A stretch of DNA of 64,000 nt. Origin: Carpediemonas membranifera BICM. Taxonomy: Eukaryota > Protista > Fornicata. The DNA lies in assembly GCA_019828565.1 (NCBI GenBank), contig JAHDYR010000033.1:1-64000 (forward strand), written 5' to 3'. Under the pieces are notes generated by a model. That model was not told the DNA's origin and ran no database searches. It was given only the letters and a program-made list of their open reading frames with translations. Positions within the stretch are counted from its first letter, which is position 1. Each line of letters begins with the position of its first letter. The translations under genes were made by a program, and so were the position numbers. Below, in pieces: positions 1-64,000 of this stretch.

Positions 1-2570
1 CGCCTCTTTCGCTGGTAGTAGCGTGACGCCGCCTATTCTGACCGTGGCTGCTCTGTCGACACTGATCATGACGTTCTTCTGCTCGTTGACGCCCATTTCG
101 TGTTCTCTGATGATCGCTATGACCAGGTTTGCTATGTTCTGGCTCTGTACCGGTGTGTCTCCCGTGACTGCCGTGTCATCCACAAACATGGTTAGCACTG
201 CCGGGAGTGGGTCTCTGGTACTTGTTGTTTCCACTGGTGGTTCTCTGATATCATAGGGCTCGCTCATGTGCTTTTTCCTGACCAGGTGGGGCCAGTTTGC
301 CATGAAGAGGACAAACAGGGTCGGGGCTAGTACGCACCCTTGCTTCACCCCCCTGTTTGTCCTTTCCCATGACTTAGCCCCTTTCACTGATATCCATGTC
401 TCTTGTAGTGTGCTCTGGATTGCTCTGATAAGGTGGGCCTCCACTCCCATTCCCTGGAGTTTGTCCATCAGGGTGTCTCTTGGCACTGTGTCGTATGTCT
501 TCTCTATGTCTAGGAACACTGAGGTCGTCTCCCCCTTCCTGGTGTCTCTGCACTATATACTGGATCTGCTGCACTACGTCCCTTTCAGGTTGGAATCCTG
601 CCTGTTCTCTGGGTATGAACCTTTTGGTGGCCTTCTCCAGTCTCTTCTTTAACAGCCGACCGTATACTCTGTACAGCAACGGGGTGAGCGAGATGGGTCT
701 ATACGACTCTGGCTTAACTCTGAGTTTTCCGGTCTTGTGGATAGCTGACACTGTTGCGTATTTCCACGTCTCTGGGATCTTCCCTTCTCTATATACCCTG
801 TTCATAAATCTGGTAAGCTCCTTGAGTCCTCGCTCATTGAGTTCTCTTAGCATGGTCCATGTTGTGTTCTCTGGGCCCGGGGCTGTGTCTCTCTTAATCT
901 TACTGATGGCTGCTTTCACTTCCTCCTTGGAGAATTCGTCCCCTCCTATGCCAGGCCACTCCTTCCACTCTGGTTCTCTGCCTCTACTTACCTTCGCGTA
1001 CTGCTTAAGCAGGATTTCACTGATCGTGGCCTTGTCCGTGGTGATCATTCCGTCCTTGAGCAGGCTGCCAGGCATCCCTTTGTACTGGTTGTCGCACCAC
1101 CATCTTCTGACTGCAGCCTCTACCATTGATCTCGATGCTTTGTATCCCTCTCTTGTGCTCTTGCTGAGGTCGGCTATCCACTCTTCTCTGCGTTTGTCCC
1201 AGTACTTCTTCAGTTCGCTGTTCATTAGTCTCGTCCTCACCTTGTTGCCTGCTTCTGACCATTCTGTTTCATGGAGGTCGGCCCATGCGCTGTCTTGTAC
1301 TATCTGCTCTCGTGGCTTAGCTCTCTTCTCCCCGGCTGGTTCCCCCAGGCAGGCTCTGATTGTCTCCTCCCACTGATCTATCGTTCCGTTTCTGTCTAGC
1401 TCCTTGATTGTTGTGTGGCCCTCCCTCTCTTTCATATTCCATGTGTGCACTCCTGGCATTTCCAGGCCACTGTCATCGTCTCTGTTGGCTCTGTATCGGG
1501 GTTCTTCCCAGGCAAGCTTGACCCCTTCGTGGGCCGACCCCCATACTCCCAGCACTGTCGAGCTGACCACTTGAATCTCTGCTTTCCTGATTCCCTCTGA
1601 GACCATTGCGAAGTCCGGTGTGGTGTTGCCACTGGATAATGTGCCCCTCTCTGGTATGATTGCTCTGAGTTTGTGTTTGTCCATAACATCCTTCCACCTG
1701 GTGGTTCCGTGTGCTGGCCCTGGGGCCATGTTCCAGTCCCCAATGATGATTGCTTCCATGTCCCCTTTCATGTCCAGTATCTCTTGGATGTTGTCTCTGA
1801 ACTGATCTTTCACTGTCTTCCCTTTATCTGAAGTGGGTGCATACACTGTGATTACCATGATGTCTCTGCTTGTCCTCATAATGCTTGCCTGCTCTCTTCC
1901 CGATAGGCTGTCAGTGATGCCGACATCCCATGTTGCTCTGGCGTGTGGGCTGACGATTGTGCCGATGCCTTCTCTGGTTCCCTGCCACTTAGGTGTTGGG
2001 GGTCGTCGCCTATGACTCCCAGTTGTCTGTTCACGCGATGCTGGCTCCTGGTCTCTCTTTTCCGCTTTTCGTTCGTTGTTGCTAGTGTTTCCTCTGTTTC
2101 TCTGCCTGCAAAAGCGTACTGGAAGTCTATGAAGTTGTGGACTCTTGTGTTTGTTGTTCTCCATGTCTCTTGCATACAAACCGCTTCAATGTCTCTGAGT
2201 TTGGTTTGTATTGCTGTTGCTATTGATGCCGTGAAGTCCTTTCCTCGTCCTATGTGCCCCTGAGTTCAGGCTTAAGATCTTGAACGTTTCCATGTTGTAC
2301 TATGCTCTGATCCTTATCCTGCGAATTCTGAGAATTTCTGCAGGGGCTAAGGGTTCACTGTGTCACTGTCCCGTCAAGGGGCCTCGATGCCGGTCTTGGT
2401 AACCCTTGGCGGGCCAGCCTCCGTGCTTCTTGGTGACCGGTTCGCCCTCGGGCATGGATACTTAGGAGGGGGCGCAGTGGCGTGACCCCCCCTTTGGCTG
2501 CCGCCACAACCCACTGGCAGTGCCCGTAGGCTAATGCCAGGCCCTGGGTGGGAGCCAGGGCTTGTTAAAA
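1..2570 (-). mobile_element. Non-LTR retrotransposon (LINE, APE endonuclease + RT), frameshifted, running off the left edge; 5' boundary approximate
   Basis: Minus-strand frames from ATG 2293: FKILSLNS and AVCMQETW (APE start), IIIGDWNM, TPDFAMVS, SAHEGV (APE). RT motifs KRDTAPGPE, YRPISL, EQAGF and, after a frameshift near 500, GVKQGCVLAPTLF and MFVDDTAV. Confidence 0.9.
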
Positions 2571-3146
2571 GAAAAATAAAGACTGTCTCTGAAACTCTGC
2601 AATACGTTACTTTACTCCCTCCTGTTCCAGTCTTGCGTTTACTGCGAGACTTGAGAGAGCAACCTGCTCGATGGCCATTCCACGTTCGTCGCTACTGTCA
2701 TGCCACTGCCCCAGGTACCGCATACTGACTGGGGTGTCTCGGCGGCGGCAGGGGGGGCCTTCTCATCCGTAAACTGCCCGGCCACCCTCACCTGCCCCTG
2801 GTATTCTCTGATCTCTGCTCGGTCTCTGCTCTTGATGTGCTGTTGTTGTCTGGTCTCAGCCTCTGAAAGGCAAAACTGTCGGTCTAGTGTGGCCGCTGTG
2901 GTCCATGCACGCTGCTGAATCTGCTGAAGGTGCTGTTAGTATTTGCATGTTGCTGTTTGCTTTGGTCTCTGCTTACCTTTGAGGCATATCTGCATTTGGT
3001 CTCAGGATGTTCGTCGATGCACTGTCTCTGAAAGCTTCCCGGATGGTCTATGTTGGTCATATGGTTGCTTACTATAAATATGTTCGTTATCTGCGGTCAC
3101 TGTTTGTTTCTCTGTAATTCTCTGATACTTTTGCTGCGATTCTTCG

Positions 3147-3708
3147 TTGCCAGGCCGACGGGGTACCCACACCCAAGCCTCCGTTGGTTCTGCCGGCCAA
3201 GGCACCACAGGAGGCTCATCCGGCGCCTCCACGGCCCCACCCAAGCCGACCGCTGGCCAGGCCCAAAACAAGGCCACCCCACTACCAAACCCCTCAGGTG
3301 AGCGCCGCGCTGGCCATATGCAGCTCCGCGATCGCTCCCAGATCCACAACTCTCGCCAAGTCAATAACGTCGAACACAGCAACGTTTTGGACGAAAGCTC
3401 CAATTTCGTCGCAGCTTTCACAGTTTCAGGCTCTATTAATGAGCAGGAACAACAACTCACAATCGATAGCGGCTCTGCGGTCACCATTGTTTCACGTTCG
3501 ATCGCAAACCGCCTGAATCTGGAAGAACACCCCGTAGAGAAGCCTTTTACTGTCCACACCGCCACACAACAAGAGCACATAACAGAACATCACCCACTAC
3601 GTCAAAGCCCGGGTAACGCTTCCCAGCACATCTGGCAACGTCATCGTCAACGACATGATAATGTACCTGATGGACCGTCATTCAGGTGTCCTCATCGGAT
3701 GCGACACC
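3147..3708 (+). pseudogene. Gypsy gag-end/aspartic protease fragment
   Basis: VSGSINEQEQQLTIDSGSAVTIVS (D-S-G active site) and, after a frameshift, VLIGCDT (retropepsin C-terminal motif). No LTR seen; abuts the TOP1 fragment. Confidence 0.75.
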
Positions 3709-3916
3709 ACCAAAACTGCGGACACCGTGGGCGTGTGCAACCTGAGGGTCGAGCACGTCACCCTTGACCCTGCCACCCGGTCCGTGAGCTTCGACTTCCT
3801 CGGCAAGGACAGCATCCGGTACCAGCGGACCGAGGTGTTCGCGGACTCCGTGGGGAAGAAGGCCAAGGAGTTCCGATTGTGGAACTCTGGCACCCACACC
3901 CGCGTGAACAAGTACC
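3709..3916 (+). pseudogene. TOP1: DNA topoisomerase IB, fragment 1 (core)
   Basis: ADTVGVCNLRVEHV...VSFDFLGKDSIRY...RVNKY matches the TOP1 core including the catalytic Lys of GKDS. Ends at TSD GTACC (3912-3916). Confidence 0.93.
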
Positions 3917-4003
3917 TGTTGTGGCCCCACATCATTTGATTGATCCTTTAAACTGCTTCCGTTCTTTATCCTTCGTAACCTTACCAAGGCAACATTGATA
4001 TCA

Positions 4004-7000
4004 ATGAATACCACGGAGACGACAGTTCATGAAGAGAACGATCGGATAGCGGAATTAGAGCGGCAAATTCGGAATTTGACAGGCCTTATCACCGAGCTCT
4101 CATCTCGTGAGGCCAAGAATGTCATCAAGCTAGAGCCATCCGCGCTCACGGAAGATAATCCTAAGCCCGCAACCGCCGAACACGATACCGCTCCGATCAC
4201 CGTCTCGTTCGCACAGAAACTACCCAAGTTCGAGAGTGGCCCGAAGAGCCTATCGGAGGACGACTTGTACTCCTTCTTACTGCGCTACGGCCGCGCTCGC
4301 CGCACCAAACCCGCTCTGGAGTCATGCCTAGGATGCCTCGCCACAGTGGCTCCTCAGCTGCCACGCCAGGCTCAAGGACCTTCATGCCGCACTGGAGGAG
4401 TGGAGCACCCGACTCCCTCTCATCCCGAGCTCGAGCGAGCAGATGCTTGCTTACATGAAGCAGACCGAGGCCGACTATGAGGCTGTCTTCGCAGCCACGT
4501 CACTACCCTTCAACGCGAACCGATCCACCTTCGACAAGGTCGCTGAGTTAGAGGCCCGCCTCACGACCGACTGGAGTAGGTCCCACGACCTCCTCCCCGC
4601 CCAGCGTCTCGCTCGAGCAGCCGAGGCCGTTGGGTTCGCCCTCAAGTGGTACAAGCTGGAGGACGGCCGGGCCATCATGAAGATCGTTAAGAGAACGATA
4701 CAAGCCGGACTGCCCCGCGAGAACCGGCTCCATGCCCTGGCGGAGTCAGTGTCAAGCTTCTCTGCAGCGAAGAGCTCCACGCAGTTTATCTCCGACATGA
4801 TCGAGGAGGTCTCGTCTATCGACGACTCCGCTAAGAAGGTGGGAGTCGACGCCTGGGGCACCTCGTCGAAGCGCCGTCCACAACATCAGCCAGACCGCGC
4901 TTCCCCCGCCGCTCAGTCGGGCTCCTCGCACTCCTCTCGCTCGGGCACCAAGATGCTCGAGCAGGCCACCTTTGAAAGACGATCTCACTCTACTAAGACC
5001 GCCAACAAGTCCAAAGACGACTCCGAGGCCGGGCTCAGGTCCGAGCGGACGAAGATGCCGGACAAGTGGCACGACCCGTCCAAGCCCCCGTTCCCTGGGA
5101 TGACCTGGTGTCCGAATCACGGCCGGTGGGGCTCTCACTCCCAAGAACAGTGCAACATAGGCTCAGGCAAGCCTGAGCCCGAAGGACGCACGCGGAGCGG
5201 TAAGGTCTTCTCACGAGGAGGCAACGCCGCTCTCGGCACTCCGTGGGACGAGGACATGGAGGCAGCCCTCTTCACAACAACCGCCCGCACGGAGGTTATC
5301 GAGGGCGAGCTCCTTCCTGACTCAGGGTCCACCGCGAGCTACATCTCTCAGGCAGAGTACGAGAGACTTATAGCCATCATGGCCATACCCACACGCGTCT
5401 CCACTCATGTGATGCAAACTGCAACACACCAAGAGACTCCAGCTATCTTCGACATAACTCTGACGGTCGGAGCCGACCGACCGGGCCAGTCCCCCTCAAG
5501 AGTGTGGACCACGATCACAGTCCACGTCATTCCGGGTCTTGCGATCCCATTCATCCTCTCGAAGTTCGCCTCCTACGAACTCGGTTTCCTTGGCAACCCT
5601 GATGACACTGCCCTTTCTCGCGACCCCGAGGCTGGCGACATCGAACTCTGGGACGAGGAGCCGGAGACCTCTCTTGACGCCCAGCTCGACAGCGTGATCG
5701 GGAAGAGCGACCCTGCCGTCAAGGAGGAGTTATCGGAGCTCCTCAAGGTCAAGTACAGACACTTGTTCGAACCTCCAGGCGACGAGCCAGCCCTGGCTGA
5801 GCCGATGGACATCATGCTGGTTCCTGATGCCAAGCCCCATGTCGCAAGAGCCTACTGGGTCTCTCCGAAGCTTAAGCAAGCCGTCGAGGAGATGGTCAAG
5901 ACCCTCCTAGCGAAGCACATCATCAGACCTTCGAAGTCGGGGTGGGCAGCGCCTACTTTCTTCGTCCATCAGAAGACAAAGGACCGCATGGTCATCAACT
6001 ACAAGGCAGTCAACGCACAGACTGTCAAGACACCGGTCCCACTCACGTCGATCGACGACCTCCTGTCCCACCTCCAAGGGAGCCAGTTCTTTGCCAACCT
6101 TGATCTGCGCTCTGGCTACCACCAAGTGCCTATGTCAGAGGAGAGCATACCGCTCACAGCCTTCATATGCCACCTTGGCGTCTTCGAGTTCACGCGAGTG
6201 CCCTTCGGACTGGTGAACGCTCCCTCCCACTTTCAGTCAGTTATGATGAAAGTCCTGGGCGACCTATTGTTCCACGGTTGCCTCGTCTATATTGACGACG
6301 TTCTAATCACCGGCTCAAGCAAGGAGGAGTTCCTCGAGAACCTCACCGCTGCCCTGGAACGACTCTCATCACACCGGCTCCGCTTGGGGCTTCCCAAGTG
6401 TGAATTCGGGGTGACCCAGGTGGAGCATCTTGGGCACGTAATATCCCGCGACGGGATATCCATCTCGCGCGATCGTCTTTCGGCCCTCGGCCGACTGCCG
6501 GTACCGACCAGCGTCCGATTGCTACGGTCGACCCTAGGCCTGATAAACTTCTTCAGGAAGTTCGTCAAGGACTACGCCGGGATCGCCGCGCCCCTATACG
6601 AGCTGACCAATGGTTCATCAGATCAACGCTTCACTCTTTCGGAGGAGGCGGAGAAGGCTTTCCACAACCTCAAGGACGCTCTGATCCACGCACCCATCCT
6701 CGTCCACATAGACTACTCGCGCCCGATTGTCGTGCAGTCCGACGCTAGTGGCTTTGGCGTGGGTGCTGTCCTCTTACAACTGTCACCGCATGGCGACCAG
6801 GAGTTCATATCCTTCTTCAGTCGGACCCTGAGGCCGGCCGAGCGCGCCTGGTCCATCACTGAGAAGGAATGCTTCGCTCTGTACTCCGGCGTCCTGAAGT
6901 TCGCCCCTTTCCTCAAGGGCCACACCTTCGTAGCGCAAGTTGACCACAAAAACTTGACTTTCCTTGTCGAGTCCTCTTCTTCCAAGGTCGAACGCTGGAA

Positions 7001-8354
7001 GCACAGACTTTCCGAGTTCATGTTCGAGGTTGAGTACATCCCCGGCCCGGCGAATGGCATCACCGACGGTCTGTCACGCGCCATGCAGGCTGACTTGTGC
7101 CTGGCTGCCGCCCCTGCTCAGGGCCAGTCTCACGAGGAGCTCATCGCCTCAGTGCATGGGAACTCCCTCAGCGGTCACTTCGGGGTCGAGGCCACAACCC
7201 GCAAGCTCACCGACGCCGGACACAGCTGGTCTGGTATGAAGGGCGACGTCCGCAAGTTCGTGCAGGGCTGCCCGGTCTGCCTCAAGTACCGCCTCAAGCT
7301 CAAGGTTTCACACAACCTCGGCCACCTGTACGCCGATACGCCTTTCCACTCAGTCTCGATCGACAGCATAGGGCCCCTACCCTCTGCCGGCGAGACCCGA
7401 CACGTGATTGTCATCGTCGACAACTTCACGAGATGGACGGAGCTCGTCCCTTGCTCCTCCACCACCGCCATTGAGGCCGCGGACGCCCTCGTGTCGAGTG
7501 TCTACTCCCGCCACGGTCTCCCTTACCTCATCCACTCGGACAACGGGTCCCAGTACGTCAACGAGGTGATCGATAGTCTCTGCCACGCTCTGAAGATCAC
7601 CCACACGACTATAGCCCCGTATACCCCCGAACCAGAACGGCATAGTCGAGAGAGCCAACGGTAAGGTCAAGTCGCACCTTCGCACCCTCATGGCCACTCT
7701 TGGTGAGAGGGAGGACTGGCCTCGCGTGCTCCCCCTAGTCCAGTTCCTGATCAACACCGCCTATCACCGTTCGATCGGCTGCTCACCCTACTCTCTCCTC
7801 TACGGCGATCACCTCAAGCCTCGGGTCAGTCTTCTTCCACGCCTGCTCGACGAGGACGAATGGCCTGGCGACGCCTCGGACGACTACGTCAACGACCTGA
7901 GGTCCAGGCTGAAGCAGATCAGGGAGGCCGCCAACAAGTGCCAGAGCGATGAGTTGGCCTACCAACAGGTGCCGACACTCAAGCTCACCCCTGGAGAGCT
8001 CGTGCTCCTTTGTCCGCCTAAGGGCCCGCTCAACAAGCTCGCTCCAAACTATCGCGGACCGTTCAAGGTGTCCCAATGTCACGCCAACAACATGTATACG
8101 ATCGCCAGCATCGTCGACGAGCAGAGTCCCGTTACCGTCCACTTAAGGCGCCTGCGTCAATTCGCCACCACCGCCGATGACACTGAGCTGGCCATGATCG
8201 CCTCCATGGACGCCGATGACCTCTATGTTGTCGAATCCATCGTCGAGCACCGTCCCCTCGCCTCCGATCCGGATGTTCTCGAATTCCGAATCCGCTGGCG
8301 CGGCTACGAGCCCGATGAGGACACCTGGCAATGCTATGACGAGGATCTATGGGG
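4004..8354 (+). CDS. Element A gag-pol (frameshifted; C-terminus resumes at 13350-13440)
   Basis: CPNHGRWGSHSQEQC knuckle-like motif, LPDSGS protease, LDLRSGYHQ and YIDD RT, SDASGFGVGAVL RNase H, HGNSLSGH...CPVC and HSDNGSQY integrase, GPF motif, FRIRWRGYEPDEDTW chromodomain. Removing B gives DEDLWGSIPAEDYIDAHGL... Confidence 0.92.
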
Positions 8355-8482
8355 TGTCGCAATACCGTATTAATATTTATATATTTTATGGGTGTCGTCT
8401 TGGTCCTACTTGGTCCGAGACGACACCAGTGTGTCGAAATAAATTAGCGCATCGTTACAACAGTGAATTCACTAGTGGCTAC

Positions 8483-11400
8483 ATGTTCGGTAATATTTCT
8501 CTGCCGACTCTGAGCGTTGAGACATTGACTAGCGAAACCTGGCGCTCATTTAAGAGGGATGCCGCCCGAATCAAGGCGTTGTATCCCGCCGCCAAGCTGG
8601 CTGTCCTCCTCCCCAATGACCTGCAGGACATCATCGAGGACACTCTCAACGTAGACCTGGCGAAGGCAAATGACGACAAGATTGACGAATACGTCAGCAA
8701 GTTCCTTGCTCCGGTGGACAAATTGTCCCTTGTCAAAGAGCTCGAGGCCGTCACCTGCCAGGTATCTGAAAAAGAATCACCTCCATTCGCGCGTACGTCA
8801 GCGCGTTCTCAGCAGTTTTCTCTAAGGCCGAAGACATCGAAGAGTCCGACTCGGACGAGGACGAAGAGAACAAGAAGAGGACGAAGAAGACATTTCCCCC
8901 TTTGAGAAGAACGCGCGTAAGATCTTCCTTCAGGGGATCCGCCCATCCACTTTCCGCAAGGTCCTGGACTTTGAACTCAAGGAGCATCCTAAGAGGAAGT
9001 CACTTGCCGATGCATACGAGCTGAGCATTGCCCTCGCTCAAGAAGATGACGACGCTCGGGCTAAGGCCATTCGCTTTGGTCACTACCAGGCCGGAAAGTG
9101 CTCCACCCGAAAGAAAGGAACGGCCGCAGGAGGCCAACCGCCTCGCCTCCCGGTCCCGGGCGCAGTTGCCTCAGGGGCCCCGGAGAAGTCTTCCACTCTC
9201 AAGCCGAACGACGTCAACCCAGCTTTGAAGCCTCCCCATCGTGCCTGTGGCAAGTGCGGCGGATGGCATTGGGATAATCAGTGCCCCAATGGGGCCCCAA
9301 TGCGCTCTCGCCAAGAAGGAGGCGGCCTCCGGTCCAACCCGAAGAAGAAGGAGCCAATCGAGGCTAATCTCCTGGACACGGACCCCCGATGAGCCACTCA
9401 AAGTGTCTGGTCGTATAAACGACCAAGAGTATTCCTTTATTATTGACACTGGAGCACCAAAATCTATCATCTCCGCTGCGTCAGCAGAGGCCCTTGGCCT
9501 ACAGACAGTGACCGGCCCGACCCTCCGCTTCAGAATGGCGAACGGTTCCATTTCGACAACTAACCACTATACTGAGGCTTGGTTACACCTCACGCTGGCG
9601 GGAGCCCCAACGCGGTTTAAGGCGAAGTTCGCAATCCTCAGTGGGGACCGCGAGAAAATCCTTATTGGCACCGACATTCTTCGTGTACTCGGGCTTCTCA
9701 CGAAGGATTCCTTATTCCTCCAGCTCGTAGCCGAAAATCTGAGCAAGGAGGACGGGGACGACATTCCGCTGAGTTTGAACCAGTTAGACGTCTCGGAGGA
9801 CGTTGGTGCTGTTGAAATTCCCGAATCCGCGAGCGCCACGCTCCGAAGCGAGGTACGAGCGCTACTTGCTGAGTATTCCACGTTGTTCGGCCCCATTCCG
9901 GCTCAAGGAGCCAAGGTTGAACCTATGCGGATCCGATTGAATGACCCGGACGCCCTGGTCCAGGAACGAGCCCGGAGACTATCAGGGGAACGACGCCTTC
10001 AGGTGCGGGAAGAAGTAACCCGCCTACGCCACCTTGGCATCACCAGGAACAGCGTCGGACCGTTCTCCTCCCCGATCGTGGTAGTGGATAAGAAGAACGG
10101 CGCCATACGCCTCTGTGTGGACGACACAAAGCTCAACATTCTCACCATTCGTGACCATTTTCCCCTTCCCGACTTGAAAACCTTCGTGCAGGAGGCGGCG
10201 GGGGCTCAATTCTTCGCCAGCTTGGACTTGACGTCCGGGTACCATCAGATGCCCCTCCACGAGGAAGACAGAGCTATGACGGCGTTTGTAACACCTGACG
10301 ACTACGAGGAGTTCAACCGAGTCCCATTCGGGCTGACTAACGCTCCGAGTTATTTCCAGCGTACCATGCAATCCATCCTCGCCCCGGTACTCCACCGGGG
10401 GGTGCTGGTCTATATTGACGACATCTTAATCTACGCCCAATCTGAGGAGGAACTTATAGCACGCTTAGAGCAAACCTTCCAGTTGCTGACAAAGTATGAC
10501 CTTCGGCTTAGCCCGGCAAAATGTGTGATCGGCGCGGAGGAGTTAGACATCGTGGGCTTCCACCTTTCCCGCGAGGGGAAGAGCATCGACAAGCGACGAA
10601 TTGAAGCACTCACGTCGATAGAGGCTCCGAGCAATGTTTCAGGGGTCAGAACACTCTTAGGGATGTTTAATTACGTGATCGACTTCATCCCAGCCGCGGC
10701 GGACCTTGTGGACCCCCTCTATGAGCTGATCAGGAACGCCGGTGAGCCATTCGTATGGGGACCACGCCAAGAGGAAGCCCTCGTGGCCCTGAGAGAGGCG
10801 GTAGCCCAAGAGACCGTCCTGGCTCAGCCTGATCCCAGCCTGCCATGGGACGTTCACACTGACGCAAGCGACCGGGGGCTTGGGGCCGTAATCACCCAGG
10901 GAGAGGGCGCGAATCGCCGCCTGGTCGCCTTCGTTTCGAAATTATTTAACGCGACGCAGAGGCGCTGGGCCACCTACGACAAGGAGCTGTACGCAATCCT
11001 TCATACCCTCACCCGGCCTGACTTGAGTCCTCTACTCAAGATGGTTAACTCGCTCACTATCCACACAGACCACCGGAATATTGTGTACCTCATGCGCCGC
11101 TCCCTCGTATCCCCCAAGGTGATGCGCTGGCGGATTGCTTTGCAAGAATTCAATTTCAACATTGCCCACATATCAGGCGAGCATAATGTGGTCGCCGACG
11201 CTCTTCACGGCTAGAATCGTCGACTAAGACTGTGAACAGTGCCGAGATCGTACCATCGGAGGAGGAGAAGCTGCGCATACTTCAAGATCTGCATGAGGGC
11301 GCCAATGGCCACCCCAAGGCAGTACGCCTTACGACTCTTGCGATGGAGGCGGGTCATGTTTGGCCCGACGTCTCGGCACTCGCCAAGCGGGTAGTCAAGC

Positions 11401-12646
11401 AGTGCTTGACATGCCAGAAGTTGCGCGCACACAAGCGAACGCCCCCGGCGAAGAACAGCACACACCGGTACACGCCCTTTGAATGCGTCCAAGTCGACAC
11501 TCTCTCCCTGGGGGCTAGCGGTGAGTACAAGGTGTGCCGTGTTACGAATGAGTTTTATGCAACCAACTCCCGCAGTTTAGGGTCACAAAGGGCGTCTTGG
11601 TCTTCACAGATGTCTTCACGAAATACGTGGTACTGAAGCCGGTGAGATCAACCACGGCCGCCGAGACAGCCCAAGCAATGCTAGAAGTCTGGGCCCTATT
11701 TGGGAAACCAGCGCTACTTCAAACTGATGGCGGACCGGAATTTAGGAACCAAGTGGACGCTGAAGTCAACCGGATCCTCTCCCTCAAGCATCGTTACTCG
11801 ACCCCACATCACCCAGCCTCCAACGGAATTGTTGAACGCACGAATGGAAAAGTCCTTCGTCTGTTGCGGGGTTTACTATTTGACAGCCAGGACTATGACT
11901 GGGTTCCTTTCCTCCCTTTAGTGCAGTACATCATTAATACACGGCCAACACGGGCCACGGGGCAAGCCCCCTTACGCCTAGTGACAGGCAATTCGGGATC
12001 CGACTCCGAGCAGTTTTCAGTCGCGCAATACGAGCGGGCGTGGGTCCTATTTAAGGAAATGTCGGCGGGCCAAGCCGATTGCCTGAAGGCGTTCCGCGAC
12101 GCCCTTAATACCCGCCGTCTGCAAGCCAAGGCTCATCTCCAACGGTATAGCGAACGAAACAAGAGCGGCGAGGACAGCGACACACCTCCGAGCTTCCCGG
12201 ATGGCTCCTTCGCACTCCTCCGCTACGTTGGCAGAGCTCCCAAGCTGCTCACCAGCCTCCGGGGCCCGATGAAGGTTGTACGAGCCGGCGAATCGCCCGC
12301 TACGCACGTGGTTCGCGACTTAGTGTCGCTGGCAGAGGTCCTGGTCAGCGATGAGCGACTCATTCCTGTCGAGACGCCAGAGGACGAGCAAGCCCTGATC
12401 GCTAGACTTGCCGCCGAGTGCGGTGAGTACGTGGTCGACAATGTCTACAAGCACAGGGTCTCAAACAAGGGGTCCAAGGTCGAATTCAAAGTCCACTGGC
12501 TGGGCTACGAGCCGAGCGAAGACTCTTGGATTAGTTTTACCAGAGACACCGACCAGCTGGAGGCCCTAGACCAATATTTGCGCGAGAACCCTGCACTAGA
12601 GCCGACTCTGGCTCGTATTCGTCGCAGGTGGCGGGCCCGGTCCTAG
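8483..12646 (+). pseudogene. Element B gag-pol (several frameshifts and a solo-LTR insertion)
   Basis: CGKCGGWHWDNQC zinc knuckle, IIDTGA protease, LDLTSGYHQ and YIDD RT, TDASDRGLGAV RNase H, QTDGGPEF integrase, FKVHWLGYEPSEDSW chromodomain. Confidence 0.92.
11533..11587. mobile_element. 55-bp solo LTR in the integrase of element B
   Basis: TGTG...CACA termini flanked by 4-bp TSD AAGG (11529-11532/11588-11591). Removal restores EYKGVLVFTDVFTK. Confidence 0.85.
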
Positions 12647-13113
12647 CCGCAGTATTAGGCAACTCAATCGGCGAGCAGCCAATTATGCTCAATTACCCCC
12701 CAGGAAGTAATTATTCCGCCCAATATCGCTCTACACATGCTTGTTACACCTCTTTTGCGGGGAATTTCGGTCCAAACCTCCCCAGTTAATCGATAGTCGA
12801 TTGATTCCAAATTTTTGCGCATTGCGGGGGAACCAATGCCCGTGAGAACCTAGTGCTACAGCAGTACAATCACCTTTATATATCTCCCCATTTCCCTCGG
12901 GTTCAGCTCTCGTTGCGATCATCTTCCCCGTTCACTCTTTCGCCATCGACTCGTGTTTCGGCCACCACACGAGGTACTCAGACCTCAGACAGGAGGTGGA
13001 GGTAGGCCGCTGCAAGGGCATATCGAGTACACCCTTTCCATTTTTTTCCGTCCTTCGCCTCCTCCTTCTTTTCGACTCATCGCTGGGTCGTGCAGGTTAA
13101 GACCCATTCAATG

Positions 13114-13190
13114 AAAAATATGGTGACTCCGGGGGTCGAACCCGGTTCCACCCTGAAGGAAGATCCTCGACCATCGGATGGGTTTCTGAC
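13114..13190 (-). other. tRNA-like (Pol III box B) sequence in the 3' UTR of element B
   Basis: Minus strand: ATCC-GATGGTCGA-GGAT D-arm-like hairpin, CCGGG-TTCGACC-CCCGG T-arm, AGTCACCA, then TATTTTT. The acceptor and anticodon stems do not pair well. Confidence 0.45.
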
Positions 13191-13496
13191 ACAATTTGCA
13201 AAGTGGCTTTAATACTCTCGGTGGGGGGGAGGGGTAGTGTCGCAATACCGTATTAATATTTATATATTTTATGGGTGTCGTCTTGGTCCTACTTGGTCCG
13301 AGACGACACCAGTGTGTCGAAATAAATTAGCGCATCGTTACAACAGGGGCAGCATTCCTGCCGAGGATTACATTGATGCCCACGGGCTACGCCCGATCGT
13401 GGGAGAAGCGGGATGTTGTGGCCCCACATCATTTGATTGATCCTTTAAACTGCTTCCGTTCTTTATCCTTCGTAACCTTACCAAGGCAACAGTACC

Positions 13497-13687
13497 TCTC
13501 CGACTTCATGCCGGGGCTCTCGCTCAAGGTGCTTCGGACGTTCAATGCATGCGTGGTGCTCGACCGGCTACTGTGAAAGACGCCGAAGGGACTCTTTGGA
13601 CAGGAGGTGATGCTCAAGGCACACTACACCGAGGCCAACAAGGAGGTCGCAGTGATGTGTAACCACCAGAAGTCGGTCAACAAGGGC
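13497..13687 (+). pseudogene. TOP1: DNA topoisomerase IB, fragment 2
   Basis: LSDFMPGLSLKVLRTFNACVVLDRLL*KTPK...YTEANKEVAVMCNHQKSVNKG (catalytic Arg and His motifs). In-frame TGA at 13574-13576. Confidence 0.93.
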
Positions 13688-13830
13688 TGTCAGCGCGGCA
13701 CTTCAATCAAATATTTATTTGATTGATGATCCGATCCGATCCCCGGGCAGGGTCCCGAATCGTCTTTTTGTTTTGCTTGTAAAGCTTCACCCCCCGTTTC
13801 GTCTGCGAAACGAACAGTATTAATACTAGT

Positions 13831-16800
13831 TTGATGCAGAACGTTCCTGTGCCGGTTCCTAAACTAGCACTACAAGAATTGAGCCCAAAGACCTGGGCCA
13901 ACTTCAAGAGAACGATGATCCAGTTCAAAATCTTCTACCCCGCAGCCACATACGCTGCCTTCCTAGACGCTGAACTCCAAGGTGCCCTAGAGGTCCAGCA
14001 CAACGTTTCGCTGGCCTCCCAGTCCGACGACGACGTAATCCGCTGGGTTAACCAGCTCTTGGCGCCCCGAGACCCTCAAGACCTCCGCCTCCGTCTGGAG
14101 GCCGTGAAGTGCCAGGTGGATGCGAACCACGCCGTGTCGCGCGCCAACCTTATCCGAGCTTATGCTCGTGCGTTTACAGATGTCCTGGGCTCTGCGGAGT
14201 TCATGGCCACCCCGCCAGCTACCCCTGAGGCGGACGAATCCATCCTCGCCGGGAACACTGACGGCACCGAACCAGAGCCCCCGGCCGATACCACCGTTCC
14301 GGCCGCCAGCGAGACCACGTCGGCCTCTCGGGCTCATCAGCGCATCTTTGCGCAGGGCTTGAGGCCCGCCGCCTTCAGAGATGCCGTTGACTATGCCCAA
14401 CGTGTAGAACGTCCGTCCTCTCTGCAGGACCTCATCCAGCTAACTCTCAAGATCGCGGACGAAGATGACGAGGCCCGCGAGAAGGCCCAGCGCTTCGGAT
14501 ACTACGCGGGTCGGGGCCATGCCCCCACTGGGCCGCAGCGTCAGGGCCCCATAACCCCCTATCGTCCCAAGCCGCTGACCGGACCCAACCCGGGCCGCCA
14601 GGATCAGCCGCGGAATAATCCCGACCAGAGACGCCAGACCTTCGCCCAGCCACGCGAATCCCCTGGAAATTTCAGGGCTCCCGATTATCGCGCAGGCCGC
14701 AGAGCATGGAACCGAGAGAATGGATCCCTTCGCCCCGCCAGAGGCAACACCGCTCGCCAAAGTGCCCCTCGCGTGGTGAACACCCTCGATAATGGAGAAC
14801 AGGTCGAAGATCATGAGGTTTTCCTCTTAGACGGTGATACCTCCGCGTCCACGGGACCTCTTACCGTGGAAGCCGCGATCGGTGACATTTCTATGCGCGC
14901 CATCATCGATACCGGTGCTTCCGTCACGTGTATCACCGAGCCTCTCGCGCACATGCTTCTTGAGGCCAAGAGCGCCAAACTCGTCGCCCGAGAGCCCATC
15001 ACGGCCACCCCGGCCTTCGGCAGTACCCTATCTGTGGATGAGTTCATCGAGACCTCCCTCACTGCCACCCTAGTCGGTAGCCCGGTCCACACCACGATCA
15101 TCGCCGCCGTCATTCCCGGACAATCTCAGAAGGTTCTGATTGGGACCGACACGCTACGGAGCCTGGGAGTCCTGTGTAAGGACGAGCTATTCCTGAAGCT
15201 CAGCGCCCAGCCCGACAACCCCAAGGATGACGATATCCCGCTACCTGTGTTCTCCATCGCTCCAGCCACCGAGGACCCGCTATCGCTCATTCAGATCCCG
15301 AACGACGACCTCCGCCCGGAGATAGTTGAGCTCGTGAATCAATACGCCGAGCTCTTCAGCGATATTCCCCCAGAGGGCGCCAATGTGCCGCCGATGCACA
15401 TCCCCATCGCGGAAGATGCCCCTCTAGTCCAGTCTGCACCGCGCCGTCTTGCCCCGCAGGCCAGAGACGCAGTCGATGCTGAATGCGAGCGCCTCCTTCA
15501 GGCCGGCATCATCGAGCCGAGCCAAGGCCCTTGGGCCAGCCCCATTGTTGTGGTCGGAAAGAAGGACGGACGCATGAGACTGTGCGTTGATTACACGCAG
15601 ATCAACCGCCTGACGCCGCCAGACAACTTCCCGCTACCTAACATCCGGGAGTTCCTTCGCGCAGCCGCAGGCTGCACGGTGTTTGCCTCGCTAGACCTCA
15701 AGCAAGGCTATCACCAGGCCCCACTTCGAGAGGAAGACCGTCCGCTGTCAGCCTTTGTCACACCCGACGGATACTTCCAGTACCGCCGGGTCCCCTTCGG
15801 CCTCACCCGTGCCCCGTCCTATTTCCAACGCATCATGCAAACAGTACTAGCACCCGTGCTCCACCGTGGCGTGGAAGTATACCTAGACGACGTCCTCATC
15901 TATGCTAGGTCTCCCAAGGAATTCATGACGATCCTTGGCTGCGTCTTCGAGCTCCTCCGGAAGGCCCGCCTCCGCCTCGGAGCCGCCAAATGCACGCTCG
16001 GTGCCTCAGAGATCACTTCTGTTGGGTTCATCATGGACAAACAGGGCATCAGAGTGACCGAAGACCGCATCAAGGCTCTCACGGAGCTCCGTAGCCCTTG
16101 CAACCTGAAGGAGCTGCGCATGGTGCTGGGTAAGTTCAACTATGTGGCCCGACACCTCCCCCAAGCTCAGAAACACCTCGCGACGCTGTCGGAGCTCTTG
16201 GCTGGCGTCCCCGCAAAGGCAGGCTCCAAGAACCGCAGCAAGACGGTCACCATCACCTGGGAGGCTCGCCACGAGCATGCCCTCACCTGCCTTAAAGAGC
16301 AGGTCCGCTCCCGGGTCACCCTGGCCTATCCCGACCTGTCGAAGGAGTGGCATCTGTTCACCGACGCCTCAACGCAGGGAGTAGGCGGTGTACTTATCCA
16401 AGGCCGACCCGACGCGCCGGACGCTGAAGTAGTGGCATTCTTCGCCAAGAGCTTCACGACCACACAGAAGGCATGGTCCACATATGAGCAGGAGTTATAT
16501 GGAATCCTACACGCCCTCTCCTCCTCCGAGTTGACGCCGCTCCTGAAGTGCCATCCCAAGCTCCACGTCCACACCGATCACCGTAACCTGGTATTTATCC
16601 GGAAGAAGTACCCTCAGAACGCGAAGATCGCTCGCTGGCGCATTACGATGAACGAATTCACGTTTACTCTCGAACATGTCGCTGGCGAGGCTAACACGGT
16701 AGCAGACGCCCTATCTCGTGTCCTCCCCGACCTCAACGTCGACACTGTCTACGCTGTGCACGTGAACGGGAGAGGCGAGGACTTCGTCATGATCGACCCA

Positions 16801-17968
16801 CAAGCTGAGCTCACCAAGGTGCACAACACCGCGGTTGGTCATGTGGGCCCCCCCGAGATGATACGCCGTCTGCGAAAGGCGGGCGTCCAGTGGCCCGGCA
16901 TGTGGGAGGATGCCCGAGCTTTCTTCACAACGTGCACCGAGTGCCAGCGTGTCCGCCCAGGCCAGCGCTTGCCGGTCCCCCAACACCCAGACCTGCGGAC
17001 AATACCCTTCCAGTCCGTCCAGGTCGACACCCTGGGCCCGTTTGCCCAGGACGAACACGGCCAGAAGTACGTCGTCGTGATCGTAGACGCGTTCTCTCGA
17101 CACGTTTCTCTATTCCCGACGCACACTACGTCAGCAAAAGACGCCGCCGACGCAATCTACAAGTTCTGCGCCGCGTTCGGCGTGCCGGAGTTCATACAGA
17201 CGGACCAAGGCTCGCAGTACAAGAACAGTTTAATCGAAGAGCTCACAAGAAGCCTCACGATCGAACACCGCTTCTCTACGCCGTACCACCCCCAAGCAAA
17301 CGGAAAGGTCGAACGCATGAATGCTGAGATCGCCCGTCACATGAGGACGCTCGTAGATGAACACGAAGCCGCTTGGAGCGACATGCTCCCGCAAGTGGCC
17401 CTCATACTCAACTCGCGAGTACACCCCGTGACCCATCAGTCCCCGTTGACCCTCCTCTTTGGTCACGACGGCTTCCACAAGGATACTCAGAGTCGGGAGG
17501 AGCGCTACACACGAGCCAGGAACTCTGTCTCCCGCGACCATGCCAAGAAGCTCGGCCGTGTTGCGTCCACGACCTACCGAGCTTATACCAGCGGGAGCCT
17601 CGTACTGCTGGCCCCCATCAAGCCGATGAAGCTGGCCATGAAGTGGCGCGGCCCGTTCCGCGTCATACAGGAGGGGAAGGTCAAGGGATCGGTCATCATT
17701 CAGTCCCTCACCGACGACGCCGACCAGTTCACCGTCGCGTCAGAGCGCCTCCGGCCTTTCCACCGCCGCCGAGGCCAGTCACTCGCAGAACTTCGGGCAC
17801 TCGTAGCCCGCCAAGACCGTGAGTTCGAGGTCGAGTCCGTCAAGGACCTCGACATGAAGGGTCGCCGTCTCCGTGTCCGCTGGAAGGGTTATGAGCCCGA
17901 GGAGGACTCCTGGATCCCGCTAAACCAGGAGAACTACCGCCTGCAAGCCCTGGACGCCTATCTACTGG
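13831..17968 (+). CDS. Element C single-ORF gag-pol with chromodomain (tail resumes at 39736 to about 39837)
   Basis: Uninterrupted ORF of about 1380 aa: IIDTGAS, LDLKQGYHQ, YLDD, TDASTQGVGGVL, HNTAVGH...CTEC, QTDQGSQY, RGPF, RVRWKGYEPEEDSW. Confidence 0.95.
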
Positions 17969-18626
17969 TGTGGTTCGTTTGACGAACTATGTTTACAAGA
18001 GGAGAAGACTCGACACAATGGTGTCGAGGAGAAACTCCTTGACTAACTAATATCATATATAAATCTGTGTAATCTTGGGTGAGACCCATGACACTGCCCC
18101 TCCATGCCTCAATGAGGCATGACCCCAGACAGCGTGAGCTTTGACGGCTGGCTACTGCCAGTGGGGGTGAATGTTGGCTCTTGGGGGCCGGTCCTGGTGG
18201 GTGCCAACCACCGATCGAGCCCCTTTTTTGCGACCTTGGCGGGGACACAACAAGAAGCACAACGACGTGCAAAAATAGCACAGCTTACAATCGCGCGGTA
18301 CCGCTGGGTTAGAAGGATCCTACCATAGGGGTTCTGCCCCTCCTCGGCTTTTCCTCGCCGAAAATCGAAATGTGACGTACCTTAAAATGCTTGGGTGCAG
18401 GTTATTACCATCCAAGCACAACGATGGTGAAACACCGCCCCTTTCCAACTGTTTGCGCCATTAATCAGGTTGGTGCTGAAAATGGCATTTTCAGGCCTCA
18501 ACGAGGCCTCTACGGCGAGATACGAGCCTTTTTCTTTGCAGCGTGAATTCACACCACGACTACGCTCAGATAGAGCTACTAAACGACTAAACAACATCAA
18601 GACAACAATAAAGAGATCATAACTCC

Positions 18627-19781
18627 ATGTTTGAGCGGCTTTCCATTCGGGATTGGGATGTTTCATTTTGCACCAATCTTGGTGCAAATGGTGACAGAAC
18701 ATTTGGGGGGAATTGGCGCGGTTGCTGCAGCTAGTAGCTTCTGAGGAATCTGATGATCCTCGAATGCGTTCTCTGCAGCGCCGTTGTGCAACATTGGGCT
18801 CCGACATCCAAAATCTGCGATCGTCACGCGTAGCGCCGGGCAACAGGAGGCGCAAGAGGCTTGTGCGCCGTCCCGTGTGTCACTTAGAGCCCGCTTCGTC
18901 GGTAGACGAGAGCTCGAACGATGACAGCGAAGAAGACGAATCGCCGACTTCTTCGGACGATGCCCCGGGGAATGACAGCTCCCCAACGCTGCCAGACGGC
19001 CAGCCCGAAGCCAACCAGCCTGCTGACGTGACTACTACGGTTCGCCAGCTCTCCCACGCCTCAGGAACGGACGTTTCGGACTTGAACCGGCTGGTCCATC
19101 GGCTGTTGGGCGAGCACGCCCATTCGATTGCTCTAACACTCACCCCGCTTATGAATTCTCTCCGTGAACAGCGGTTCGAGCGTGAGTTCTCCCTCGAAGA
19201 CGTCGAACGCCAACTTAAGGGTGTTTCTTGTGCGCGTCGCGTGTTGCTCGATCTTCAGGCCTTCATGAAACTTGCCCAGGCACTACCTGAACTGGACCTG
19301 CATCGCGCCGCCACTTGGCACCATGAGATGGACGCTATCCGACGCAAGCTCCCTGGTAGGGGTGACAAGTCCCTCTGCCACCTCCTGGCCTTAGCCGTCT
19401 TCCCGGGAGTCTATGGTTTTGCTTCAAGAGGCTTGCTACCGGTCCTCTGATATACCGGAGATGGAGAAGCGATTCCGCTTGGTCATGCGGGTATTCAAAG
19501 CCCATCCACAGTGGGTACCGGTACTCATGACTACGGGCGACGGAGGGCTCCAGTTCACTGATGAGCTCCGTACTTATCGACTGGAACGAGTTGTTGGCAG
19601 TCGCAATGGCCCGGGTGGTCGACTCCTCACGTTGAAATGGGAAGACTACAGGTTTGTGACACGGTCGTACCCGACGCCGGAGTTGCTAGAATTGCCTGAA
19701 GTGGTAGCGCACCTTGCTCGTCACGGGGTTGAACCGCGCAGTACTGGACCTGCCTTCGCTGGTCGGGGCCGCCGACTCTAA
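18627..19781 (+). CDS. Antisense accessory ORF of element D with C-terminal chromodomain-like region (frameshifted)
   Basis: Overlapping ORFs 18713-19450 and 19413-19781 between pol and the 3' LTR. End reads YRLERVVGSRNGPGGRLLTLKWEDY...ELPEVVAHL. Start at 18627 assumes a frameshift in a G run. Confidence 0.55.
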
Positions 19782-19824
19782 CAACTAATCAACAATAAAT
19801 CAGGCGAGATGAGAATAGGAGGGT

Positions 19825-22533
19825 TTACAACCCTTCCGACTTGGCCTGAGCAGACGACAAGAAGTCATCCAGAGCAGCAGCGTCTCTAAGGGAGCGGTAT
19901 GGCTCCCAGGTAGCCTCGGAGTCTTCAAATCCTTGCCAATGGACAAGGTACTCTCTCTTTGAGACCGAGCCCGTGCCACGCGACTTGGATATCCGGTCGA
20001 TATACCACTCCTCCACGCCGGCGGCCGCCACCTGCTTGATCTGTTCCTCTGATAGGGTGCCGGGGACGAACTTTCTGACGCGAGACGCATCGACCCGGAT
20101 GGGTTCCGCTCCGGGCTGACCTAAGTCTTTCACCATGTAGGCTACTACAACACCGCTCTGCTTGACAGACGACACTCGTCGCATAGGCCCTCTCCAGCCC
20201 GGGGAAAGCTTGTTTGGAGGGCGCGAGGGATATTTCACGAGCACAAACCGTGACAAGATCTCCGTGCGGGTGGTGGAGGCCTTCGCCAACGCGTCTTCGC
20301 GCATGGCCAGGACACGTGCCTTGGCCAATTGTGTAGCGGCTTCGGCAGCGAGGAGATGCGACGTACGAGCTGCTGCCGTGCTGTTCTCGGTAACGTATAA
20401 CTTCTCCGGCACCGCCATGTTGCTCCCGAACAGTATCTCGGCGGGGGGAAAGGCGTGTTGGTTGTCTTGGCATGGAATTGACAATAAACTGCGCAACCGG
20501 TAAATGCTGACGCCAATTGCCGTTTCTGAGCTCAAACTTCCTTGCCTTGAGCACTCTCTCGACCATCTGGTTAGCTCTCTCAACCATTCCGTTGGACTGA
20601 GGGTGATGCGCGGTGGTAACGTGTGTCTCGAACCCCATGTCCTGTGCCAGCTTCTTCATGAGAGCGTTATTGAACTCGGGACCTCCGTCAGACTGCAGCA
20701 CTCGTGGGCAACCGTAACGCAGCACCCATGTGTTGACGAAGGCATCCACGGCATCGCGTGCGGTGGTAGACTTGACGGGGGCTAGCTCCGTCCACCTGGA
20801 ACACATGTCTATCATGACTTGGACGTATTTGTAGCCGTCACGCTCCGGGAGCGGACCTAGAGTATCGATTGCCACCCGCTGGAACGGTGCATCCACAGCC
20901 GTGTGTAGACCGTCTGTTTTTTTCAACAGGCGGTCTCTCCAAGACCTGGCAGACAGGGCACTTGGCGACGTAGTCGTAAACGTCACGGCGAGTAACTGAA
21001 ACACCGGCTTCCCGCAAACGTTCCATGGTTAACCGTCCGGAGAGGTGGGCGTTACCGAACAGGTGGGCTTTGCTGATCTCATCAACTGACGCTAGCGAGA
21101 ATACGCGCGACAGACCGTCGGCTCCCCCGTTGTCTAAACCGGCCACGTGCTTCAATTCGAAATCTAGGTCTGCAATAGAATCGGCCCATCTACGCACCTT
21201 AGCGTTACTCGACCTATACATGTACAAGAGGTTGCGATGGTCGGTCAGGAGCTCGAATCTCTCCCAGGACAAGAACTTCCTCCACTTCTGAAGGGCTGAC
21301 ACAATCGCAAAGGCTTCCTTCTCGCCGACACTCCATCTGGATTGGACGTCTGTGAAGGCTTTGGACATATAACACACGGGGCGACCCTCCTGCAGGAGGA
21401 CAGCCCCGTACCCCACGTCGGATGCGTCAGTCATCACGACATGAGGTTTGGTCGCGTCGAACATCGCCAAAGAATCTGCCGAGCACAAGGCTTCTTTGAT
21501 ATCCGCTAGGGCAGCCTCTAGCTCTTTCTCTGGCACGGCCGTACGGTTAGTCGTTGCAGACACGAGTGGTTTGGCGCGGGTCGCGTAGTTCGGCACGAAG
21601 TCGCGGAAGTAGTTAAAGAATCCGACTAGACCTTGCATCCCCTTGACTGTAGGCGACAGCTTCATGTCTTGGATATCGTTGACTCTCTCTGGTGAGATCC
21701 TGACTGACCCCTCGGAGATGATCCAGCCGAGGAACTCCACCTCGGCCCGACCGAACTGACACTTGTCCCTTCCGAGCTGGAGCTTGTACTCACGGGCGCG
21801 CTGGAGGACCTTCCTCAGGTTCTCGATGTATTCCTCTGGCGTGGCACCCATGACGATCACGTCGTCGATGTAAATGATGCAGGCGGTCCCAAGTAGCCCT
21901 CTGAACGCGTTTTCCATCGCTCTCTGAAAGAAAGCACCGGCATTGCGAAGCCCAAAGGGCATCCGTGTATATTGGAACTGGCCGAAGGTAGTCCTGAACG
22001 CGGTATACTTCCGGCAACGCTCAGTAAGGGCGATCTGGTGGTAGCCGGCAGACAGATCGAGCGTTGCGAACACTCGCTTACCCGAAAGTTGTGTGATAAC
22101 TTCGTCAATTCGAGGGATGGGGTAATCAAATGGCTCTGTCATGGTGTTGACTTCACGAAAGTCGACGACAAAGCGAGTCTTGCCACCCTTCTTGGGTACG
22201 ATGATAGTTGGGCTGGAATAGGCCGATTGACACGCCTGTATATACCTCTTGGCCAGAAGGGTATCGATGTGTTCCTTGACAACCGGGACCTTTGGGGGCG
22301 GAACATAGTAGGGACGTACGTGGACGACTCGATCGCCCTTGAGGCATAGGTCGTAGGGCTCGAGCTTGCTCGGTTCAGTACGGTCACGGAAGAGGTCTCC
22401 GTACTCCTTGAGCAGCTTGATCTGCTGGCTCGCGATACCATCGGGGAGGGTAAGAGCCTTAGCTTCAAACTTGCTCGGGACGGGAGGATCGTCAGTTGCT
22501 TCGCTCTCCGAGTTGCTAGGCTGGGCCATTGAG
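19825..22533 (-). CDS. Element D pol: RT-RNaseH-integrase-chromodomain (2 frameshifts)
   Basis: LDLSAGYHQ, YIDD, TDASDVGYGAVL, HLFGNAH...CPVC, QSDGGPEF, WRGPM, YLVHWQGFEDSEATWEP. Confidence 0.93.
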
Positions 22534-23843
22534 CATGCAGTCAATTCTGGTACCTTTTCTGGAACAAATAGTTCCAGAATTGGTTCCAGAATGCCAGAAA
22601 AAATGGCATTTGCAAGAAAAACTAAACGCGTTCAAACAATTTAGCGACGCCTTGCCATGGGATGTAAAGCAATATGCAACTAATACTGGGCCCAAGGAAC
22701 GTTGATACGTACTGCTCTCATGAACTCACTCACTTTTCAGCAGAGCTCGACCAAAAACTAACAGAGGCTTGCCCGAGGTGTGCTTAAGCCAGCTCCAACT
22801 CTCTCTCAGTCTGTGACAGCTCCCCAAAAAAATTATTCTTGCTCAAAGTTGAGGTTTTCGGGAAATACTGCCAAAAAAGTTTGCTTCTGCTCAAGAACGG
22901 GGGATGCGCGTTGGATACCGACACCGTTACGTAACAGTTTAACATTCATTATAACAGCGCTAGCCTCCAGATTTCCTTGCGCACGCCTTTATCTGGAGAA
23001 AATAGCACAAACTTTCGCAAGCAAACGCAAATCGATAGAAAAATATGTTTCATGTCCAACGGAGCTAAAACTGAGCACAGTGTTATTCATCCTTCTATTC
23101 TACTAGTTTATCACTTCAAAAGGATCTGAACTTCAGTATTGATGGTGTTATAGGCACTGGTTCGGTTCGAGTCAAAACTGACTAAACTGTGACGACGGCT
23201 AGGTGTTGAAACATGCCATACTCACTCGTAGCGTGGCGCTTAATAGTGCCAGAATTGCTTCACTGCCACAAATCAATGGAGGTTCATGTTTGTGCATAAA
23301 GTACACAAACATGAGAAGACACGAATTCGTCACTGAATTAGAGACGATGCGCATAAGAATCAAAGATTTGGTTCAAATAGAGGAATACTACCTCTTTGCA
23401 GACGATATCGCGAAGGAATACCTTGATGTTGCGTCCATATACCTGATGAAGGCAATCCTACGTTCTCAGTGAGGCAACTAGCAAACATGAACCGTATCAA
23501 GAGACAAATATTGAAGCACTCCCCGTCCACATCATGTTTGATAAATTTTCTGGTGTCATTCTGCTGTTAATATCAGACAAGCAAACAACGTAGTGATGCG
23601 GAGAGACCGCGTGCTGCTAGAATACGCAGGGCATGATGCACCTGTTGATACCAGGAGCGCTGTCTGGTATGATGATTAATTGCAACGAACGCGATCACCG
23701 GAAATTACCTTACCTTACCTTACCTGCAGGTACCATGGGTGTTCGTTTTCGTCTCCAAACGCCATCGTGTAAGAGCATAAAGAGCATTTTCTGTTTACTG
23801 TGCCGTTGGGGGATTGATGGCGCTGGCGTAGGGGTGCTGTGTA

Positions 23844-24377
23844 GGCGCCAGGGATGAGGCGCCAGGATGAGGCGCCAGGGATGAGACGCCAGGGATGAGG
23901 GAGCCAAGATGAGGGCGCCAGGGATGAGGCGCCAGGGATGAGGCGCCAGGGATGAGGCGCCAGGATGAGGGAGCCAAGATGAGGGCGCCAGGGATGAGGC
24001 GCCAGGGATGAGGCGCCAGGGATGAGGGCGCCAGGGATGAGGCGCCAGGGATGAGGCGCCAGGGATGAGGCGCCAGGGATGAGGCGCCAGGGATGAGACG
24101 CCAGGGATGAGGCGCCAGGGATGAGACGCCAGGGATGAGACGCCAGGGATGAGACGCCAGGGATGAGGCGCCAGGGATGAGGCGCCAGGGATGAGGCGCC
24201 AGGGATGAGGCGCCAGGGATGAGGCGCCAGGATGAGGGAGCCAAGATGAGGCGCCAGGGATGAGGCGCCAGGGATGAGGCGCCAGGGATGAGGCGCCAGG
24301 GATGAGGCGCCAGGGATGAGGCGCCAGGGATGAGGCGCCAGGATGAGGGAGCCAAGATGAGGGCGCCAGGGATGAGG
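23844..24377. repeat. 14-bp minisatellite (GGCGCCAGGGATGA)n with a recurring GGATGAGGGAGCCAAGATGAG variant
   Basis: Read directly; shorter copy at 36377-36659. Confidence 0.95.
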
Positions 24378-24737
24378 AGTACAGTATTTGAACCCCGAAA
24401 ACGCCATATTACCAGCACCAATGAGCTTCATCAACGAAGATGCGCTCACTGGTGCCTGTTATGGCGTTTTCGGGGTCATCGACATTCTGCTCCCAAATCT
24501 GCACCTGTATTTTCGTGAGCATGCCCGGGAGCTGGGCCAGACGAGTGGTGCCACAGGGACTAAGCTCCGCTGCTCAGCCTCTGCCAGGCGACACTCGTCT
24601 GAATTCTGCACGAAAAAATTCAGACGACGAATGATGGGCAAAGGGCCGCGAAAACGCTGAAGTACCAGCGCAAGTAGAGCGGTTTGCAATAAAATAGCTT
24701 ACTTGCGCTGGTGCTGGCGTTTTCGGGGCCTGAATTG

Positions 24738-25940
24738 CCCCGGGCGCTCTCCAGGCTTCTCTCTCCCGGGCTCCTCTCTCCCGGGCGCTCTCCCGGGCTT
24801 CTCTCTCCCGCGCTCTTCTCCCCGGGCGCTCTCCCGGGCTTCTCTCTCCCGCGCTCCTCTCTCCCGGGCGCTCTCCCGGGCTTCTCTCTCCCGGGCTCTT
24901 CTCCCCCGGGCGCTCTCCCGGGCTCCTCTCTCCCGCGCTCTTCTCCCCCGGGCGCTCTCCCGGGCTCCTCTCTCCCGCGCTCTTCTCCCCCGGGCTCCTC
25001 TCCCCTGGGCTCCTCTCTCCCGGGCTCTTCTCCCCCGGGCGCTCTCCCGGGCTCCTCTCTCCCGCGCTCTTCTCCCCGGGCGCTCCCGGGCTTCTCTCCC
25101 GGGCTCTTCTCCCCGGGCGCTCTCCCGGGCTCCTCTCTCCGCGCTCTTCTCCCCGGGCTCCTCTCCTGAACTCCTCTCCCCGGGCTCTTCTCCCCGGGCG
25201 CTCCCGGGCTTCTCTCCCGGGCTCCTCTCTCCCCGAGAACTCTCGGGCTATCTCATCCCCGGGCTCCTCTCTCCCGGGCTCTTCTCCCCGGGCTCCTCTC
25301 CCGGGACTCATATCTCACGGGCTCTTCTCTCCCGGAGCTCTCCCGGGCTCTTCTCCCCGGGCTCCTCTCCCGGGCTCCTCTCTCCCGCGCTCTTCTCCCC
25401 CGGGCTCCTCTCCCCTGGGCTCCTCTCTCCCGCGCTCTTCTCCCCGAGGCTCCTCTCCATCTCCCGCTCTCCTCTCTCCCCGGGCTCTCTCCCCGGGCTT
25501 CTCTCCCCGGGCTCTTCTCCCCGGGCTCCTCTCTCCCGCGCTCTTCTCCCCCGGGCGCTCTCCCGGGCTCCTCTCTCCCGCGCTCTTCTCCCCCGGGCGC
25601 TCTCCCGGGCTCCTCTCTCCCGCGCTCTTCTCCCCCGGGCGCTCTCCCGGGCTCCTCTCTCCCGCGCTCTTCTCCCCCGGGCTCCTCTCCCCTGGGCTCC
25701 TCTCTCCCGCGCTCTTCTCCCCCGGGCGCTCTCCCGGGCTTCTCTCTCCCGGGCTCCTCTCTCCCGGGCGCTCTCCCGGGCTTCTCTCTCCCGGGCTCCT
25801 CTCTCCCGGGCGCTCTCCCGGGCTCCTCTCTCCCGCGCTCTTCTCCCCCGGGCTCCTCTCCCGGGCTCCTCTCTCCCGCGCTCTTCTCCCCCGGGCTCCT
25901 CTCCCCTGGGCTCCTGTCCCCAGCGCTGTTTCCCAGGCGC
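24738..25940. repeat. Pyrimidine-rich minisatellite of CTCTCTCCCGGG/CTCTTCTCCCCGGG variants
   Basis: Read directly; shorter copy at about 37021-37270. Confidence 0.95.
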
Positions 25941-28302
25941 TCTGCTCTCTCCAGCGTCCTCACTCGTAAATGTACGTTGCTGTCTTGTCTGCTTGATCTG
26001 ATTTCATTTAGTGTGCACTTTAGGGGATAGTTTCATTGCAACGCCAAAATGGCGAGTTCAGGTTGTAGCAATGATCTGATGCGCGGAACGTACTAGAAAA
26101 CATTGCAATTACAACGCAAAGCAGCGAAAAGCGGAGAAATCAACATCAATAACAACATCAACACCAAAAGAACAGTATCCCAAAGAATTGTGGGCGTTGC
26201 TGCGCCAAAGAGCAATAAATGACCACAAAGCATTCGCTTATGCACAATTAGCTGCCAGAAAGAACACTACACCGTTACTTTGGATCATTCCAGTTCGCCG
26301 GAGATGACGCAGGTCCAGAACGCTGCCTTGGAGGGCTGGTGAAGCGGTTGTGTAGCGCTTACTCGCCTGGCCTTTGGGGCTCTCTCAACATCCTTCCAGA
26401 CTACTGCATTGTCATTCACCGGAGGAGCAGGCCAGAGTCACTTGCCATCTGGCGCATCATGAGGAGATATTGGAATGTGATGATGTGTTTATTGACTAAA
26501 TGAGCTGGAATTAGGCGGGTTTGATGTTGCTTACATGTTCTGTGGCATGCCTGATGTCCAAAGATGTATTTTGGCACAGTGATGTTGTTTAGTGTGCTCA
26601 TTGCTGACCGCATAGTTATCTGACGTCAATGTGTCGTGTTGATGGCAAGAAATCGATGGTAGCTCGCACGTTTGAGGTAGTTGCTTGTTGCATCGATGCA
26701 ACGCACTTTAAGGATTAACCACCTGTACCCCATAGCCGTTTCCTAAGGCCAAATGCGGTCCTCTGTAGCGTATATACACGCGTGAATTGGGACTAGATGG
26801 GACTAGATGCAGTGTTGTGGCATGCCCGGTCTAGCTGAATCCACAAATGTGGATCGGCTCGGGCTGCCGTATAGGTGGCCTGCTCTGGACTTATGGCTGG
26901 AGATACAGTTGGCAGGTAGTTGACTCGTACATGCTCATATGGACAACCGACGGCCATTTACTTCTGGTGCTTTTCCTGCTCTCTCTTCTCCATCAGGTCG
27001 TCATACTCGGCCCTCGTCAGCCTCACAGTTGTCATCCCGGCATCACGGATGTGCTCAAAGGCCTCAACGGGCAGCTTCGGCATCCCGTCGTCGCTGTCGC
27101 TGCTGCTGCCGAAGTCTGACTCGCTCTCGTGATAGCGGCGAAGGCGAATGCGTCTGCTGGGCTCCCTGGCCTTCATAGAGTCATAGAGCGGAGCGAGCCC
27201 ACTTCCATTGGTCCCGCTACGGACACCCTCATCGGTATCTCTCTCAGACATATCACACTCAACCTGTTGTGACTGAACAAATGACAGGTTGTCGACGAGG
27301 CTATCCTCGGCATCGCTGTCTGAACTCTCCTCATCCTCCCACTCTCCTTCCAGCATCTCCAACCCGGCCTCATCGTCAGACTCGCCCTCCACCGCGGTCT
27401 CCGGCATCTCTGCCTCGCCAGCTGTCTCGTCAAACAGCGCCTCATCGTCAGACTCCCCCTCCCCCGTGTCGACCCCATCGGGATTACGCTGGTCGTGGAG
27501 CTGGACCATCCTAATCCTGAGCTTGTTGTAAAGCCAGTCATCGAGCGTCGGCGGCACCAGGTCGGCAGAGCTTCGGATCTCCGGGTTGAGATCGAGGATC
27601 GTTGGGCGTCGCGTGGTCGTTAAGTGACTGGACGCCAACTGGCGCCTGAACTGCTCATCGGTCAGGCTGATGCGCTTGTCCTTAATGACCTTACGAACCT
27701 TGGTCGGATCCCTGGGCCTGCCCGTCCGTCTCTGTGTCTCAATCACCCGCTTCTTGAGCTGATTGAGATCGACATGCACAGTGGGCGCATAGCGAAGCTG
27801 GTTAACACTCAGCCCGACCGACTTGAGAGCCTGCGAGAAGGTGCTAGGCATCACAGTGGACATCGTGGATGGTGCCCCGGTGAATAGCAACCAGTCAGCG
27901 AGTTCCGGGGGAATCTGGAGCTCGCTCACATCAATATCGCGGGCTGATGTGGCAGTCATGCCTGTGTGGCTGATGATAAGAGCCAGCGCATTGTAGGGGA
28001 AGACTAGTCGGACAATAGCTTCCGATGCGACAGGCTCAAACTGCCCAAGCGGCTTGACATTGTCTCTGCCGGAGTTTCGGAATGAGTTGACGGCACTGAG
28101 AGTGACAGCAGCGGTTGCCTTGCTCAATGATGCAGCAAAACCGGGCACAAGCGATCTAACCTCCTCGGGCCGGATCACGGAGAGCGCTTCGTCCTCGGTA
28201 CTCCCTCGCTCACGTTGTACGAATTGAACGAACCGCGAAAGGTTGTTTGCGGCCGCTTTCCGGGAAGATTTCTTGCTGATGGTGCACAACCAAGCATTCT
28301 TC

Positions 28303-31300
28303 CATACTGTCTCCGGGGGGGGTGAGGTACCCACCTCGAATGGGTACCTTACCCATGGGTAAGGTACCCAGTATCTTTAAAAAATTCATTAAAATTCGGT
28401 CAAGAGGTGGGTATGGTACCCATTTTTGCCCATTTTTCGACCAAATCTTCTTCCAATCTCAAGATTGAGCGTAGGAATATTTCTATAGATCTAGTAAAGG
28501 TTAGTTCAAGGCAAATAAGGACACGAGCTAGATCTATGGGAATATTCCAACGTACAATCGCGAGATATTAAAAAGATTCACTGGTTTTTGCGAGAATTGA
28601 GGCTGCTGCTCTGTAGGAAGTTCAGAAAGAGAGGAAACTTCTCCCATGAGTAGTACCTAACTATAGAAGTATCCTGAGGGTACAACTTTATTTATTTTTA
28701 TTTGCACTCACTTTGGATATTTCGAAAAAGACAGTATGCGCCGTGTCCGCATTCAGGCGTAGAGGAGGACTAGCACATCCATTTCCATTTAAATTAAACC
28801 TATTCCAAGCAATTCAATGAATGACTCGAGAAAGATTCAGTCGATTTATTTCCAAAGACGATGAAAATGAATACAAAGAGTCTTCGAACCTCGCGAAAAG
28901 AAACGAAAACAACATCAAACATCCACGCAGGCACTAAGAAGCCAATGTGCATCAAGATTCGCGCCATCAGTGGTTACTGACCGCGAACTATGCTGTTTGT
29001 GGCGAATGCAATCACAGCTTCTTCAATGATGCGAGAAGAACGCACAATTGCGTTCAGCTCTTTCGGTATGCGTGAATCGAGGTAAAGATTCTCATTAATG
29101 TGGTTAACCTCGGCAGCGACATCTTGAATGGACAAACACTTGGAAACAACGCGCATGCAGGCCGAAATCTCGCGATCACAAACGTTAAACGCCAGTTTGT
29201 GGCTGATCAGCTTTGAGCTATCACTTCTTTCTTCATATTGATCCATCTTGTCCGAATTGCGCACTTCTTTCTTCGGATTTACGAAAGGTCCCGATAAAGG
29301 AGCCTTCCGTCGGCTGAAGCGTGGAACTGTATCATATTACATACAATCGAGTAAATTCATAAACGGGTGTCTCGCCATAAATCCTTCTTTATATTCTTCA
29401 AACTTACTCATTGTCTGGCTGGAACCCACCAAATGACGGAATAGTAGGCTGTTTCCGTTTCTTGGCACTCTTCCTCGACTTCCCTGGGCGATAAGCCTCG
29501 TCATCAGACGAATCGTGACCAGCTCCCAAATGTTCGCATATACATACCGTGATTTCCACGGGATTACGCGGTTCCGTGCGCTTTGGTAACTGGCAGTGCA
29601 GCATACCATCGTCCCAGACTACCTGGCATGTCATCACATCCTGTGCCATTCTCGAGTCGAATGTTCGCCAGAACGTGGTGAGATCACGTTTCAGCTGGTC
29701 TAGACCTGCGTTCTCCAATGGATCCACACTCATTCCGCGCACCTTCTTCCACATCTGGGCACTCTTCACGCACTCATGTACATGCATGGCAACAAGTGTT
29801 CCCAGCGCCGGAATGCTGTGCTGTCTCCTGCCAGCGGACTCAGTCCTCAGCAACGCACGCTTGATGTACTTCGCCTGGGACATCAGACTGACGAGATGCA
29901 GAATTCGAGCTCTCTGAGCGCGTTGCTTCATCTCCATGTTGGGCAGGAATGATCGCTCAAAATGTTCCTCCAGCATGAACGTCAGAGGGAGCATAGTCTC
30001 CTGATGGATCAACGGAATGACTGCAACGGCAGCGTGCATCTTAAGGGTTATGACACAAGGCTTCTTCATTTCCGCACTCTTGGTCTTGGTGCGGTATGAG
30101 CCATCAGGGCAGATGCTCATTGCGGTGTGGAACGCGTGTATGACTGCGGCGGCGACCCAATGCCAGCGGATCAGCTCAGGGGTCGGGTCCTCCATCGAGT
30201 AGTAAAGATGCTGGAGGTGAGCGATGACACGGAAAAGCTCTCTCACACACTCTGGCACACACGTGATATGTGAGGTAGCCAGGACTGCCAGTCTTGCACG
30301 AGCTCTCTCTTGCTCGTTGCAGCCAACTGTTCTGACGAACTCAGTATTGCCGCTCTGCTGACGCCAGAAAGAGAGTTCTGGGTTGCGTGGTGGTTGTGGA
30401 AACATCTTAACCAGACACGCGACTTGCTCAAGGAGCTCATGGCTGGTGTGCATCAGCGGCGGGGCGACTGTTGTCAACTCGGCAAGAGCAGGGCTGTCCT
30501 GGAACAGAGGGATGAACTGATTCTCATCCCACTTGTACTTACCGTACCGGTGTTGAAGATCCAAGGTGATCCGATCCTTCTCTTTGATCCTCACTCGTCT
30601 GCCTGGGCCCAGTGTACTGCTCAGATGATCAATCTCTTGCTTTTGTGCCGCGTAGTACATCTGTCGGCGGAGGAGTAGGTCGGATAACTGCACAGAGATG
30701 ACCTTGTACTGTGGGTTGGCAGCGGCGATACGATCGCGTATGGTACTGAATCCATACGGGTTGGAAATGAACTCTGAATCACTGAGAACAGAAAACACAC
30801 ACCTGTTCTTGCCGCCGCGCATGGTTCCGAGCAGAACTTGGAGAGCCTTGTTGTCGGCCAGGGTATGGACGCGGCAAATTTGGGCAATAGCGCCAGTCTG
30901 CCGGACACAGAAGTGGAGGTTAACCAAGTTACTGATCTCCGCAGCAATACGGGGGTACAAAGATGGAATTTGGTCCTCGTGGCCGATGAACTCCAAGAGT
31001 GTGAAGACCCGGGTCAACTTCCCAGGAATGGCAATGCCCTCCTTGTCACCAAGCCTGAACTTAACTGCAGTAGTTCCATGCTTCCAGCCGTCAACCCACA
31101 GGCACAACTCAAGGTTGAAGACCCTGCCAGCCTCAACTTCGTCGTCCTTTGCGCATACCTCCAGACATGTCTTCCGAGCAGGCTTATCGGCAACAAATGC
31201 CATCGGACGAAGAAGGACCGAGGTGCATATGGCCTCACAGTCAAAGAAAACCGAACTAACAAAATCCCAGGGGTTGGGGGAAATAATTGTAGAGCGAAGT

Positions 31301-32575
31301 CCCTGCCGTCTATGAATCCTGTCGGCCCGGACAGTATCACGTGCCTGTTTCGCATCTATCGCGTCTGCATATAGTAGCTTGGTTGTCTGGCCAAAGCGGA
31401 CAGTGTCAGTCGGGGTGAGCTGCAGACGTTCCACGGTTGCGTCAATGAGCTCCTGCGAACCAATGAAATTGACGGTCTGACCGATAGGGACAGTCAGCCT
31501 GGAGCTGTCAGCTGTGACTGTGACGCCAGCCTCTTGGATGGCATACTCCACGGGAATGAAGCAAGACAGATCGGCCACCTCCTCCTCCGACAGTGCCTCG
31601 CGAAGGCCTGGGATATTGAGTATGCTCATGTCCAGCCCGGCAATCGGCTCCCGGCGCTTCTGAGTCCTTCCTATCGTGGGAATATAGGCCATTTTGGAGG
31701 TATGAGCGACCGGGAGGGGGGGAATGGGGGGCATTTATGGTATGGCTGGACTCTACTCGGGCAGACTATTATAACGAGGCTCAGACCAGACCTCTACGGC
31801 CGCTATACGAGGAGAAACGAGCCAGTAAGGGCACTAGCGGCCCATGGCCGCAGCAGCGCCCAGCCAAGCTCAGCTATAGGGTCACATGGGGCCCAAAATG
31901 ACGTGCTCATCAGGTCGACTCCCATCTATTGACTTGGTAATTGCAGAGGGCGTTTGAACGCGATGTCCTAATAACCGACTTGGTCGGAGCGGTTCGGCGA
32001 TGACTCCGTTGTATTTCAAGCCTTCTTCTGATGCCGAAACATGCAGTCCTTTTGAGTCAACGCGCGTCCTGTCCGTCAGGCATGAAGGGCATTCAGCAGA
32101 GGCATTGCTGCGGTCTGCAGGCCGCCCTAGCGCTTCAGGATGGCCAACTGCAGGATCTGGACCCATGTCTATCAAATCCATTTTGATCACATCAATGTGT
32201 CAAATCTGACGATTCGACGATGAAGCGTCAGGGACGTTTTCAGGGCGGCAGAAGCGGCTTGTAGACCTGTCATAGACCATAGAGCGATGACGCAGCATGT
32301 TTGTATTTTTTTGTCCGGTTGTTATATCTCCGCATGTATCAACGTAATTGCACTGGACTCACTCTACTGTTGCTATGTGAGTGTAGGGGACCGCGTGGGC
32401 AGCTCTAGAACAGTCATAGACCGGACTTGAGCTCTTGCAGGAAAAAAAACTGGCGGCCTTGGTTGGTGGTTTTTCGGGACCGTATCTAGAAAAGATTCGA
32501 GATACGGTGGGTACCTTACCCATGGGTAAGGTACCCATTCGAGGTGGGTACCTCACCCCCCCCGGAGACAGTATG
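28303..32575 (-). mobile_element. 4.27-kb TIR DNA transposon F, putatively autonomous
   Basis: Perfect 68-bp TIRs CATACTGTCTCCGGGGGGGGTGAGGTACC... at 28303-28370 and 32508-32575; 2-bp TSD TC (28301-28302/32576-32577); one long internal ORF. Confidence 0.92.
29404..31734 (-). CDS. DDE transposase, Chapaev/Transib/RAG1-like
   Basis: 776 aa with motifs in the expected order: LWVDGW, LADNKALQVLLG, NRCVFS, APPLMH, TLKMH, LEEHFERSF; basic C-terminus. Confidence 0.75.
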   Translation of the reverse strand: MPPIPPLPVAHTSKMAYIPTIGRTQKRREPIAGLDMSILNIPGLREALSEEEVADLSCFIPVEYAIQEAGVTVTADSSRLTVPIGQTVNFIGSQELIDATVERLQLTPTDTVRFGQTTKLLYADAIDAKQARDTVRADRIHRRQGLRSTIISPNPWDFVSSVFFDCEAICTSVLLRPMAFVADKPARKTCLEVCAKDDEVEAGRVFNLELCLWVDGWKHGTTAVKFRLGDKEGIAIPGKLTRVFTLLEFIGHEDQIPSLYPRIAAEISNLVNLHFCVRQTGAIAQICRVHTLADNKALQVLLGTMRGGKNRCVFSVLSDSEFISNPYGFSTIRDRIAAANPQYKVISVQLSDLLLRRQMYYAAQKQEIDHLSSTLGPGRRVRIKEKDRITLDLQHRYGKYKWDENQFIPLFQDSPALAELTTVAPPLMHTSHELLEQVACLVKMFPQPPRNPELSFWRQQSGNTEFVRTVGCNEQERARARLAVLATSHITCVPECVRELFRVIAHLQHLYYSMEDPTPELIRWHWVAAAVIHAFHTAMSICPDGSYRTKTKSAEMKKPCVITLKMHAAVAVIPLIHQETMLPLTFMLEEHFERSFLPNMEMKQRAQRARILHLVSLMSQAKYIKRALLRTESAGRRQHSIPALGTLVAMHVHECVKSAQMWKKVRGMSVDPLENAGLDQLKRDLTTFWRTFDSRMAQDVMTCQVVWDDGMLHCQLPKRTEPRNPVEITVCICEHLGAGHDSSDDEAYRPGKSRKSAKKRKQPTIPSFGGFQPDNE

Positions 32576-33853
32576 TCACGTCTTGCATGCTTGTTTCCAT
32601 CTCCCGCGGGCTTCCTTCCATCGATATACGGATTTCAGACTTTCGTCATGCACAAAAATTCGAATCTCTCCAAATGCCCAAAACAGTGGTCAAACCGTGT
32701 TCAGGGGTACAAAAGAGTGCCATAGGCACGTTCTTGCATTTCAAAATATTCTAGAGGTCGTTCATAAATTCTCAGATGGCCAACAGTACGAAAGTCTGAA
32801 ATCCATTTATCATGAGACCCGACAAATTTGAAATCCATTTATCGGGTGGATACATCACTGTAGAGGGTATTCATGGATATAGGTGCCTTTTCGGTGCCGA
32901 GGGGAGTCAACATTTGAGGTCGTGCAGGCAGAAAGTCTGAATTCCGTTTATCTCACCACTGCTTAGTGTTCATGGCAGACAACGGCTTCCTGGCGACGCC
33001 TGGGGTGTAAGGATTCGCTTGCCTCTGTGTTGTCGCATCAGCTTCGCTGAAAACGGGGGAACTGACCCGCGCATTCGCGCACTTTATGCTCGCAACGAGA
33101 TTGAAATGGCGAACTTAAGAATAGAAAGAATACTGGCGGCTTTAACGATACAGGCATGCACATATCACTAAGAAACATCAGTATGCGGGCGCAGAGCATC
33201 ATTAAAGCAACAATTATCTCTAAACAACATCAAGTACCAAAAGTCCATCAGGACGAAACGATATGACCTATAAATGGAGCACAGAGCAGTACAGATGATT
33301 TGAGAGTACCAGGCATGGCCAGAATACCGTAATTATCGTCCGTTCATCCACGTGACCTCCATCTTGGTCGGTATCCAGAGAACACCTGTCAGACGCTTGC
33401 AACGGAACATTTAGGGGGTGCATCCTAAATGGGTCCAGATTTGAGGCACCCTTGGTCTGACATGCCATGACCGAGCACTCTAGGGGCCTCCACAGTGCGT
33501 CCCGAGGTACGTTAGAGCACCACAGACCTTCCCCCAAAAGCTGACTCCTGGACCCCTTGGCCGGAGCTCGCCCGAAGCGTGCCTCGGCTTGAACTAACGG
33601 CAAGAGAGCATAAAATCAGCCCTTTCGAACCGTGTTTTATGCTCTGCTGCCGTTATAGAATTATTCAAAGGGCCCTCTCTTTGCGCTTTTTTCTGGTTCG
33701 TGGGACGAAGTAGGGACGGACAAAAAGCACATACGGAAGGTATTGGAGGTACTGAGGCCGCCTAGGTACATAGTTGCCGTGTGGATGGTTTCAGTTTATT
33801 ACTTTTGGCACTCTATGTCCATTTTTTATGCTCTCTTGCTGATAGTGCCGAAC

Positions 33854-35606
33854 ATGGACTTGCTAAAGTGGATTGAGAGCGCTAGCAAGGAACAGTACGA
33901 TGCGATATTGGCTGCATACACCAAGGCAACCACCAATCATGCCAAATGTGCTGTCCTTCGCGCGGTTTTGCTGGATGAACGGAAACTGCTCGATCTAGTC
34001 ATCAGGAAGCGTTTGTAGTCATAGCAATGCTTATATAGGAATCAACCTGAACCATATCACCACGAAATTCCGCCTCACGAAGGACGAGAAGGAGGAGCTC
34101 CAGGATAAGTTGAAGAAGCAGTTTATGGCACTCGCCGGACCAAGAAGTTCCAAGAAGCTCGGCGCGCTGGCGAAGTGGGTTGACGACAACCAGGCTGATA
34201 TCGTGTATAGCCAGGAGAAGCGCAAGGCGCGTAAGGCCATTATTGAGGCCATTGACGCCGAGGAGAAGGACAAGGGCAAGGGCAAGGCCGAGAGCGCTAA
34301 GAAAGAACCCGTCGACGATGAGAGTGGCGTGGACAGTGGTGAAGAGAGCGGCGTCGACGATTCTGAGTTGTGCGACAGTGAGAGTGAGGTGGACTTTGAC
34401 AACGAGTCCGACGATGAGATTAGAGAACGCGCGATCAAGCGCCGGCGCGAGAGAAAGATCGCCCAGAAGCTCAAGGAGTGGGAGGACAATAACGCTCGCA
34501 ACTACGTCCTGTGGCATAGAGTCCAGAAGGAGGTGCACGGCGAGCTTCGCATTCGCGCCTCTCGAGAGTCAGCTTCGGTTGCTGGGGACAACCACGTCGA
34601 CGTCCAGTTCGACAGATACCTTCGCGTATCCAAGCTGCTCGAAATGAAGGACTGGATTCACAAAGACCTCCCATCTCTTCCGATGGAGGCACGAGTGCTC
34701 CATCACAAGGCGCAGAAGAGAGTACTCGAGCTGGAGGAGACCGTCACGAGGCTGCTGCAAGACGTGGGGTACGCAGCTGACATCTCCATGGGTGCCAGCC
34801 CGACACCCGCGCCGTTTCGCCGCGACCTACCCCAGTCGGGCACACACCAAGCACGAACGAGTACCCCCCGCCGTACGGGGAAGAGCGACACAATCCACAT
34901 GAAGCGCAAGGCCCTCATGACAATCCCTCAGAAGATCGCTGATGTCGATAGCAACTCAGAGGAGTCAGACGAGGAGGAGATGGTGACAGAGGAGAAGAAG
35001 CGCGAGGCACACGAGGAGGTGGTGACAGAGGAGAGGAAGGGTGAGTCACATGAGGAGGACGTGACCAAATGCGACGCCTGCATCCAGACTGAGCCGGAGA
35101 CTCAGACTCGCATCACCTCTGAGGCCGCGGTGCAGACGTGCATCAACGCGGAGGCTCTCACGGCTGGCTGTACCGCGATTCATGTCAAGAGTGACGGCAA
35201 CTGCGTTGCATATTGTCTCCAAGCCATTGAGTTGGGTGGCAGAGTTGATGGCGACTTCGAAAGGTGGCAGCGTGGCCTCTGCCAGTCAGTGAAGGCCAAG
35301 TACTGGTCTAAGAAGAATTTCACGGAGCGTAGCCTGACAGATCCGGACTCCGGCTACTATAACTCGAACGCCATCCGAGTCTGGGCGAGGAAACAGAAGC
35401 GGAACATCCTTGTTGTCCAGTCATACGACGGATACAACGGCATGCAAGGCATCTCCGCCATCTTATACCTGTTTGATGGCACCACCATGCTTGCACCCGA
35501 TGCAGACTTGTGGGGGTTGACAGATAATTTCGCTATTGTCATCGAAGGCGATCCGGCTCACGCCACGCTGTACCAGAAGAAGTGCGAGGTCGTTGAGATT
35601 GAATAA
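33854..35606 (+). CDS. Lys/Glu-rich protein with C-terminal OTU-like cysteine protease domain; 28-nt intron 34011-34038
   Basis: MDLLKWIE...IRKR spliced to INLNHITTKF; IHVKSDGNCVAYCL (OTU DGNC motif) and distal DPAHATLY His. Confidence 0.6.
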
Positions 35607-35721
35607 AGATTTGGATATGCCCGTGTAGCCAGCGGTTCATGACCTGCAGCAGACATTTGGACGTACAGCGGGATACCACATCAATTAGGTCACTTGCGGG
35701 CTAAGATTGTCGTTGTCGATC

Positions 35722-37887
35722 GTCATTCACCGGAGGAGCAGGCCAGAGTCACTTGCCATCTGGCGCATCATGAGGAGATATTGGAATGTGATGATGTGTT
35801 TATTGACTAAATGAGCTGGAATTAGGCGGGTTTGATGTTGCTTACATGTTCTGTGGCATGCCTGATGTCCAAAGATGTATTTTGGCACAGTGATGTTGTT
35901 TAGTGTGCTCATTGCTGACCGCATAGTTATCTGACTTCAATGTGTCGTGTTGATGGCAAGAAATCGATGGTAGCTCGCACGTTTGAGGTAGTTGCTTGTT
36001 GCATCGATGCAACGCACTTTAAGGATTAACCACCTGCACCCCATAGCCGTTTCCTAAGGCCAGATACGGTCCTCTGTAGCGTATATACACGCGTGAATTG
36101 GGACTAGATGGGACTAGATGCAGTGTTGTGGCATGATCTGCAAGATCGACCAGCCCCTGGATCACTTGGGCCTGCCTCCGTGCCCGGCCTGTTGCGATCA
36201 ATGATGGTGATTACTTGCAACGAACGCGATCACCGGAAATTACCTTACCTTACCTTACCTGCAGGTACCATGGGTGTTCGTTTTCGTCTCCAAACGCCAT
36301 GGTGTAAGAGCATAAAGTGCATTTTCTGTTTACTGTGCCGTTGGGGATTGATGGCGCTGGCGTAGGGGTGCTGTGTGGGCGCCAGGGATGACGGCGCCAG
36401 GGATGAGGCGCCAGGGATGAGGCGCCAGGATGAGGCGCCAGGGATGAGGCGCCAGGGATGAGGCGCCAGGATGAGGGAGCCAAGATGAGGGCGCCAGGGA
36501 TGAGGCGCCAGGGATGAGGCGCCAGGGATGACGGCGCCAGGGATGAGGCGCCAGGGATGACGGCGCCAGGGATGAGGCGCCAGGGATGAGGCGCCAGGGA
36601 TGAGGCGCCAGGATGAGGCGCCAGGATGAGGAGCCAAGATGAGGGCGCCAGGGATGAGGAGTACAGTATTTGAACCCCGAAAACGCCATATTACCAGCAC
36701 CAATGAGCTTCATCAACGAAGATGCGCTCACTGGTGCCGGTTATGGCGTTTTCGGGGTTCGTCGATCATTCTGCTCCCAAATCTGCACCTGTATTTTTCG
36801 TGAGCATGCCCGGGAGCTGGGCCAGACGAGTGGTGCCACAGGGACTAAGCTCCGCTGCTCAGCCTCTGCCAGGCGACACTCGTCTGAATTCTGCACGAAA
36901 AATTCAGACGACGAATGATGGGCAAGGGCCGCGAAAACGCTGAAGTACCAGCGCAAGTAGAGCGGTTTGCAATAAAATAGCTTACTTGCGCTGGTGCTGG
37001 CGTTTTCGGGGCCCTGAATTGCCCCGGGCGCTCTCCCAGGCTTCTCTCTCCCGGGCTCCTCTCTCCCGGGCGCTCTCCCCGGGCTTCTCTCCCGGGCTCC
37101 TCTCTCCCGGGCGCTCTCGGGCTCTCTCCCGGGCGCTCTCCCGGGCTCCTCTCTCCCGCGCTCTTCTCCCCCGGGCTCCTCTCCCCTGGGCTCCTGTCCC
37201 CAGCGCTCTTCTCCCCCGGGCTCTATCCTCCGGGGCTCCTGTCCCCAGCGCTGTTTCCCCAGGCGCTCTGCTCTCTCCAGCGTCCTCACTCGTAAATGTA
37301 CGTTGCTGTCTTGTCTGCTTGATCTGATTTCATTTAGTGTGCACTTTAGGGGATAGTTTCATTGCAACGCCAAAATGGCGAGTTCAGGTTGTAGCAATGA
37401 TCTGATGCGCGGAATGTACTAGAAAACATTGCAATTACAACGCAAAGCAGCGAAAAGCGGAGAAATCAACATCAATAACAACATCAACACCAAAAGAACA
37501 GTATCCCAAAAGAATTGTGGGCGTTGCTGCGCCAAAGAGCAATAAATGACCACAAAGCATTCGCTTATGCACAATTAGCTGCCAGAAAGAACACTACACC
37601 GTTACTTTGGATCATTCCAGTTCGCCGGAGATGACGCAGGTCCAGAACGCTGCCTTGGAGGGCTGGTGAAGCGGTTGTGTAGCGCTTACTCGCCTGGCCT
37701 TTGGGGCTCTCTCAACATCCTTCCAGACTACTGCATTGTCATTCACCGGAGGAGCAGGCCAGAGTCACTTGCCATCTGGCGCATCATGAGGAGATATTGG
37801 AATGTGATGATGTGTTTATTGACTAAATGAGCTGGAATTAGGCGGGTTTGATGTTGCTTACATGTTCTGTGGCATGCCTGATGTCCA
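35722..37887. repeat. Second repeat block Y-Z-X-Y' with contracted minisatellites
   Basis: Near-identical to 26411-26824 and 23669-26560. Confidence 0.93.
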
Positions 37888-38251
37888 GAGGATACCCCTC
37901 AGAGGTGACAGTGCAACACCCGAAATTTTGTCTATACACGTCATATACAAGGTCTAATGCATCTTTGCCAACCACTTTTAGCGTTTGTATGTGTCAGACG
38001 ATCGAGTTCTGAAGAGCGACTTTGGCCAAGTCATGCGACCTTATCCTGCACTGACGATACGAAAACCGATCATAAATATTTATTGAGACATCTGCATGCA
38101 GTATTAATGTGTCCAGAGGTGAAGCTAGGTCTATAGAGTACGCACGCCAACTTTACTACTGATCCGCGAGATTCGATCAAAATCGATCAAAGAAACTGGA
38201 ACCAATTCTGGAACTATTTGTTCCAGAAAAGGTACCAGAATTGACTGCATG

Positions 38252-39588
38252 AGGGCAGCAGTCCGATCTCTACCATCTGGCTGTAACCAAAACTGACTTC
38301 GTACGCAGTTTTGAGAACGAAAGCGCGGATCTTCAGCTCGCAGCCACGTGGCGTGAAGGGAGATGGCCTCAACGTGATCTGCACCGATACGGTGCCTTCA
38401 GCTTCTCGTATTCCACCTGCCGTTTGGATGCGTACAGTATCGTGGTTGATCCTGGTAACGGCTGGCGAGGAGCACAGATCGGGAGATATCGTGGCACAGT
38501 CAGCACCAGAGTCTAGTAAGACCTTCACTTCGGCCTTCTCGATGACTCCATTGACTACAGGCAACGACCCTCCACCTGACGCAGCGGAAAATAAACACTT
38601 CGCCCCGTTTACTGGGGACTTAAAACGACAGAACTTCTCGAGGTGACCCTGCTTCTTGCAAACCGGGCATGTGGCACGATCCCGCGGGCACTTGAAGGAT
38701 GGATGGCCCGTCTCGCCGCAGTTGTAGCACACCAGCTCGCGCTTGCCCTCTCCTCGTTGGTTCGGGGCTCTTGCGGCTGGCTTATCCTGATGATGAGGCT
38801 TGGCGATTGGCTTGGGGGCGGGATGGGTGGGTTCGTGGTGAAGACCGCGATGGGGTTTGCCCGACTTAGCCTTGGTTGACGACTGCTTGTCGGTCATTCC
38901 GATGGAACGCAGCATGGCACGGGATTCCTCGATATCGCGAGCGATATCAATCACCCGCGGCATAGCCAGTTCGAGGGAGAAGCCTTCGGTGAGATCCTTA
39001 ACCTTGTACTGAACGCGCGAATTATCGGGTAGCTTAAAGCAACGCGCGTAGGTGTCGCAGAGGATCTCAGAGTCTACCCCGGGATCAACAAGGGAGAGGA
39101 GGGTTCTGAACCGTCGGTTCACTCGAACCACCTCCTGCGGAGTAAAAGGACGAGATGGAGAGACGGAACAAGTCGAGACGGGCAGAAAAACGGGACGGTT
39201 GCAGTGCTCTACCGAGCCGCTTGAGGACGCGGTCGTCTTTAGCGAGACGCTTGGCCTTGCGCTTACGCTTGTGCGTCTTTCGGACAGCTGCGGTTAGGAT
39301 GAGGGACTGCTGGAGGGGTTGCTCGTCGTCTTTAGGCGTTCCGGCTACTGGTGAACCTTCATCGTTCACGGGGACAGAGGCCTCAGCCGAGGGGATGGCT
39401 TCAGAGGCCTTGGCGAAGAGGTTAAAGCCGAGAGCGTCAGCGTACCGTTGGACTTCGGTGTCAATCATGTCGGCAACGTCGGCATCACCGCCTTTGGCTC
39501 GGTACTCGGACAAATCCTCGGCGAATCGGACTAACGACTCAATGGTCGTCTTCTTTAGCATAGGCATATTGTTATAGAGCGTCATCAA
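38252..39588 (-). CDS. Element D gag-protease (one frameshift near 39100)
   Basis: Two CCHC knuckles CYNCGETGHPSFKC and CPVCKKQGHLEKFC; LLDSGAD protease. Confidence 0.93.
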
Positions 39589-40281
39589 AACGTGGAATAC
39601 TAGTATTGTGGTTCGTTTGACGAACTATGTTTACAAGAGGAGAAGACTCGACACAATGGTGTCGAGGAGAAACTCCTTGACTAACTAATATCATATATAA
39701 ATCTGTGTAATCTTGGGTGAGACCCATGACACTGGATCACCCGACGGCTGTGGCACCCCTCGAGGCGCTGGCTCGTCGTCGCCGCTGGCGATGATGATCC
39801 CCATCTGATCGGGACCTTAGCACGTCCTAAACTATAAACTGCTGTCTGAGAAGCTTGATGTTGCTTAATTGAGACTAATGGACCGCTTGCGAGGAAGAAT
39901 CCCGTCGAAGATCCGAAGCTTTCGTGAAAGTTCTTGTATCTCGCCAACGAGGGCCTATTGAGGCCAATGGAGGTCATTTTCAGCACCTAGGAGCTCTTTA
40001 GCTCAATAACCTCCTTCAATGGAGTTGTTCGTCTTCACGCTCAACTATCTAATCAAACCATCGCATTTGATGGGTTTCGGATGAAATATCATAGACCAGT
40101 CCTCGCCGCCGCGCCCGTTACTCGTGGTCGTTACCACTGGGAGGGAAGTGTCAGCGCGGCACTTCAATCAAATATTTATTTGATTGATGATCCGATCCGA
40201 TCCCCGGGCAGGGTCCCGAATCGTCTTTTTGTTTTGCTTGTAAAGCTTCACCCCCCGTTTCGTCTGCGAAACGAACAGGGC

Positions 40282-40839
40282 CACGACAAGTCGGTCAACA
40301 ACACCATGAAGAAGGCTGACGAGAAGAAGGCCGACCTGGACGCGAGTAGGACGCTTGTCGAGGCGCTGCTCCGGTTCACAGTCAAGCGGTTCTCAGAGAC
40401 CTCACTCAGCGATGCCGCTAAGGAGGCGTCAGCAGAGCTCGGCATCGCCATCAAGGAGATCGAGAAGTCCGCGCTGGACGTCGCCCACCGGGATCTGGCG
40501 AAGACTGTCTTCGTCAAACGGGAGAAGGGCAGCGACGAGTCGACCCCATACACACCCACGGGCAAGCAGGCCGTCTCCAAGCTCAAGACGGAGCTCGGCA
40601 GGTACCGCAGGCTGAGTACGGCCATAGAGAAGCTCGAGGGGTCTGTTACTGAGCGGGAAAGCCTGAAGACGGTCGCCCTGGGGACCTCAAGGCTCAACTA
40701 CCTCGACCCCCGCATCACAGTGGCGTGGTGCCGCAGAGAGGGGTTCCCCATCACCAAGGTCTTCAACAAGACGCTGCTGACCAAGTTCCCCTGGGTCCTG
40801 GATGTGCCCGCAGAGTGGCGGTTCAGGCCAGAGGAGTAA
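40282..40839 (+). pseudogene. TOP1: DNA topoisomerase IB, fragment 3 (linker + C-terminal catalytic domain)
   Basis: HDKSVNNTMKK...VALGTSRLNYLDPRITVAWC...VFNKTLLTKFPW...WRF with the catalytic Tyr. Confidence 0.95.
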
Positions 40840-40928
40840 AGTTTGGGTAAAGGGAGCACGCACCACGGCTATAAGCTCAGTCCAGCGTCAGGGCTTGCGA
40901 GCATGTCCAGGATGCTAGGCGATCAAGG

Positions 40929-42914
40929 GTGCAGTTTATGTTCATGCCAATCTCGCAGTTCATGCCAATCTCGCTAGGCGCAAGAGAGGAGGCGCTTTTA
41001 GCTGAATATATCGCCAGTAAGAAGGAACCACTGCACCCAGATACCTTTGAAAATGATCTTTACCAGGAGCGCGTCTCAAGAGACATGGAAAACGTTCAGC
41101 ACCTCAAATCCAAGCGAGCAGAGATGGATAGACTCATTAGCGGCATAGATGATCTTGTTTCCAACGTTCAGAAGCTCGAAAAGTGGTGGCAGGAAGCCTC
41201 CGAGCCAATGCGGAATGTCGCTGGTGTAACCGAGCGCGTCGAGAAGCTTTCCTCGGTCACCCGCATCCAGGCAGACAACCAGCAGGCTCTATACGCCCGT
41301 GTACGCGCGATGCTGGACAACACGAGCGTCCCCAGCTACCTGACGCCGGACTACATTGAGCAGCTCGCCCTCGGATCGTCCACTGGCCAGGAGGACCTCC
41401 AACGCGCATGTGAGGCAGTTTATGCAGCTAAGACTGCTGCCGATAAGGAGCAGAGTGAGTTGAAGGGCATGGCTGCGATCAAGGAGCAGCGGGCCCGCAC
41501 TGACCGGATTGGCCGAGTCCTCGGCAGCAAGGTCTCGGACTTCCTCGAGCCCAACGTCCGCACCCTTGCCGACTCCTTCATGCAGCTGCAGACCCGGACG
41601 GAGCGGTACCCCCTGACAAACGCCCTGTCGCCCTTTGGACCCGTGCTGTCGCTGCTGGGCGCCATCGACCCAGACCACCACGCCTCGACACTGGCGGTGC
41701 TGCGGCAGACCATAGAGGGCATCATGCTCGCGGACACCGACGACGAGGTCGCCGCACTCGCCGGGTGCACATGCGCGGAGGAGTTCGGCCAGCACGCGGC
41801 CACAATCCTCGCCATCCTCGCCGCGACGCTCTCCCAGGACGCGCCATTCCTAGTAGAGCTCATGGCAGGCGGGGAAGACGGTATCCGGTCGACCCCAGCA
41901 GCGGAGGAGGCCGTGTCCGCGGCCGTGGTGGCCTTGAGCACAAGGGCGGCAGATGTTGTCAGCGAGGTCCTCAAGACCCTGCCCGATCCCACGCTCGTCC
42001 TCAGTGTCGCCTGTTTGGTCGAGCAGTTTAAGGATAACTCTTTGAATGAAGCCAAGACCCGCAGCACGAATGAGACGGCCACCGCACTGGCAGCCGAGAC
42101 TCTCACTGCGGAGCTGACTGCGACGATCAAGGAGGCCGGGGCGTCGCTCATCCGGGACGTCGTGGCCACGCATCTCGCGGCCCTCGTCAGCCCCAAGGTC
42201 GCCGGCGTGCCCGAGCCTGTGCGCCACGTATGCGACGCCATTGGCCAAGTTCTTGCCCTCCCGCCATCCACCGTGACCGCGGGTGTGGCGTCGGACCTGG
42301 TTGGGCAGCTGATCCGGTGGCTCAACAACTCCGCCGCCACCAACAGCAAGTACCGGTCCATCTTCATGCTCGAGACCCACCGCTACCTGGCCGATCGGCT
42401 GGCCGCGTACAGGGACAAGGCGAGCGGGGCTGTCCTCGAGGCCGTCAGTCGGGACCTGGAGGCGGTCGAGGCCGCGGTAACAGAGAACCAGAAGAATTAC
42501 GTCGCCTGGATCTACATTGAGGCGTTCACCAAGTTCCTCGCGGCCCACAACATCATGACGAGCGCCAGCAAGGGCGAGGACGGGGACGACCGGGTGATCC
42601 GTGCGGCGTACGCCAAGGCGAAGAAGCTCTTCACACAGCACTCGGCATACCTCAACAAGACCGTGGACGGCGTGATCAAACGCATCAGCAAGCACACGCA
42701 GGACGAGGCCGTCATCACCACGGCCTTCGCCCTCGTGGCCGACCGGTTCCTGGCGGATTACAAGGCCTTCCACGAACTCACTGGGGCGTCGCTGGGGTCT
42801 GCCGAGCAGAGCAACATCGTCGGGCCAGACGCTGTGAGCTTCGCCCTCAACAGCGCCAGGAACCGGCTGGAGAAGGGCGGCACGACTCCCCGCATACATG
42901 GGCTGGCACATTAG
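40929..42914 (+). CDS. SEC3: Exocyst component Sec3/EXOC1-like (start uncertain)
   Basis: Coiled coil LISGIDDLVSNVQKLEKW...RIQADNQQALY; C-terminal KYRSIFMLET and VIKRISKH. Confidence 0.65.
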   Translation: MQFMFMPISQFMPISLGAREEALLAEYIASKKEPLHPDTFENDLYQERVSRDMENVQHLKSKRAEMDRLISGIDDLVSNVQKLEKWWQEASEPMRNVAGVTERVEKLSSVTRIQADNQQALYARVRAMLDNTSVPSYLTPDYIEQLALGSSTGQEDLQRACEAVYAAKTAADKEQSELKGMAAIKEQRARTDRIGRVLGSKVSDFLEPNVRTLADSFMQLQTRTERYPLTNALSPFGPVLSLLGAIDPDHHASTLAVLRQTIEGIMLADTDDEVAALAGCTCAEEFGQHAATILAILAATLSQDAPFLVELMAGGEDGIRSTPAAEEAVSAAVVALSTRAADVVSEVLKTLPDPTLVLSVACLVEQFKDNSLNEAKTRSTNETATALAAETLTAELTATIKEAGASLIRDVVATHLAALVSPKVAGVPEPVRHVCDAIGQVLALPPSTVTAGVASDLVGQLIRWLNNSAATNSKYRSIFMLETHRYLADRLAAYRDKASGAVLEAVSRDLEAVEAAVTENQKNYVAWIYIEAFTKFLAAHNIMTSASKGEDGDDRVIRAAYAKAKKLFTQHSAYLNKTVDGVIKRISKHTQDEAVITTAFALVADRFLADYKAFHELTGASLGSAEQSNIVGPDAVSFALNSARNRLEKGGTTPRIHGLAH

Positions 42915-43077
42915 TAAACTGGTGTCGGGCCTGGGTCGTGGAGACGCGGTAACATGAGCATGGATCAAGCTAGGGTGAGGCGTGCCCATAAGCAACAGGC
43001 ACAGTCACTCCAGCGCCGCATTGAACGCCTGTCCGAAGACCATTTCGCACTTTAGTTCATTTGCCGCCTCAGCCGAT

Positions 43078-43446
43078 ATGGCTTCAGTTTTCCAGCAACG
43101 CCTTGAACAACACGCCAGTAAGGCTAAACAGCTCCATTCAATGACGGAGTCTCTCGGTATGGCGGCGCTGAAGAACGTAGACCAATATGCGAAAGAACTC
43201 GTCGGAGAGACGAACAACGACATCAACACACTCTTTAGCAACCAAAGACAGATTCAGCAGCTTGTTAAGCAGATCCAGGCGCGCCACATGACCATCAACA
43301 AGCAGTCGCAGACCTTCCTTTCCCTCATCGAGTCATTCAACACCTCAGTGGCAGAGCTTGAGGACGTCAACTCCTTCATCCGCACCACCCACGCTAATAT
43401 GTGCGCTGTGGCTGATAATCTGAAGTTCATCGAGAGCAGCCTGTGA
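43078..43446 (+). CDS. BLOC1S1: BLOC-1 subunit 1 (GCN5L1)
   Basis: LFSNQRQIQQLVKQIQ...LIESFNTSVAELEDVNSF pattern; about 122 aa. Confidence 0.8.
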   Translation: MASVFQQRLEQHASKAKQLHSMTESLGMAALKNVDQYAKELVGETNNDINTLFSNQRQIQQLVKQIQARHMTINKQSQTFLSLIESFNTSVAELEDVNSFIRTTHANMCAVADNLKFIESSL

Positions 43447-43819
43447 GGTGCGAGGCCAGACCAGACCCCGACCCAGCCCGTGGCTATTAGTCGCCAACCA
43501 GCGTACTAAACTAGGTTAATCGCGTTAGGTATGGACACAAGAAGCAGCTGCGTGCTGGTCCTTCCCCCGCATGTCAATGCATCCTGTATGCCTCAGACTC
43601 GCAGGTTGCAGCTTCAAGTCGGCGAGCAACGATTATGTGAGGTATGGGTACGGGTACGGGTAATACTGCAGATTACTGGACCATTCAGATTAATCGAATG
43701 TGGACTCTCATCAAATGAACGTTTGACGACGCACTTTTACGCTTGTGGGTCGTCAACCCTGTCTGGCGGAATCATTGTATGGACTATTCTCACGTTCACC
43801 GCCGTTGTTTTAAGGATCC

Positions 43820-44575
43820 ATGAGGGTGTCAAACAGCACTTACCTAAAAGTGCACATTCGAGGGCGCAAAAAGCTTTTGCGTGAGAAAAAGCTCTCAAAA
43901 CCATCCGGAGTGTATCGTGTCATGTTCTCATTCCGACTTACAATTAGAGGGAAGCAAAACAAACTGAAATTTACGGAGACCTTACACTTCACTGCCGATC
44001 AGTATGATCAGTTCGTTCTTATCGCAAGGGATCACGTCCACCGGCAATTAGAGAGCAAACCAAACGTATCACGCCATTATCAGCTTCCAGACGGTGAGCT
44101 TCAATGGTTTATCCGCACGAAGAAGCGGGAATCGGTCAGTGATTTCAGTGTCTTATCGCACCATAATTTCCACGCGCTCTGTAGTAACGCACTCAACGGA
44201 TATGCCGAGCAGGACCGTATTGATGTTTCATGTTGCCTGAAGTCGCTAGATCGGGAGACGGCGCCCAAGGCCAGTGTCCGCACGGTGCCGACCCTCACAC
44301 ACAGCAGGCCCACCACACAGCTGCCGCAGCACGGCCAGCCCGTACCACATCACCTGCAGGACAGTAGCAGTATCCTGGCGCACGGTCTGCCCGAGCTCCC
44401 ATCCTCTGGGCTGCCCCCACCTCAGATCGGCCAGCCCTCGGCCTACAACTACGGATCGTTCGAGTTTGTCGCGATCCACAGGAACCTTGTCCCTGCCCTG
44501 CGGGAGATGCTGGCGGGGATGGAGAATGCCCAGGTCTCGATGGGGCGGGACGACCACAGCGTCCACACAGTCTAG
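43820..44575 (+). CDS. Hypothetical protein
   Basis: 251-aa ORF; no recognised motif. Confidence 0.55.
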   Translation: MRVSNSTYLKVHIRGRKKLLREKKLSKPSGVYRVMFSFRLTIRGKQNKLKFTETLHFTADQYDQFVLIARDHVHRQLESKPNVSRHYQLPDGELQWFIRTKKRESVSDFSVLSHHNFHALCSNALNGYAEQDRIDVSCCLKSLDRETAPKASVRTVPTLTHSRPTTQLPQHGQPVPHHLQDSSSILAHGLPELPSSGLPPPQIGQPSAYNYGSFEFVAIHRNLVPALREMLAGMENAQVSMGRDDHSVHTV

Positions 44576-44856
44576 GCGGCTCAGTCGGATTAGAATTTAC
44601 ATAAAGTCCCTCTGTTTTGGGAGAAGGGTCGGGTGGCAGTTGTGGCGTTGACAAGCCTGTCGATCTGCCTCTCGTCGACACCTCCAGCTTTAAAACACCC
44701 GCTTGGTCTTCCTGGCATCTTCGTGTCAGATGCCATACATTCATTTCTTGTGACGTTTCCATGCCTGCGATCTCCCGATCTGGACATCTATCCTGCGATT
44801 TGCGCAAATCTGACAATTCATCGGCGTAGGTCCACAACCATCCAGAGCACAACTTA

Positions 44857-46123
44857 ATGTCACAGAAAGTTCGTTCCTTTGCTCTTAGTATTACATAGGT
44901 ACGTTCCACTGCTTTTACTTATCCAGGTCCATACTCGTATTACTCAAGAACACGTTGATGATCTTACTACCGCTGTAAGCGCCTTCGGCACAAAGAAATC
45001 TGATGGGTCGATGCCGCTTGTTCTTGTTCCCAAGCAGAGAGTCTGGGGTGATCCAATCCTGAAGGTTCCCGCCGGTGTGTACTGCCTCCTGCAGATTGAC
45101 GGCCAGGACGCCGGTCTGATCGAAGAGGGCCTGCACAAGGGCCTCATTGCCCCCAAGTACCGTATTGCGTACGCGGTCTCCCGCCAGTCTTCCACGTACG
45201 ACGCCCCCGTGCAGTCTTGTCCCACTGCAGACAACGTCATGGTCAACGTCGACGTCGTCCTCATCTTCAACATCACCGACCCCAAGCTCTTCGCCTACGA
45301 CCTCGGTGCCTCTCGCTTCGACGAGCTTCTGTCTGGCAACGTCGAGGAGGCCATCCGTGGTCTCATCCGGTCAAAGCTGTCCAACGAGATGTACGAGCTC
45401 CGCGGCTCCCAGGTCTCCTCTCTGCTCTCGGACCTCATCGAGAAGTTCAAGTCGTTCGGCGTCTCGTTCTCTGATGCCAAGATCACGAACATCGAGCTGC
45501 CCCAAAACTTCTCGGATACCCTCGCCAGGACCACCGTGTACAACGAGCGGATCCGCGTGGAGCAGAAGAACTACGAGTTTGAGCAGCAGAACCTGAGCAA
45601 CCGCATCAACCTCGCCCACCAGGAGCTCGCCCGCAAGAACGACATCCGCATCGTCAACAAGCGTGAGGAGAAGAACCGCGCCATCATCAATCAGCGCACG
45701 CAGCTCACCAAGGCCGCTGAGAACCGTAACACGCACGAGATTGAGGCCCGCGAGCAGGCCGACGTCATCAAACTCCAGGCCACAGCGAACCTGAACAAGT
45801 CTGTGAAGGACGCTGAGAGGGCCGCCACCCTGCTTGTTTCAAAGCACAAGGCCGACCTTGTGAACACCAATAAGGAATGCGCTGCTCAGATCACCAAGGC
45901 GAAGGCCATTGCCGCCGCTGTGTTGAAGGAGGCCGAGGCCAATGCGTCCTCCATCAGGGCCATGGCTACTGCCGAGGGTGACGCCGCTGAGATGCTCGCC
46001 GAGAAGCGTGCTTTCGACATTGAGATTGCCCGCAAGAGGGCGTATGCCCAGGTGGCGGAGACTGCCCGCATCATCATCAGCGATGAGAACGGCAAGAGCA
46101 TGCTCGAGAAGATGGGGATGTAG
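44857..46123 (+). CDS. SPFH/Band-7 domain protein; intron(s) 44869-44926
   Basis: CPTADNVMVNVDVVLIFNITDP, FGVSFSDAKITNIELP, AE-rich coiled coil. Confidence 0.85.
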
Positions 46124-46762
46124 AGAGTAAAGTGCAGTGTATAGTGTGGTTGTTGAGTCGGCTGACCCTGATGCTTGGCGGGTGCGGTGGGCATGGTTCA
46201 GGGCCTAGTCTCCGTCCCGCAGTCTGCCGGCAATCAGTCAGGCTGACGTCAGATCATGTGGTTGCGAAGATGGAGACACGACCATTGATCAGAACCGGCG
46301 CAGAGCATGTCAGGGCTGGCCATCACCGAAACTGTGATGGTGAACATGACATCTTGATGCGTCTGACAGATCACGATCGAGCGACGACCTAAAACTCAAT
46401 TTATACACTCACGTAAACATCAGCAAAACCGCGCCCCGCGCGGCATGAGGTGACTTGTTGCCTGGTTAGATGGCCGCCGAAGCAGCCCCCACCTGGCCTC
46501 GGTAGACGTTGAAGATAGTGCAGTTGTCCCGGATGAGAGACGCCGCGATGTCTCCCAGCATGAGGTCTCGGGCCCACTTGCCGTTCACGTGTGACTCTCT
46601 CAGACTGAATGGCCCGCTAGGGGGGAGCTTAGGCAACAAGAGGTTGGTACATTTAATGCCGCGGCAGTGCTGGGGGAGGGGAATGTATACGATAAATGGA
46701 GATACATAATTCACACACGGCCTAAACTGCACCCGAGCCATTTTGCCAAAACGAGCAATCTG

Positions 46763-47048
46763 ATGGAGCAGCCGTTCCCATACCTCCCCAAACAGCTTCT
46801 TCAAGCAAATGTCGATCAACTGTTCTGCGTCAAGCTCAAGTGGGGCCCTGAATACGTTGGTTTGTACACTCCACGTCATTTACCCAGGAACCTTCGATGC
46901 TGTGGACGAATTCATGAATGTTTCGTTGCGGGATGCGTCTGAATACATCATGGGCTCAAAGAAGGGAGCTGTCGGCGACATCGTTATTCGCTGCAACAAC
47001 GTGCTGTACATGCGTGAGCTCCCCAACGGGTATGACGCCGCTGAGTGA
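46763..47048 (+). CDS. SNRPF: snRNP Sm protein F; 28-nt intron 46860-46887
   Basis: VKLKWGPEYVG-TFDAVDEFMNVSL...GDIVIRCNNVLYMR. Confidence 0.88.
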
Positions 47049-47308
47049 TCGTCACCTTGCACCATACTCTCCGCTACTTGCACATAAACGTTCGTGTCGC
47101 CATAGGTTTTTCATTGGCTCGCTACCTTGGTTTATTGTATCAACGGCCCATTCGCTCTTCCGCTTCTATTCTTGAGGCAAAAGACGATCAAAGACCCCTG
47201 ACCATAGCGTGGTGACCCTTCAACGTGAGGATCGCTAAAGTGCACCGCATTCGGTGTCGTGGACGTGACGAAGCTCAAGATCCCCTCATGCCCATCCATC
47301 TCCGCGGA

Positions 47309-48506
47309 ATGTTTATGCTACTCATTATTCTTACCGCATTCCTCGTAAGAGCTGATGATGATGACATGTGCACCATGTTCTCGGATACATGCTCTGAGTT
47401 CGTCTCCTTCACTCTCTTTCTCACTCAGCTGCCTTTCAATGTACCCAGATTGCTCCTGGTGCAACGATGATGATCCAGCGAACCCCGGCAGCAAGGTTGG
47501 CTGCCACAACATGACCTCTTCAGCCACGACGACCTGCAAGATCAACGAGTACCACGCCATCGACGCCCTCACTGCCCCCAACTGCTGCGTTGATTCCACC
47601 GGATGCTCAGACTGCACGACGATGAGCTACTGCAACTACTGCTGGGACTCTTCCTCGGGCGATGTGTGCCTCCCCAACGCCGAGGGCGCCACCACCTTCA
47701 CATGTCCGGGCGGCTCCATCGACGTCAACACATGCTGCCACCAGTTCTCCGGAGACTGTGACAAGTGCACCAAGGGTGCATGCCGCTGGTGCGTCAAGGA
47801 CGGCAATGAGTCCTGCGTCGAACTGTCCAATCCCTCTTGCAAGAAGAAGTACGCCACTTGCTGTGGTACGACAGGCCACACGACATGCCCCATGTGCTTT
47901 GGTGACATCCACGCGATCGACCCAACCTCACCCCCCTGCGTCTGGTGCGAGTCGACCGACAAGTGCATCCACACCGACCTGGTCGACACGTGCGACGTGC
48001 CCAACCCCATCGGCCCAAACTACTGTGAGGACTCGTGTTTCACACACAAGAATTGCAAGACATGCACCAGCAACCCCCGCTGTGTGTGGCTGGCCAAGGT
48101 CCACTGGGACGAGTTCAGCATCGACCCGCTCCTCGCCGGCAACGCCTTCTGTGTGGCAGGGTCGCCGTTCGGCCCGAGCAAGGAGTATCTGGACTTCAAG
48201 AACCGATACTACTTTACGCCGGCGTCTTTCTACTGGGGCTCGTGCGAAGTGTCTGCCCACACCATCCGAGCCATCCTCATCACCATCGTCATCGCACTTA
48301 TCATGCTAATCCTGGTCATTATTTGCTCGATGTTCGCTGTTTCCACGCTCTACGCCCGCCGCAAGGTGGCGAGGCAGGAGAAGAGGAGGCAGCGGCTTCG
48401 GGACGACATGGAGGAGGCCGACCGGATGCTGGTTGACGACAGTGAGGACGCGGATGCCGTCCTGTTCGACGAAGTGGCGTGGTTTACGGAGGATGAGGAG
48501 CAGTGA
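47309..48506 (+). CDS. Cys-rich (PSI-like repeats) type I membrane protein; intron 47398-47428
   Basis: Signal peptide, repeated CxxC...CxWC, hydrophobic TM segment, basic then acidic tail. Confidence 0.8.
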
Positions 48507-48523
48507 ATGTATATTATATACGT

Positions 48524-49624
48524 ATGCTGCAGCAGTTCGAGCCATTCGAGTTCCCTGCCCATCGACTGGGGTCGGGTGCCTTTGGAGCCGTGTACCGGGC
48601 CCGACACCGCGTCGACCAGACGTACTACGCCGTGAAGGTGGTCAATCTGATGATGAAAACGCCGATCACTGAAAACGCAGTCGCAAAGTTCGTCTCTGAC
48701 GTCCGCGAGCGAATCATGCGCGAGGTCGACGCGCTCTCTCGCTTGAGCCACCCGAACGTACTACGGTACTTCTCATCGTGGGTCGACCCGCCCAGCCTGC
48801 TCCACCAGAAGTCGACCAAGCTACAGGCCAAGATACAGGTCCAGCCCGCCGCACGGAAGGCCATCATGAACCGACTCGCGGAGTTCCAGACCCAGGCGTT
48901 CAGTGACAGCGAGAGCGACACCGAGTCCGAGACGTCGACCACGTCTTACTCCTGCACCTCCAGCGCGGGGACGGTAACCGGGGGAAACGTCGTCGCCACA
49001 ACGGATGGCACGCCGCGCAGAGTCAAGATCGGCCGCGTGTTCATCCAGACGGAGCTGTGCAGCGGGACTCTCGAGGAGTGGAGCGGCGACCCGACAATCC
49101 TGCGAGGCTACCTGCGGGATATCCTCAACGGGCTCGCCCACATCCACGCCAAGGGCTTCACCCACAGAGACGTCAAGCCTGCCAACATCTTCCTCACTTG
49201 CGACCCACCCCGCGCAGTTTTAGGTGATCTGGGTCTCACGGCGTCGCTGGCCACCATCTACGACCCCTTTGAGGGCCACCACTGTCACGCCACGAGTGGG
49301 GCCGGGACACCGAGGTACATGGCGCCCGAGCAGACTGGGACGAGCTACGGTCCGCCTGTCGACATCTGGGCATTCGGGGTGATGCTCATCGAACTCACTC
49401 TGAAGCCGAAGACGAACTTTGAGCTGAAAGAGGCTGTCCGGACGATCAACACGGACGCACCCTTCTACGGCCCCGACTTTGAGTTCCACGGGCTGGTCAA
49501 GCGGTGTCTGCAGGTGGACCCCGAGAACCGGCCGACTGCGCAGGACCTGCTGAGGGATGATTTCTTCAGCATGGAGGCCGAGCTCATGAGTCTCCGGCAG
49601 CGGGTGGCGGAGCTCACTGGGTAG
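48524..49624 (+). CDS. eIF2-alpha kinase-family protein kinase, 5'-truncated duplicate
   Basis: LGSGAFGAVY, YAVK, HPNVLRYFSSW, S/E-rich kinase insert, FIQTELC, HRDVKPANIFL, GDLGL, GTPRYMAPEQ. Confidence 0.85.
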   Translation: MLQQFEPFEFPAHRLGSGAFGAVYRARHRVDQTYYAVKVVNLMMKTPITENAVAKFVSDVRERIMREVDALSRLSHPNVLRYFSSWVDPPSLLHQKSTKLQAKIQVQPAARKAIMNRLAEFQTQAFSDSESDTESETSTTSYSCTSSAGTVTGGNVVATTDGTPRRVKIGRVFIQTELCSGTLEEWSGDPTILRGYLRDILNGLAHIHAKGFTHRDVKPANIFLTCDPPRAVLGDLGLTASLATIYDPFEGHHCHATSGAGTPRYMAPEQTGTSYGPPVDIWAFGVMLIELTLKPKTNFELKEAVRTINTDAPFYGPDFEFHGLVKRCLQVDPENRPTAQDLLRDDFFSMEAELMSLRQRVAELTG

Positions 49625-50612
49625 GGGCAGGCTGGTCGGTCTGCTTGCTCGCTCGTGTCTATGCGTACAATAATAATGATGATAAATGACGACACGTTTG
49701 ATGGAGTGGTTTCGGGTGGCTTGGACAGAAGGTTGGTGTTCTCGGTTGAACGGGGAGTTATCTATGCATGCGTATGATCAGAGATCGCCATTTGTCGTCT
49801 TGGTACCCGGCGTCACACTCACTCTGAGGCGATCTCCCTCATTCGTGCGGAGTCCCTCAGCTGCACCACAGGAGATGTCGGGGTGCCCGATGATAAGACT
49901 GAACTGAGATTGACGGACGCTGTGACATCAGGTCTCAGGCATACTTGCCTCTGTGGATGCTGGGCAACGGTACCACCCAATGCCTGCAACCGATGAAAGG
50001 GTCTATCGAATGGCCGTAAATCACCCGAAAACTGGCGCAATAGCTCAAGCGGCCTTGGAGATAGACGGCGTTGGCAACCCTGAATCGCTATGACCCTGGC
50101 GCGGGTTTGCGCCATTTTTGCGCGTGAGGGTTCGCGAGCACTTTAATGCACGAGAATGTGTCTTCGGGCCCATTCTCGTGGAAGTGCGGCGCTGTGAGCT
50201 ATATGATCGCAGAACGGCTATCTGTTCCGTCTCCTCTGACAATCATACTTCCTATATCGATACTGGGTCGCAGGTTCCCGCGAGGTGAACTTCCCCACGT
50301 TGCCAGGTGTATCTCAGGGCTTTGTGGTTAGAGTATATTACTCCTTGACCAGGTTAAGCCAAAACCCACCGGGTATACGTTAGTTAACAACATCAAGTGC
50401 CGGACTACGTTTCTCAAGATCAAGAAGGATGAGCACGCGTGGGCGACCGAGCCTGCGCCGTGATGGTCTGCTGGCCGAAGCTGCCCTTCCAGCATGCCTC
50501 CGCGCGCACTGCACAGTAAACAATTTCGCCACCATCCTTGTCTGAATTTCAAGGGGTTGCTGGTCGGCAGGCAGCGTATGCAATTGGCAGCAACACTGCT
50601 TGGCGTCAGTGA
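48524..50612. repeat. 2.09-kb segmental duplication (partner 56969-59056)
   Basis: Near-identical sequence and ORF tracks. Confidence 0.95.
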
Positions 50613-50694
50613 TACTTCGAAGGCCATGGTTCGAGTGAAACCACTCGAAATACATGCGCGTTGCCTCCCAGTAATTTACGTAAAATCGCCTCTC

Positions 50695-52905
50695 TCAGCC
50701 TGCCGGGATATCCCCGAGATCAATCACCTCTGTCTCGCCGTCCTTGATCCGGACGTGCTTCCCCTTGAAGCCGTACCAGTCCGCCAGACAGCGCATGGCC
50801 CCGGCCGACAGTAGTCTGTAGTCCGTGCCGGGCTCGACCTCTACCCCCTTCCTGACGCGTTTCACCAGTGGCATCATGTCGATAACCGAGGGTCGGGGAC
50901 CGTTCTTACAGGCGAAGTCGACCCAACCCGCTAGCCAGGTACTCGGCACGGCATAAGCTGCGCACTCTGGTTGGCCCTGGTCGTAGCGACAGAGCGTTGT
51001 CCGCTCACGTTCCCTCACCCGGGCCAGCTCGCACTCGGGGCACCGCATCACCCCATCAAAGTCCGGAAGTCGTTCGCCGCCGTAAAGTGCGTGCAGACGG
51101 TCGGCTGCGGAGCGGGAGATGACCGTGAACGGGGGGTACTGCCCGCTGGTTCGTCTGGTGGCAGGTGGGTGGCGCCACCACTCGGGCCGGCCGACGTGGC
51201 TTGGGTGGAAGGGGCAGTGCAGGCTCGCAGCTGCAAGCGGGCCGGCAAATGGGAGCGCGGTCAGCCGGAACAGCCATTCACTAGGCAGCGCGGCCATCCC
51301 TTGCTTTGGGTCGGCCGGTTGGGTCAGCAACTCGGCCACGGCCGTGCGAGCAGTCTGCTGGCGCCTGGTCTGGCGGGCCGAGTACACGAGCAGGTATGCC
51401 TCCGCCCCGGCGACCGTGGATGGGGCGACGAGCTTGGTCTCGTGGTCGTTATACTCATGCCACTCTGATCCACACCGGCCGTACGCGATATAATGCCCAT
51501 ATCCGATCTTCCCGGAGTGTGTGACGACTCCTACACAGTCGTACACAGTCGCGTCATGCGCCACGGTCTCCGGGGTGACTGGTAGGGTCCTTCCGTCAAG
51601 TCCGAGGATAGCCCCCACACGCCGGTCGTCGCCCTCGCCGTGGTCGGACTCCAACGGCTGCGGTACCAGCTCGGCGTCGCTGACGTCGCTGTCCGCGATG
51701 GGGAGGCCCATGGCCTTTATGCCGCTCGGGCTGGGCTCGGGTCTGCGGGCCGTGAGGCGGGACAGGTCGAGCCCGGCGAGGGGGAACTCCACGTGGTCTG
51801 CGATCTTCTCAACAGCCGCCCCCGTTTGCTTGAATCGCTTCAAATGAAACACAAGCACGGGTGGGGCGCGGGCAAGCTTCACTGTCAGCGCGTGCTTCGT
51901 CGCAACGCCGCATTTCTCGCACGTCGCGGTGATCACCCCGCCCTGTGAGAACGCCCGCAGCATGGCCGCGAGGGACGCCTGGTCCTGGACAAAGGGCAGC
52001 GACAGGTCCAGGAAGGGATCGTCCGTCGATGTCCGCAGCCCGCACTGGCGGCACGTCTTGGCTGTGGCCATGGTGCCCTCGAACACCGGGGCCACCAGGC
52101 CGTCCACACCGAGGACAGAAACAACAGCCTTGCGGAGGTTGTCCATGAGCAGCAGGAAGGCCTCCTGGGCATCGTGCTGTTGAGTCCCGGCAAACATGGG
52201 AACGACGGTCTGGACCAGATGCGTGAACTCCGTCGGCTTCACCACACCCAGGTCTGCGGCAGGAGGATGCTTCATAGCCACCATCAGCTTGGTCAGGGCC
52301 CGCAGTAGATGGGCCTGTAGTCCGGTATCGCGGGCTGAGGGCGGGCCCAAGAGGGGCGGGGCGGGGGCAGTCAGGATCTGCAGGGCGAAGCCCAAGAAGA
52401 AGGACGAGAACGGGACGGTGTGGGACAGCGCCTGCAGTGTGGAGTTGAGGTAGCACGTGTTGGCCACATTGACGAGGCCCAGTGACGGCAATGCGGACCG
52501 GGACTGGCCGGGCGCCGCAAACACGGGCGTTGGGGCAAGCGGGGTGCCGCCTGACAACAACTGCATAGACTGGAACGTCGGGCCGGGCTCGGTTGACGTC
52601 TTGCAGACGGTGCAGTAGAACTGTCGTGCTGCCGTGTCGATGAAGATCGGGTGCTGCTGTGTGAGTGACAGGAACGGCAACTTTCCTTCATGTCGTGATG
52701 TTGGTGGCACATTGAGCGAAGCTGATCATCGTTGATCTGTTCACCACACTTTGTAACGGGAGAAATGGTAACAAACAGTCAGGCAGATCATCGGCTCCAA
52801 ACTGGGATCGCTTGGCGCGCTATCCGTCTTCTTTCTGGCTATAAACCGTACCAGCAGCTCCGCTAGTCGCTGGTCCGTGGCTTCGATGTGTTCGCATGAG
52901 GCCAT
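50695..52905 (-). CDS. Ubiquitin-specific protease (zf-UBP + USP + DUSP-like, USP20/33-type); short 5' introns
   Basis: MASCEH...CLTCG, GLVNVANTCYLNSTLQAL, QHDAQE, HLKRF, HSGKIGYGHYIAY, YNDH. Confidence 0.9.
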
Positions 52906-53315
52906 CTCGTTCTTGCAGAGTTGCGACTCCCCAGATAGCCCACGGCAGAGCGCAGCCCACGCGCCCAGGACTACCAGGACGGTATTGTGTGGCGCCTTGA
53001 GAGTCGTTGCCCCGGGCGCCTTTGGTTCGACTGGGTCTGCCTGATCGTCAGAGCTGGGTGCAGGATAGATGCAATTGTTACGAAATGCCTTTACTGCTAG
53101 CGTATACAGCTATCGCATTGACCAAGCTGACAGGCAACTGGTTTTGTGAATCAACTGAAGGCAGATACTAAAACTCGGGCGACTCAAGGCCCTGGAGTCA
53201 CGCGGACCGAACATACCAACGCATACAACCCCCTTCTGCCAGCGGAGACATCAGTCGCGGGGTGACCCGGTCAGAGTCACGCGCAAGTTAAAGAGGCACG
53301 CCGGAGATTGGGCGA

Positions 53316-54503
53316 ATGCCAACTCATCGCAAGCCTTCAGATGGCATATTTGCATTAGAACGACGAAGTCAAACCGTTGAACTATCACAGAGTGCGTTGC
53401 GACGAGCGATCGAGAAGAAGAAATCTCATGCAACAAAGAAGAGAAACCAGTCGCCACAGATGGATGCTTCGATATCAAAAGCATTCTCATCAGTTGCAAT
53501 TGCAGCAAAATCATCACATTCGAGCAAATTACCACAACCTAAACCGCCATCACTAATGGCGGAGAATCCTCTTCGAATCGATCGGCCATTACAGCAGTCA
53601 GGAGTCCACACGCACAACCCCAAGTCTCGTCATGTCGCCAAACCACGAGCTCTCTTCCAGTCACCGCGCGCTTCCGCCGTCCGAAGCCCCTCGTCGTTCA
53701 CCCACACAATGCCGCGGGCAGCCAGCCAATCTGAAGCCTCGCAGACGGCTGCACTGCCAAGCCAGAGGTTTTTGTACTCACCCCGCTACGACCCCGACGA
53801 TGAGGCTGCGGACATGGCCCGCCTGTTCCCCACAGCGCACACAGGAGATGGACCGAGGGTAGATAACGGCAGGACACTCCTGCACCAGAGAATGGAGTCC
53901 CAGCGGGCGATTGAGCGGACTTCGCCGACTCCCTGCCGCAGTCCGGCTCCATTCCCGGTCGACCCGGCCACGCCCGACATGCCAACACAGCGACTGAGCC
54001 CCAGCCGAATGCCCAGGGCTCGCCTGACCCAAGATGTCCAGGTGACTCCCACAGGCGACTCTCTGTGGCGGGCCCGGCGGGTGAACCCGGGCGATGAGTT
54101 CGGCCACCATCAGCACGGGAATGGACGCTCTCATGCAAATGAGGCCCGCCGACCCACACCATCCAAGGCTGGCCGGGCGAAGGGTCGTCCCCGCGGAATC
54201 TCTCTGTTCGAGGACACCGAAGTGACCGACGTTGATTTGTTCCAGGATCTGCGGGTGAAAGTCAGCTCACACGCCCCAGAGGTCGATGAGTTTACGAGGG
54301 ACTACTTCGAGCGGCCTGATCCAGCCCGGACGCCGTCGACCTTCCACATCAGCAGGGCCCCATTCCTGCCTGTGGAGCGGGCTGCAGTCAGGGATGAGGC
54401 CGATGAGCTGGCGATGGGCGTGGCGGACAGGCACTTTGAGAACCTCAGGCTGAGGCAGGGGGGCGGGTCGCGGTCGTTCGATTTGTTCCAGGATGACTTT
54501 TGA
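53316..54503 (+). CDS. Hypothetical low-complexity protein
   Basis: 395-aa S/P/R-rich ORF. Confidence 0.6.
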   Translation: MPTHRKPSDGIFALERRSQTVELSQSALRRAIEKKKSHATKKRNQSPQMDASISKAFSSVAIAAKSSHSSKLPQPKPPSLMAENPLRIDRPLQQSGVHTHNPKSRHVAKPRALFQSPRASAVRSPSSFTHTMPRAASQSEASQTAALPSQRFLYSPRYDPDDEAADMARLFPTAHTGDGPRVDNGRTLLHQRMESQRAIERTSPTPCRSPAPFPVDPATPDMPTQRLSPSRMPRARLTQDVQVTPTGDSLWRARRVNPGDEFGHHQHGNGRSHANEARRPTPSKAGRAKGRPRGISLFEDTEVTDVDLFQDLRVKVSSHAPEVDEFTRDYFERPDPARTPSTFHISRAPFLPVERAAVRDEADELAMGVADRHFENLRLRQGGGSRSFDLFQDDF

Positions 54504-54589
54504 GGACTATCGGGAGATGGCGGACGTGGCTTGCCCGAGTGGACGCCGCTCTGGATTATGAGTCGATCGAGTCACGTCTTCTGCCAACA

Positions 54590-55166
54590 TATGAGCCAAA
54601 AAACCAGCGTCTCCGGGACGTTTGAGGCTGCATCTCTCAATACCGACAGCAAGTCGTTGTCTTCAGCTGAGGACACCGATCGTCAAGCCAAGCGGGTTCG
54701 TCGTGCGGCAAAGCGACTGGTATCTGGCTCGGAGAAGCACACCGAGAGCCGCAATAAGCGGATCAGCGAGTCCTACGCGCTCCATGACAGCAACCAGTTT
54801 GCTTCCTTCAAGCTTGTCCGCGTGAAGGTGCATGGGAACGGTGTGAAGACCCTCCACCACGACGCACTCGTCAAGCAAGACGCCAGGCGCCACAAGACCG
54901 ACGAGCTGCTCACCCAGGAGGCCCCGGAGTCCCCTAGAGCCAAGCGTGAGGTTCTCTCGTTCAAGACGCCCGTGGTGCGACTGACCCGCAGGGCGGACAA
55001 GTCGGCCCCGGGCATCCTCAAGACTCCGTTGACACTCAACCCCGGTCTGACGCCAGGACCGGATAGCAAGCGAGGGCCAAGCAAGTCTGTGAGGAAGCCG
55101 AAGTCTCGGCCCTCGCGTCGGAAGCTGTTCCCGCTGGGCAGGGCTTTGCCGGCGTCGGAGGAGTAA
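54590..55166 (+). CDS. Hypothetical basic protein
   Basis: K/R/S-rich ORF; start uncertain. Confidence 0.55.
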
Positions 55167-55447
55167 TGTGTATGGATATGCGGTGTATTCCAGTGAGTAA
55201 ATTGTCTGGATTAGTGTGCTGACGATGGGTTGGGTGGCCTGGCAATACTGGATCAGTCGTTTGGCATATGTTTCGTTATGCTCCCTAAAAATGTTACTCC
55301 CGGGGCAGTACCATCAATAAGGAGGTGGAATACATGGACCAGCGTGGTTACAGACGCAGGATGGCACGTAGTGATGTCGTCAAGTATTGCAAGAAAAAAA
55401 ATAAAGCTGCACCAGCATCATCGCGGACAGCACGCGGAAATAATTCA

Positions 55448-56101
55448 ATGGTATTCAGCGCAGTTCTTAATCACGTCGAGCTAGAACGTGCCAAGAACGC
55501 GTTTGATTCGTTTGACAAGGAAGGAACAGGACGAGTGAACATATGGGACTTGAGAGCAATTCTGGAAGGTTTGTGGCATCTCCAGCCGTTAATACAGCGA
55601 TAGGGCAGCCTCCAACAGACGAGGAGCTGATCTCTCTGACGGGAGAAGTGGAAGCTGACGATGATGGTCTCCTGCGTTCGTTGCTTTTGCTTGAACCGAG
55701 AATTCTCGACGTGAGTTCACCGCCCGCGCGTATCAAGCATCGATCCCACCTCTAACACAGCATTTGACGAATTTATCAAACTTTTAGAAAAGAAGAAGCA
55801 AACGTCCTCGAGAACGGCCGAGGATACGGATACAATCGAGGCATGGGTCGCCTTGGGAGGGAAGGTCGACAAGACCGGCAAGATCTCCATTGAGAGGTTC
55901 CAGGAGCTGATCGACTCGTACGAGATGTCGCTCAATGTAGAGGCGATTCTCGTCTCAAAAATCGAGGCCAGGATGCGGGCGACCCTCATATCTACCGGCA
56001 CGCCCCGGCAAATCGTGGCGCCACGGGAGATCGAATATGACACGTACGCGGACCTGTGCTCGATGGAGGAGAGGCTGTACGGCGCCCCCAGCAAGAGCTA
56101 G
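55448..56101 (+). CDS. Calmodulin/centrin-like EF-hand protein, spliced
   Basis: AFDSFDKEGTGRVNIWDLRAIL, GQPPTDEEL, EADDDG, EAWVALGGKVDKTGKIS; intron beginning GTTTGT at 55569. Confidence 0.8.
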
Positions 56102-56443
56102 GGCTATTGTAAGTTACCAATGTAAACGGCACGCCATATCAGAGGGTATGTGTGTGGGGGGGGGACTTGAGTCTGGTCGGGACTGTGCATGATTGGGGCT
56201 TTGTCGATTGACGTCGATTGAGGGTTGGGCCTCCCGAGTGGAGTAAGGCGCTTACTATGTTCCTTGTACGGCACGGCGGTGGGAGGCTACTCTGACATCA
56301 TCAGCGAGTTCGTAATCAATTTGGGTTTTGATCGACTCGCACTCACGAGCGGGCTTATCCTTGCCTTTGATCCATCTAGAGGCTTAGTTTTACTGCTCAT
56401 GCCACCACATTCACCCACTTTATCCGGACTGACGTTGAATCTA

Positions 56444-58068
56444 ATGCAAAATCTCAGCGTGAGCTCCTCAATGATCGAATGGGGCGAGGACAGCTTCGAG
56501 GGCGAAGCTTTCAGCGATATTGAGTCTGTGCTGCCCGATAACCAGGAAAGAAAGGACGATGAGGTGGCATTTGATTCTGGTGACCTTGTCGTGTTCTCAG
56601 AGAAGTGCAGGGAGCTCAACTGCGACGCCACCCTCGAGTGCCTCCCTGAAAACATCATCTCTGAAATGAAGCGCTTCTCCCTTCAACCCGGCGACATCCT
56701 CCTGCTGTCTCTGCTCGACATCCACTTTGAGTACAACTCCGAGGCTGTTCACCGCGCCTTCCAAGCTGTCCGCCACTCCGACATGGCCAGCATTAATGCC
56801 GGCCACCTCCCCATGCTCCGGCGCCTATACGCCCCCGTCCTCAGCTCCGCAGTGCGAGCGCCGTTTGAGGTCGTCCAGGAGGTCCTGAAGCAGACGTACA
56901 ACGTCTCGCCCAGCCACCTGCCGCTCAGGGACATGCGGGAGCCGGCCCCTCTCCGGAAGGACGTCGGGATGCTGCAGCAGTTCGAGCCATTCGAGTTCCC
57001 TGCCCATCGACTGGGGTCGGGTGCCTTTGGAGCCGTGTACCGGGCCCGACACCGCGTCGACCAGACGTACTACGCCGTGAAGGTGGTCAATCTGATGATG
57101 AAAACGCCGATCACTGAAAACGCAGTCGCAAAGTTCGTCTCTGACGTCCGCGAGCGAATCATGCGCGAGGTCGACGCGCTCTCTCGCTTGAGCCACCCGA
57201 ACGTACTACGGTACTTCTCATCGTGGGTCGACCCGCCCAGCCTGCTCCACCAGAAGTCGACCAAGCTACAGGCCAAGATACAGGTCCAGCCCGCCGCACG
57301 GAAGGCCATCATGAACCGACTCGCGGAGTTCCAGACCCAGGCGTTCAGTGACAGCGAGAGCGACACCGAGTCCGAGACGTCGACCACGTCTTACTCCTGC
57401 ACCTCCAGCGCGGGGACGGTAACCGCGGGGACGTCGTCGCCACAACGGATGGCACGCCGCGCAGAGTCAAGATCGGCCGCGTGTTCATCCAGACGGAGCT
57501 GTGCAGCGGGACTCTCGAGGAGTGGAGCGGCGACCCGACAATCCTGCGAGGCTACCTGCGGGATATCCTCAACGGGCTCGCCCACATCCACGCCAAGGGC
57601 TTCACCCACAGAGACGTCAAGCCTGCCAACATCTTCCTCACTTGCGACCCACCCCGCGCAGTTTTAGGTGATCTGGGTCTCACGGCGTCGCTGGCCACCA
57701 TCTACGACCCCTTTGAGGGCCACCACTGTCACGCCACGAGTGGGGCCGGGACACCGAGGTACATGGCGCCCGAGCAGACTGGGACGAGCTACGGTCCGCC
57801 TGTCGACATCTGGGCATTCGGGGTGATGCTCATCGAACTCACTCTGAAGCCGAAGACGAACTTTGAGCTGAAAGAGGCTGTCCGGACGATCAACACGGAC
57901 GCACCCTTCTACGGCCCCGACTTTGAGTTCCACGGGCTGGTCAAGCGGTGTCTGCAGGTGGACCCCGAGAACCGGCCGACTGCGCAGGACCTGCTGAGGG
58001 ATGATTTCTTCAGCATGGAGGCCGAGCTCATGAGTCTCCGGCAGCGGGTGGCGGAGCTCACTGGGTAG
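56444..58068 (+). CDS. eIF2-alpha kinase-family kinase with N-terminal extension; frameshift near 57425
   Basis: Same kinase motifs as the 48524 copy; 1 nt shorter at ACCGCGGGGACG versus ACCGGGGGAAACG. Confidence 0.8.
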
Positions 58069-59293
58069 GGGCAGGCTGGTCGGTCTGCTTGCTCGCTCGT
58101 GTCTATGCGTACAATAATAATGATGATAAATGACGACACGTTTGATGGAGTGGTTTCGGGTGGCTTGGACAGAAGGTTGGTGTTCTCGGTTGAACGGGGA
58201 GTTATCTATGCATGCGTATGATCAGAGATCGCCATTTGTCGTCTTGGTACCCGGCGTCACACTCACTCTGAGGCGATCTCCCTCATTCGTGCGGAGTCCC
58301 TCAGCTGCACCACAGGAGATGTCGGGGTGCCCGATGATAAGACTGAACTGAGATTGACGGACGCTGTGACATCAGGTCTCAGGCATACTTGCCTCTGTGG
58401 ATGCTGGGCAACGGTACCACCCAATGCCTGCAACCGATGAAAGGGTCTATCGAATGGCCGTAAATCACCCGAAAACTGGCGCAATAGCTCAAGCGGCCTT
58501 GGAGATAGACGGCGTTGGCAACCCTGAATCGCTATGACCCTGGCGCGGGTTTGCGCCATTTTTGCGCGTGAGGGTTCGCGAGCACTTTAATGCACGAGAA
58601 TGTGTCTTCGGGCCCATTCTCGTGGAAGTGCGGCGCTGTGAGCTATATGATCGCAGAACGGCTATCTGTTCCGTCTCCTCTGACAATCATACTTCCTATA
58701 TCGATACTGGGTCGCAGGTTCCCGCGAGGTGAACTTCCCCACGTTGCCAGGTGTATCTCAGGGCTTGGTGGTTAGAGTATATTACTCCTTGACCTGGTTA
58801 AGCCAAAACCCACCGGGTATACGTTAGTTAACAACATCAAGTGCCGGACTACGTTTCTCAAGATCAAGAAGGATGAGCACGCGTGGGCGACCGAGCCTGC
58901 GCCGTGATGGTCTGCTGGCCGAAGCTGCCCTTCCAGCATGCCTCCGCGCGCACTGCACAGTAAACAATTTCGCCACCATCCTTGTCTGAATTTCAAGGGG
59001 TTGCTGGTCGGCAGGCAGCGTATGCAATTGGCAGCAACACTGCTTGGCGTCAGTGAGGCCCCTAACTCTACCCATACAAGGCATTTCTCCTCTCGCTAAG
59101 CCCTCATGATATGATGCAGTCAATCACAATCTGCAGAATCACCTCTTGTAGTTAGACTGGCCTCTAGGGACAGCAATATATGTCCTAATGCGCTAGCTCG
59201 GATATTATTGTCGATCATCTGATCCAGATCTGCACTCGGATATCTGGTTCATTTTTTCGAAGTCATTCGAAATCGAAGCAGGAGTGCAATATT

Positions 59294-61465
59294 TTGCCGA
59301 TGAAACGCCCAACACCGTTGCACATTGAGTGTAACTGCGATGCTATACCACCGACATCAACAATTAGCTCGAAGTCACCGAGTCCCGAGGTCGGGATTGA
59401 CGCTTTCTCCTCCAAGCTGCATCTGGCGCTCCCTTTCTTCTTTTTTGGACTCGTTATAGTTCTCGCATGTGTTTTTACATCGAGTATCTCCCCTCTTTCT
59501 GCCCAGATCCCTTTCCTCCTGCTCTGCTTCCCCCTCTGCCATTTGGCGTCAACACTTCTCCCCGATCTTCGCGCATTGTGGCGCTCCATAGAGCAAGCAT
59601 TGTGTCTAGGCGCGATAGGACTTGCCCAGCGGGCCCATTTGACCCACGTTGCACCCGTGGTATTCGCCTTCAATCTTGTCATCATGGGCCAGCGCCTCAA
59701 GATCTCCGCGAAACCCTCCACCTCCACCACTGTGCAGCTCCTGGACATCGTCTTAAGCTATGTTGCCTCCACCTACACCGACGCGACACCCACCTCCGTT
59801 TCGGCTTTCTTCGTGCTCTCCTTCCTCCTCTACTGCGTCATGAACGTGGGGACAGCAACCCTCTCGATACACGCCGTGCCACTGAGCGTCAACTACCAGA
59901 AGCCGGGCGCCCTGGCCGAGGTCGAGGAGGCCGTGGCCAGGTACCCGACCCGCTCCCCCAGCCTGGCCTCGCTGTCATCGTCATCCTCGACGGCCAAGAA
60001 CTCAGCGTCGACCACGCTGCAGTTGATGAAGCTCATGTACAAGTCCTCGTCCTGCGCCGACATTCGGCACGCGTTGATGGAGGCAATGGTCGACATCAGG
60101 GGGTGCGGTGGCGTCATCAACGTTGACGAGGATGAAGTCGTCATTTCATCCGAGACCAGGCGGTTCCTGACAGCCTTCACCCCCACAACCCCGCGGAGGA
60201 AGAAGCACGGCTCCTTTGGCCCCGACAGCCTGGGATCCTCCGCCCTCATGCGACAGATGACAGTCAGATCTCTGCCGGGCCGGACCATCGCCGGATCAGA
60301 CCTCAGGGCGTGCTACAGGGACATCGTCAACAGCGTCAGCGCCAGCTGTGAGAGATGGAACTTCGATGCCCTCGCTCTGGCCTTGAGACACGACCGTTAT
60401 CTCCTCGTGTCGACAACGTACCAGTGTCTACACGCGCTGGACATCGTGTCAGAGTTTAGTCTTGACGAGGGGGTCTTAAACTGCCTCCTCCTCGCCATCG
60501 AGGCGGGCTACTACAACAACGAGTACCACTGCTCGGCCCACGCCACAGACGTTGTCCAGGCGGTCTACTGGATGCTCTCGTGCGAGGGGGCCGGCATGGG
60601 TGATTATCTCACGCCCCTGGAAAAGTTCGCCCTTATCTTTGCTGCAGCGATCCACGATTACGGGCACATTGGTGTCAACAATGCATTCATATCCAATTAT
60701 TCAGGCCCAATCAGTATTAGATACAGTGACCGTTCGAATCTCGAGGCCTTCTCCCTCGCGTGTGTGTTCCAGATCATGTCTGACCCCGCCTACAGCCTCA
60801 TCTCCGACGATGATACTCGCCTCGCGTTCAGGGATCTTGTCATATCATGCGTACTAGCGACGGATATGGCGAAGCACAACGACGAGGTCCACCTGATGAA
60901 GGAGAAGCTCGCCTCCGGGGCCTTCACCGCCCCCATCACTGAGGCCGCGGACGGCCTGCTGCTCATGAAGCTCATCATGAAGGCCGCCGACGTCTCGAAC
61001 CCTGCCCGGCCAAGGCTGGTCTATCTGGCCTGGACGAAGCGGATTGTGTCGGAGTTCTTCGTACAGGGGGACGCGGAGAAGGCTCTCGGACAGCCTCTCG
61101 GGCCTTGCAATGACAGGGCCAAGCTCTGCTTCAGGAGTAACCAGCGCGGGTTTATTGACTTTGTGACGCGGCCGTTGTTCCAGATGCTACAGGAGATCGC
61201 ACCCGAGCCATGCCGGTTCAAATGTGTGCTCGCCAACCTGACGGCCAACTACAACTACTGGGATAGCGAGGAGTCGGTCAACTTCTCCTCCATGGTCAAA
61301 GCTCGGTCGCAGTTTAAGGCCTGCTCTGACGAGATCATCAGACGTACCGGCAAGCCGCTCGAGTCTGTGCACGTGCCGCGGTTGTCTGGTGCTGGAGGGA
61401 TGCAGGCGGACATCAAGCTGTCGTCCCCATCAGCGGAGATCAAGGTGGGCGACGTGGAGAACTGA
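59294..61465 (+). CDS. Class I 3',5'-cyclic nucleotide phosphodiesterase with N-terminal TM segments
   Basis: YHCSAHATDV, AIHDYGHIGVNN, LATDMAKH, ADVSNPAR, EFFVQGD, QRGFIDF. Confidence 0.93.
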   Translation: MPMKRPTPLHIECNCDAIPPTSTISSKSPSPEVGIDAFSSKLHLALPFFFFGLVIVLACVFTSSISPLSAQIPFLLLCFPLCHLASTLLPDLRALWRSIEQALCLGAIGLAQRAHLTHVAPVVFAFNLVIMGQRLKISAKPSTSTTVQLLDIVLSYVASTYTDATPTSVSAFFVLSFLLYCVMNVGTATLSIHAVPLSVNYQKPGALAEVEEAVARYPTRSPSLASLSSSSSTAKNSASTTLQLMKLMYKSSSCADIRHALMEAMVDIRGCGGVINVDEDEVVISSETRRFLTAFTPTTPRRKKHGSFGPDSLGSSALMRQMTVRSLPGRTIAGSDLRACYRDIVNSVSASCERWNFDALALALRHDRYLLVSTTYQCLHALDIVSEFSLDEGVLNCLLLAIEAGYYNNEYHCSAHATDVVQAVYWMLSCEGAGMGDYLTPLEKFALIFAAAIHDYGHIGVNNAFISNYSGPISIRYSDRSNLEAFSLACVFQIMSDPAYSLISDDDTRLAFRDLVISCVLATDMAKHNDEVHLMKEKLASGAFTAPITEAADGLLLMKLIMKAADVSNPARPRLVYLAWTKRIVSEFFVQGDAEKALGQPLGPCNDRAKLCFRSNQRGFIDFVTRPLFQMLQEIAPEPCRFKCVLANLTANYNYWDSEESVNFSSMVKARSQFKACSDEIIRRTGKPLESVHVPRLSGAGGMQADIKLSSPSAEIKVGDVEN

Positions 61466-61749
61466 GAGAGTATGTTATTATGTGCTGACTGAACTATCGG
61501 GTTCAGCATCACTGCCACGCTGTCAGACAGGCAGCGTGGTGTCCGGCCGCGCGTTACAAGCACGGCCCTTGTCGGAATAAAGTTGACTACGAGGCATGAT
61601 TGGTGTTATCAGGGCTCTCATAACTCATGTATCGGCACGACCATCGTTGACACAAACTCGGCCAAATGCTCTCCTCTTTCACTGCTCATTCCACCACTAA
61701 CTCGTTCGCAACCGTCGCTCTTGAGTCTTTCAAGCGCTTTTCCTCCGGC

Positions 61750-62250
61750 ATGTCGCCCGCGGAGGCTTTCGCAAGCACCGGCGTGAATGAGATGTCCAAG
61801 CTGACCAAGTTCTGGACTGTACAGGGTATGTAGTCCTAATAGCTCTTACCAAGACAAGCACACAACGCGTCGTTTCCCCGACAACCCGATTCTTTCCACC
61901 CCTTCTCTTATCGGCATGATGGAGCTCACATGCGAGGCACAAACCGACCACAAGCTTCCAGGAGGCTTCGCCACTGTCGGATTCAAGTTTGACCCCATGC
62001 TTCACCTCGGCCCCGCAAAGCCTGGCGACGAGGTCCGCATCGAGGCCGTGCTGTCCAAGATTGACGGCCGCAAGCTCGTGTTTGTCCCACTTGTGCGATA
62101 TACCGTTTATATAGCTACGAAGTCGAGGCCAAGGTCGACAACCGCGTCATTGGCACTTGTATGTACCCGACCCTTCGATCCCAGCTCACCCAGGCAAGCA
62201 CACCAGAGTTGTCGTCGGCAAGTGAACGATTATGTGATAAATATGAACTA
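61750..62250 (+). CDS. Hot-dog-fold thioesterase (FlK-like), several short introns
   Basis: LSTLLLIGMMELTC, ATVG...HLGPAKPGDEVRIEAVLSKIDGRKLVF. Confidence 0.7.
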
Positions 62251-62491
62251 GCTAACTGAGAGCGTCACTTTCTGCTGACTAGTTGACTGAGCTCAAACGT
62301 TTGTCCTATTTCAACTTGGGCATATTGGAAAACGTTGGGTCGCGCCATTTAAAAATCAAATGAGTATGAATGAGGGTCATCTGAGCACGTATGCTGTGTT
62401 GCGTGACTCTGGGAATTCTTTTCAGAGTTAAAGCCATTTTTGTAAGCACAATGAGAAAACCCCATCCTTTTCGTGTTGTTAGACGACGATT

Positions 62492-62956
62492 ATGGCTCTG
62501 GTGCGTGAAGAGAACTCGTTCAACCACATCCTCCGTGTCATGAACACCAACCTCAACGGTAAGGAGAACATTGAGGTCGCTCTCACTGCTATCCGTGGTG
62601 TTGGCCGCCGTTTTGCTAACGTCGTCCTCAAGATCGCCGACATTGACACCACTATCCGCGCTGGTGAGATCAGCAACGAGCAGATGGATCGCATCGTCGA
62701 GATCATGCAGAACCCCGAGCAGTTCAAGATCCCCGCCTGGATGCTCAACCGTCAGAAGGACTACGACACTGGCGTCAATATGCACAACCTTGCTGGCTCC
62801 ATCGACTCCACCCTCCGTAACGACATCGAGCGCATGCGTAAGGTCCGCTGCAACCGTGGTCTCCGCCACTCCTGGGGCTGCAAGGTCCGTGGCCAGAAGA
62901 CCAAGAGCACTGGTCGCTTTGGCCGTACCGTTGGTGTTGCCACCAAGAAGAAGTAA
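62492..62956 (+). CDS. RPS18: 40S ribosomal protein S18 (uS13)
   Basis: FNHILRVMNTNLNG, ALTAIRGVGRRFAN, KIPAWMLNRQKD, RGLRHSWGCKVRGQKTKSTGR. Confidence 0.98.
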   Translation: MALVREENSFNHILRVMNTNLNGKENIEVALTAIRGVGRRFANVVLKIADIDTTIRAGEISNEQMDRIVEIMQNPEQFKIPAWMLNRQKDYDTGVNMHNLAGSIDSTLRNDIERMRKVRCNRGLRHSWGCKVRGQKTKSTGRFGRTVGVATKKK

Positions 62957-63389
62957 ATTCGACGGTTGCCGTAGCGCTATGGGGCATAGATCTGGGTGAA
63001 GTGGTGCACTCTTTCATAATGACCATGGTGGTAGGCCAGGACCATGATCGAACAGCCAGGGGGCATGGGACATTTAACCGTCGATAATACCTTGTTTGCA
63101 AGCCCTCTCCGATGGTCAAAAAACGCTGGTCTGTTCCAAAAATCGCGCCCAGCCAAGTGCTAGCAGCTCGTATGAGTCTCCTGGTGAGATTTAGACCCAC
63201 ACCACCGTGCGAACTGAACTGCGGGAACCACGGCATGCAACATTATAACGAGATAGACTCGGCATTGGTGAGGCAGACGCAAATTCGAGCAGTGATGGAT
63301 GTTTAGGCTGTCAATCGAGACTAGATCGGAAGCGTATCTGCGGTCTGCCGAGATTTCGCCTCGCGTTGACCAGCGAGGAGACAAAGCAA

Positions 63390-64000
63390 ATGCCCGCATC
63401 CTTCTCTGACGATTTGGCGCAGAAATTGGGCCAATTTGCGGCCGGTGTTGTGTCCGGGGCGCTGAGTAGCGTTGTGACTGCCCCAATCACGATCCTGCAA
63501 GCTCGCGTGTCAGTAGGCGAAGAAACTGTTCGCTCTCCTGCGGACTTCGTCAAGAAGGCCGCTTCTATCGTGCAGGAAGAAGGACTTGGGAAGCTCTACG
63601 AAGGCTGTGGCCCCCAGGTGCTTGGCTCCGCGCTCTCCTGGGGCCTATTCCACCCGATTGTCTCGTACACGAAGAACGCCTTCCGGACGATGGAACGCAC
63701 CCTGTACAACGACCCCAGCCGCCCCCTCTCGCACTACAGTCGCTTTCTCGCCACGTGCATCGCCGGCGCCGCCACGAACACCCTCATGAACCCCGTCTTG
63801 CTCGTCCGCACCCGCCTCCAGATCCAGCGCAGACACCACAAGGGCGCATACACCAGTTCCGTGGACTGCTTCCGCCGTGTGGTGCGGGAGGAGGGCCCGC
63901 TCGCCCTGTTCCGCGGCCTGACGATGTACCAGCTCGCCTCTCTCGGCCCCGCGTTTAGATACACCATGTACGACGCCGGGATCGAGCGGCTGGTGAGAGA
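63390..64000 (+). CDS. Mitochondrial carrier family protein (folate/FAD carrier-like), runs off the right edge
   Basis: AGVVSGALSSVVTAPITILQAR, EEGLGKLYEGCGPQVLGSALSWGLF, NPVLLVRTRLQIQ, YTSSVDCFRRVVREEGPLALFRGL. Confidence 0.88.
   Translation, partial: MPASFSDDLAQKLGQFAAGVVSGALSSVVTAPITILQARVSVGEETVRSPADFVKKAASIVQEEGLGKLYEGCGPQVLGSALSWGLFHPIVSYTKNAFRTMERTLYNDPSRPLSHYSRFLATCIAGAATNTLMNPVLLVRTRLQIQRRHHKGAYTSSVDCFRRVVREEGPLALFRGLTMYQLASLGPAFRYTMYDAGIERLVR

Follow-up and report, generated by a model that had tools for sequence, protein, structure and literature searches.

Four different Ty3/Gypsy LTR retrotransposons (A, B, C and D) lie in the window, the whole 64,000-nucleotide stretch of Carpediemonas membranifera DNA analysed here, and each carries a perfect 12-bp palindrome at the position of the tRNA primer-binding site (PBS). 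In 4/4 elements the unit consists of the last A of the 5' LTR, a perfect 10-mer and a T. Among the readings weighed, the two-RNA idea of an earlier note on this DNA fits the sequences best: two packaged RNAs may anneal via the palindrome, one of them being cut to prime the other independently of tRNA, a reading to which we give a probability of about one half.

Element A is bounded by a 78-bp 5' LTR (3917-3994, plus strand) with 100% identity to the 3' LTR at 13414-13491 (plus) and by the 5-bp target-site duplication (TSD) GTACC; its gag-pol-chromodomain region, with ORFs in three frames and matches to RVT_1, RNase H, rve and Chromo (4004-8354, plus), is broken at 8354 by element B. The nested B has a 108-bp 5' LTR (8355-8462, plus) identical to its 3' LTR (13238-13345, plus), a 4-bp TSD (GGGG), and a pol region in several pieces in which ORFs and domain matches mark protease, RT, RNase H, integrase and chromodomain (9289-12646, plus). 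In C, the 129-bp 5' LTR (13688-13816, plus; 4-bp TSD GGGC) is identical to the 3' LTR at 40149-40277 (plus), and D sits inserted at the chromodomain end of its single gag-pol ORF of 1382 amino acids, identified with domain matches (13834-17982, plus). D itself lies on the minus strand, nested in C, with a 125-bp 5' LTR (39607-39731; 4-bp TSD CCAG) identical to the 3' LTR at 17969-18093; its gag and protease (38214-39585, minus; ORFs and domain matches) are split by a 15.7-kb insertion from its RT, RNase H, integrase and chromodomain, matched in three frames (19825-22631, minus). The LTR hallmarks are as normal as the earlier note had stated, with TG start, CA end, a purine tract before the 3' LTR and a TSD in 4/4 elements. 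Identity is 100% within each of the four LTR pairs and 34-50% between the RT-RNase H regions of the four elements. The domain order protease-RT-RNase H-integrase together with a Ty3-like RT (Pfam) assigns them to Ty3/Gypsy, and the best PDB matches were 4ol8 (E 5e-57) and the Ty3 Gag-Pol entry 7q5b (E 3e-56). A, B, C and D are young elements of this superfamily and fall in a single RT clade that bears chromodomains.

The palindrome reads ATTGATATCAAT in A (3994-4005, plus strand; 14 bp at 3993-4006 when the C/G flanks are counted), AGTGAATTCACT in B (8462-8473, plus), AGTATTAATACT in C (13816-13827, plus) and AATACTAGTATT in D (39596-39607, minus). A palindrome abutting the 5' LTR in all four elements, variable in sequence and constant in position, length and self-complementarity, had been claimed before, and the result is stronger than that claim: four perfect 12-mers in the same register. 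The bulged motif given for C, GTATTAATAAC, was a misreading, positions 13817-13826 being GTATTAATAC, perfect and bulge-free. The gag ATG had been placed within about 10-20 nt, and the first ATG was found 9 (A), 20 (B), 17 (C) and 21 nt (D) behind the LTR; that of A, at 4004, overlaps the palindrome. As background, palindromes of at least 12 bp start at 88 of 127,936 window positions (0.07%). Such a palindrome is borne by 7 of the 8,656 CA dinucleotides in the window, and five of these seven are the A-D sites (that of A on both strands). The 3' LTR junctions of A, B, C and D have no palindrome (0/4).

The same arrangement was found outside the window in four of five members of the same RT clade, at an LTR end that in these four (L010, L026, L246 and L157) is inferred rather than anchored by a pair of full LTRs. 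L010 and L246 are of the single-ORF type. The palindrome spans 12 bp in the first three of the four and 20 bp in L157, and in each it is the sole CA-anchored palindrome in the scanned upstream stretch, 0-36 nt before the first ATG. The last A of the LTR is therewith the palindrome start in 8/8 palindrome-bearing elements (four ends inferred). The fifth member, L257, counts against the rule: it falls within the clade, its ORF is open and it lacks a CA-anchored palindrome; its perfect 12-mer behind a TA at 2728, about 105 nt before the ATG, could be a TATA-like box or a product of chance. None was present in L176 either, which one tree placed among the clade members and two trees did not. Metagenome scanning took in 5 of 64 parts, with the best 80 of 565 hits retained; viral-contig scans confirmed no locus with alignments A2 and A3 and added only L258 with alignment A11, and the genome from which L157 comes yielded this one element only. 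Cluster look-up put a name on only two of the ten nearest relatives, both in one cluster and both hypothetical.

A blind scan covered 86 loci that were placed in the tree and had at least 1800 nt before the RT, leaving aside shorter loci, repeats of known loci and about 69 loci that we take to be plant-pararetrovirus-like. The palindrome was matched in 4 of the 82 non-clade loci, many of which may be without their 5' end (Fisher p 1.5e-4 versus the clade). None of the four matches is demonstrably at an LTR end: two lie inside gag ORFs (L032 and L040), one within an AT run (L117) and one in repeat-rich DNA 210 nt upstream of gag (L254). Among unrelated elements with a located LTR end the palindrome occurred in 0/9 and TGG within 2 nt of the end in 8/9, the end of L013 being placed one base short in this comparison. 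As sources of the palindrome, an assembly artefact was ruled out by recurrence of the trait in unrelated datasets, a TSD remnant by the position of the TSDs outside the LTRs, and simple AT-richness by the G-C pairs in B and L026.

Known primers of LTR elements are a tRNA, half a tRNA or the 5' end of the transcript. In 8/8 palindrome-bearing elements (four in the window and four outside) the 12 nt beside the LTR end are free of TGG and the first one is absent or 13-37 nt off, which agrees with the missing tRNA site of the earlier note. Its statement that no Tf1-type copy exists in the LTR also held: Watson-Crick complement between LTR and site amounts to 4-7 nt in 8/8, the level of shuffles. 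With G-U pairs allowed, only D attains a 9-nt LTR complement (4% of shuffles were as good), and the best-of-scan control values in three fungal-type chromovirus loci were 10, 9 and 7 nt. A second arm of GalEa type downstream of the palindrome was sought in the eight elements, where the longest partner measured 3-5 nt (8/8). In the window, ARAGORN found no tRNA gene and the Rfam search returned no match.

When seven 12-mers were aligned, 42/42 pair cells were Watson-Crick, and both sides change in four of the six pairs, the centre included. Pairwise differences cover 2-8 positions and always fall in mirrored pairs; positions 1, 3, 10 and 12 are invariant, and the other eight vary yet stay paired. 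Thirteen cells were changed on both sides, a count reached in 0/500 shuffles, a comparison that is not a probability given the kinship of the seven copies, and in a half-swap test 1 of 5040 arrangements was perfect. A hairpin would leave the central pairs open, and these vary and remain paired.

If two packaged RNAs formed an RNA-RNA duplex through the palindrome, a cut near its 3' side, possibly by RNase H in analogy with Tf1, would leave a piece made of R, U5 and palindrome that could be extended into the U5 of the partner, while the remainder of the cut RNA would still be able to accept the first strand transfer. At the element ends the sequence is AN|TG in 7/8 and CA|NT in 8/8, a T at +2 mirroring the A at -2 of the opposite end, and AN|TG and CA|NT resemble processed integrase ends. 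Because of this resemblance, synthesis would be expected to start two bases outside the CA, with a primer duplex of about 9 bp. Plus strong-stop DNA would then copy the element's own palindrome backwards, so that the second transfer would succeed only with a perfectly symmetrical site, and any mutation in one half would reappear as its mirror in the other; such backward copying would explain fast turnover without mismatches. Two components of the scheme have precedents, since in Tf1 a primer can be made by RNase H cleavage of element RNA that is paired (PMC7175516) and particles of Ty1 and Ty3 contain RNA dimers (PMC4974528). With somewhat less assurance than even odds, we further propose that priming by a partner RNA is a third mode of starting synthesis, whose cycle maintains perfect symmetry even as the sequence drifts, that it marks out a broad protist Gypsy clade not described so far, and that it arose in parallel in the fungal GalEa Copia elements.

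The leading alternative, which we regard as unlikely, holds that the palindrome serves dimerisation or packaging in the manner of the HIV-1 DIS or the Ty1 PAL, with the minus strand primed by something invisible in the sequence. Retroviral RNAs dimerise through self-complementary motifs close to their 5' end without priming, as has been proposed for Ty1 (PMC3592414), and such a signal likewise predicts paired changes at the palindrome centre. It leaves unaccounted for the exact register on the last A of the LTR in 8/8, the point at which a primer sets the end of the DNA, and no other primer site was seen in the palindrome-bearing elements; according to the GalEa paper (PMC5445492), a DIS occurs alongside a PBS and is located in a loop.

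Fold-back self-priming, in which the RNA is cut behind the palindrome and a 4-bp hairpin atop a U5-leader stem primes its own U5, appears slightly less probable still. All eight monomer folds place the palindrome in a hairpin (8/8), it remained one in 2/8 dimer folds (L010 and L246), which counts against the dimer, and a hairpin is predicted at the corresponding GalEa site (PMC5445492). U5-leader pairing exceeds shuffles in 3/8 (Fisher combined p 0.004 for 15 nt and 0.018 for 25 nt); however, in 5/8 the flanking stem does not exceed chance, and 1/9 tRNA-type controls has one too. Central symmetry in itself does not prove an RNA dimer, because second strand transfer under fold-back priming would demand the same and could yield it. 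By energy, the self-duplex reaches -6.8 to -19.3 kcal/mol and the isolated hairpin of the 12-mers 0 to -1.8 kcal/mol, the latter arguing against fold-back, as the support of the leader would be gone once the RNA is cut.

Priming by half of a host tRNA, or by a different small RNA, with a 3' part that is self-complementary by chance is improbable: half-tRNA primers exist in Copia-type elements, but the eight sequences would need eight separate palindromic host RNAs, four of them in one host, and the 2-8 differences among the seven 12-mers would still have to fall in mirrored pairs only. Least probable of all is a palindrome that works as double-stranded DNA (bound by a dimeric protein, for example, or used in integrase end processing) with no role in RNA, as the invariant positions 1, 3, 10 and 12 and the +2 T mirroring the -2 A might suggest, since the remaining eight are free to vary as long as they pair, unlike a protein-binding site, and most of the motif would fall outside the LTR end of linear cDNA.

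The trait itself is not new, and the caveat of the earlier note that it might already be described applies in part, fungal GalEa Ty1/Copia elements carrying a similar 10-bp palindrome (PMC5445492). Donnart et al. (2017) named it the Conserved Hairpin Site and proposed that it replaces the PBS, with the mechanism unknown (PMC5445492). As described there, GalEa elements have no tRNA PBS and no LTR complement, and their palindrome stands directly behind the 5' LTR, takes in its final A and ends in T, as it does in 8/8 here (PMC5445492). By contrast, GalEa is Copia, whereas integrase follows RT-RNase H in the Gypsy elements of the window; the palindromes measure 10 bp there and 12-20 bp here; two sequences cover 85% of GalEa families, whereas eight different sequences covary here; and the second arm CHSeq2, 12-41 bp downstream in GalEa (PMC5445492), was not found.

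Tf1/Sushi elements (Tcn1) share the Gypsy superfamily, a chromodomain in many members and tRNA-free priming by element RNA that RNase H has cut, the latter a proposed likeness (PMC7175516, PMC4600332, PMC6317226). In Tf1, however, the transcript's first 11 nt serve as primer and pair with a non-palindromic PBS (PMC7175516, PMC4600332, PMC6317226), whereas LTR complement is at chance here and the RT of the window clade groups elsewhere in the best tree. Skipper of dictyostelids is also a protist Gypsy element with a chromodomain, described as having neither TGG nor LTR complement, for which a novel kind of self-priming was suggested; a polypyrimidine stretch instead of a palindrome sets it apart by that description (PMC5006619). 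The HIV-1 DIS and Ty1 PAL1-3 are likewise short self-complementary, dimer-linked RNA motifs near the 5' end, but the Ty1 PALs are 6 nt long and away from the LTR end, and both HIV-1 and Ty1 still use a tRNA PBS alongside (PMC3592414, PMC4974528).

The GalEa palindrome has been without a working model since 2017, and the same signature now appears in another superfamily, with paired changes through the centre that narrow the possible mechanisms. Priming of one packaged RNA by its partner, if true, would need no host tRNA, might allow escape from tRNA-fragment control, and would explain the empty results of PBS finders for such elements. Some Repbase Gypsy and Copia entries are reportedly annotated as 'self-primed by a palindrome', 12 bp at the start of the internal region with no PBS; if so, a Gypsy case is already annotated. 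This wording is absent from the main text of the diatom paper PMC2806351, and a literature search with limited reach into subscription journals found no palindromic PBS in Gypsy and no test of a mechanism.

The four elements had been called chromoviruses, of which the chromodomain part stands and the clade membership is not established by the RT tree. In the best tree, from which L258 was left out for a wrongly delimited RT segment, the palindrome clade (support 97/92) is separate from the chromovirus reference group (99/98), whose 18 rows are labelled by host names, PBS type and domains and include no named chromovirus; joining the two was not rejected by the AU test (p 0.097). The chromodomain stands at the C-terminus of the integrase; the Pfam Chromo profile passes its cut-off in A, B and D and falls short of it in C (E 7e-4).

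A perfect 12-bp palindrome occupies the primer-binding-site (PBS) position in all four Ty3/Gypsy elements of the window, its first base being the final A of the 5' LTR and its last a T (5' LTRs at 3917-3994 in A, 8355-8462 in B, 13688-13816 in C and 39731-39607, minus strand, in D). The palindromes that an earlier note had placed there were thus recovered, while the single bulge it described in C was a misreading, the copy in C being without a bulge. Such palindromes start at 88 of 127,936 window positions, and none was present at the 3' LTR junctions of the four elements (0/4).

The LTR pair of each element consists of two identical short copies (78-129 bp), and the elements form a nest, with B within A and D within C. 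A distance of 196 bp separates A from C, and both were inserted in one topoisomerase-I-like sequence, pieces of which are found at 3742-3916, 13493-13687 and 40279-40839 (Topo_C_assoc E 4e-28 for the last), the middle piece containing an in-frame stop. The insertion points of B in A (8354) and of D in C (17968) both coincide with the end of the recipient's chromodomain coding region. Pfam matches to RT, RNase H and integrase or chromodomain pieces were obtained for all four elements, Ty3 Gag-Pol was among the best solved relatives of the RT of C, and RT-RNase H identity among the four is 34-50%.

In an 81-row RT-RNase H tree (IQ-TREE) built with relatives among the matches listed in protein searches (120 of 263 and 120 of 216), A, B, C and D fell in a 33-row clade (bootstrap 97, SH-aLRT 92) made up mostly of environmental proteins and ones named Carpediemonas and Aduncisulcus. 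The best tree places this clade apart from plant- and fungal-type chromoviruses, a union with them being unrejected (AU p 0.097). Of the earlier designation as chromoviruses, the chromodomain part stands for all four (Chromo in C being below the Pfam cut-off, E 7e-4), and the RT may or may not group with chromoviruses; chromodomain-bearing Gypsy is what is shown.

Five further clade members had DNA reaching the 5' end, with LTR ends deduced from LTR copies that are single or truncated. The A + 10 + T form following CA was found in L010, L026 and L246, and L157 carries a 20-bp version. In L010 (109-120), the gag-pol ATG is the first three bases after the LTR and the first codon lies within the palindrome, so that the site doubles as code for the first residues. 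A CA-anchored palindrome was absent from L257, in which a perfect 12-mer following TA is a possible but uncertain site. By contrast, a blind upstream scan of loci outside the clade gave a match in 4/82, none shown to sit at an LTR end (4/5 versus 4/82, p 1.5e-4; p 4.4e-4 with L176, which lacks the palindrome and whose placement differs from tree to tree, scored as a miss). A palindrome longer than 4 bp was absent from all nine unrelated elements whose end could be located, eight of which had the TGG of a usual tRNA-complementary PBS within 2 nt of the end.

The 12 nt next to each of the eight palindrome-bearing LTR ends contain no TGG, and the longest LTR complement of the site in these elements is 4-7 nt, which is shuffle level; both the missing tRNA site and the lack of apparent Tf1-type pairing stated in the earlier note hold. 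A best-of-scan control on fungal-type chromovirus loci yielded complements of 10 nt in L249, 9 nt in L253 and 7 nt in L248. Those in the 5' regions of L249 and L253 link the site following GTGACACT with upstream sequence and are consistent with Tf1-type priming.

Alignment of seven 12-mers showed 42/42 cells paired and four of six pairs altered on both sides, compared with 21-57% paired in slid structures. None of 500 shuffles matched the pairing and paired changes, a count that is not a probability because the seven are related sequences. Positions 1, 3, 10 and 12 are invariant, and the four central bases occur in five variants, symmetric in every case.

Since the palindrome is its own complement, the natural primer would be another molecule of the element RNA. 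We give a probability of about one half to a model, read from the sequence pattern and with all further steps inferred, in which a pair of packaged RNAs would anneal through the 12 bp, one strand of the duplex would be cut, and the cut strand would be extended into U5 of the partner. Full symmetry would then be required once the primer is copied into plus strong-stop DNA, and mutations would be mirrored. Element ends (AN|TG in 7/8, CA|NT in 8/8) suggest a DNA start two bases outside CA, the A being probable anyway given the purine tract. RNase H of Tf1 cuts paired element RNA (PMC7175516), and Ty1 and Ty3 particles contain RNA dimers (PMC4974528). A palindrome serving as a dimer signal, with the primer being something unseen, is a weaker candidate. 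Fold-back priming appears unlikely. Primer copying would likewise demand full symmetry there, and central symmetry accordingly shows pairing over the full length at one step or another, which need not be an RNA dimer. The 12-mer hairpin reaches just 0 to −1.8 kcal/mol against −6.8 to −19.3 kcal/mol for the RNA self-duplex. A U5-leader stem flanking the palindrome exceeds shuffles in 3/8 only. Priming by a host RNA fragment is improbable, and a role as a DNA site most improbable of all. The mechanism is directly testable.

Across this whole RT clade the palindrome is a real, conserved and covarying feature, and Copia elements offer a published parallel. Repbase reportedly holds notes on palindrome self-priming. 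According to Donnart et al. (2017, PMC5445492), fungal GalEa Copia elements have a 10-bp palindrome that, as in A-D, includes the last A of the LTR; a second arm lies downstream, and no model fits. By contrast, the present elements are Gypsy, the palindrome is 12 bp (20 bp in L157), and no GalEa-type second arm was found downstream. Skipper elements have a pyrimidine stretch in place of the PBS (PMC5006619), and Tf1-type priming (PMC6317226, PMC4600332, PMC7175516), dimer palindromes (PMC4974528, PMC3592414) and half-tRNA priming (PMC5371799) have also been treated. The portions consulted of PMC6934838, PMC10680173, PMC3601003, PMC2806351, PMC11042837 and PMC2864245 contain no palindromic Gypsy site, and no description of one was found in the literature searched, which covered main texts; the supplements of PMC5445492 and PMC6317226 may also be relevant.

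D is split between protease and RT by a 15.7-kb insertion (22534-38251) with 56-bp perfect terminal inverted repeats. Inside it are long direct repeats, at about 23670-26820 and 35720-37890, together with tandem arrays. Its large ORFs, 29404-31734 (minus) and 33999-35603 (plus), have no Pfam match, and the insertion is possibly an unclassified DNA transposon. A second element is nested within it (28303-32575; 74-76 bp terminal inverted repeats, a 30-bp palindrome inside), and the ends of both start with CAT. Antisense to D, in the stretch from its chromodomain to its 3' LTR, run two plus-strand ORFs without Pfam match (19395-19781 and 18695-19450). On the minus strand, the ORF of a non-LTR retrotransposon, matching endonuclease and RT (377-2185), runs off toward the window start, and a separate retropepsin-like aspartyl protease fragment (3126-3764, plus) lies just upstream of a topoisomerase-like piece. 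The nearest named relative of a host phosphodiesterase is from Carpediemonas membranifera (45%; three matches, one being the window's own protein), and from this one gene the host is probably a metamonad protist. Finally, a 2.1-kb direct duplication (48524-50612 and 56969-59056) is 99.8% identical, with its copies 8.4 kb apart.

Follow-up and report, generated by a model that had tools for sequence, protein, structure and literature searches.

The CMCT clade comprises EnSpm/CACTA, Mirage, Chapaev, Transib, Plavaka, ESTA, as well as Lanisha, whose elements typically have CA..TG ends and target-site duplications (TSDs) of 2-5 bp, and whose lineages are all said, in the available part of its description, to share C(2)C and H(3-4)H motifs (Kojima 2025, PMC12730594). 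The same portion of text gives the fungal PlavakaB elements CATCA..TGATG ends and TSDs of 2 or 3 bp (PMC12730594). In the extracts of their respective sources, RAG1-type transposases are DDE enzymes with a large insertion (PMC4914335), Chapaev proteins carry an N-terminal Chapa zinc finger (and RING) (PMC4411706), and the P element has an 8-bp TSD, an N-terminal THAP domain and a D(2)H motif (PMC3698922). A 2026 preprint reports that TSD length and terminus both vary within Transib. The TSDs of CMC elements are 2-4 bp long. Chapaev and Chapaev3 elements have CAC ends, with TSDs of 4 or 3 bp.

The DNA analysed here, hereafter the window, is a stretch of 64,000 nucleotides from Carpediemonas membranifera, a free-living anaerobic protist. 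It holds a locus that we read, with reasonable confidence, as a 4.3-kb TIR transposon that inserted with a 2-bp TSD into a multicopy gene and carries a 5'-truncated gene for a CMCT-fold transposase, from a likely undescribed lineage without the C2H2 zinc motif.

Results

The element and its target site

The element and the gene that it interrupts are laid out as follows:

28303-32575 (4,273 bp), TIR transposon with CAT..ATG ends and a TC duplication
28303..28370, no strand assigned, TIR on the side of the transposase gene's 3' end, beginning CATACTGTC
32508..32575, no strand assigned, TIR on the side of the transposase gene's 5' end, an inverted copy identical to the first
28301..28302, plus strand, left copy of the TSD, TC
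32576..32577, plus strand, right copy of the TSD, TC
26958..28302, minus strand, 3' part of the disrupted multicopy target gene (codon 16 onward)
32576..32621, minus strand, 5' part of the disrupted target gene (first 15 codons)

Both ends of the element read CATACTGTC and TC flanks it on either side, the terminal inverted repeats and flanking duplication of a cut-and-paste DDE transposon. The two arms, claimed to be perfect over 68 bp when the sequence was first read, are indeed 68 nt each and 100% complementary, against a longest perfect inverted repeat of 18 nt when the bases of the 7-kb region were shuffled 100 times. Each contains repeated GGTACC-centred motifs of 14-17 nt and a 30-nt palindrome (28341-28370 in the arm at the 3' end of the gene). 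The CAT ends and the TSD had been called non-canonical, a description that does not hold, since both fall inside the published CMCT range of CA..TG termini and 2-5-bp TSDs and PlavakaB has both. What the element does lack is the 5-bp TSD and CACAATG-like terminus of Transib and RAG.

The length of the TSD, which is drawn from a single insertion site (n=1), was assessed by comparing the reconstructed target with five uninterrupted paralogues. Read with a 2-bp duplication, the target becomes a stop-free ORF of 462 aa, identical to the paralogue P0003 at 447 of 462 positions, and 15/15 of the N-terminal residues of P0003 are restored. A TA duplication of the Tc1/mariner-like kind restores 0/15 of them and an AT duplication 1/15, and both were rejected. 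The 2-bp TSD proposed by the sequence-only reading is thus independently supported, because no other reading rebuilds the 462-aa protein of the uninterrupted paralogues. No further loci with flanks were found among metagenome contigs by a protein pattern search, nor in prokaryote genome contigs or viral contigs, and a 19-nt TIR pattern had 0 matches in metagenome contigs.

A transposase family without the zinc motifs

The coding content of the element consists of two ORFs, one of them putative:

29404..31734, minus strand, 776-aa ORF with a predicted RAG1-like DDE core
31678..31734, minus strand, its first 19 codons, non-homologous to the family, marking the break at which a 155-aa N-terminus is missing
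28974..29246, minus strand, putative 90-aa ORF inside the element

Using phmmer, we collected 18 relatives of the transposase, 10 of them from Carpediemonas membranifera; word-index protein searches returned only P0001 (locus KAG9391999.1), a second copy from this species, and nothing among shorter proteins. The 776-aa ORF has no Pfam match, the 19 family members have chance-level Pfam matches only, sequence searches of the PDB gave nothing or coiled-coil noise, and similarity to the CMCT lineages is absent at the HMM level. All motifs that had been named in the ORF were located (residues 213-217, 293-298, 310-315, 425-432, 564-570 and 588-594), and the D, D, E triad expected of TIR DDE transposons is conserved, with D215, D294 and E593 each present in 12 of 13 aligned rows and a fragment as the exception.

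In contrast to the CMCT lineages, all of which are described as sharing C(2)C and H(3-4)H in the part of PMC12730594 available, the family has neither: the CxxC after the second Asp and the H(3-4)H before the catalytic Glu each occur in 0/13 rows. The first Cys alone is kept in 6/12 rows that have residues there and the first His alone in 8/13, and these remnants sit at RAG1-like positions, but the RAG1-type ZnB ligands C727/C730/H937/H942 have no full counterpart. The zinc site that had been described as half lost in this ORF is therefore missing throughout the family. Conserved instead are the family-specific motifs RTxxCxE and a C-terminal HxC..CxC (H653-x-C655 and C731-x-C733 in the ORF), as well as an invariant H429, with Pro three residues before it. 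A quick, unfinished and unrooted tree of the members only, with long branches, serves for description. By Pfam, motifs and the published descriptions, the family probably stands apart from the named CMCT lineages and is likely undescribed. Its novelty is that of a transposase family without the zinc motif; little is added by the ends and the length of the TSD, which are usual in the clade.

Could this be a rapidly diverging representative of one of the named CMCT lineages, with Plavaka (PlavakaB) or EnSpm/Mirage the likeliest, in which the zinc ligands decayed in this host group? We consider this rather unlikely. The CAT start (CATA in the element and CATC in PlavakaB, bases 4-5 differing) and a TSD within the 2-3 bp given for PlavakaB in the extract of PMC12730594 speak for it, as do the 2-4-bp TSDs of CMC elements, a best named ESM Atlas cluster with 93% Plavaka at a score of 0.92 and, for the whole protein, an Atlas cluster with 34% Plavaka. 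However, the Plavaka, EnSpm and RAG1 Atlas clusters score only 0.01 apart. Moreover, 19/19 members match neither the Plavaka domain (PF18759) nor the Transposase_21 Pfam at E up to 1, 0/18 phmmer matches have a fungal, plant or animal name, and, as far as the available description goes, PlavakaB is fungal and Plavaka retains the zinc motifs, whereas the family is found in a protist and lacks them. A likely undescribed lineage remains the preferred reading.

A 5'-truncated transposase gene

The sequence-only reading had taken the element to hold one intact 776-aa ORF. One long frame free of stops and frameshifts is present, but it is not intact, as it opens with 19 residues of foreign sequence. 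From residue 20 to 776 it aligns with P0001 residues 156-912 at 756/757 identities (one difference), and P0001, on a 175,664-bp contig (the genes of the window lie on one of 224,368 bp), so that transposase copies occur at different loci, carries a conserved 155-aa N-terminus that is absent from the window. An N-terminal HMM built from 12 relatives matches P0001 residues 1-155 at E 4.5e-12 and has no match in the whole 64-kb window (best E 0.99). No frame of the element contains a 6-residue word of this N-terminus, which means that short introns do not hide it, and its placement in short exons upstream was rejected. Judged from these comparisons, the ORF is a 5'-truncated derivative rather than an intact transposase.

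That the element is instead intact and autonomous, with 776 aa as a natural short form and P0001 as a longer variant or gene fusion, is unlikely. The TIRs are perfect, the frame is open, all catalytic residues are kept, 214 residues still precede D215, and the relatives P0011, P0021 and P0035 are likewise annotated without the N-terminal region. The break is abrupt, though, with sequences 99.9% identical downstream of it, and the N-terminus of P0001 shows homology over its full extent to the N-termini of other members, which makes it ancestral and led us to reject P0001 as a spurious fusion. The missing words, too, argue for truncation.

A single RNA run yielded contigs that do not span the transposase ORF, and says nothing on its expression; one of them (28846-29266) covers the 90-aa ORF. 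A candidate 94-nt intron at the stop codon would join this ORF to the transposase and add 113 residues; observed host introns are 28-85 nt long, the joint is not spanned by any RNA contig, and a tail of this kind is missing from all relatives.

Predicted structure

The alignment-based AlphaFold model has a pLDDT of 80.8 and a pTM of 0.85, and AlphaFold may favour folds from its training; a single-sequence fold (pLDDT 34) was unusable. The model predicts an RNase H core in which a large helical insertion separates D294 from E593. D215 lies on the first of three strands that form a run, D294 closes the fourth strand, and E593 is in the helix that follows the insertion. In keeping with the RAG1-like core previously proposed, Foldseek ranks RAG1 best (E 1.2e-8, TM 0.45), with BbRAG1L (ProtoRAG) at E 3.3e-4 and HzTransib at E 1.2e-3. 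Against 48,161 chains, VIA gives RAG1 a Z of 13.6 (rmsd 5.9, 399 aligned) and, close to it, the P-element transposase (PDB 6p5a), an RNase H core with a helical insertion, a Z of 12.2 with a lower rmsd (4.3, 289 aligned), unrelated rows having Z <=6. The overall order is RAG1, then ProtoRAG, P transposase and HzTransib. No match with E up to 0.001 came from a library of viral folds.

RAG1, BbRAG1L and HzTransib (PDB 4wwx, 6b40 and 6pqn), the best structural matches, are aligned over RAG1 residues ~550-1005; the part of our model after residue ~488, with the C-terminal HxC..CxC, is barely covered. They resemble the transposase in being DDE enzymes with a large insertion (as outlined in the extract of PMC4914335; predicted here), and differ from it in sequence (12-13% identity), in a TSD of usually 5 bp, in the CAC end that the element lacks and, for the RAG systems, in the RAG2-like gene that it also lacks. 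The top rank of RAG1 does not mean special closeness, because no CACTA, Mirage, Chapaev or Plavaka structure occurs in the hit lists; to our knowledge none has been solved. In the ESM Atlas, the core has its neighbours among clusters of Plavaka, Transposase_21 and RAG1 (0.89-0.92), matches that share just 141-170 of 256 features. The transposase is thus predicted, from modelling, to be a divergent protist enzyme of the RAG1/Transib/CMC kind. This much of the earlier Chapaev/RAG1-like identity stands. The Chapaev part is not supported, and no feature specific to Chapaev turned up: the single large ORF between TIRs and the broad catalytic clade are shared with Chapaev and Chapaev3, as far as these are described in the extracts, but in alignments including full-length P0001 or relatives, the part N-terminal to the first Asp has none of the conserved Cys/His that a Chapa zinc finger or RING would need.

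Kinship with P-element transposases, or a place between P and CMCT, is very improbable: the VIA match, CAT ends like those with which P elements start, the missing C2H2 site and an invariant H429 that could be equivalent to the D(2)H histidine point that way, but H429 is preceded at three residues by Pro, not Asp, neither the 8-bp TSD nor the THAP domain nor the D(2)H motif of the P superfamily, as partially described, was found in the element or family, the P transposase is not among the Foldseek matches listed, the RAG1 alignment is 110 residues longer, and the Cys and His remnants lie at RAG1-like positions.

Discussion

By analogy with RAG1 and Transib, a transposase dimer would pair both TIRs, probably via the repeated GGTACC-centred motifs, and nick each end, releasing the element and leaving the flanks hairpinned. 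The 3' ends would then be joined to the target strands at points 2 bp from each other, and filling of the gaps would give the TSD. A full-length sister, for example P0001, probably mobilised this copy, unless the 5' coding part was lost shortly after it had inserted. More tentatively, and with more doubt than confidence, the family may form a superfamily-level RAG-fold branch outside all seven CMCT lineages, possibly between them and P elements, with at least eight Carpediemonas subfamilies, in which the C2H2 site of ZnB (shared by enzymes from CACTA to RAG1) was replaced by the invariant H429, C472 and E474 and the C-terminal HxC..CxC, and which would still be active in a host reported without Ku and DNA-PKcs.

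The host group is reported, in the extract of the source, to be without NHEJ (PMC8516963); if the flanks are hairpinned as by RAG, another pathway would have to open and repair the hairpins. A RAG-like scaffold with a 2-bp stagger offers a point of comparison when asking how the bending of the target determines the length of the TSD. As the ZnC2/ZnH2 site counts as a hallmark of the entire CACTA-Transib-RAG1 clade, a recently mobile family without it would be a natural test of what zinc contributes to melting the DNA, forming hairpins and capturing the target, and the family, coming from a poorly sampled eukaryotic group, is a possible outgroup for RAG1 evolution.

Delimitation of the element and its target site

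The element is a real, recent and correctly delimited transposon. The features of the element and its flank are as follows.

28303-32575: transposon, 4,273 bp
28303-28370 and 32508-32575: TIR arms, 68 nt, 100% complementary
31734-29404, minus strand: transposase ORF, 776 aa, the sole long ORF
29246-28974: small ORF, 90 aa, after the transposase ORF
34125-35606: divergent ORF, multicopy, 493 aa, no Pfam match

The TIR arms reach ∼76 nt if a gap is allowed, and no further TIR copies were found elsewhere within the 64-kb window. When the 7-kb region was base-shuffled 100 times, the longest perfect inverted repeat to arise was 18 nt, compared with the 68 nt of the perfect arms. Both termini read CATACTGTC, with TC on either side. 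An imperfect 51-nt subterminal inverted repeat (78%) is also found within the 3′ end of the element, at 28444-28578.

The interrupted target gene is multicopy and belongs to a cluster of six, composed of the 333-aa fragment in the window and five others of 297-462 aa. Across a grid of 12 symmetric end positions and 13 removed lengths, the sole true-duplication reading that restores the first 15 residues of P0003, an uninterrupted paralogue, places the ends at 28303/32575 and removes TC (15/15); one duplication-free reading, with a single additional base at each end, yields the identical net sequence. Duplications of TA and AT restore 0/15 and 1/15 of these residues, respectively. Once rebuilt, the target ORF is stop-free, 462 aa long and identical to P0003 at 447/462 positions. 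As removal of TC rebuilds the target protein, the net insertion at this one site (n = 1) consists of the TIR-bounded unit and exactly 2 duplicated bases. This confirms the 2-bp TSD proposed in the sequence-only reading, although the Met-initiated ORF invoked there is weak support when taken alone and it is the multicopy paralogues that supply the test.

Proteins encoded in the window fall into clusters with proteins named as Carpediemonas membranifera. Retroelements and repeats abound around the element. The 493-aa ORF carries a DGNC motif, which we take to be OTU-protease-like. Together with the target gene, it is bracketed by long direct repeats, of which 23669-26563 is similar to 36204-37890, while 26408-26824 matches 35719-36135 at 98.8%. 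These repeats contain tandem arrays of the type that splits P0023, a transposase relative, and the segment 23669-37890 may be a mobile unit not yet described, whose direct repeats are split. The stretch separating the two divergent multicopy genes also has short repeats, both inverted and direct (32623-32952 and 33593-33846), which may be binding sites or the ends of small elements. Further out, 374-22631 and 38214-40278 hold part of a non-LTR RT/endonuclease along with several nested Gypsy-like elements, with identical 78-130-nt pairs at 3917/13414, 8354/13237, 13688/40149 and 17969/39607, two of which bracket the entire 18-40-kb block. A 2.1-kb duplication (48524-50612 vs 56969-59056, 99.8% identical) contains a protein kinase, whose second copy appears frameshifted.

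Truncation of the transposase gene and likely transcription of the 3′ part of the element

The only word-index match to the ORF is P0001 (KAG9391999.1), a 912-aa relative encoded on a different contig, which from ORF residue 20 onward shows 1 difference in 757 residues; the element has a recent copy number of at least 2. Residues 1-155 of P0001 have no tblastn match in the window, and the element encodes none of the 6-residue words of this N-terminus, whichever frame is read (142/149 7-mers were recovered in the control). The region aligns with family member P0014 starting at residue 6 and is matched at E 4.5e-12 by an N-terminal HMM of 12 relatives, which excludes P0001 although P0001 was in the alignment used; against the window, the best E is only 0.99. 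Judged from these alignments, the 155-residue N-terminus is ancestral and, as it is absent from the window, this copy lost its 5′ coding part recently. Rather than carrying the intact ORF initially described, the copy is thus a 5′-truncated derivative missing the first 155 residues of P0001, and the first 19 codons of its ORF are fortuitous. Against a strong form of this reading, however, P0011, P0021 and P0035 are also annotated without the N-terminal region, and 214 ORF residues remain ahead of the first Asp.

Run X1 behaves like C. membranifera RNA, with GT..AG joints and poly(A), and one of its contigs (depth 4) matches 28846-29266 with zero differences; the 3′ part of the element family is therefore likely transcribed, as 3′ UTR or the 90-aa ORF. 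The ORF stop codon falls in a GTAAGT donor-like site, and a candidate 94-nt intron (29407-29314, minus strand) would add 113 residues via the downstream small ORF. Introns of the host genes at 44869-62193 are short: seven introns or gaps there measure 28-85 nt, with GT(T/A)(T/C)GT donors.

Transposase family and predicted fold

Searching 1.84 billion representatives with phmmer returned 18 matches at E ≤ 0.001, ten from C. membranifera (17 family proteins once cluster members are counted) and eight from ENA, NCBI, JGI and Logan records, none bearing an animal, plant or fungal name. Pairwise identities are mostly 21-32%. Pfam gave no match for the ORF and chance-level matches only across 19 members, and PDB sequence searches returned nothing or coiled-coil noise. 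One distant member of 1,316 aa (P0025, a JGI record) has a Cys-rich C-terminal tail absent from the others.

Motifs were counted over 13 rows, made up of the window and 12 of the other 17 sequences of alignment A6 (which omits P0001, P0022-P0026, P0029, P0031-P0033, P0036 and P0037), after five near-duplicates (P0015, P0027, P0028, P0034, P0035) were dropped. D215, D294, E589, E590, E593 and R594 are each found in 12/13 rows, the exception being a fragment, and H429, C472 and E474 in all 13. The half-lost zinc site noted from the sequence proves degenerate throughout the family: CxxC following the second Asp and H-x3-4-H ahead of the Glu both occur in 0/13 rows, with the first Cys in 6/12 (in three, a second Cys follows 5-6 residues later) and the first His in 8/13. 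Towards the C-terminus, H653-x-C655 (11/12 and 12/12) and C731-x-C733 (11/11) are conserved and may bind zinc.

While a single-sequence model reached a pLDDT of 34, one built from 18 sequences for residues 150-742 reached 80.8 (pTM 0.85). It shows the RNase H element order, with D215 on strand 1 of three, D294 at the end of strand 4, and a long helical insertion before E593. All 42 Foldseek matches listed at E ≤ 0.001 are RAG structures (best E 1.2e-8, TM 0.45; BbRAG1L 3.3e-4), followed by HzTransib (1.2e-3), in line with the RAG1-like DDE fold that had been proposed. In VIA (48,161 chains), model residues 8-484 align onto RAG1 550-1005 (Z 13.6, rmsd 5.9, 399 aligned), ahead of BbRAG1L (Z 13.1), P transposase (Z 12.2, rmsd 4.3, 289 aligned), HzTransib (Z 9.8) and ISCth4 (Z 7.2), with unrelated rows at Z ≤ 6. 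By offsets from the range ends, D215 and E593 would fit the catalytic D600 and E962 of RAG1 (numbering from PMC4914335). The ESM Atlas clusters nearest the transposase core are Plavaka (0.92), Transposase_21 (0.91) and RAG1 (0.91), with 141-170/256 features in common, which supports membership of the CMCT clade without resolution inside it.

Proposed mechanism

The ends, the net 2-bp duplication and the conserved acidic triad are directly observed, and a RAG1-type fold is predicted. RAG1 and Transib act by dimer synapsis, nicking with hairpin formation on the flanks, and strand transfer. By analogy, a transposase dimer would synapse the TIRs, nick and leave hairpins on the flanks, and transfer the strands at a 2-bp stagger, followed by gap fill. 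The host group is described as lacking Ku and DNA-PKcs and having alternative end joining (PMC8516963), so the donor site may be repaired by the latter or by recombination.

Classification

CMCT lineages, as defined by Kojima (2025; PMC12730594), mostly have CA..TG termini and TSDs of 2-5 bp, and PlavakaB, a fungal Plavaka group, has CATCA..TGATG ends with a TSD of 2 or 3 bp; a 2026 preprint (10.64898/2026.08.26.747230) gives 2-4 bp for CMC and variable TSDs and termini even within Transib. As these ranges include both, the ends and 2-bp TSD, initially considered non-canonical, are ordinary for the clade. The Chapaev label is likewise not supported: the hallmark of that group is the Chapa zinc finger, with a RING added in two subgroups (PMC4411706), whereas our family has no conserved Cys/His in the corresponding region. 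Nor did we find in the element or its family the 8-bp TSDs, THAP or D(2)H of P elements (PMC3698922). The element behaves like CMCT members, yet the family lacks C(2)C and H(3-4)H, said to be common to all CMCT lineages (PMC12730594), and we therefore file it as CMCT-like, outside any named lineage.

Titles and abstract openings of the listed papers on Carpediemonas and transposons, Repbase and most subscription journals lying outside the search, gave no account of the element, and Transib was not mentioned among the papers listed in a further literature search; "transpos" is missing from the main text of the genome paper (PMC8516963) and "carpediemonas", by word search, from the Kojima supplement (PMC12730594). 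The value of the finding lies in a transposase family without the CMCT zinc motif that is apparently uncatalogued.
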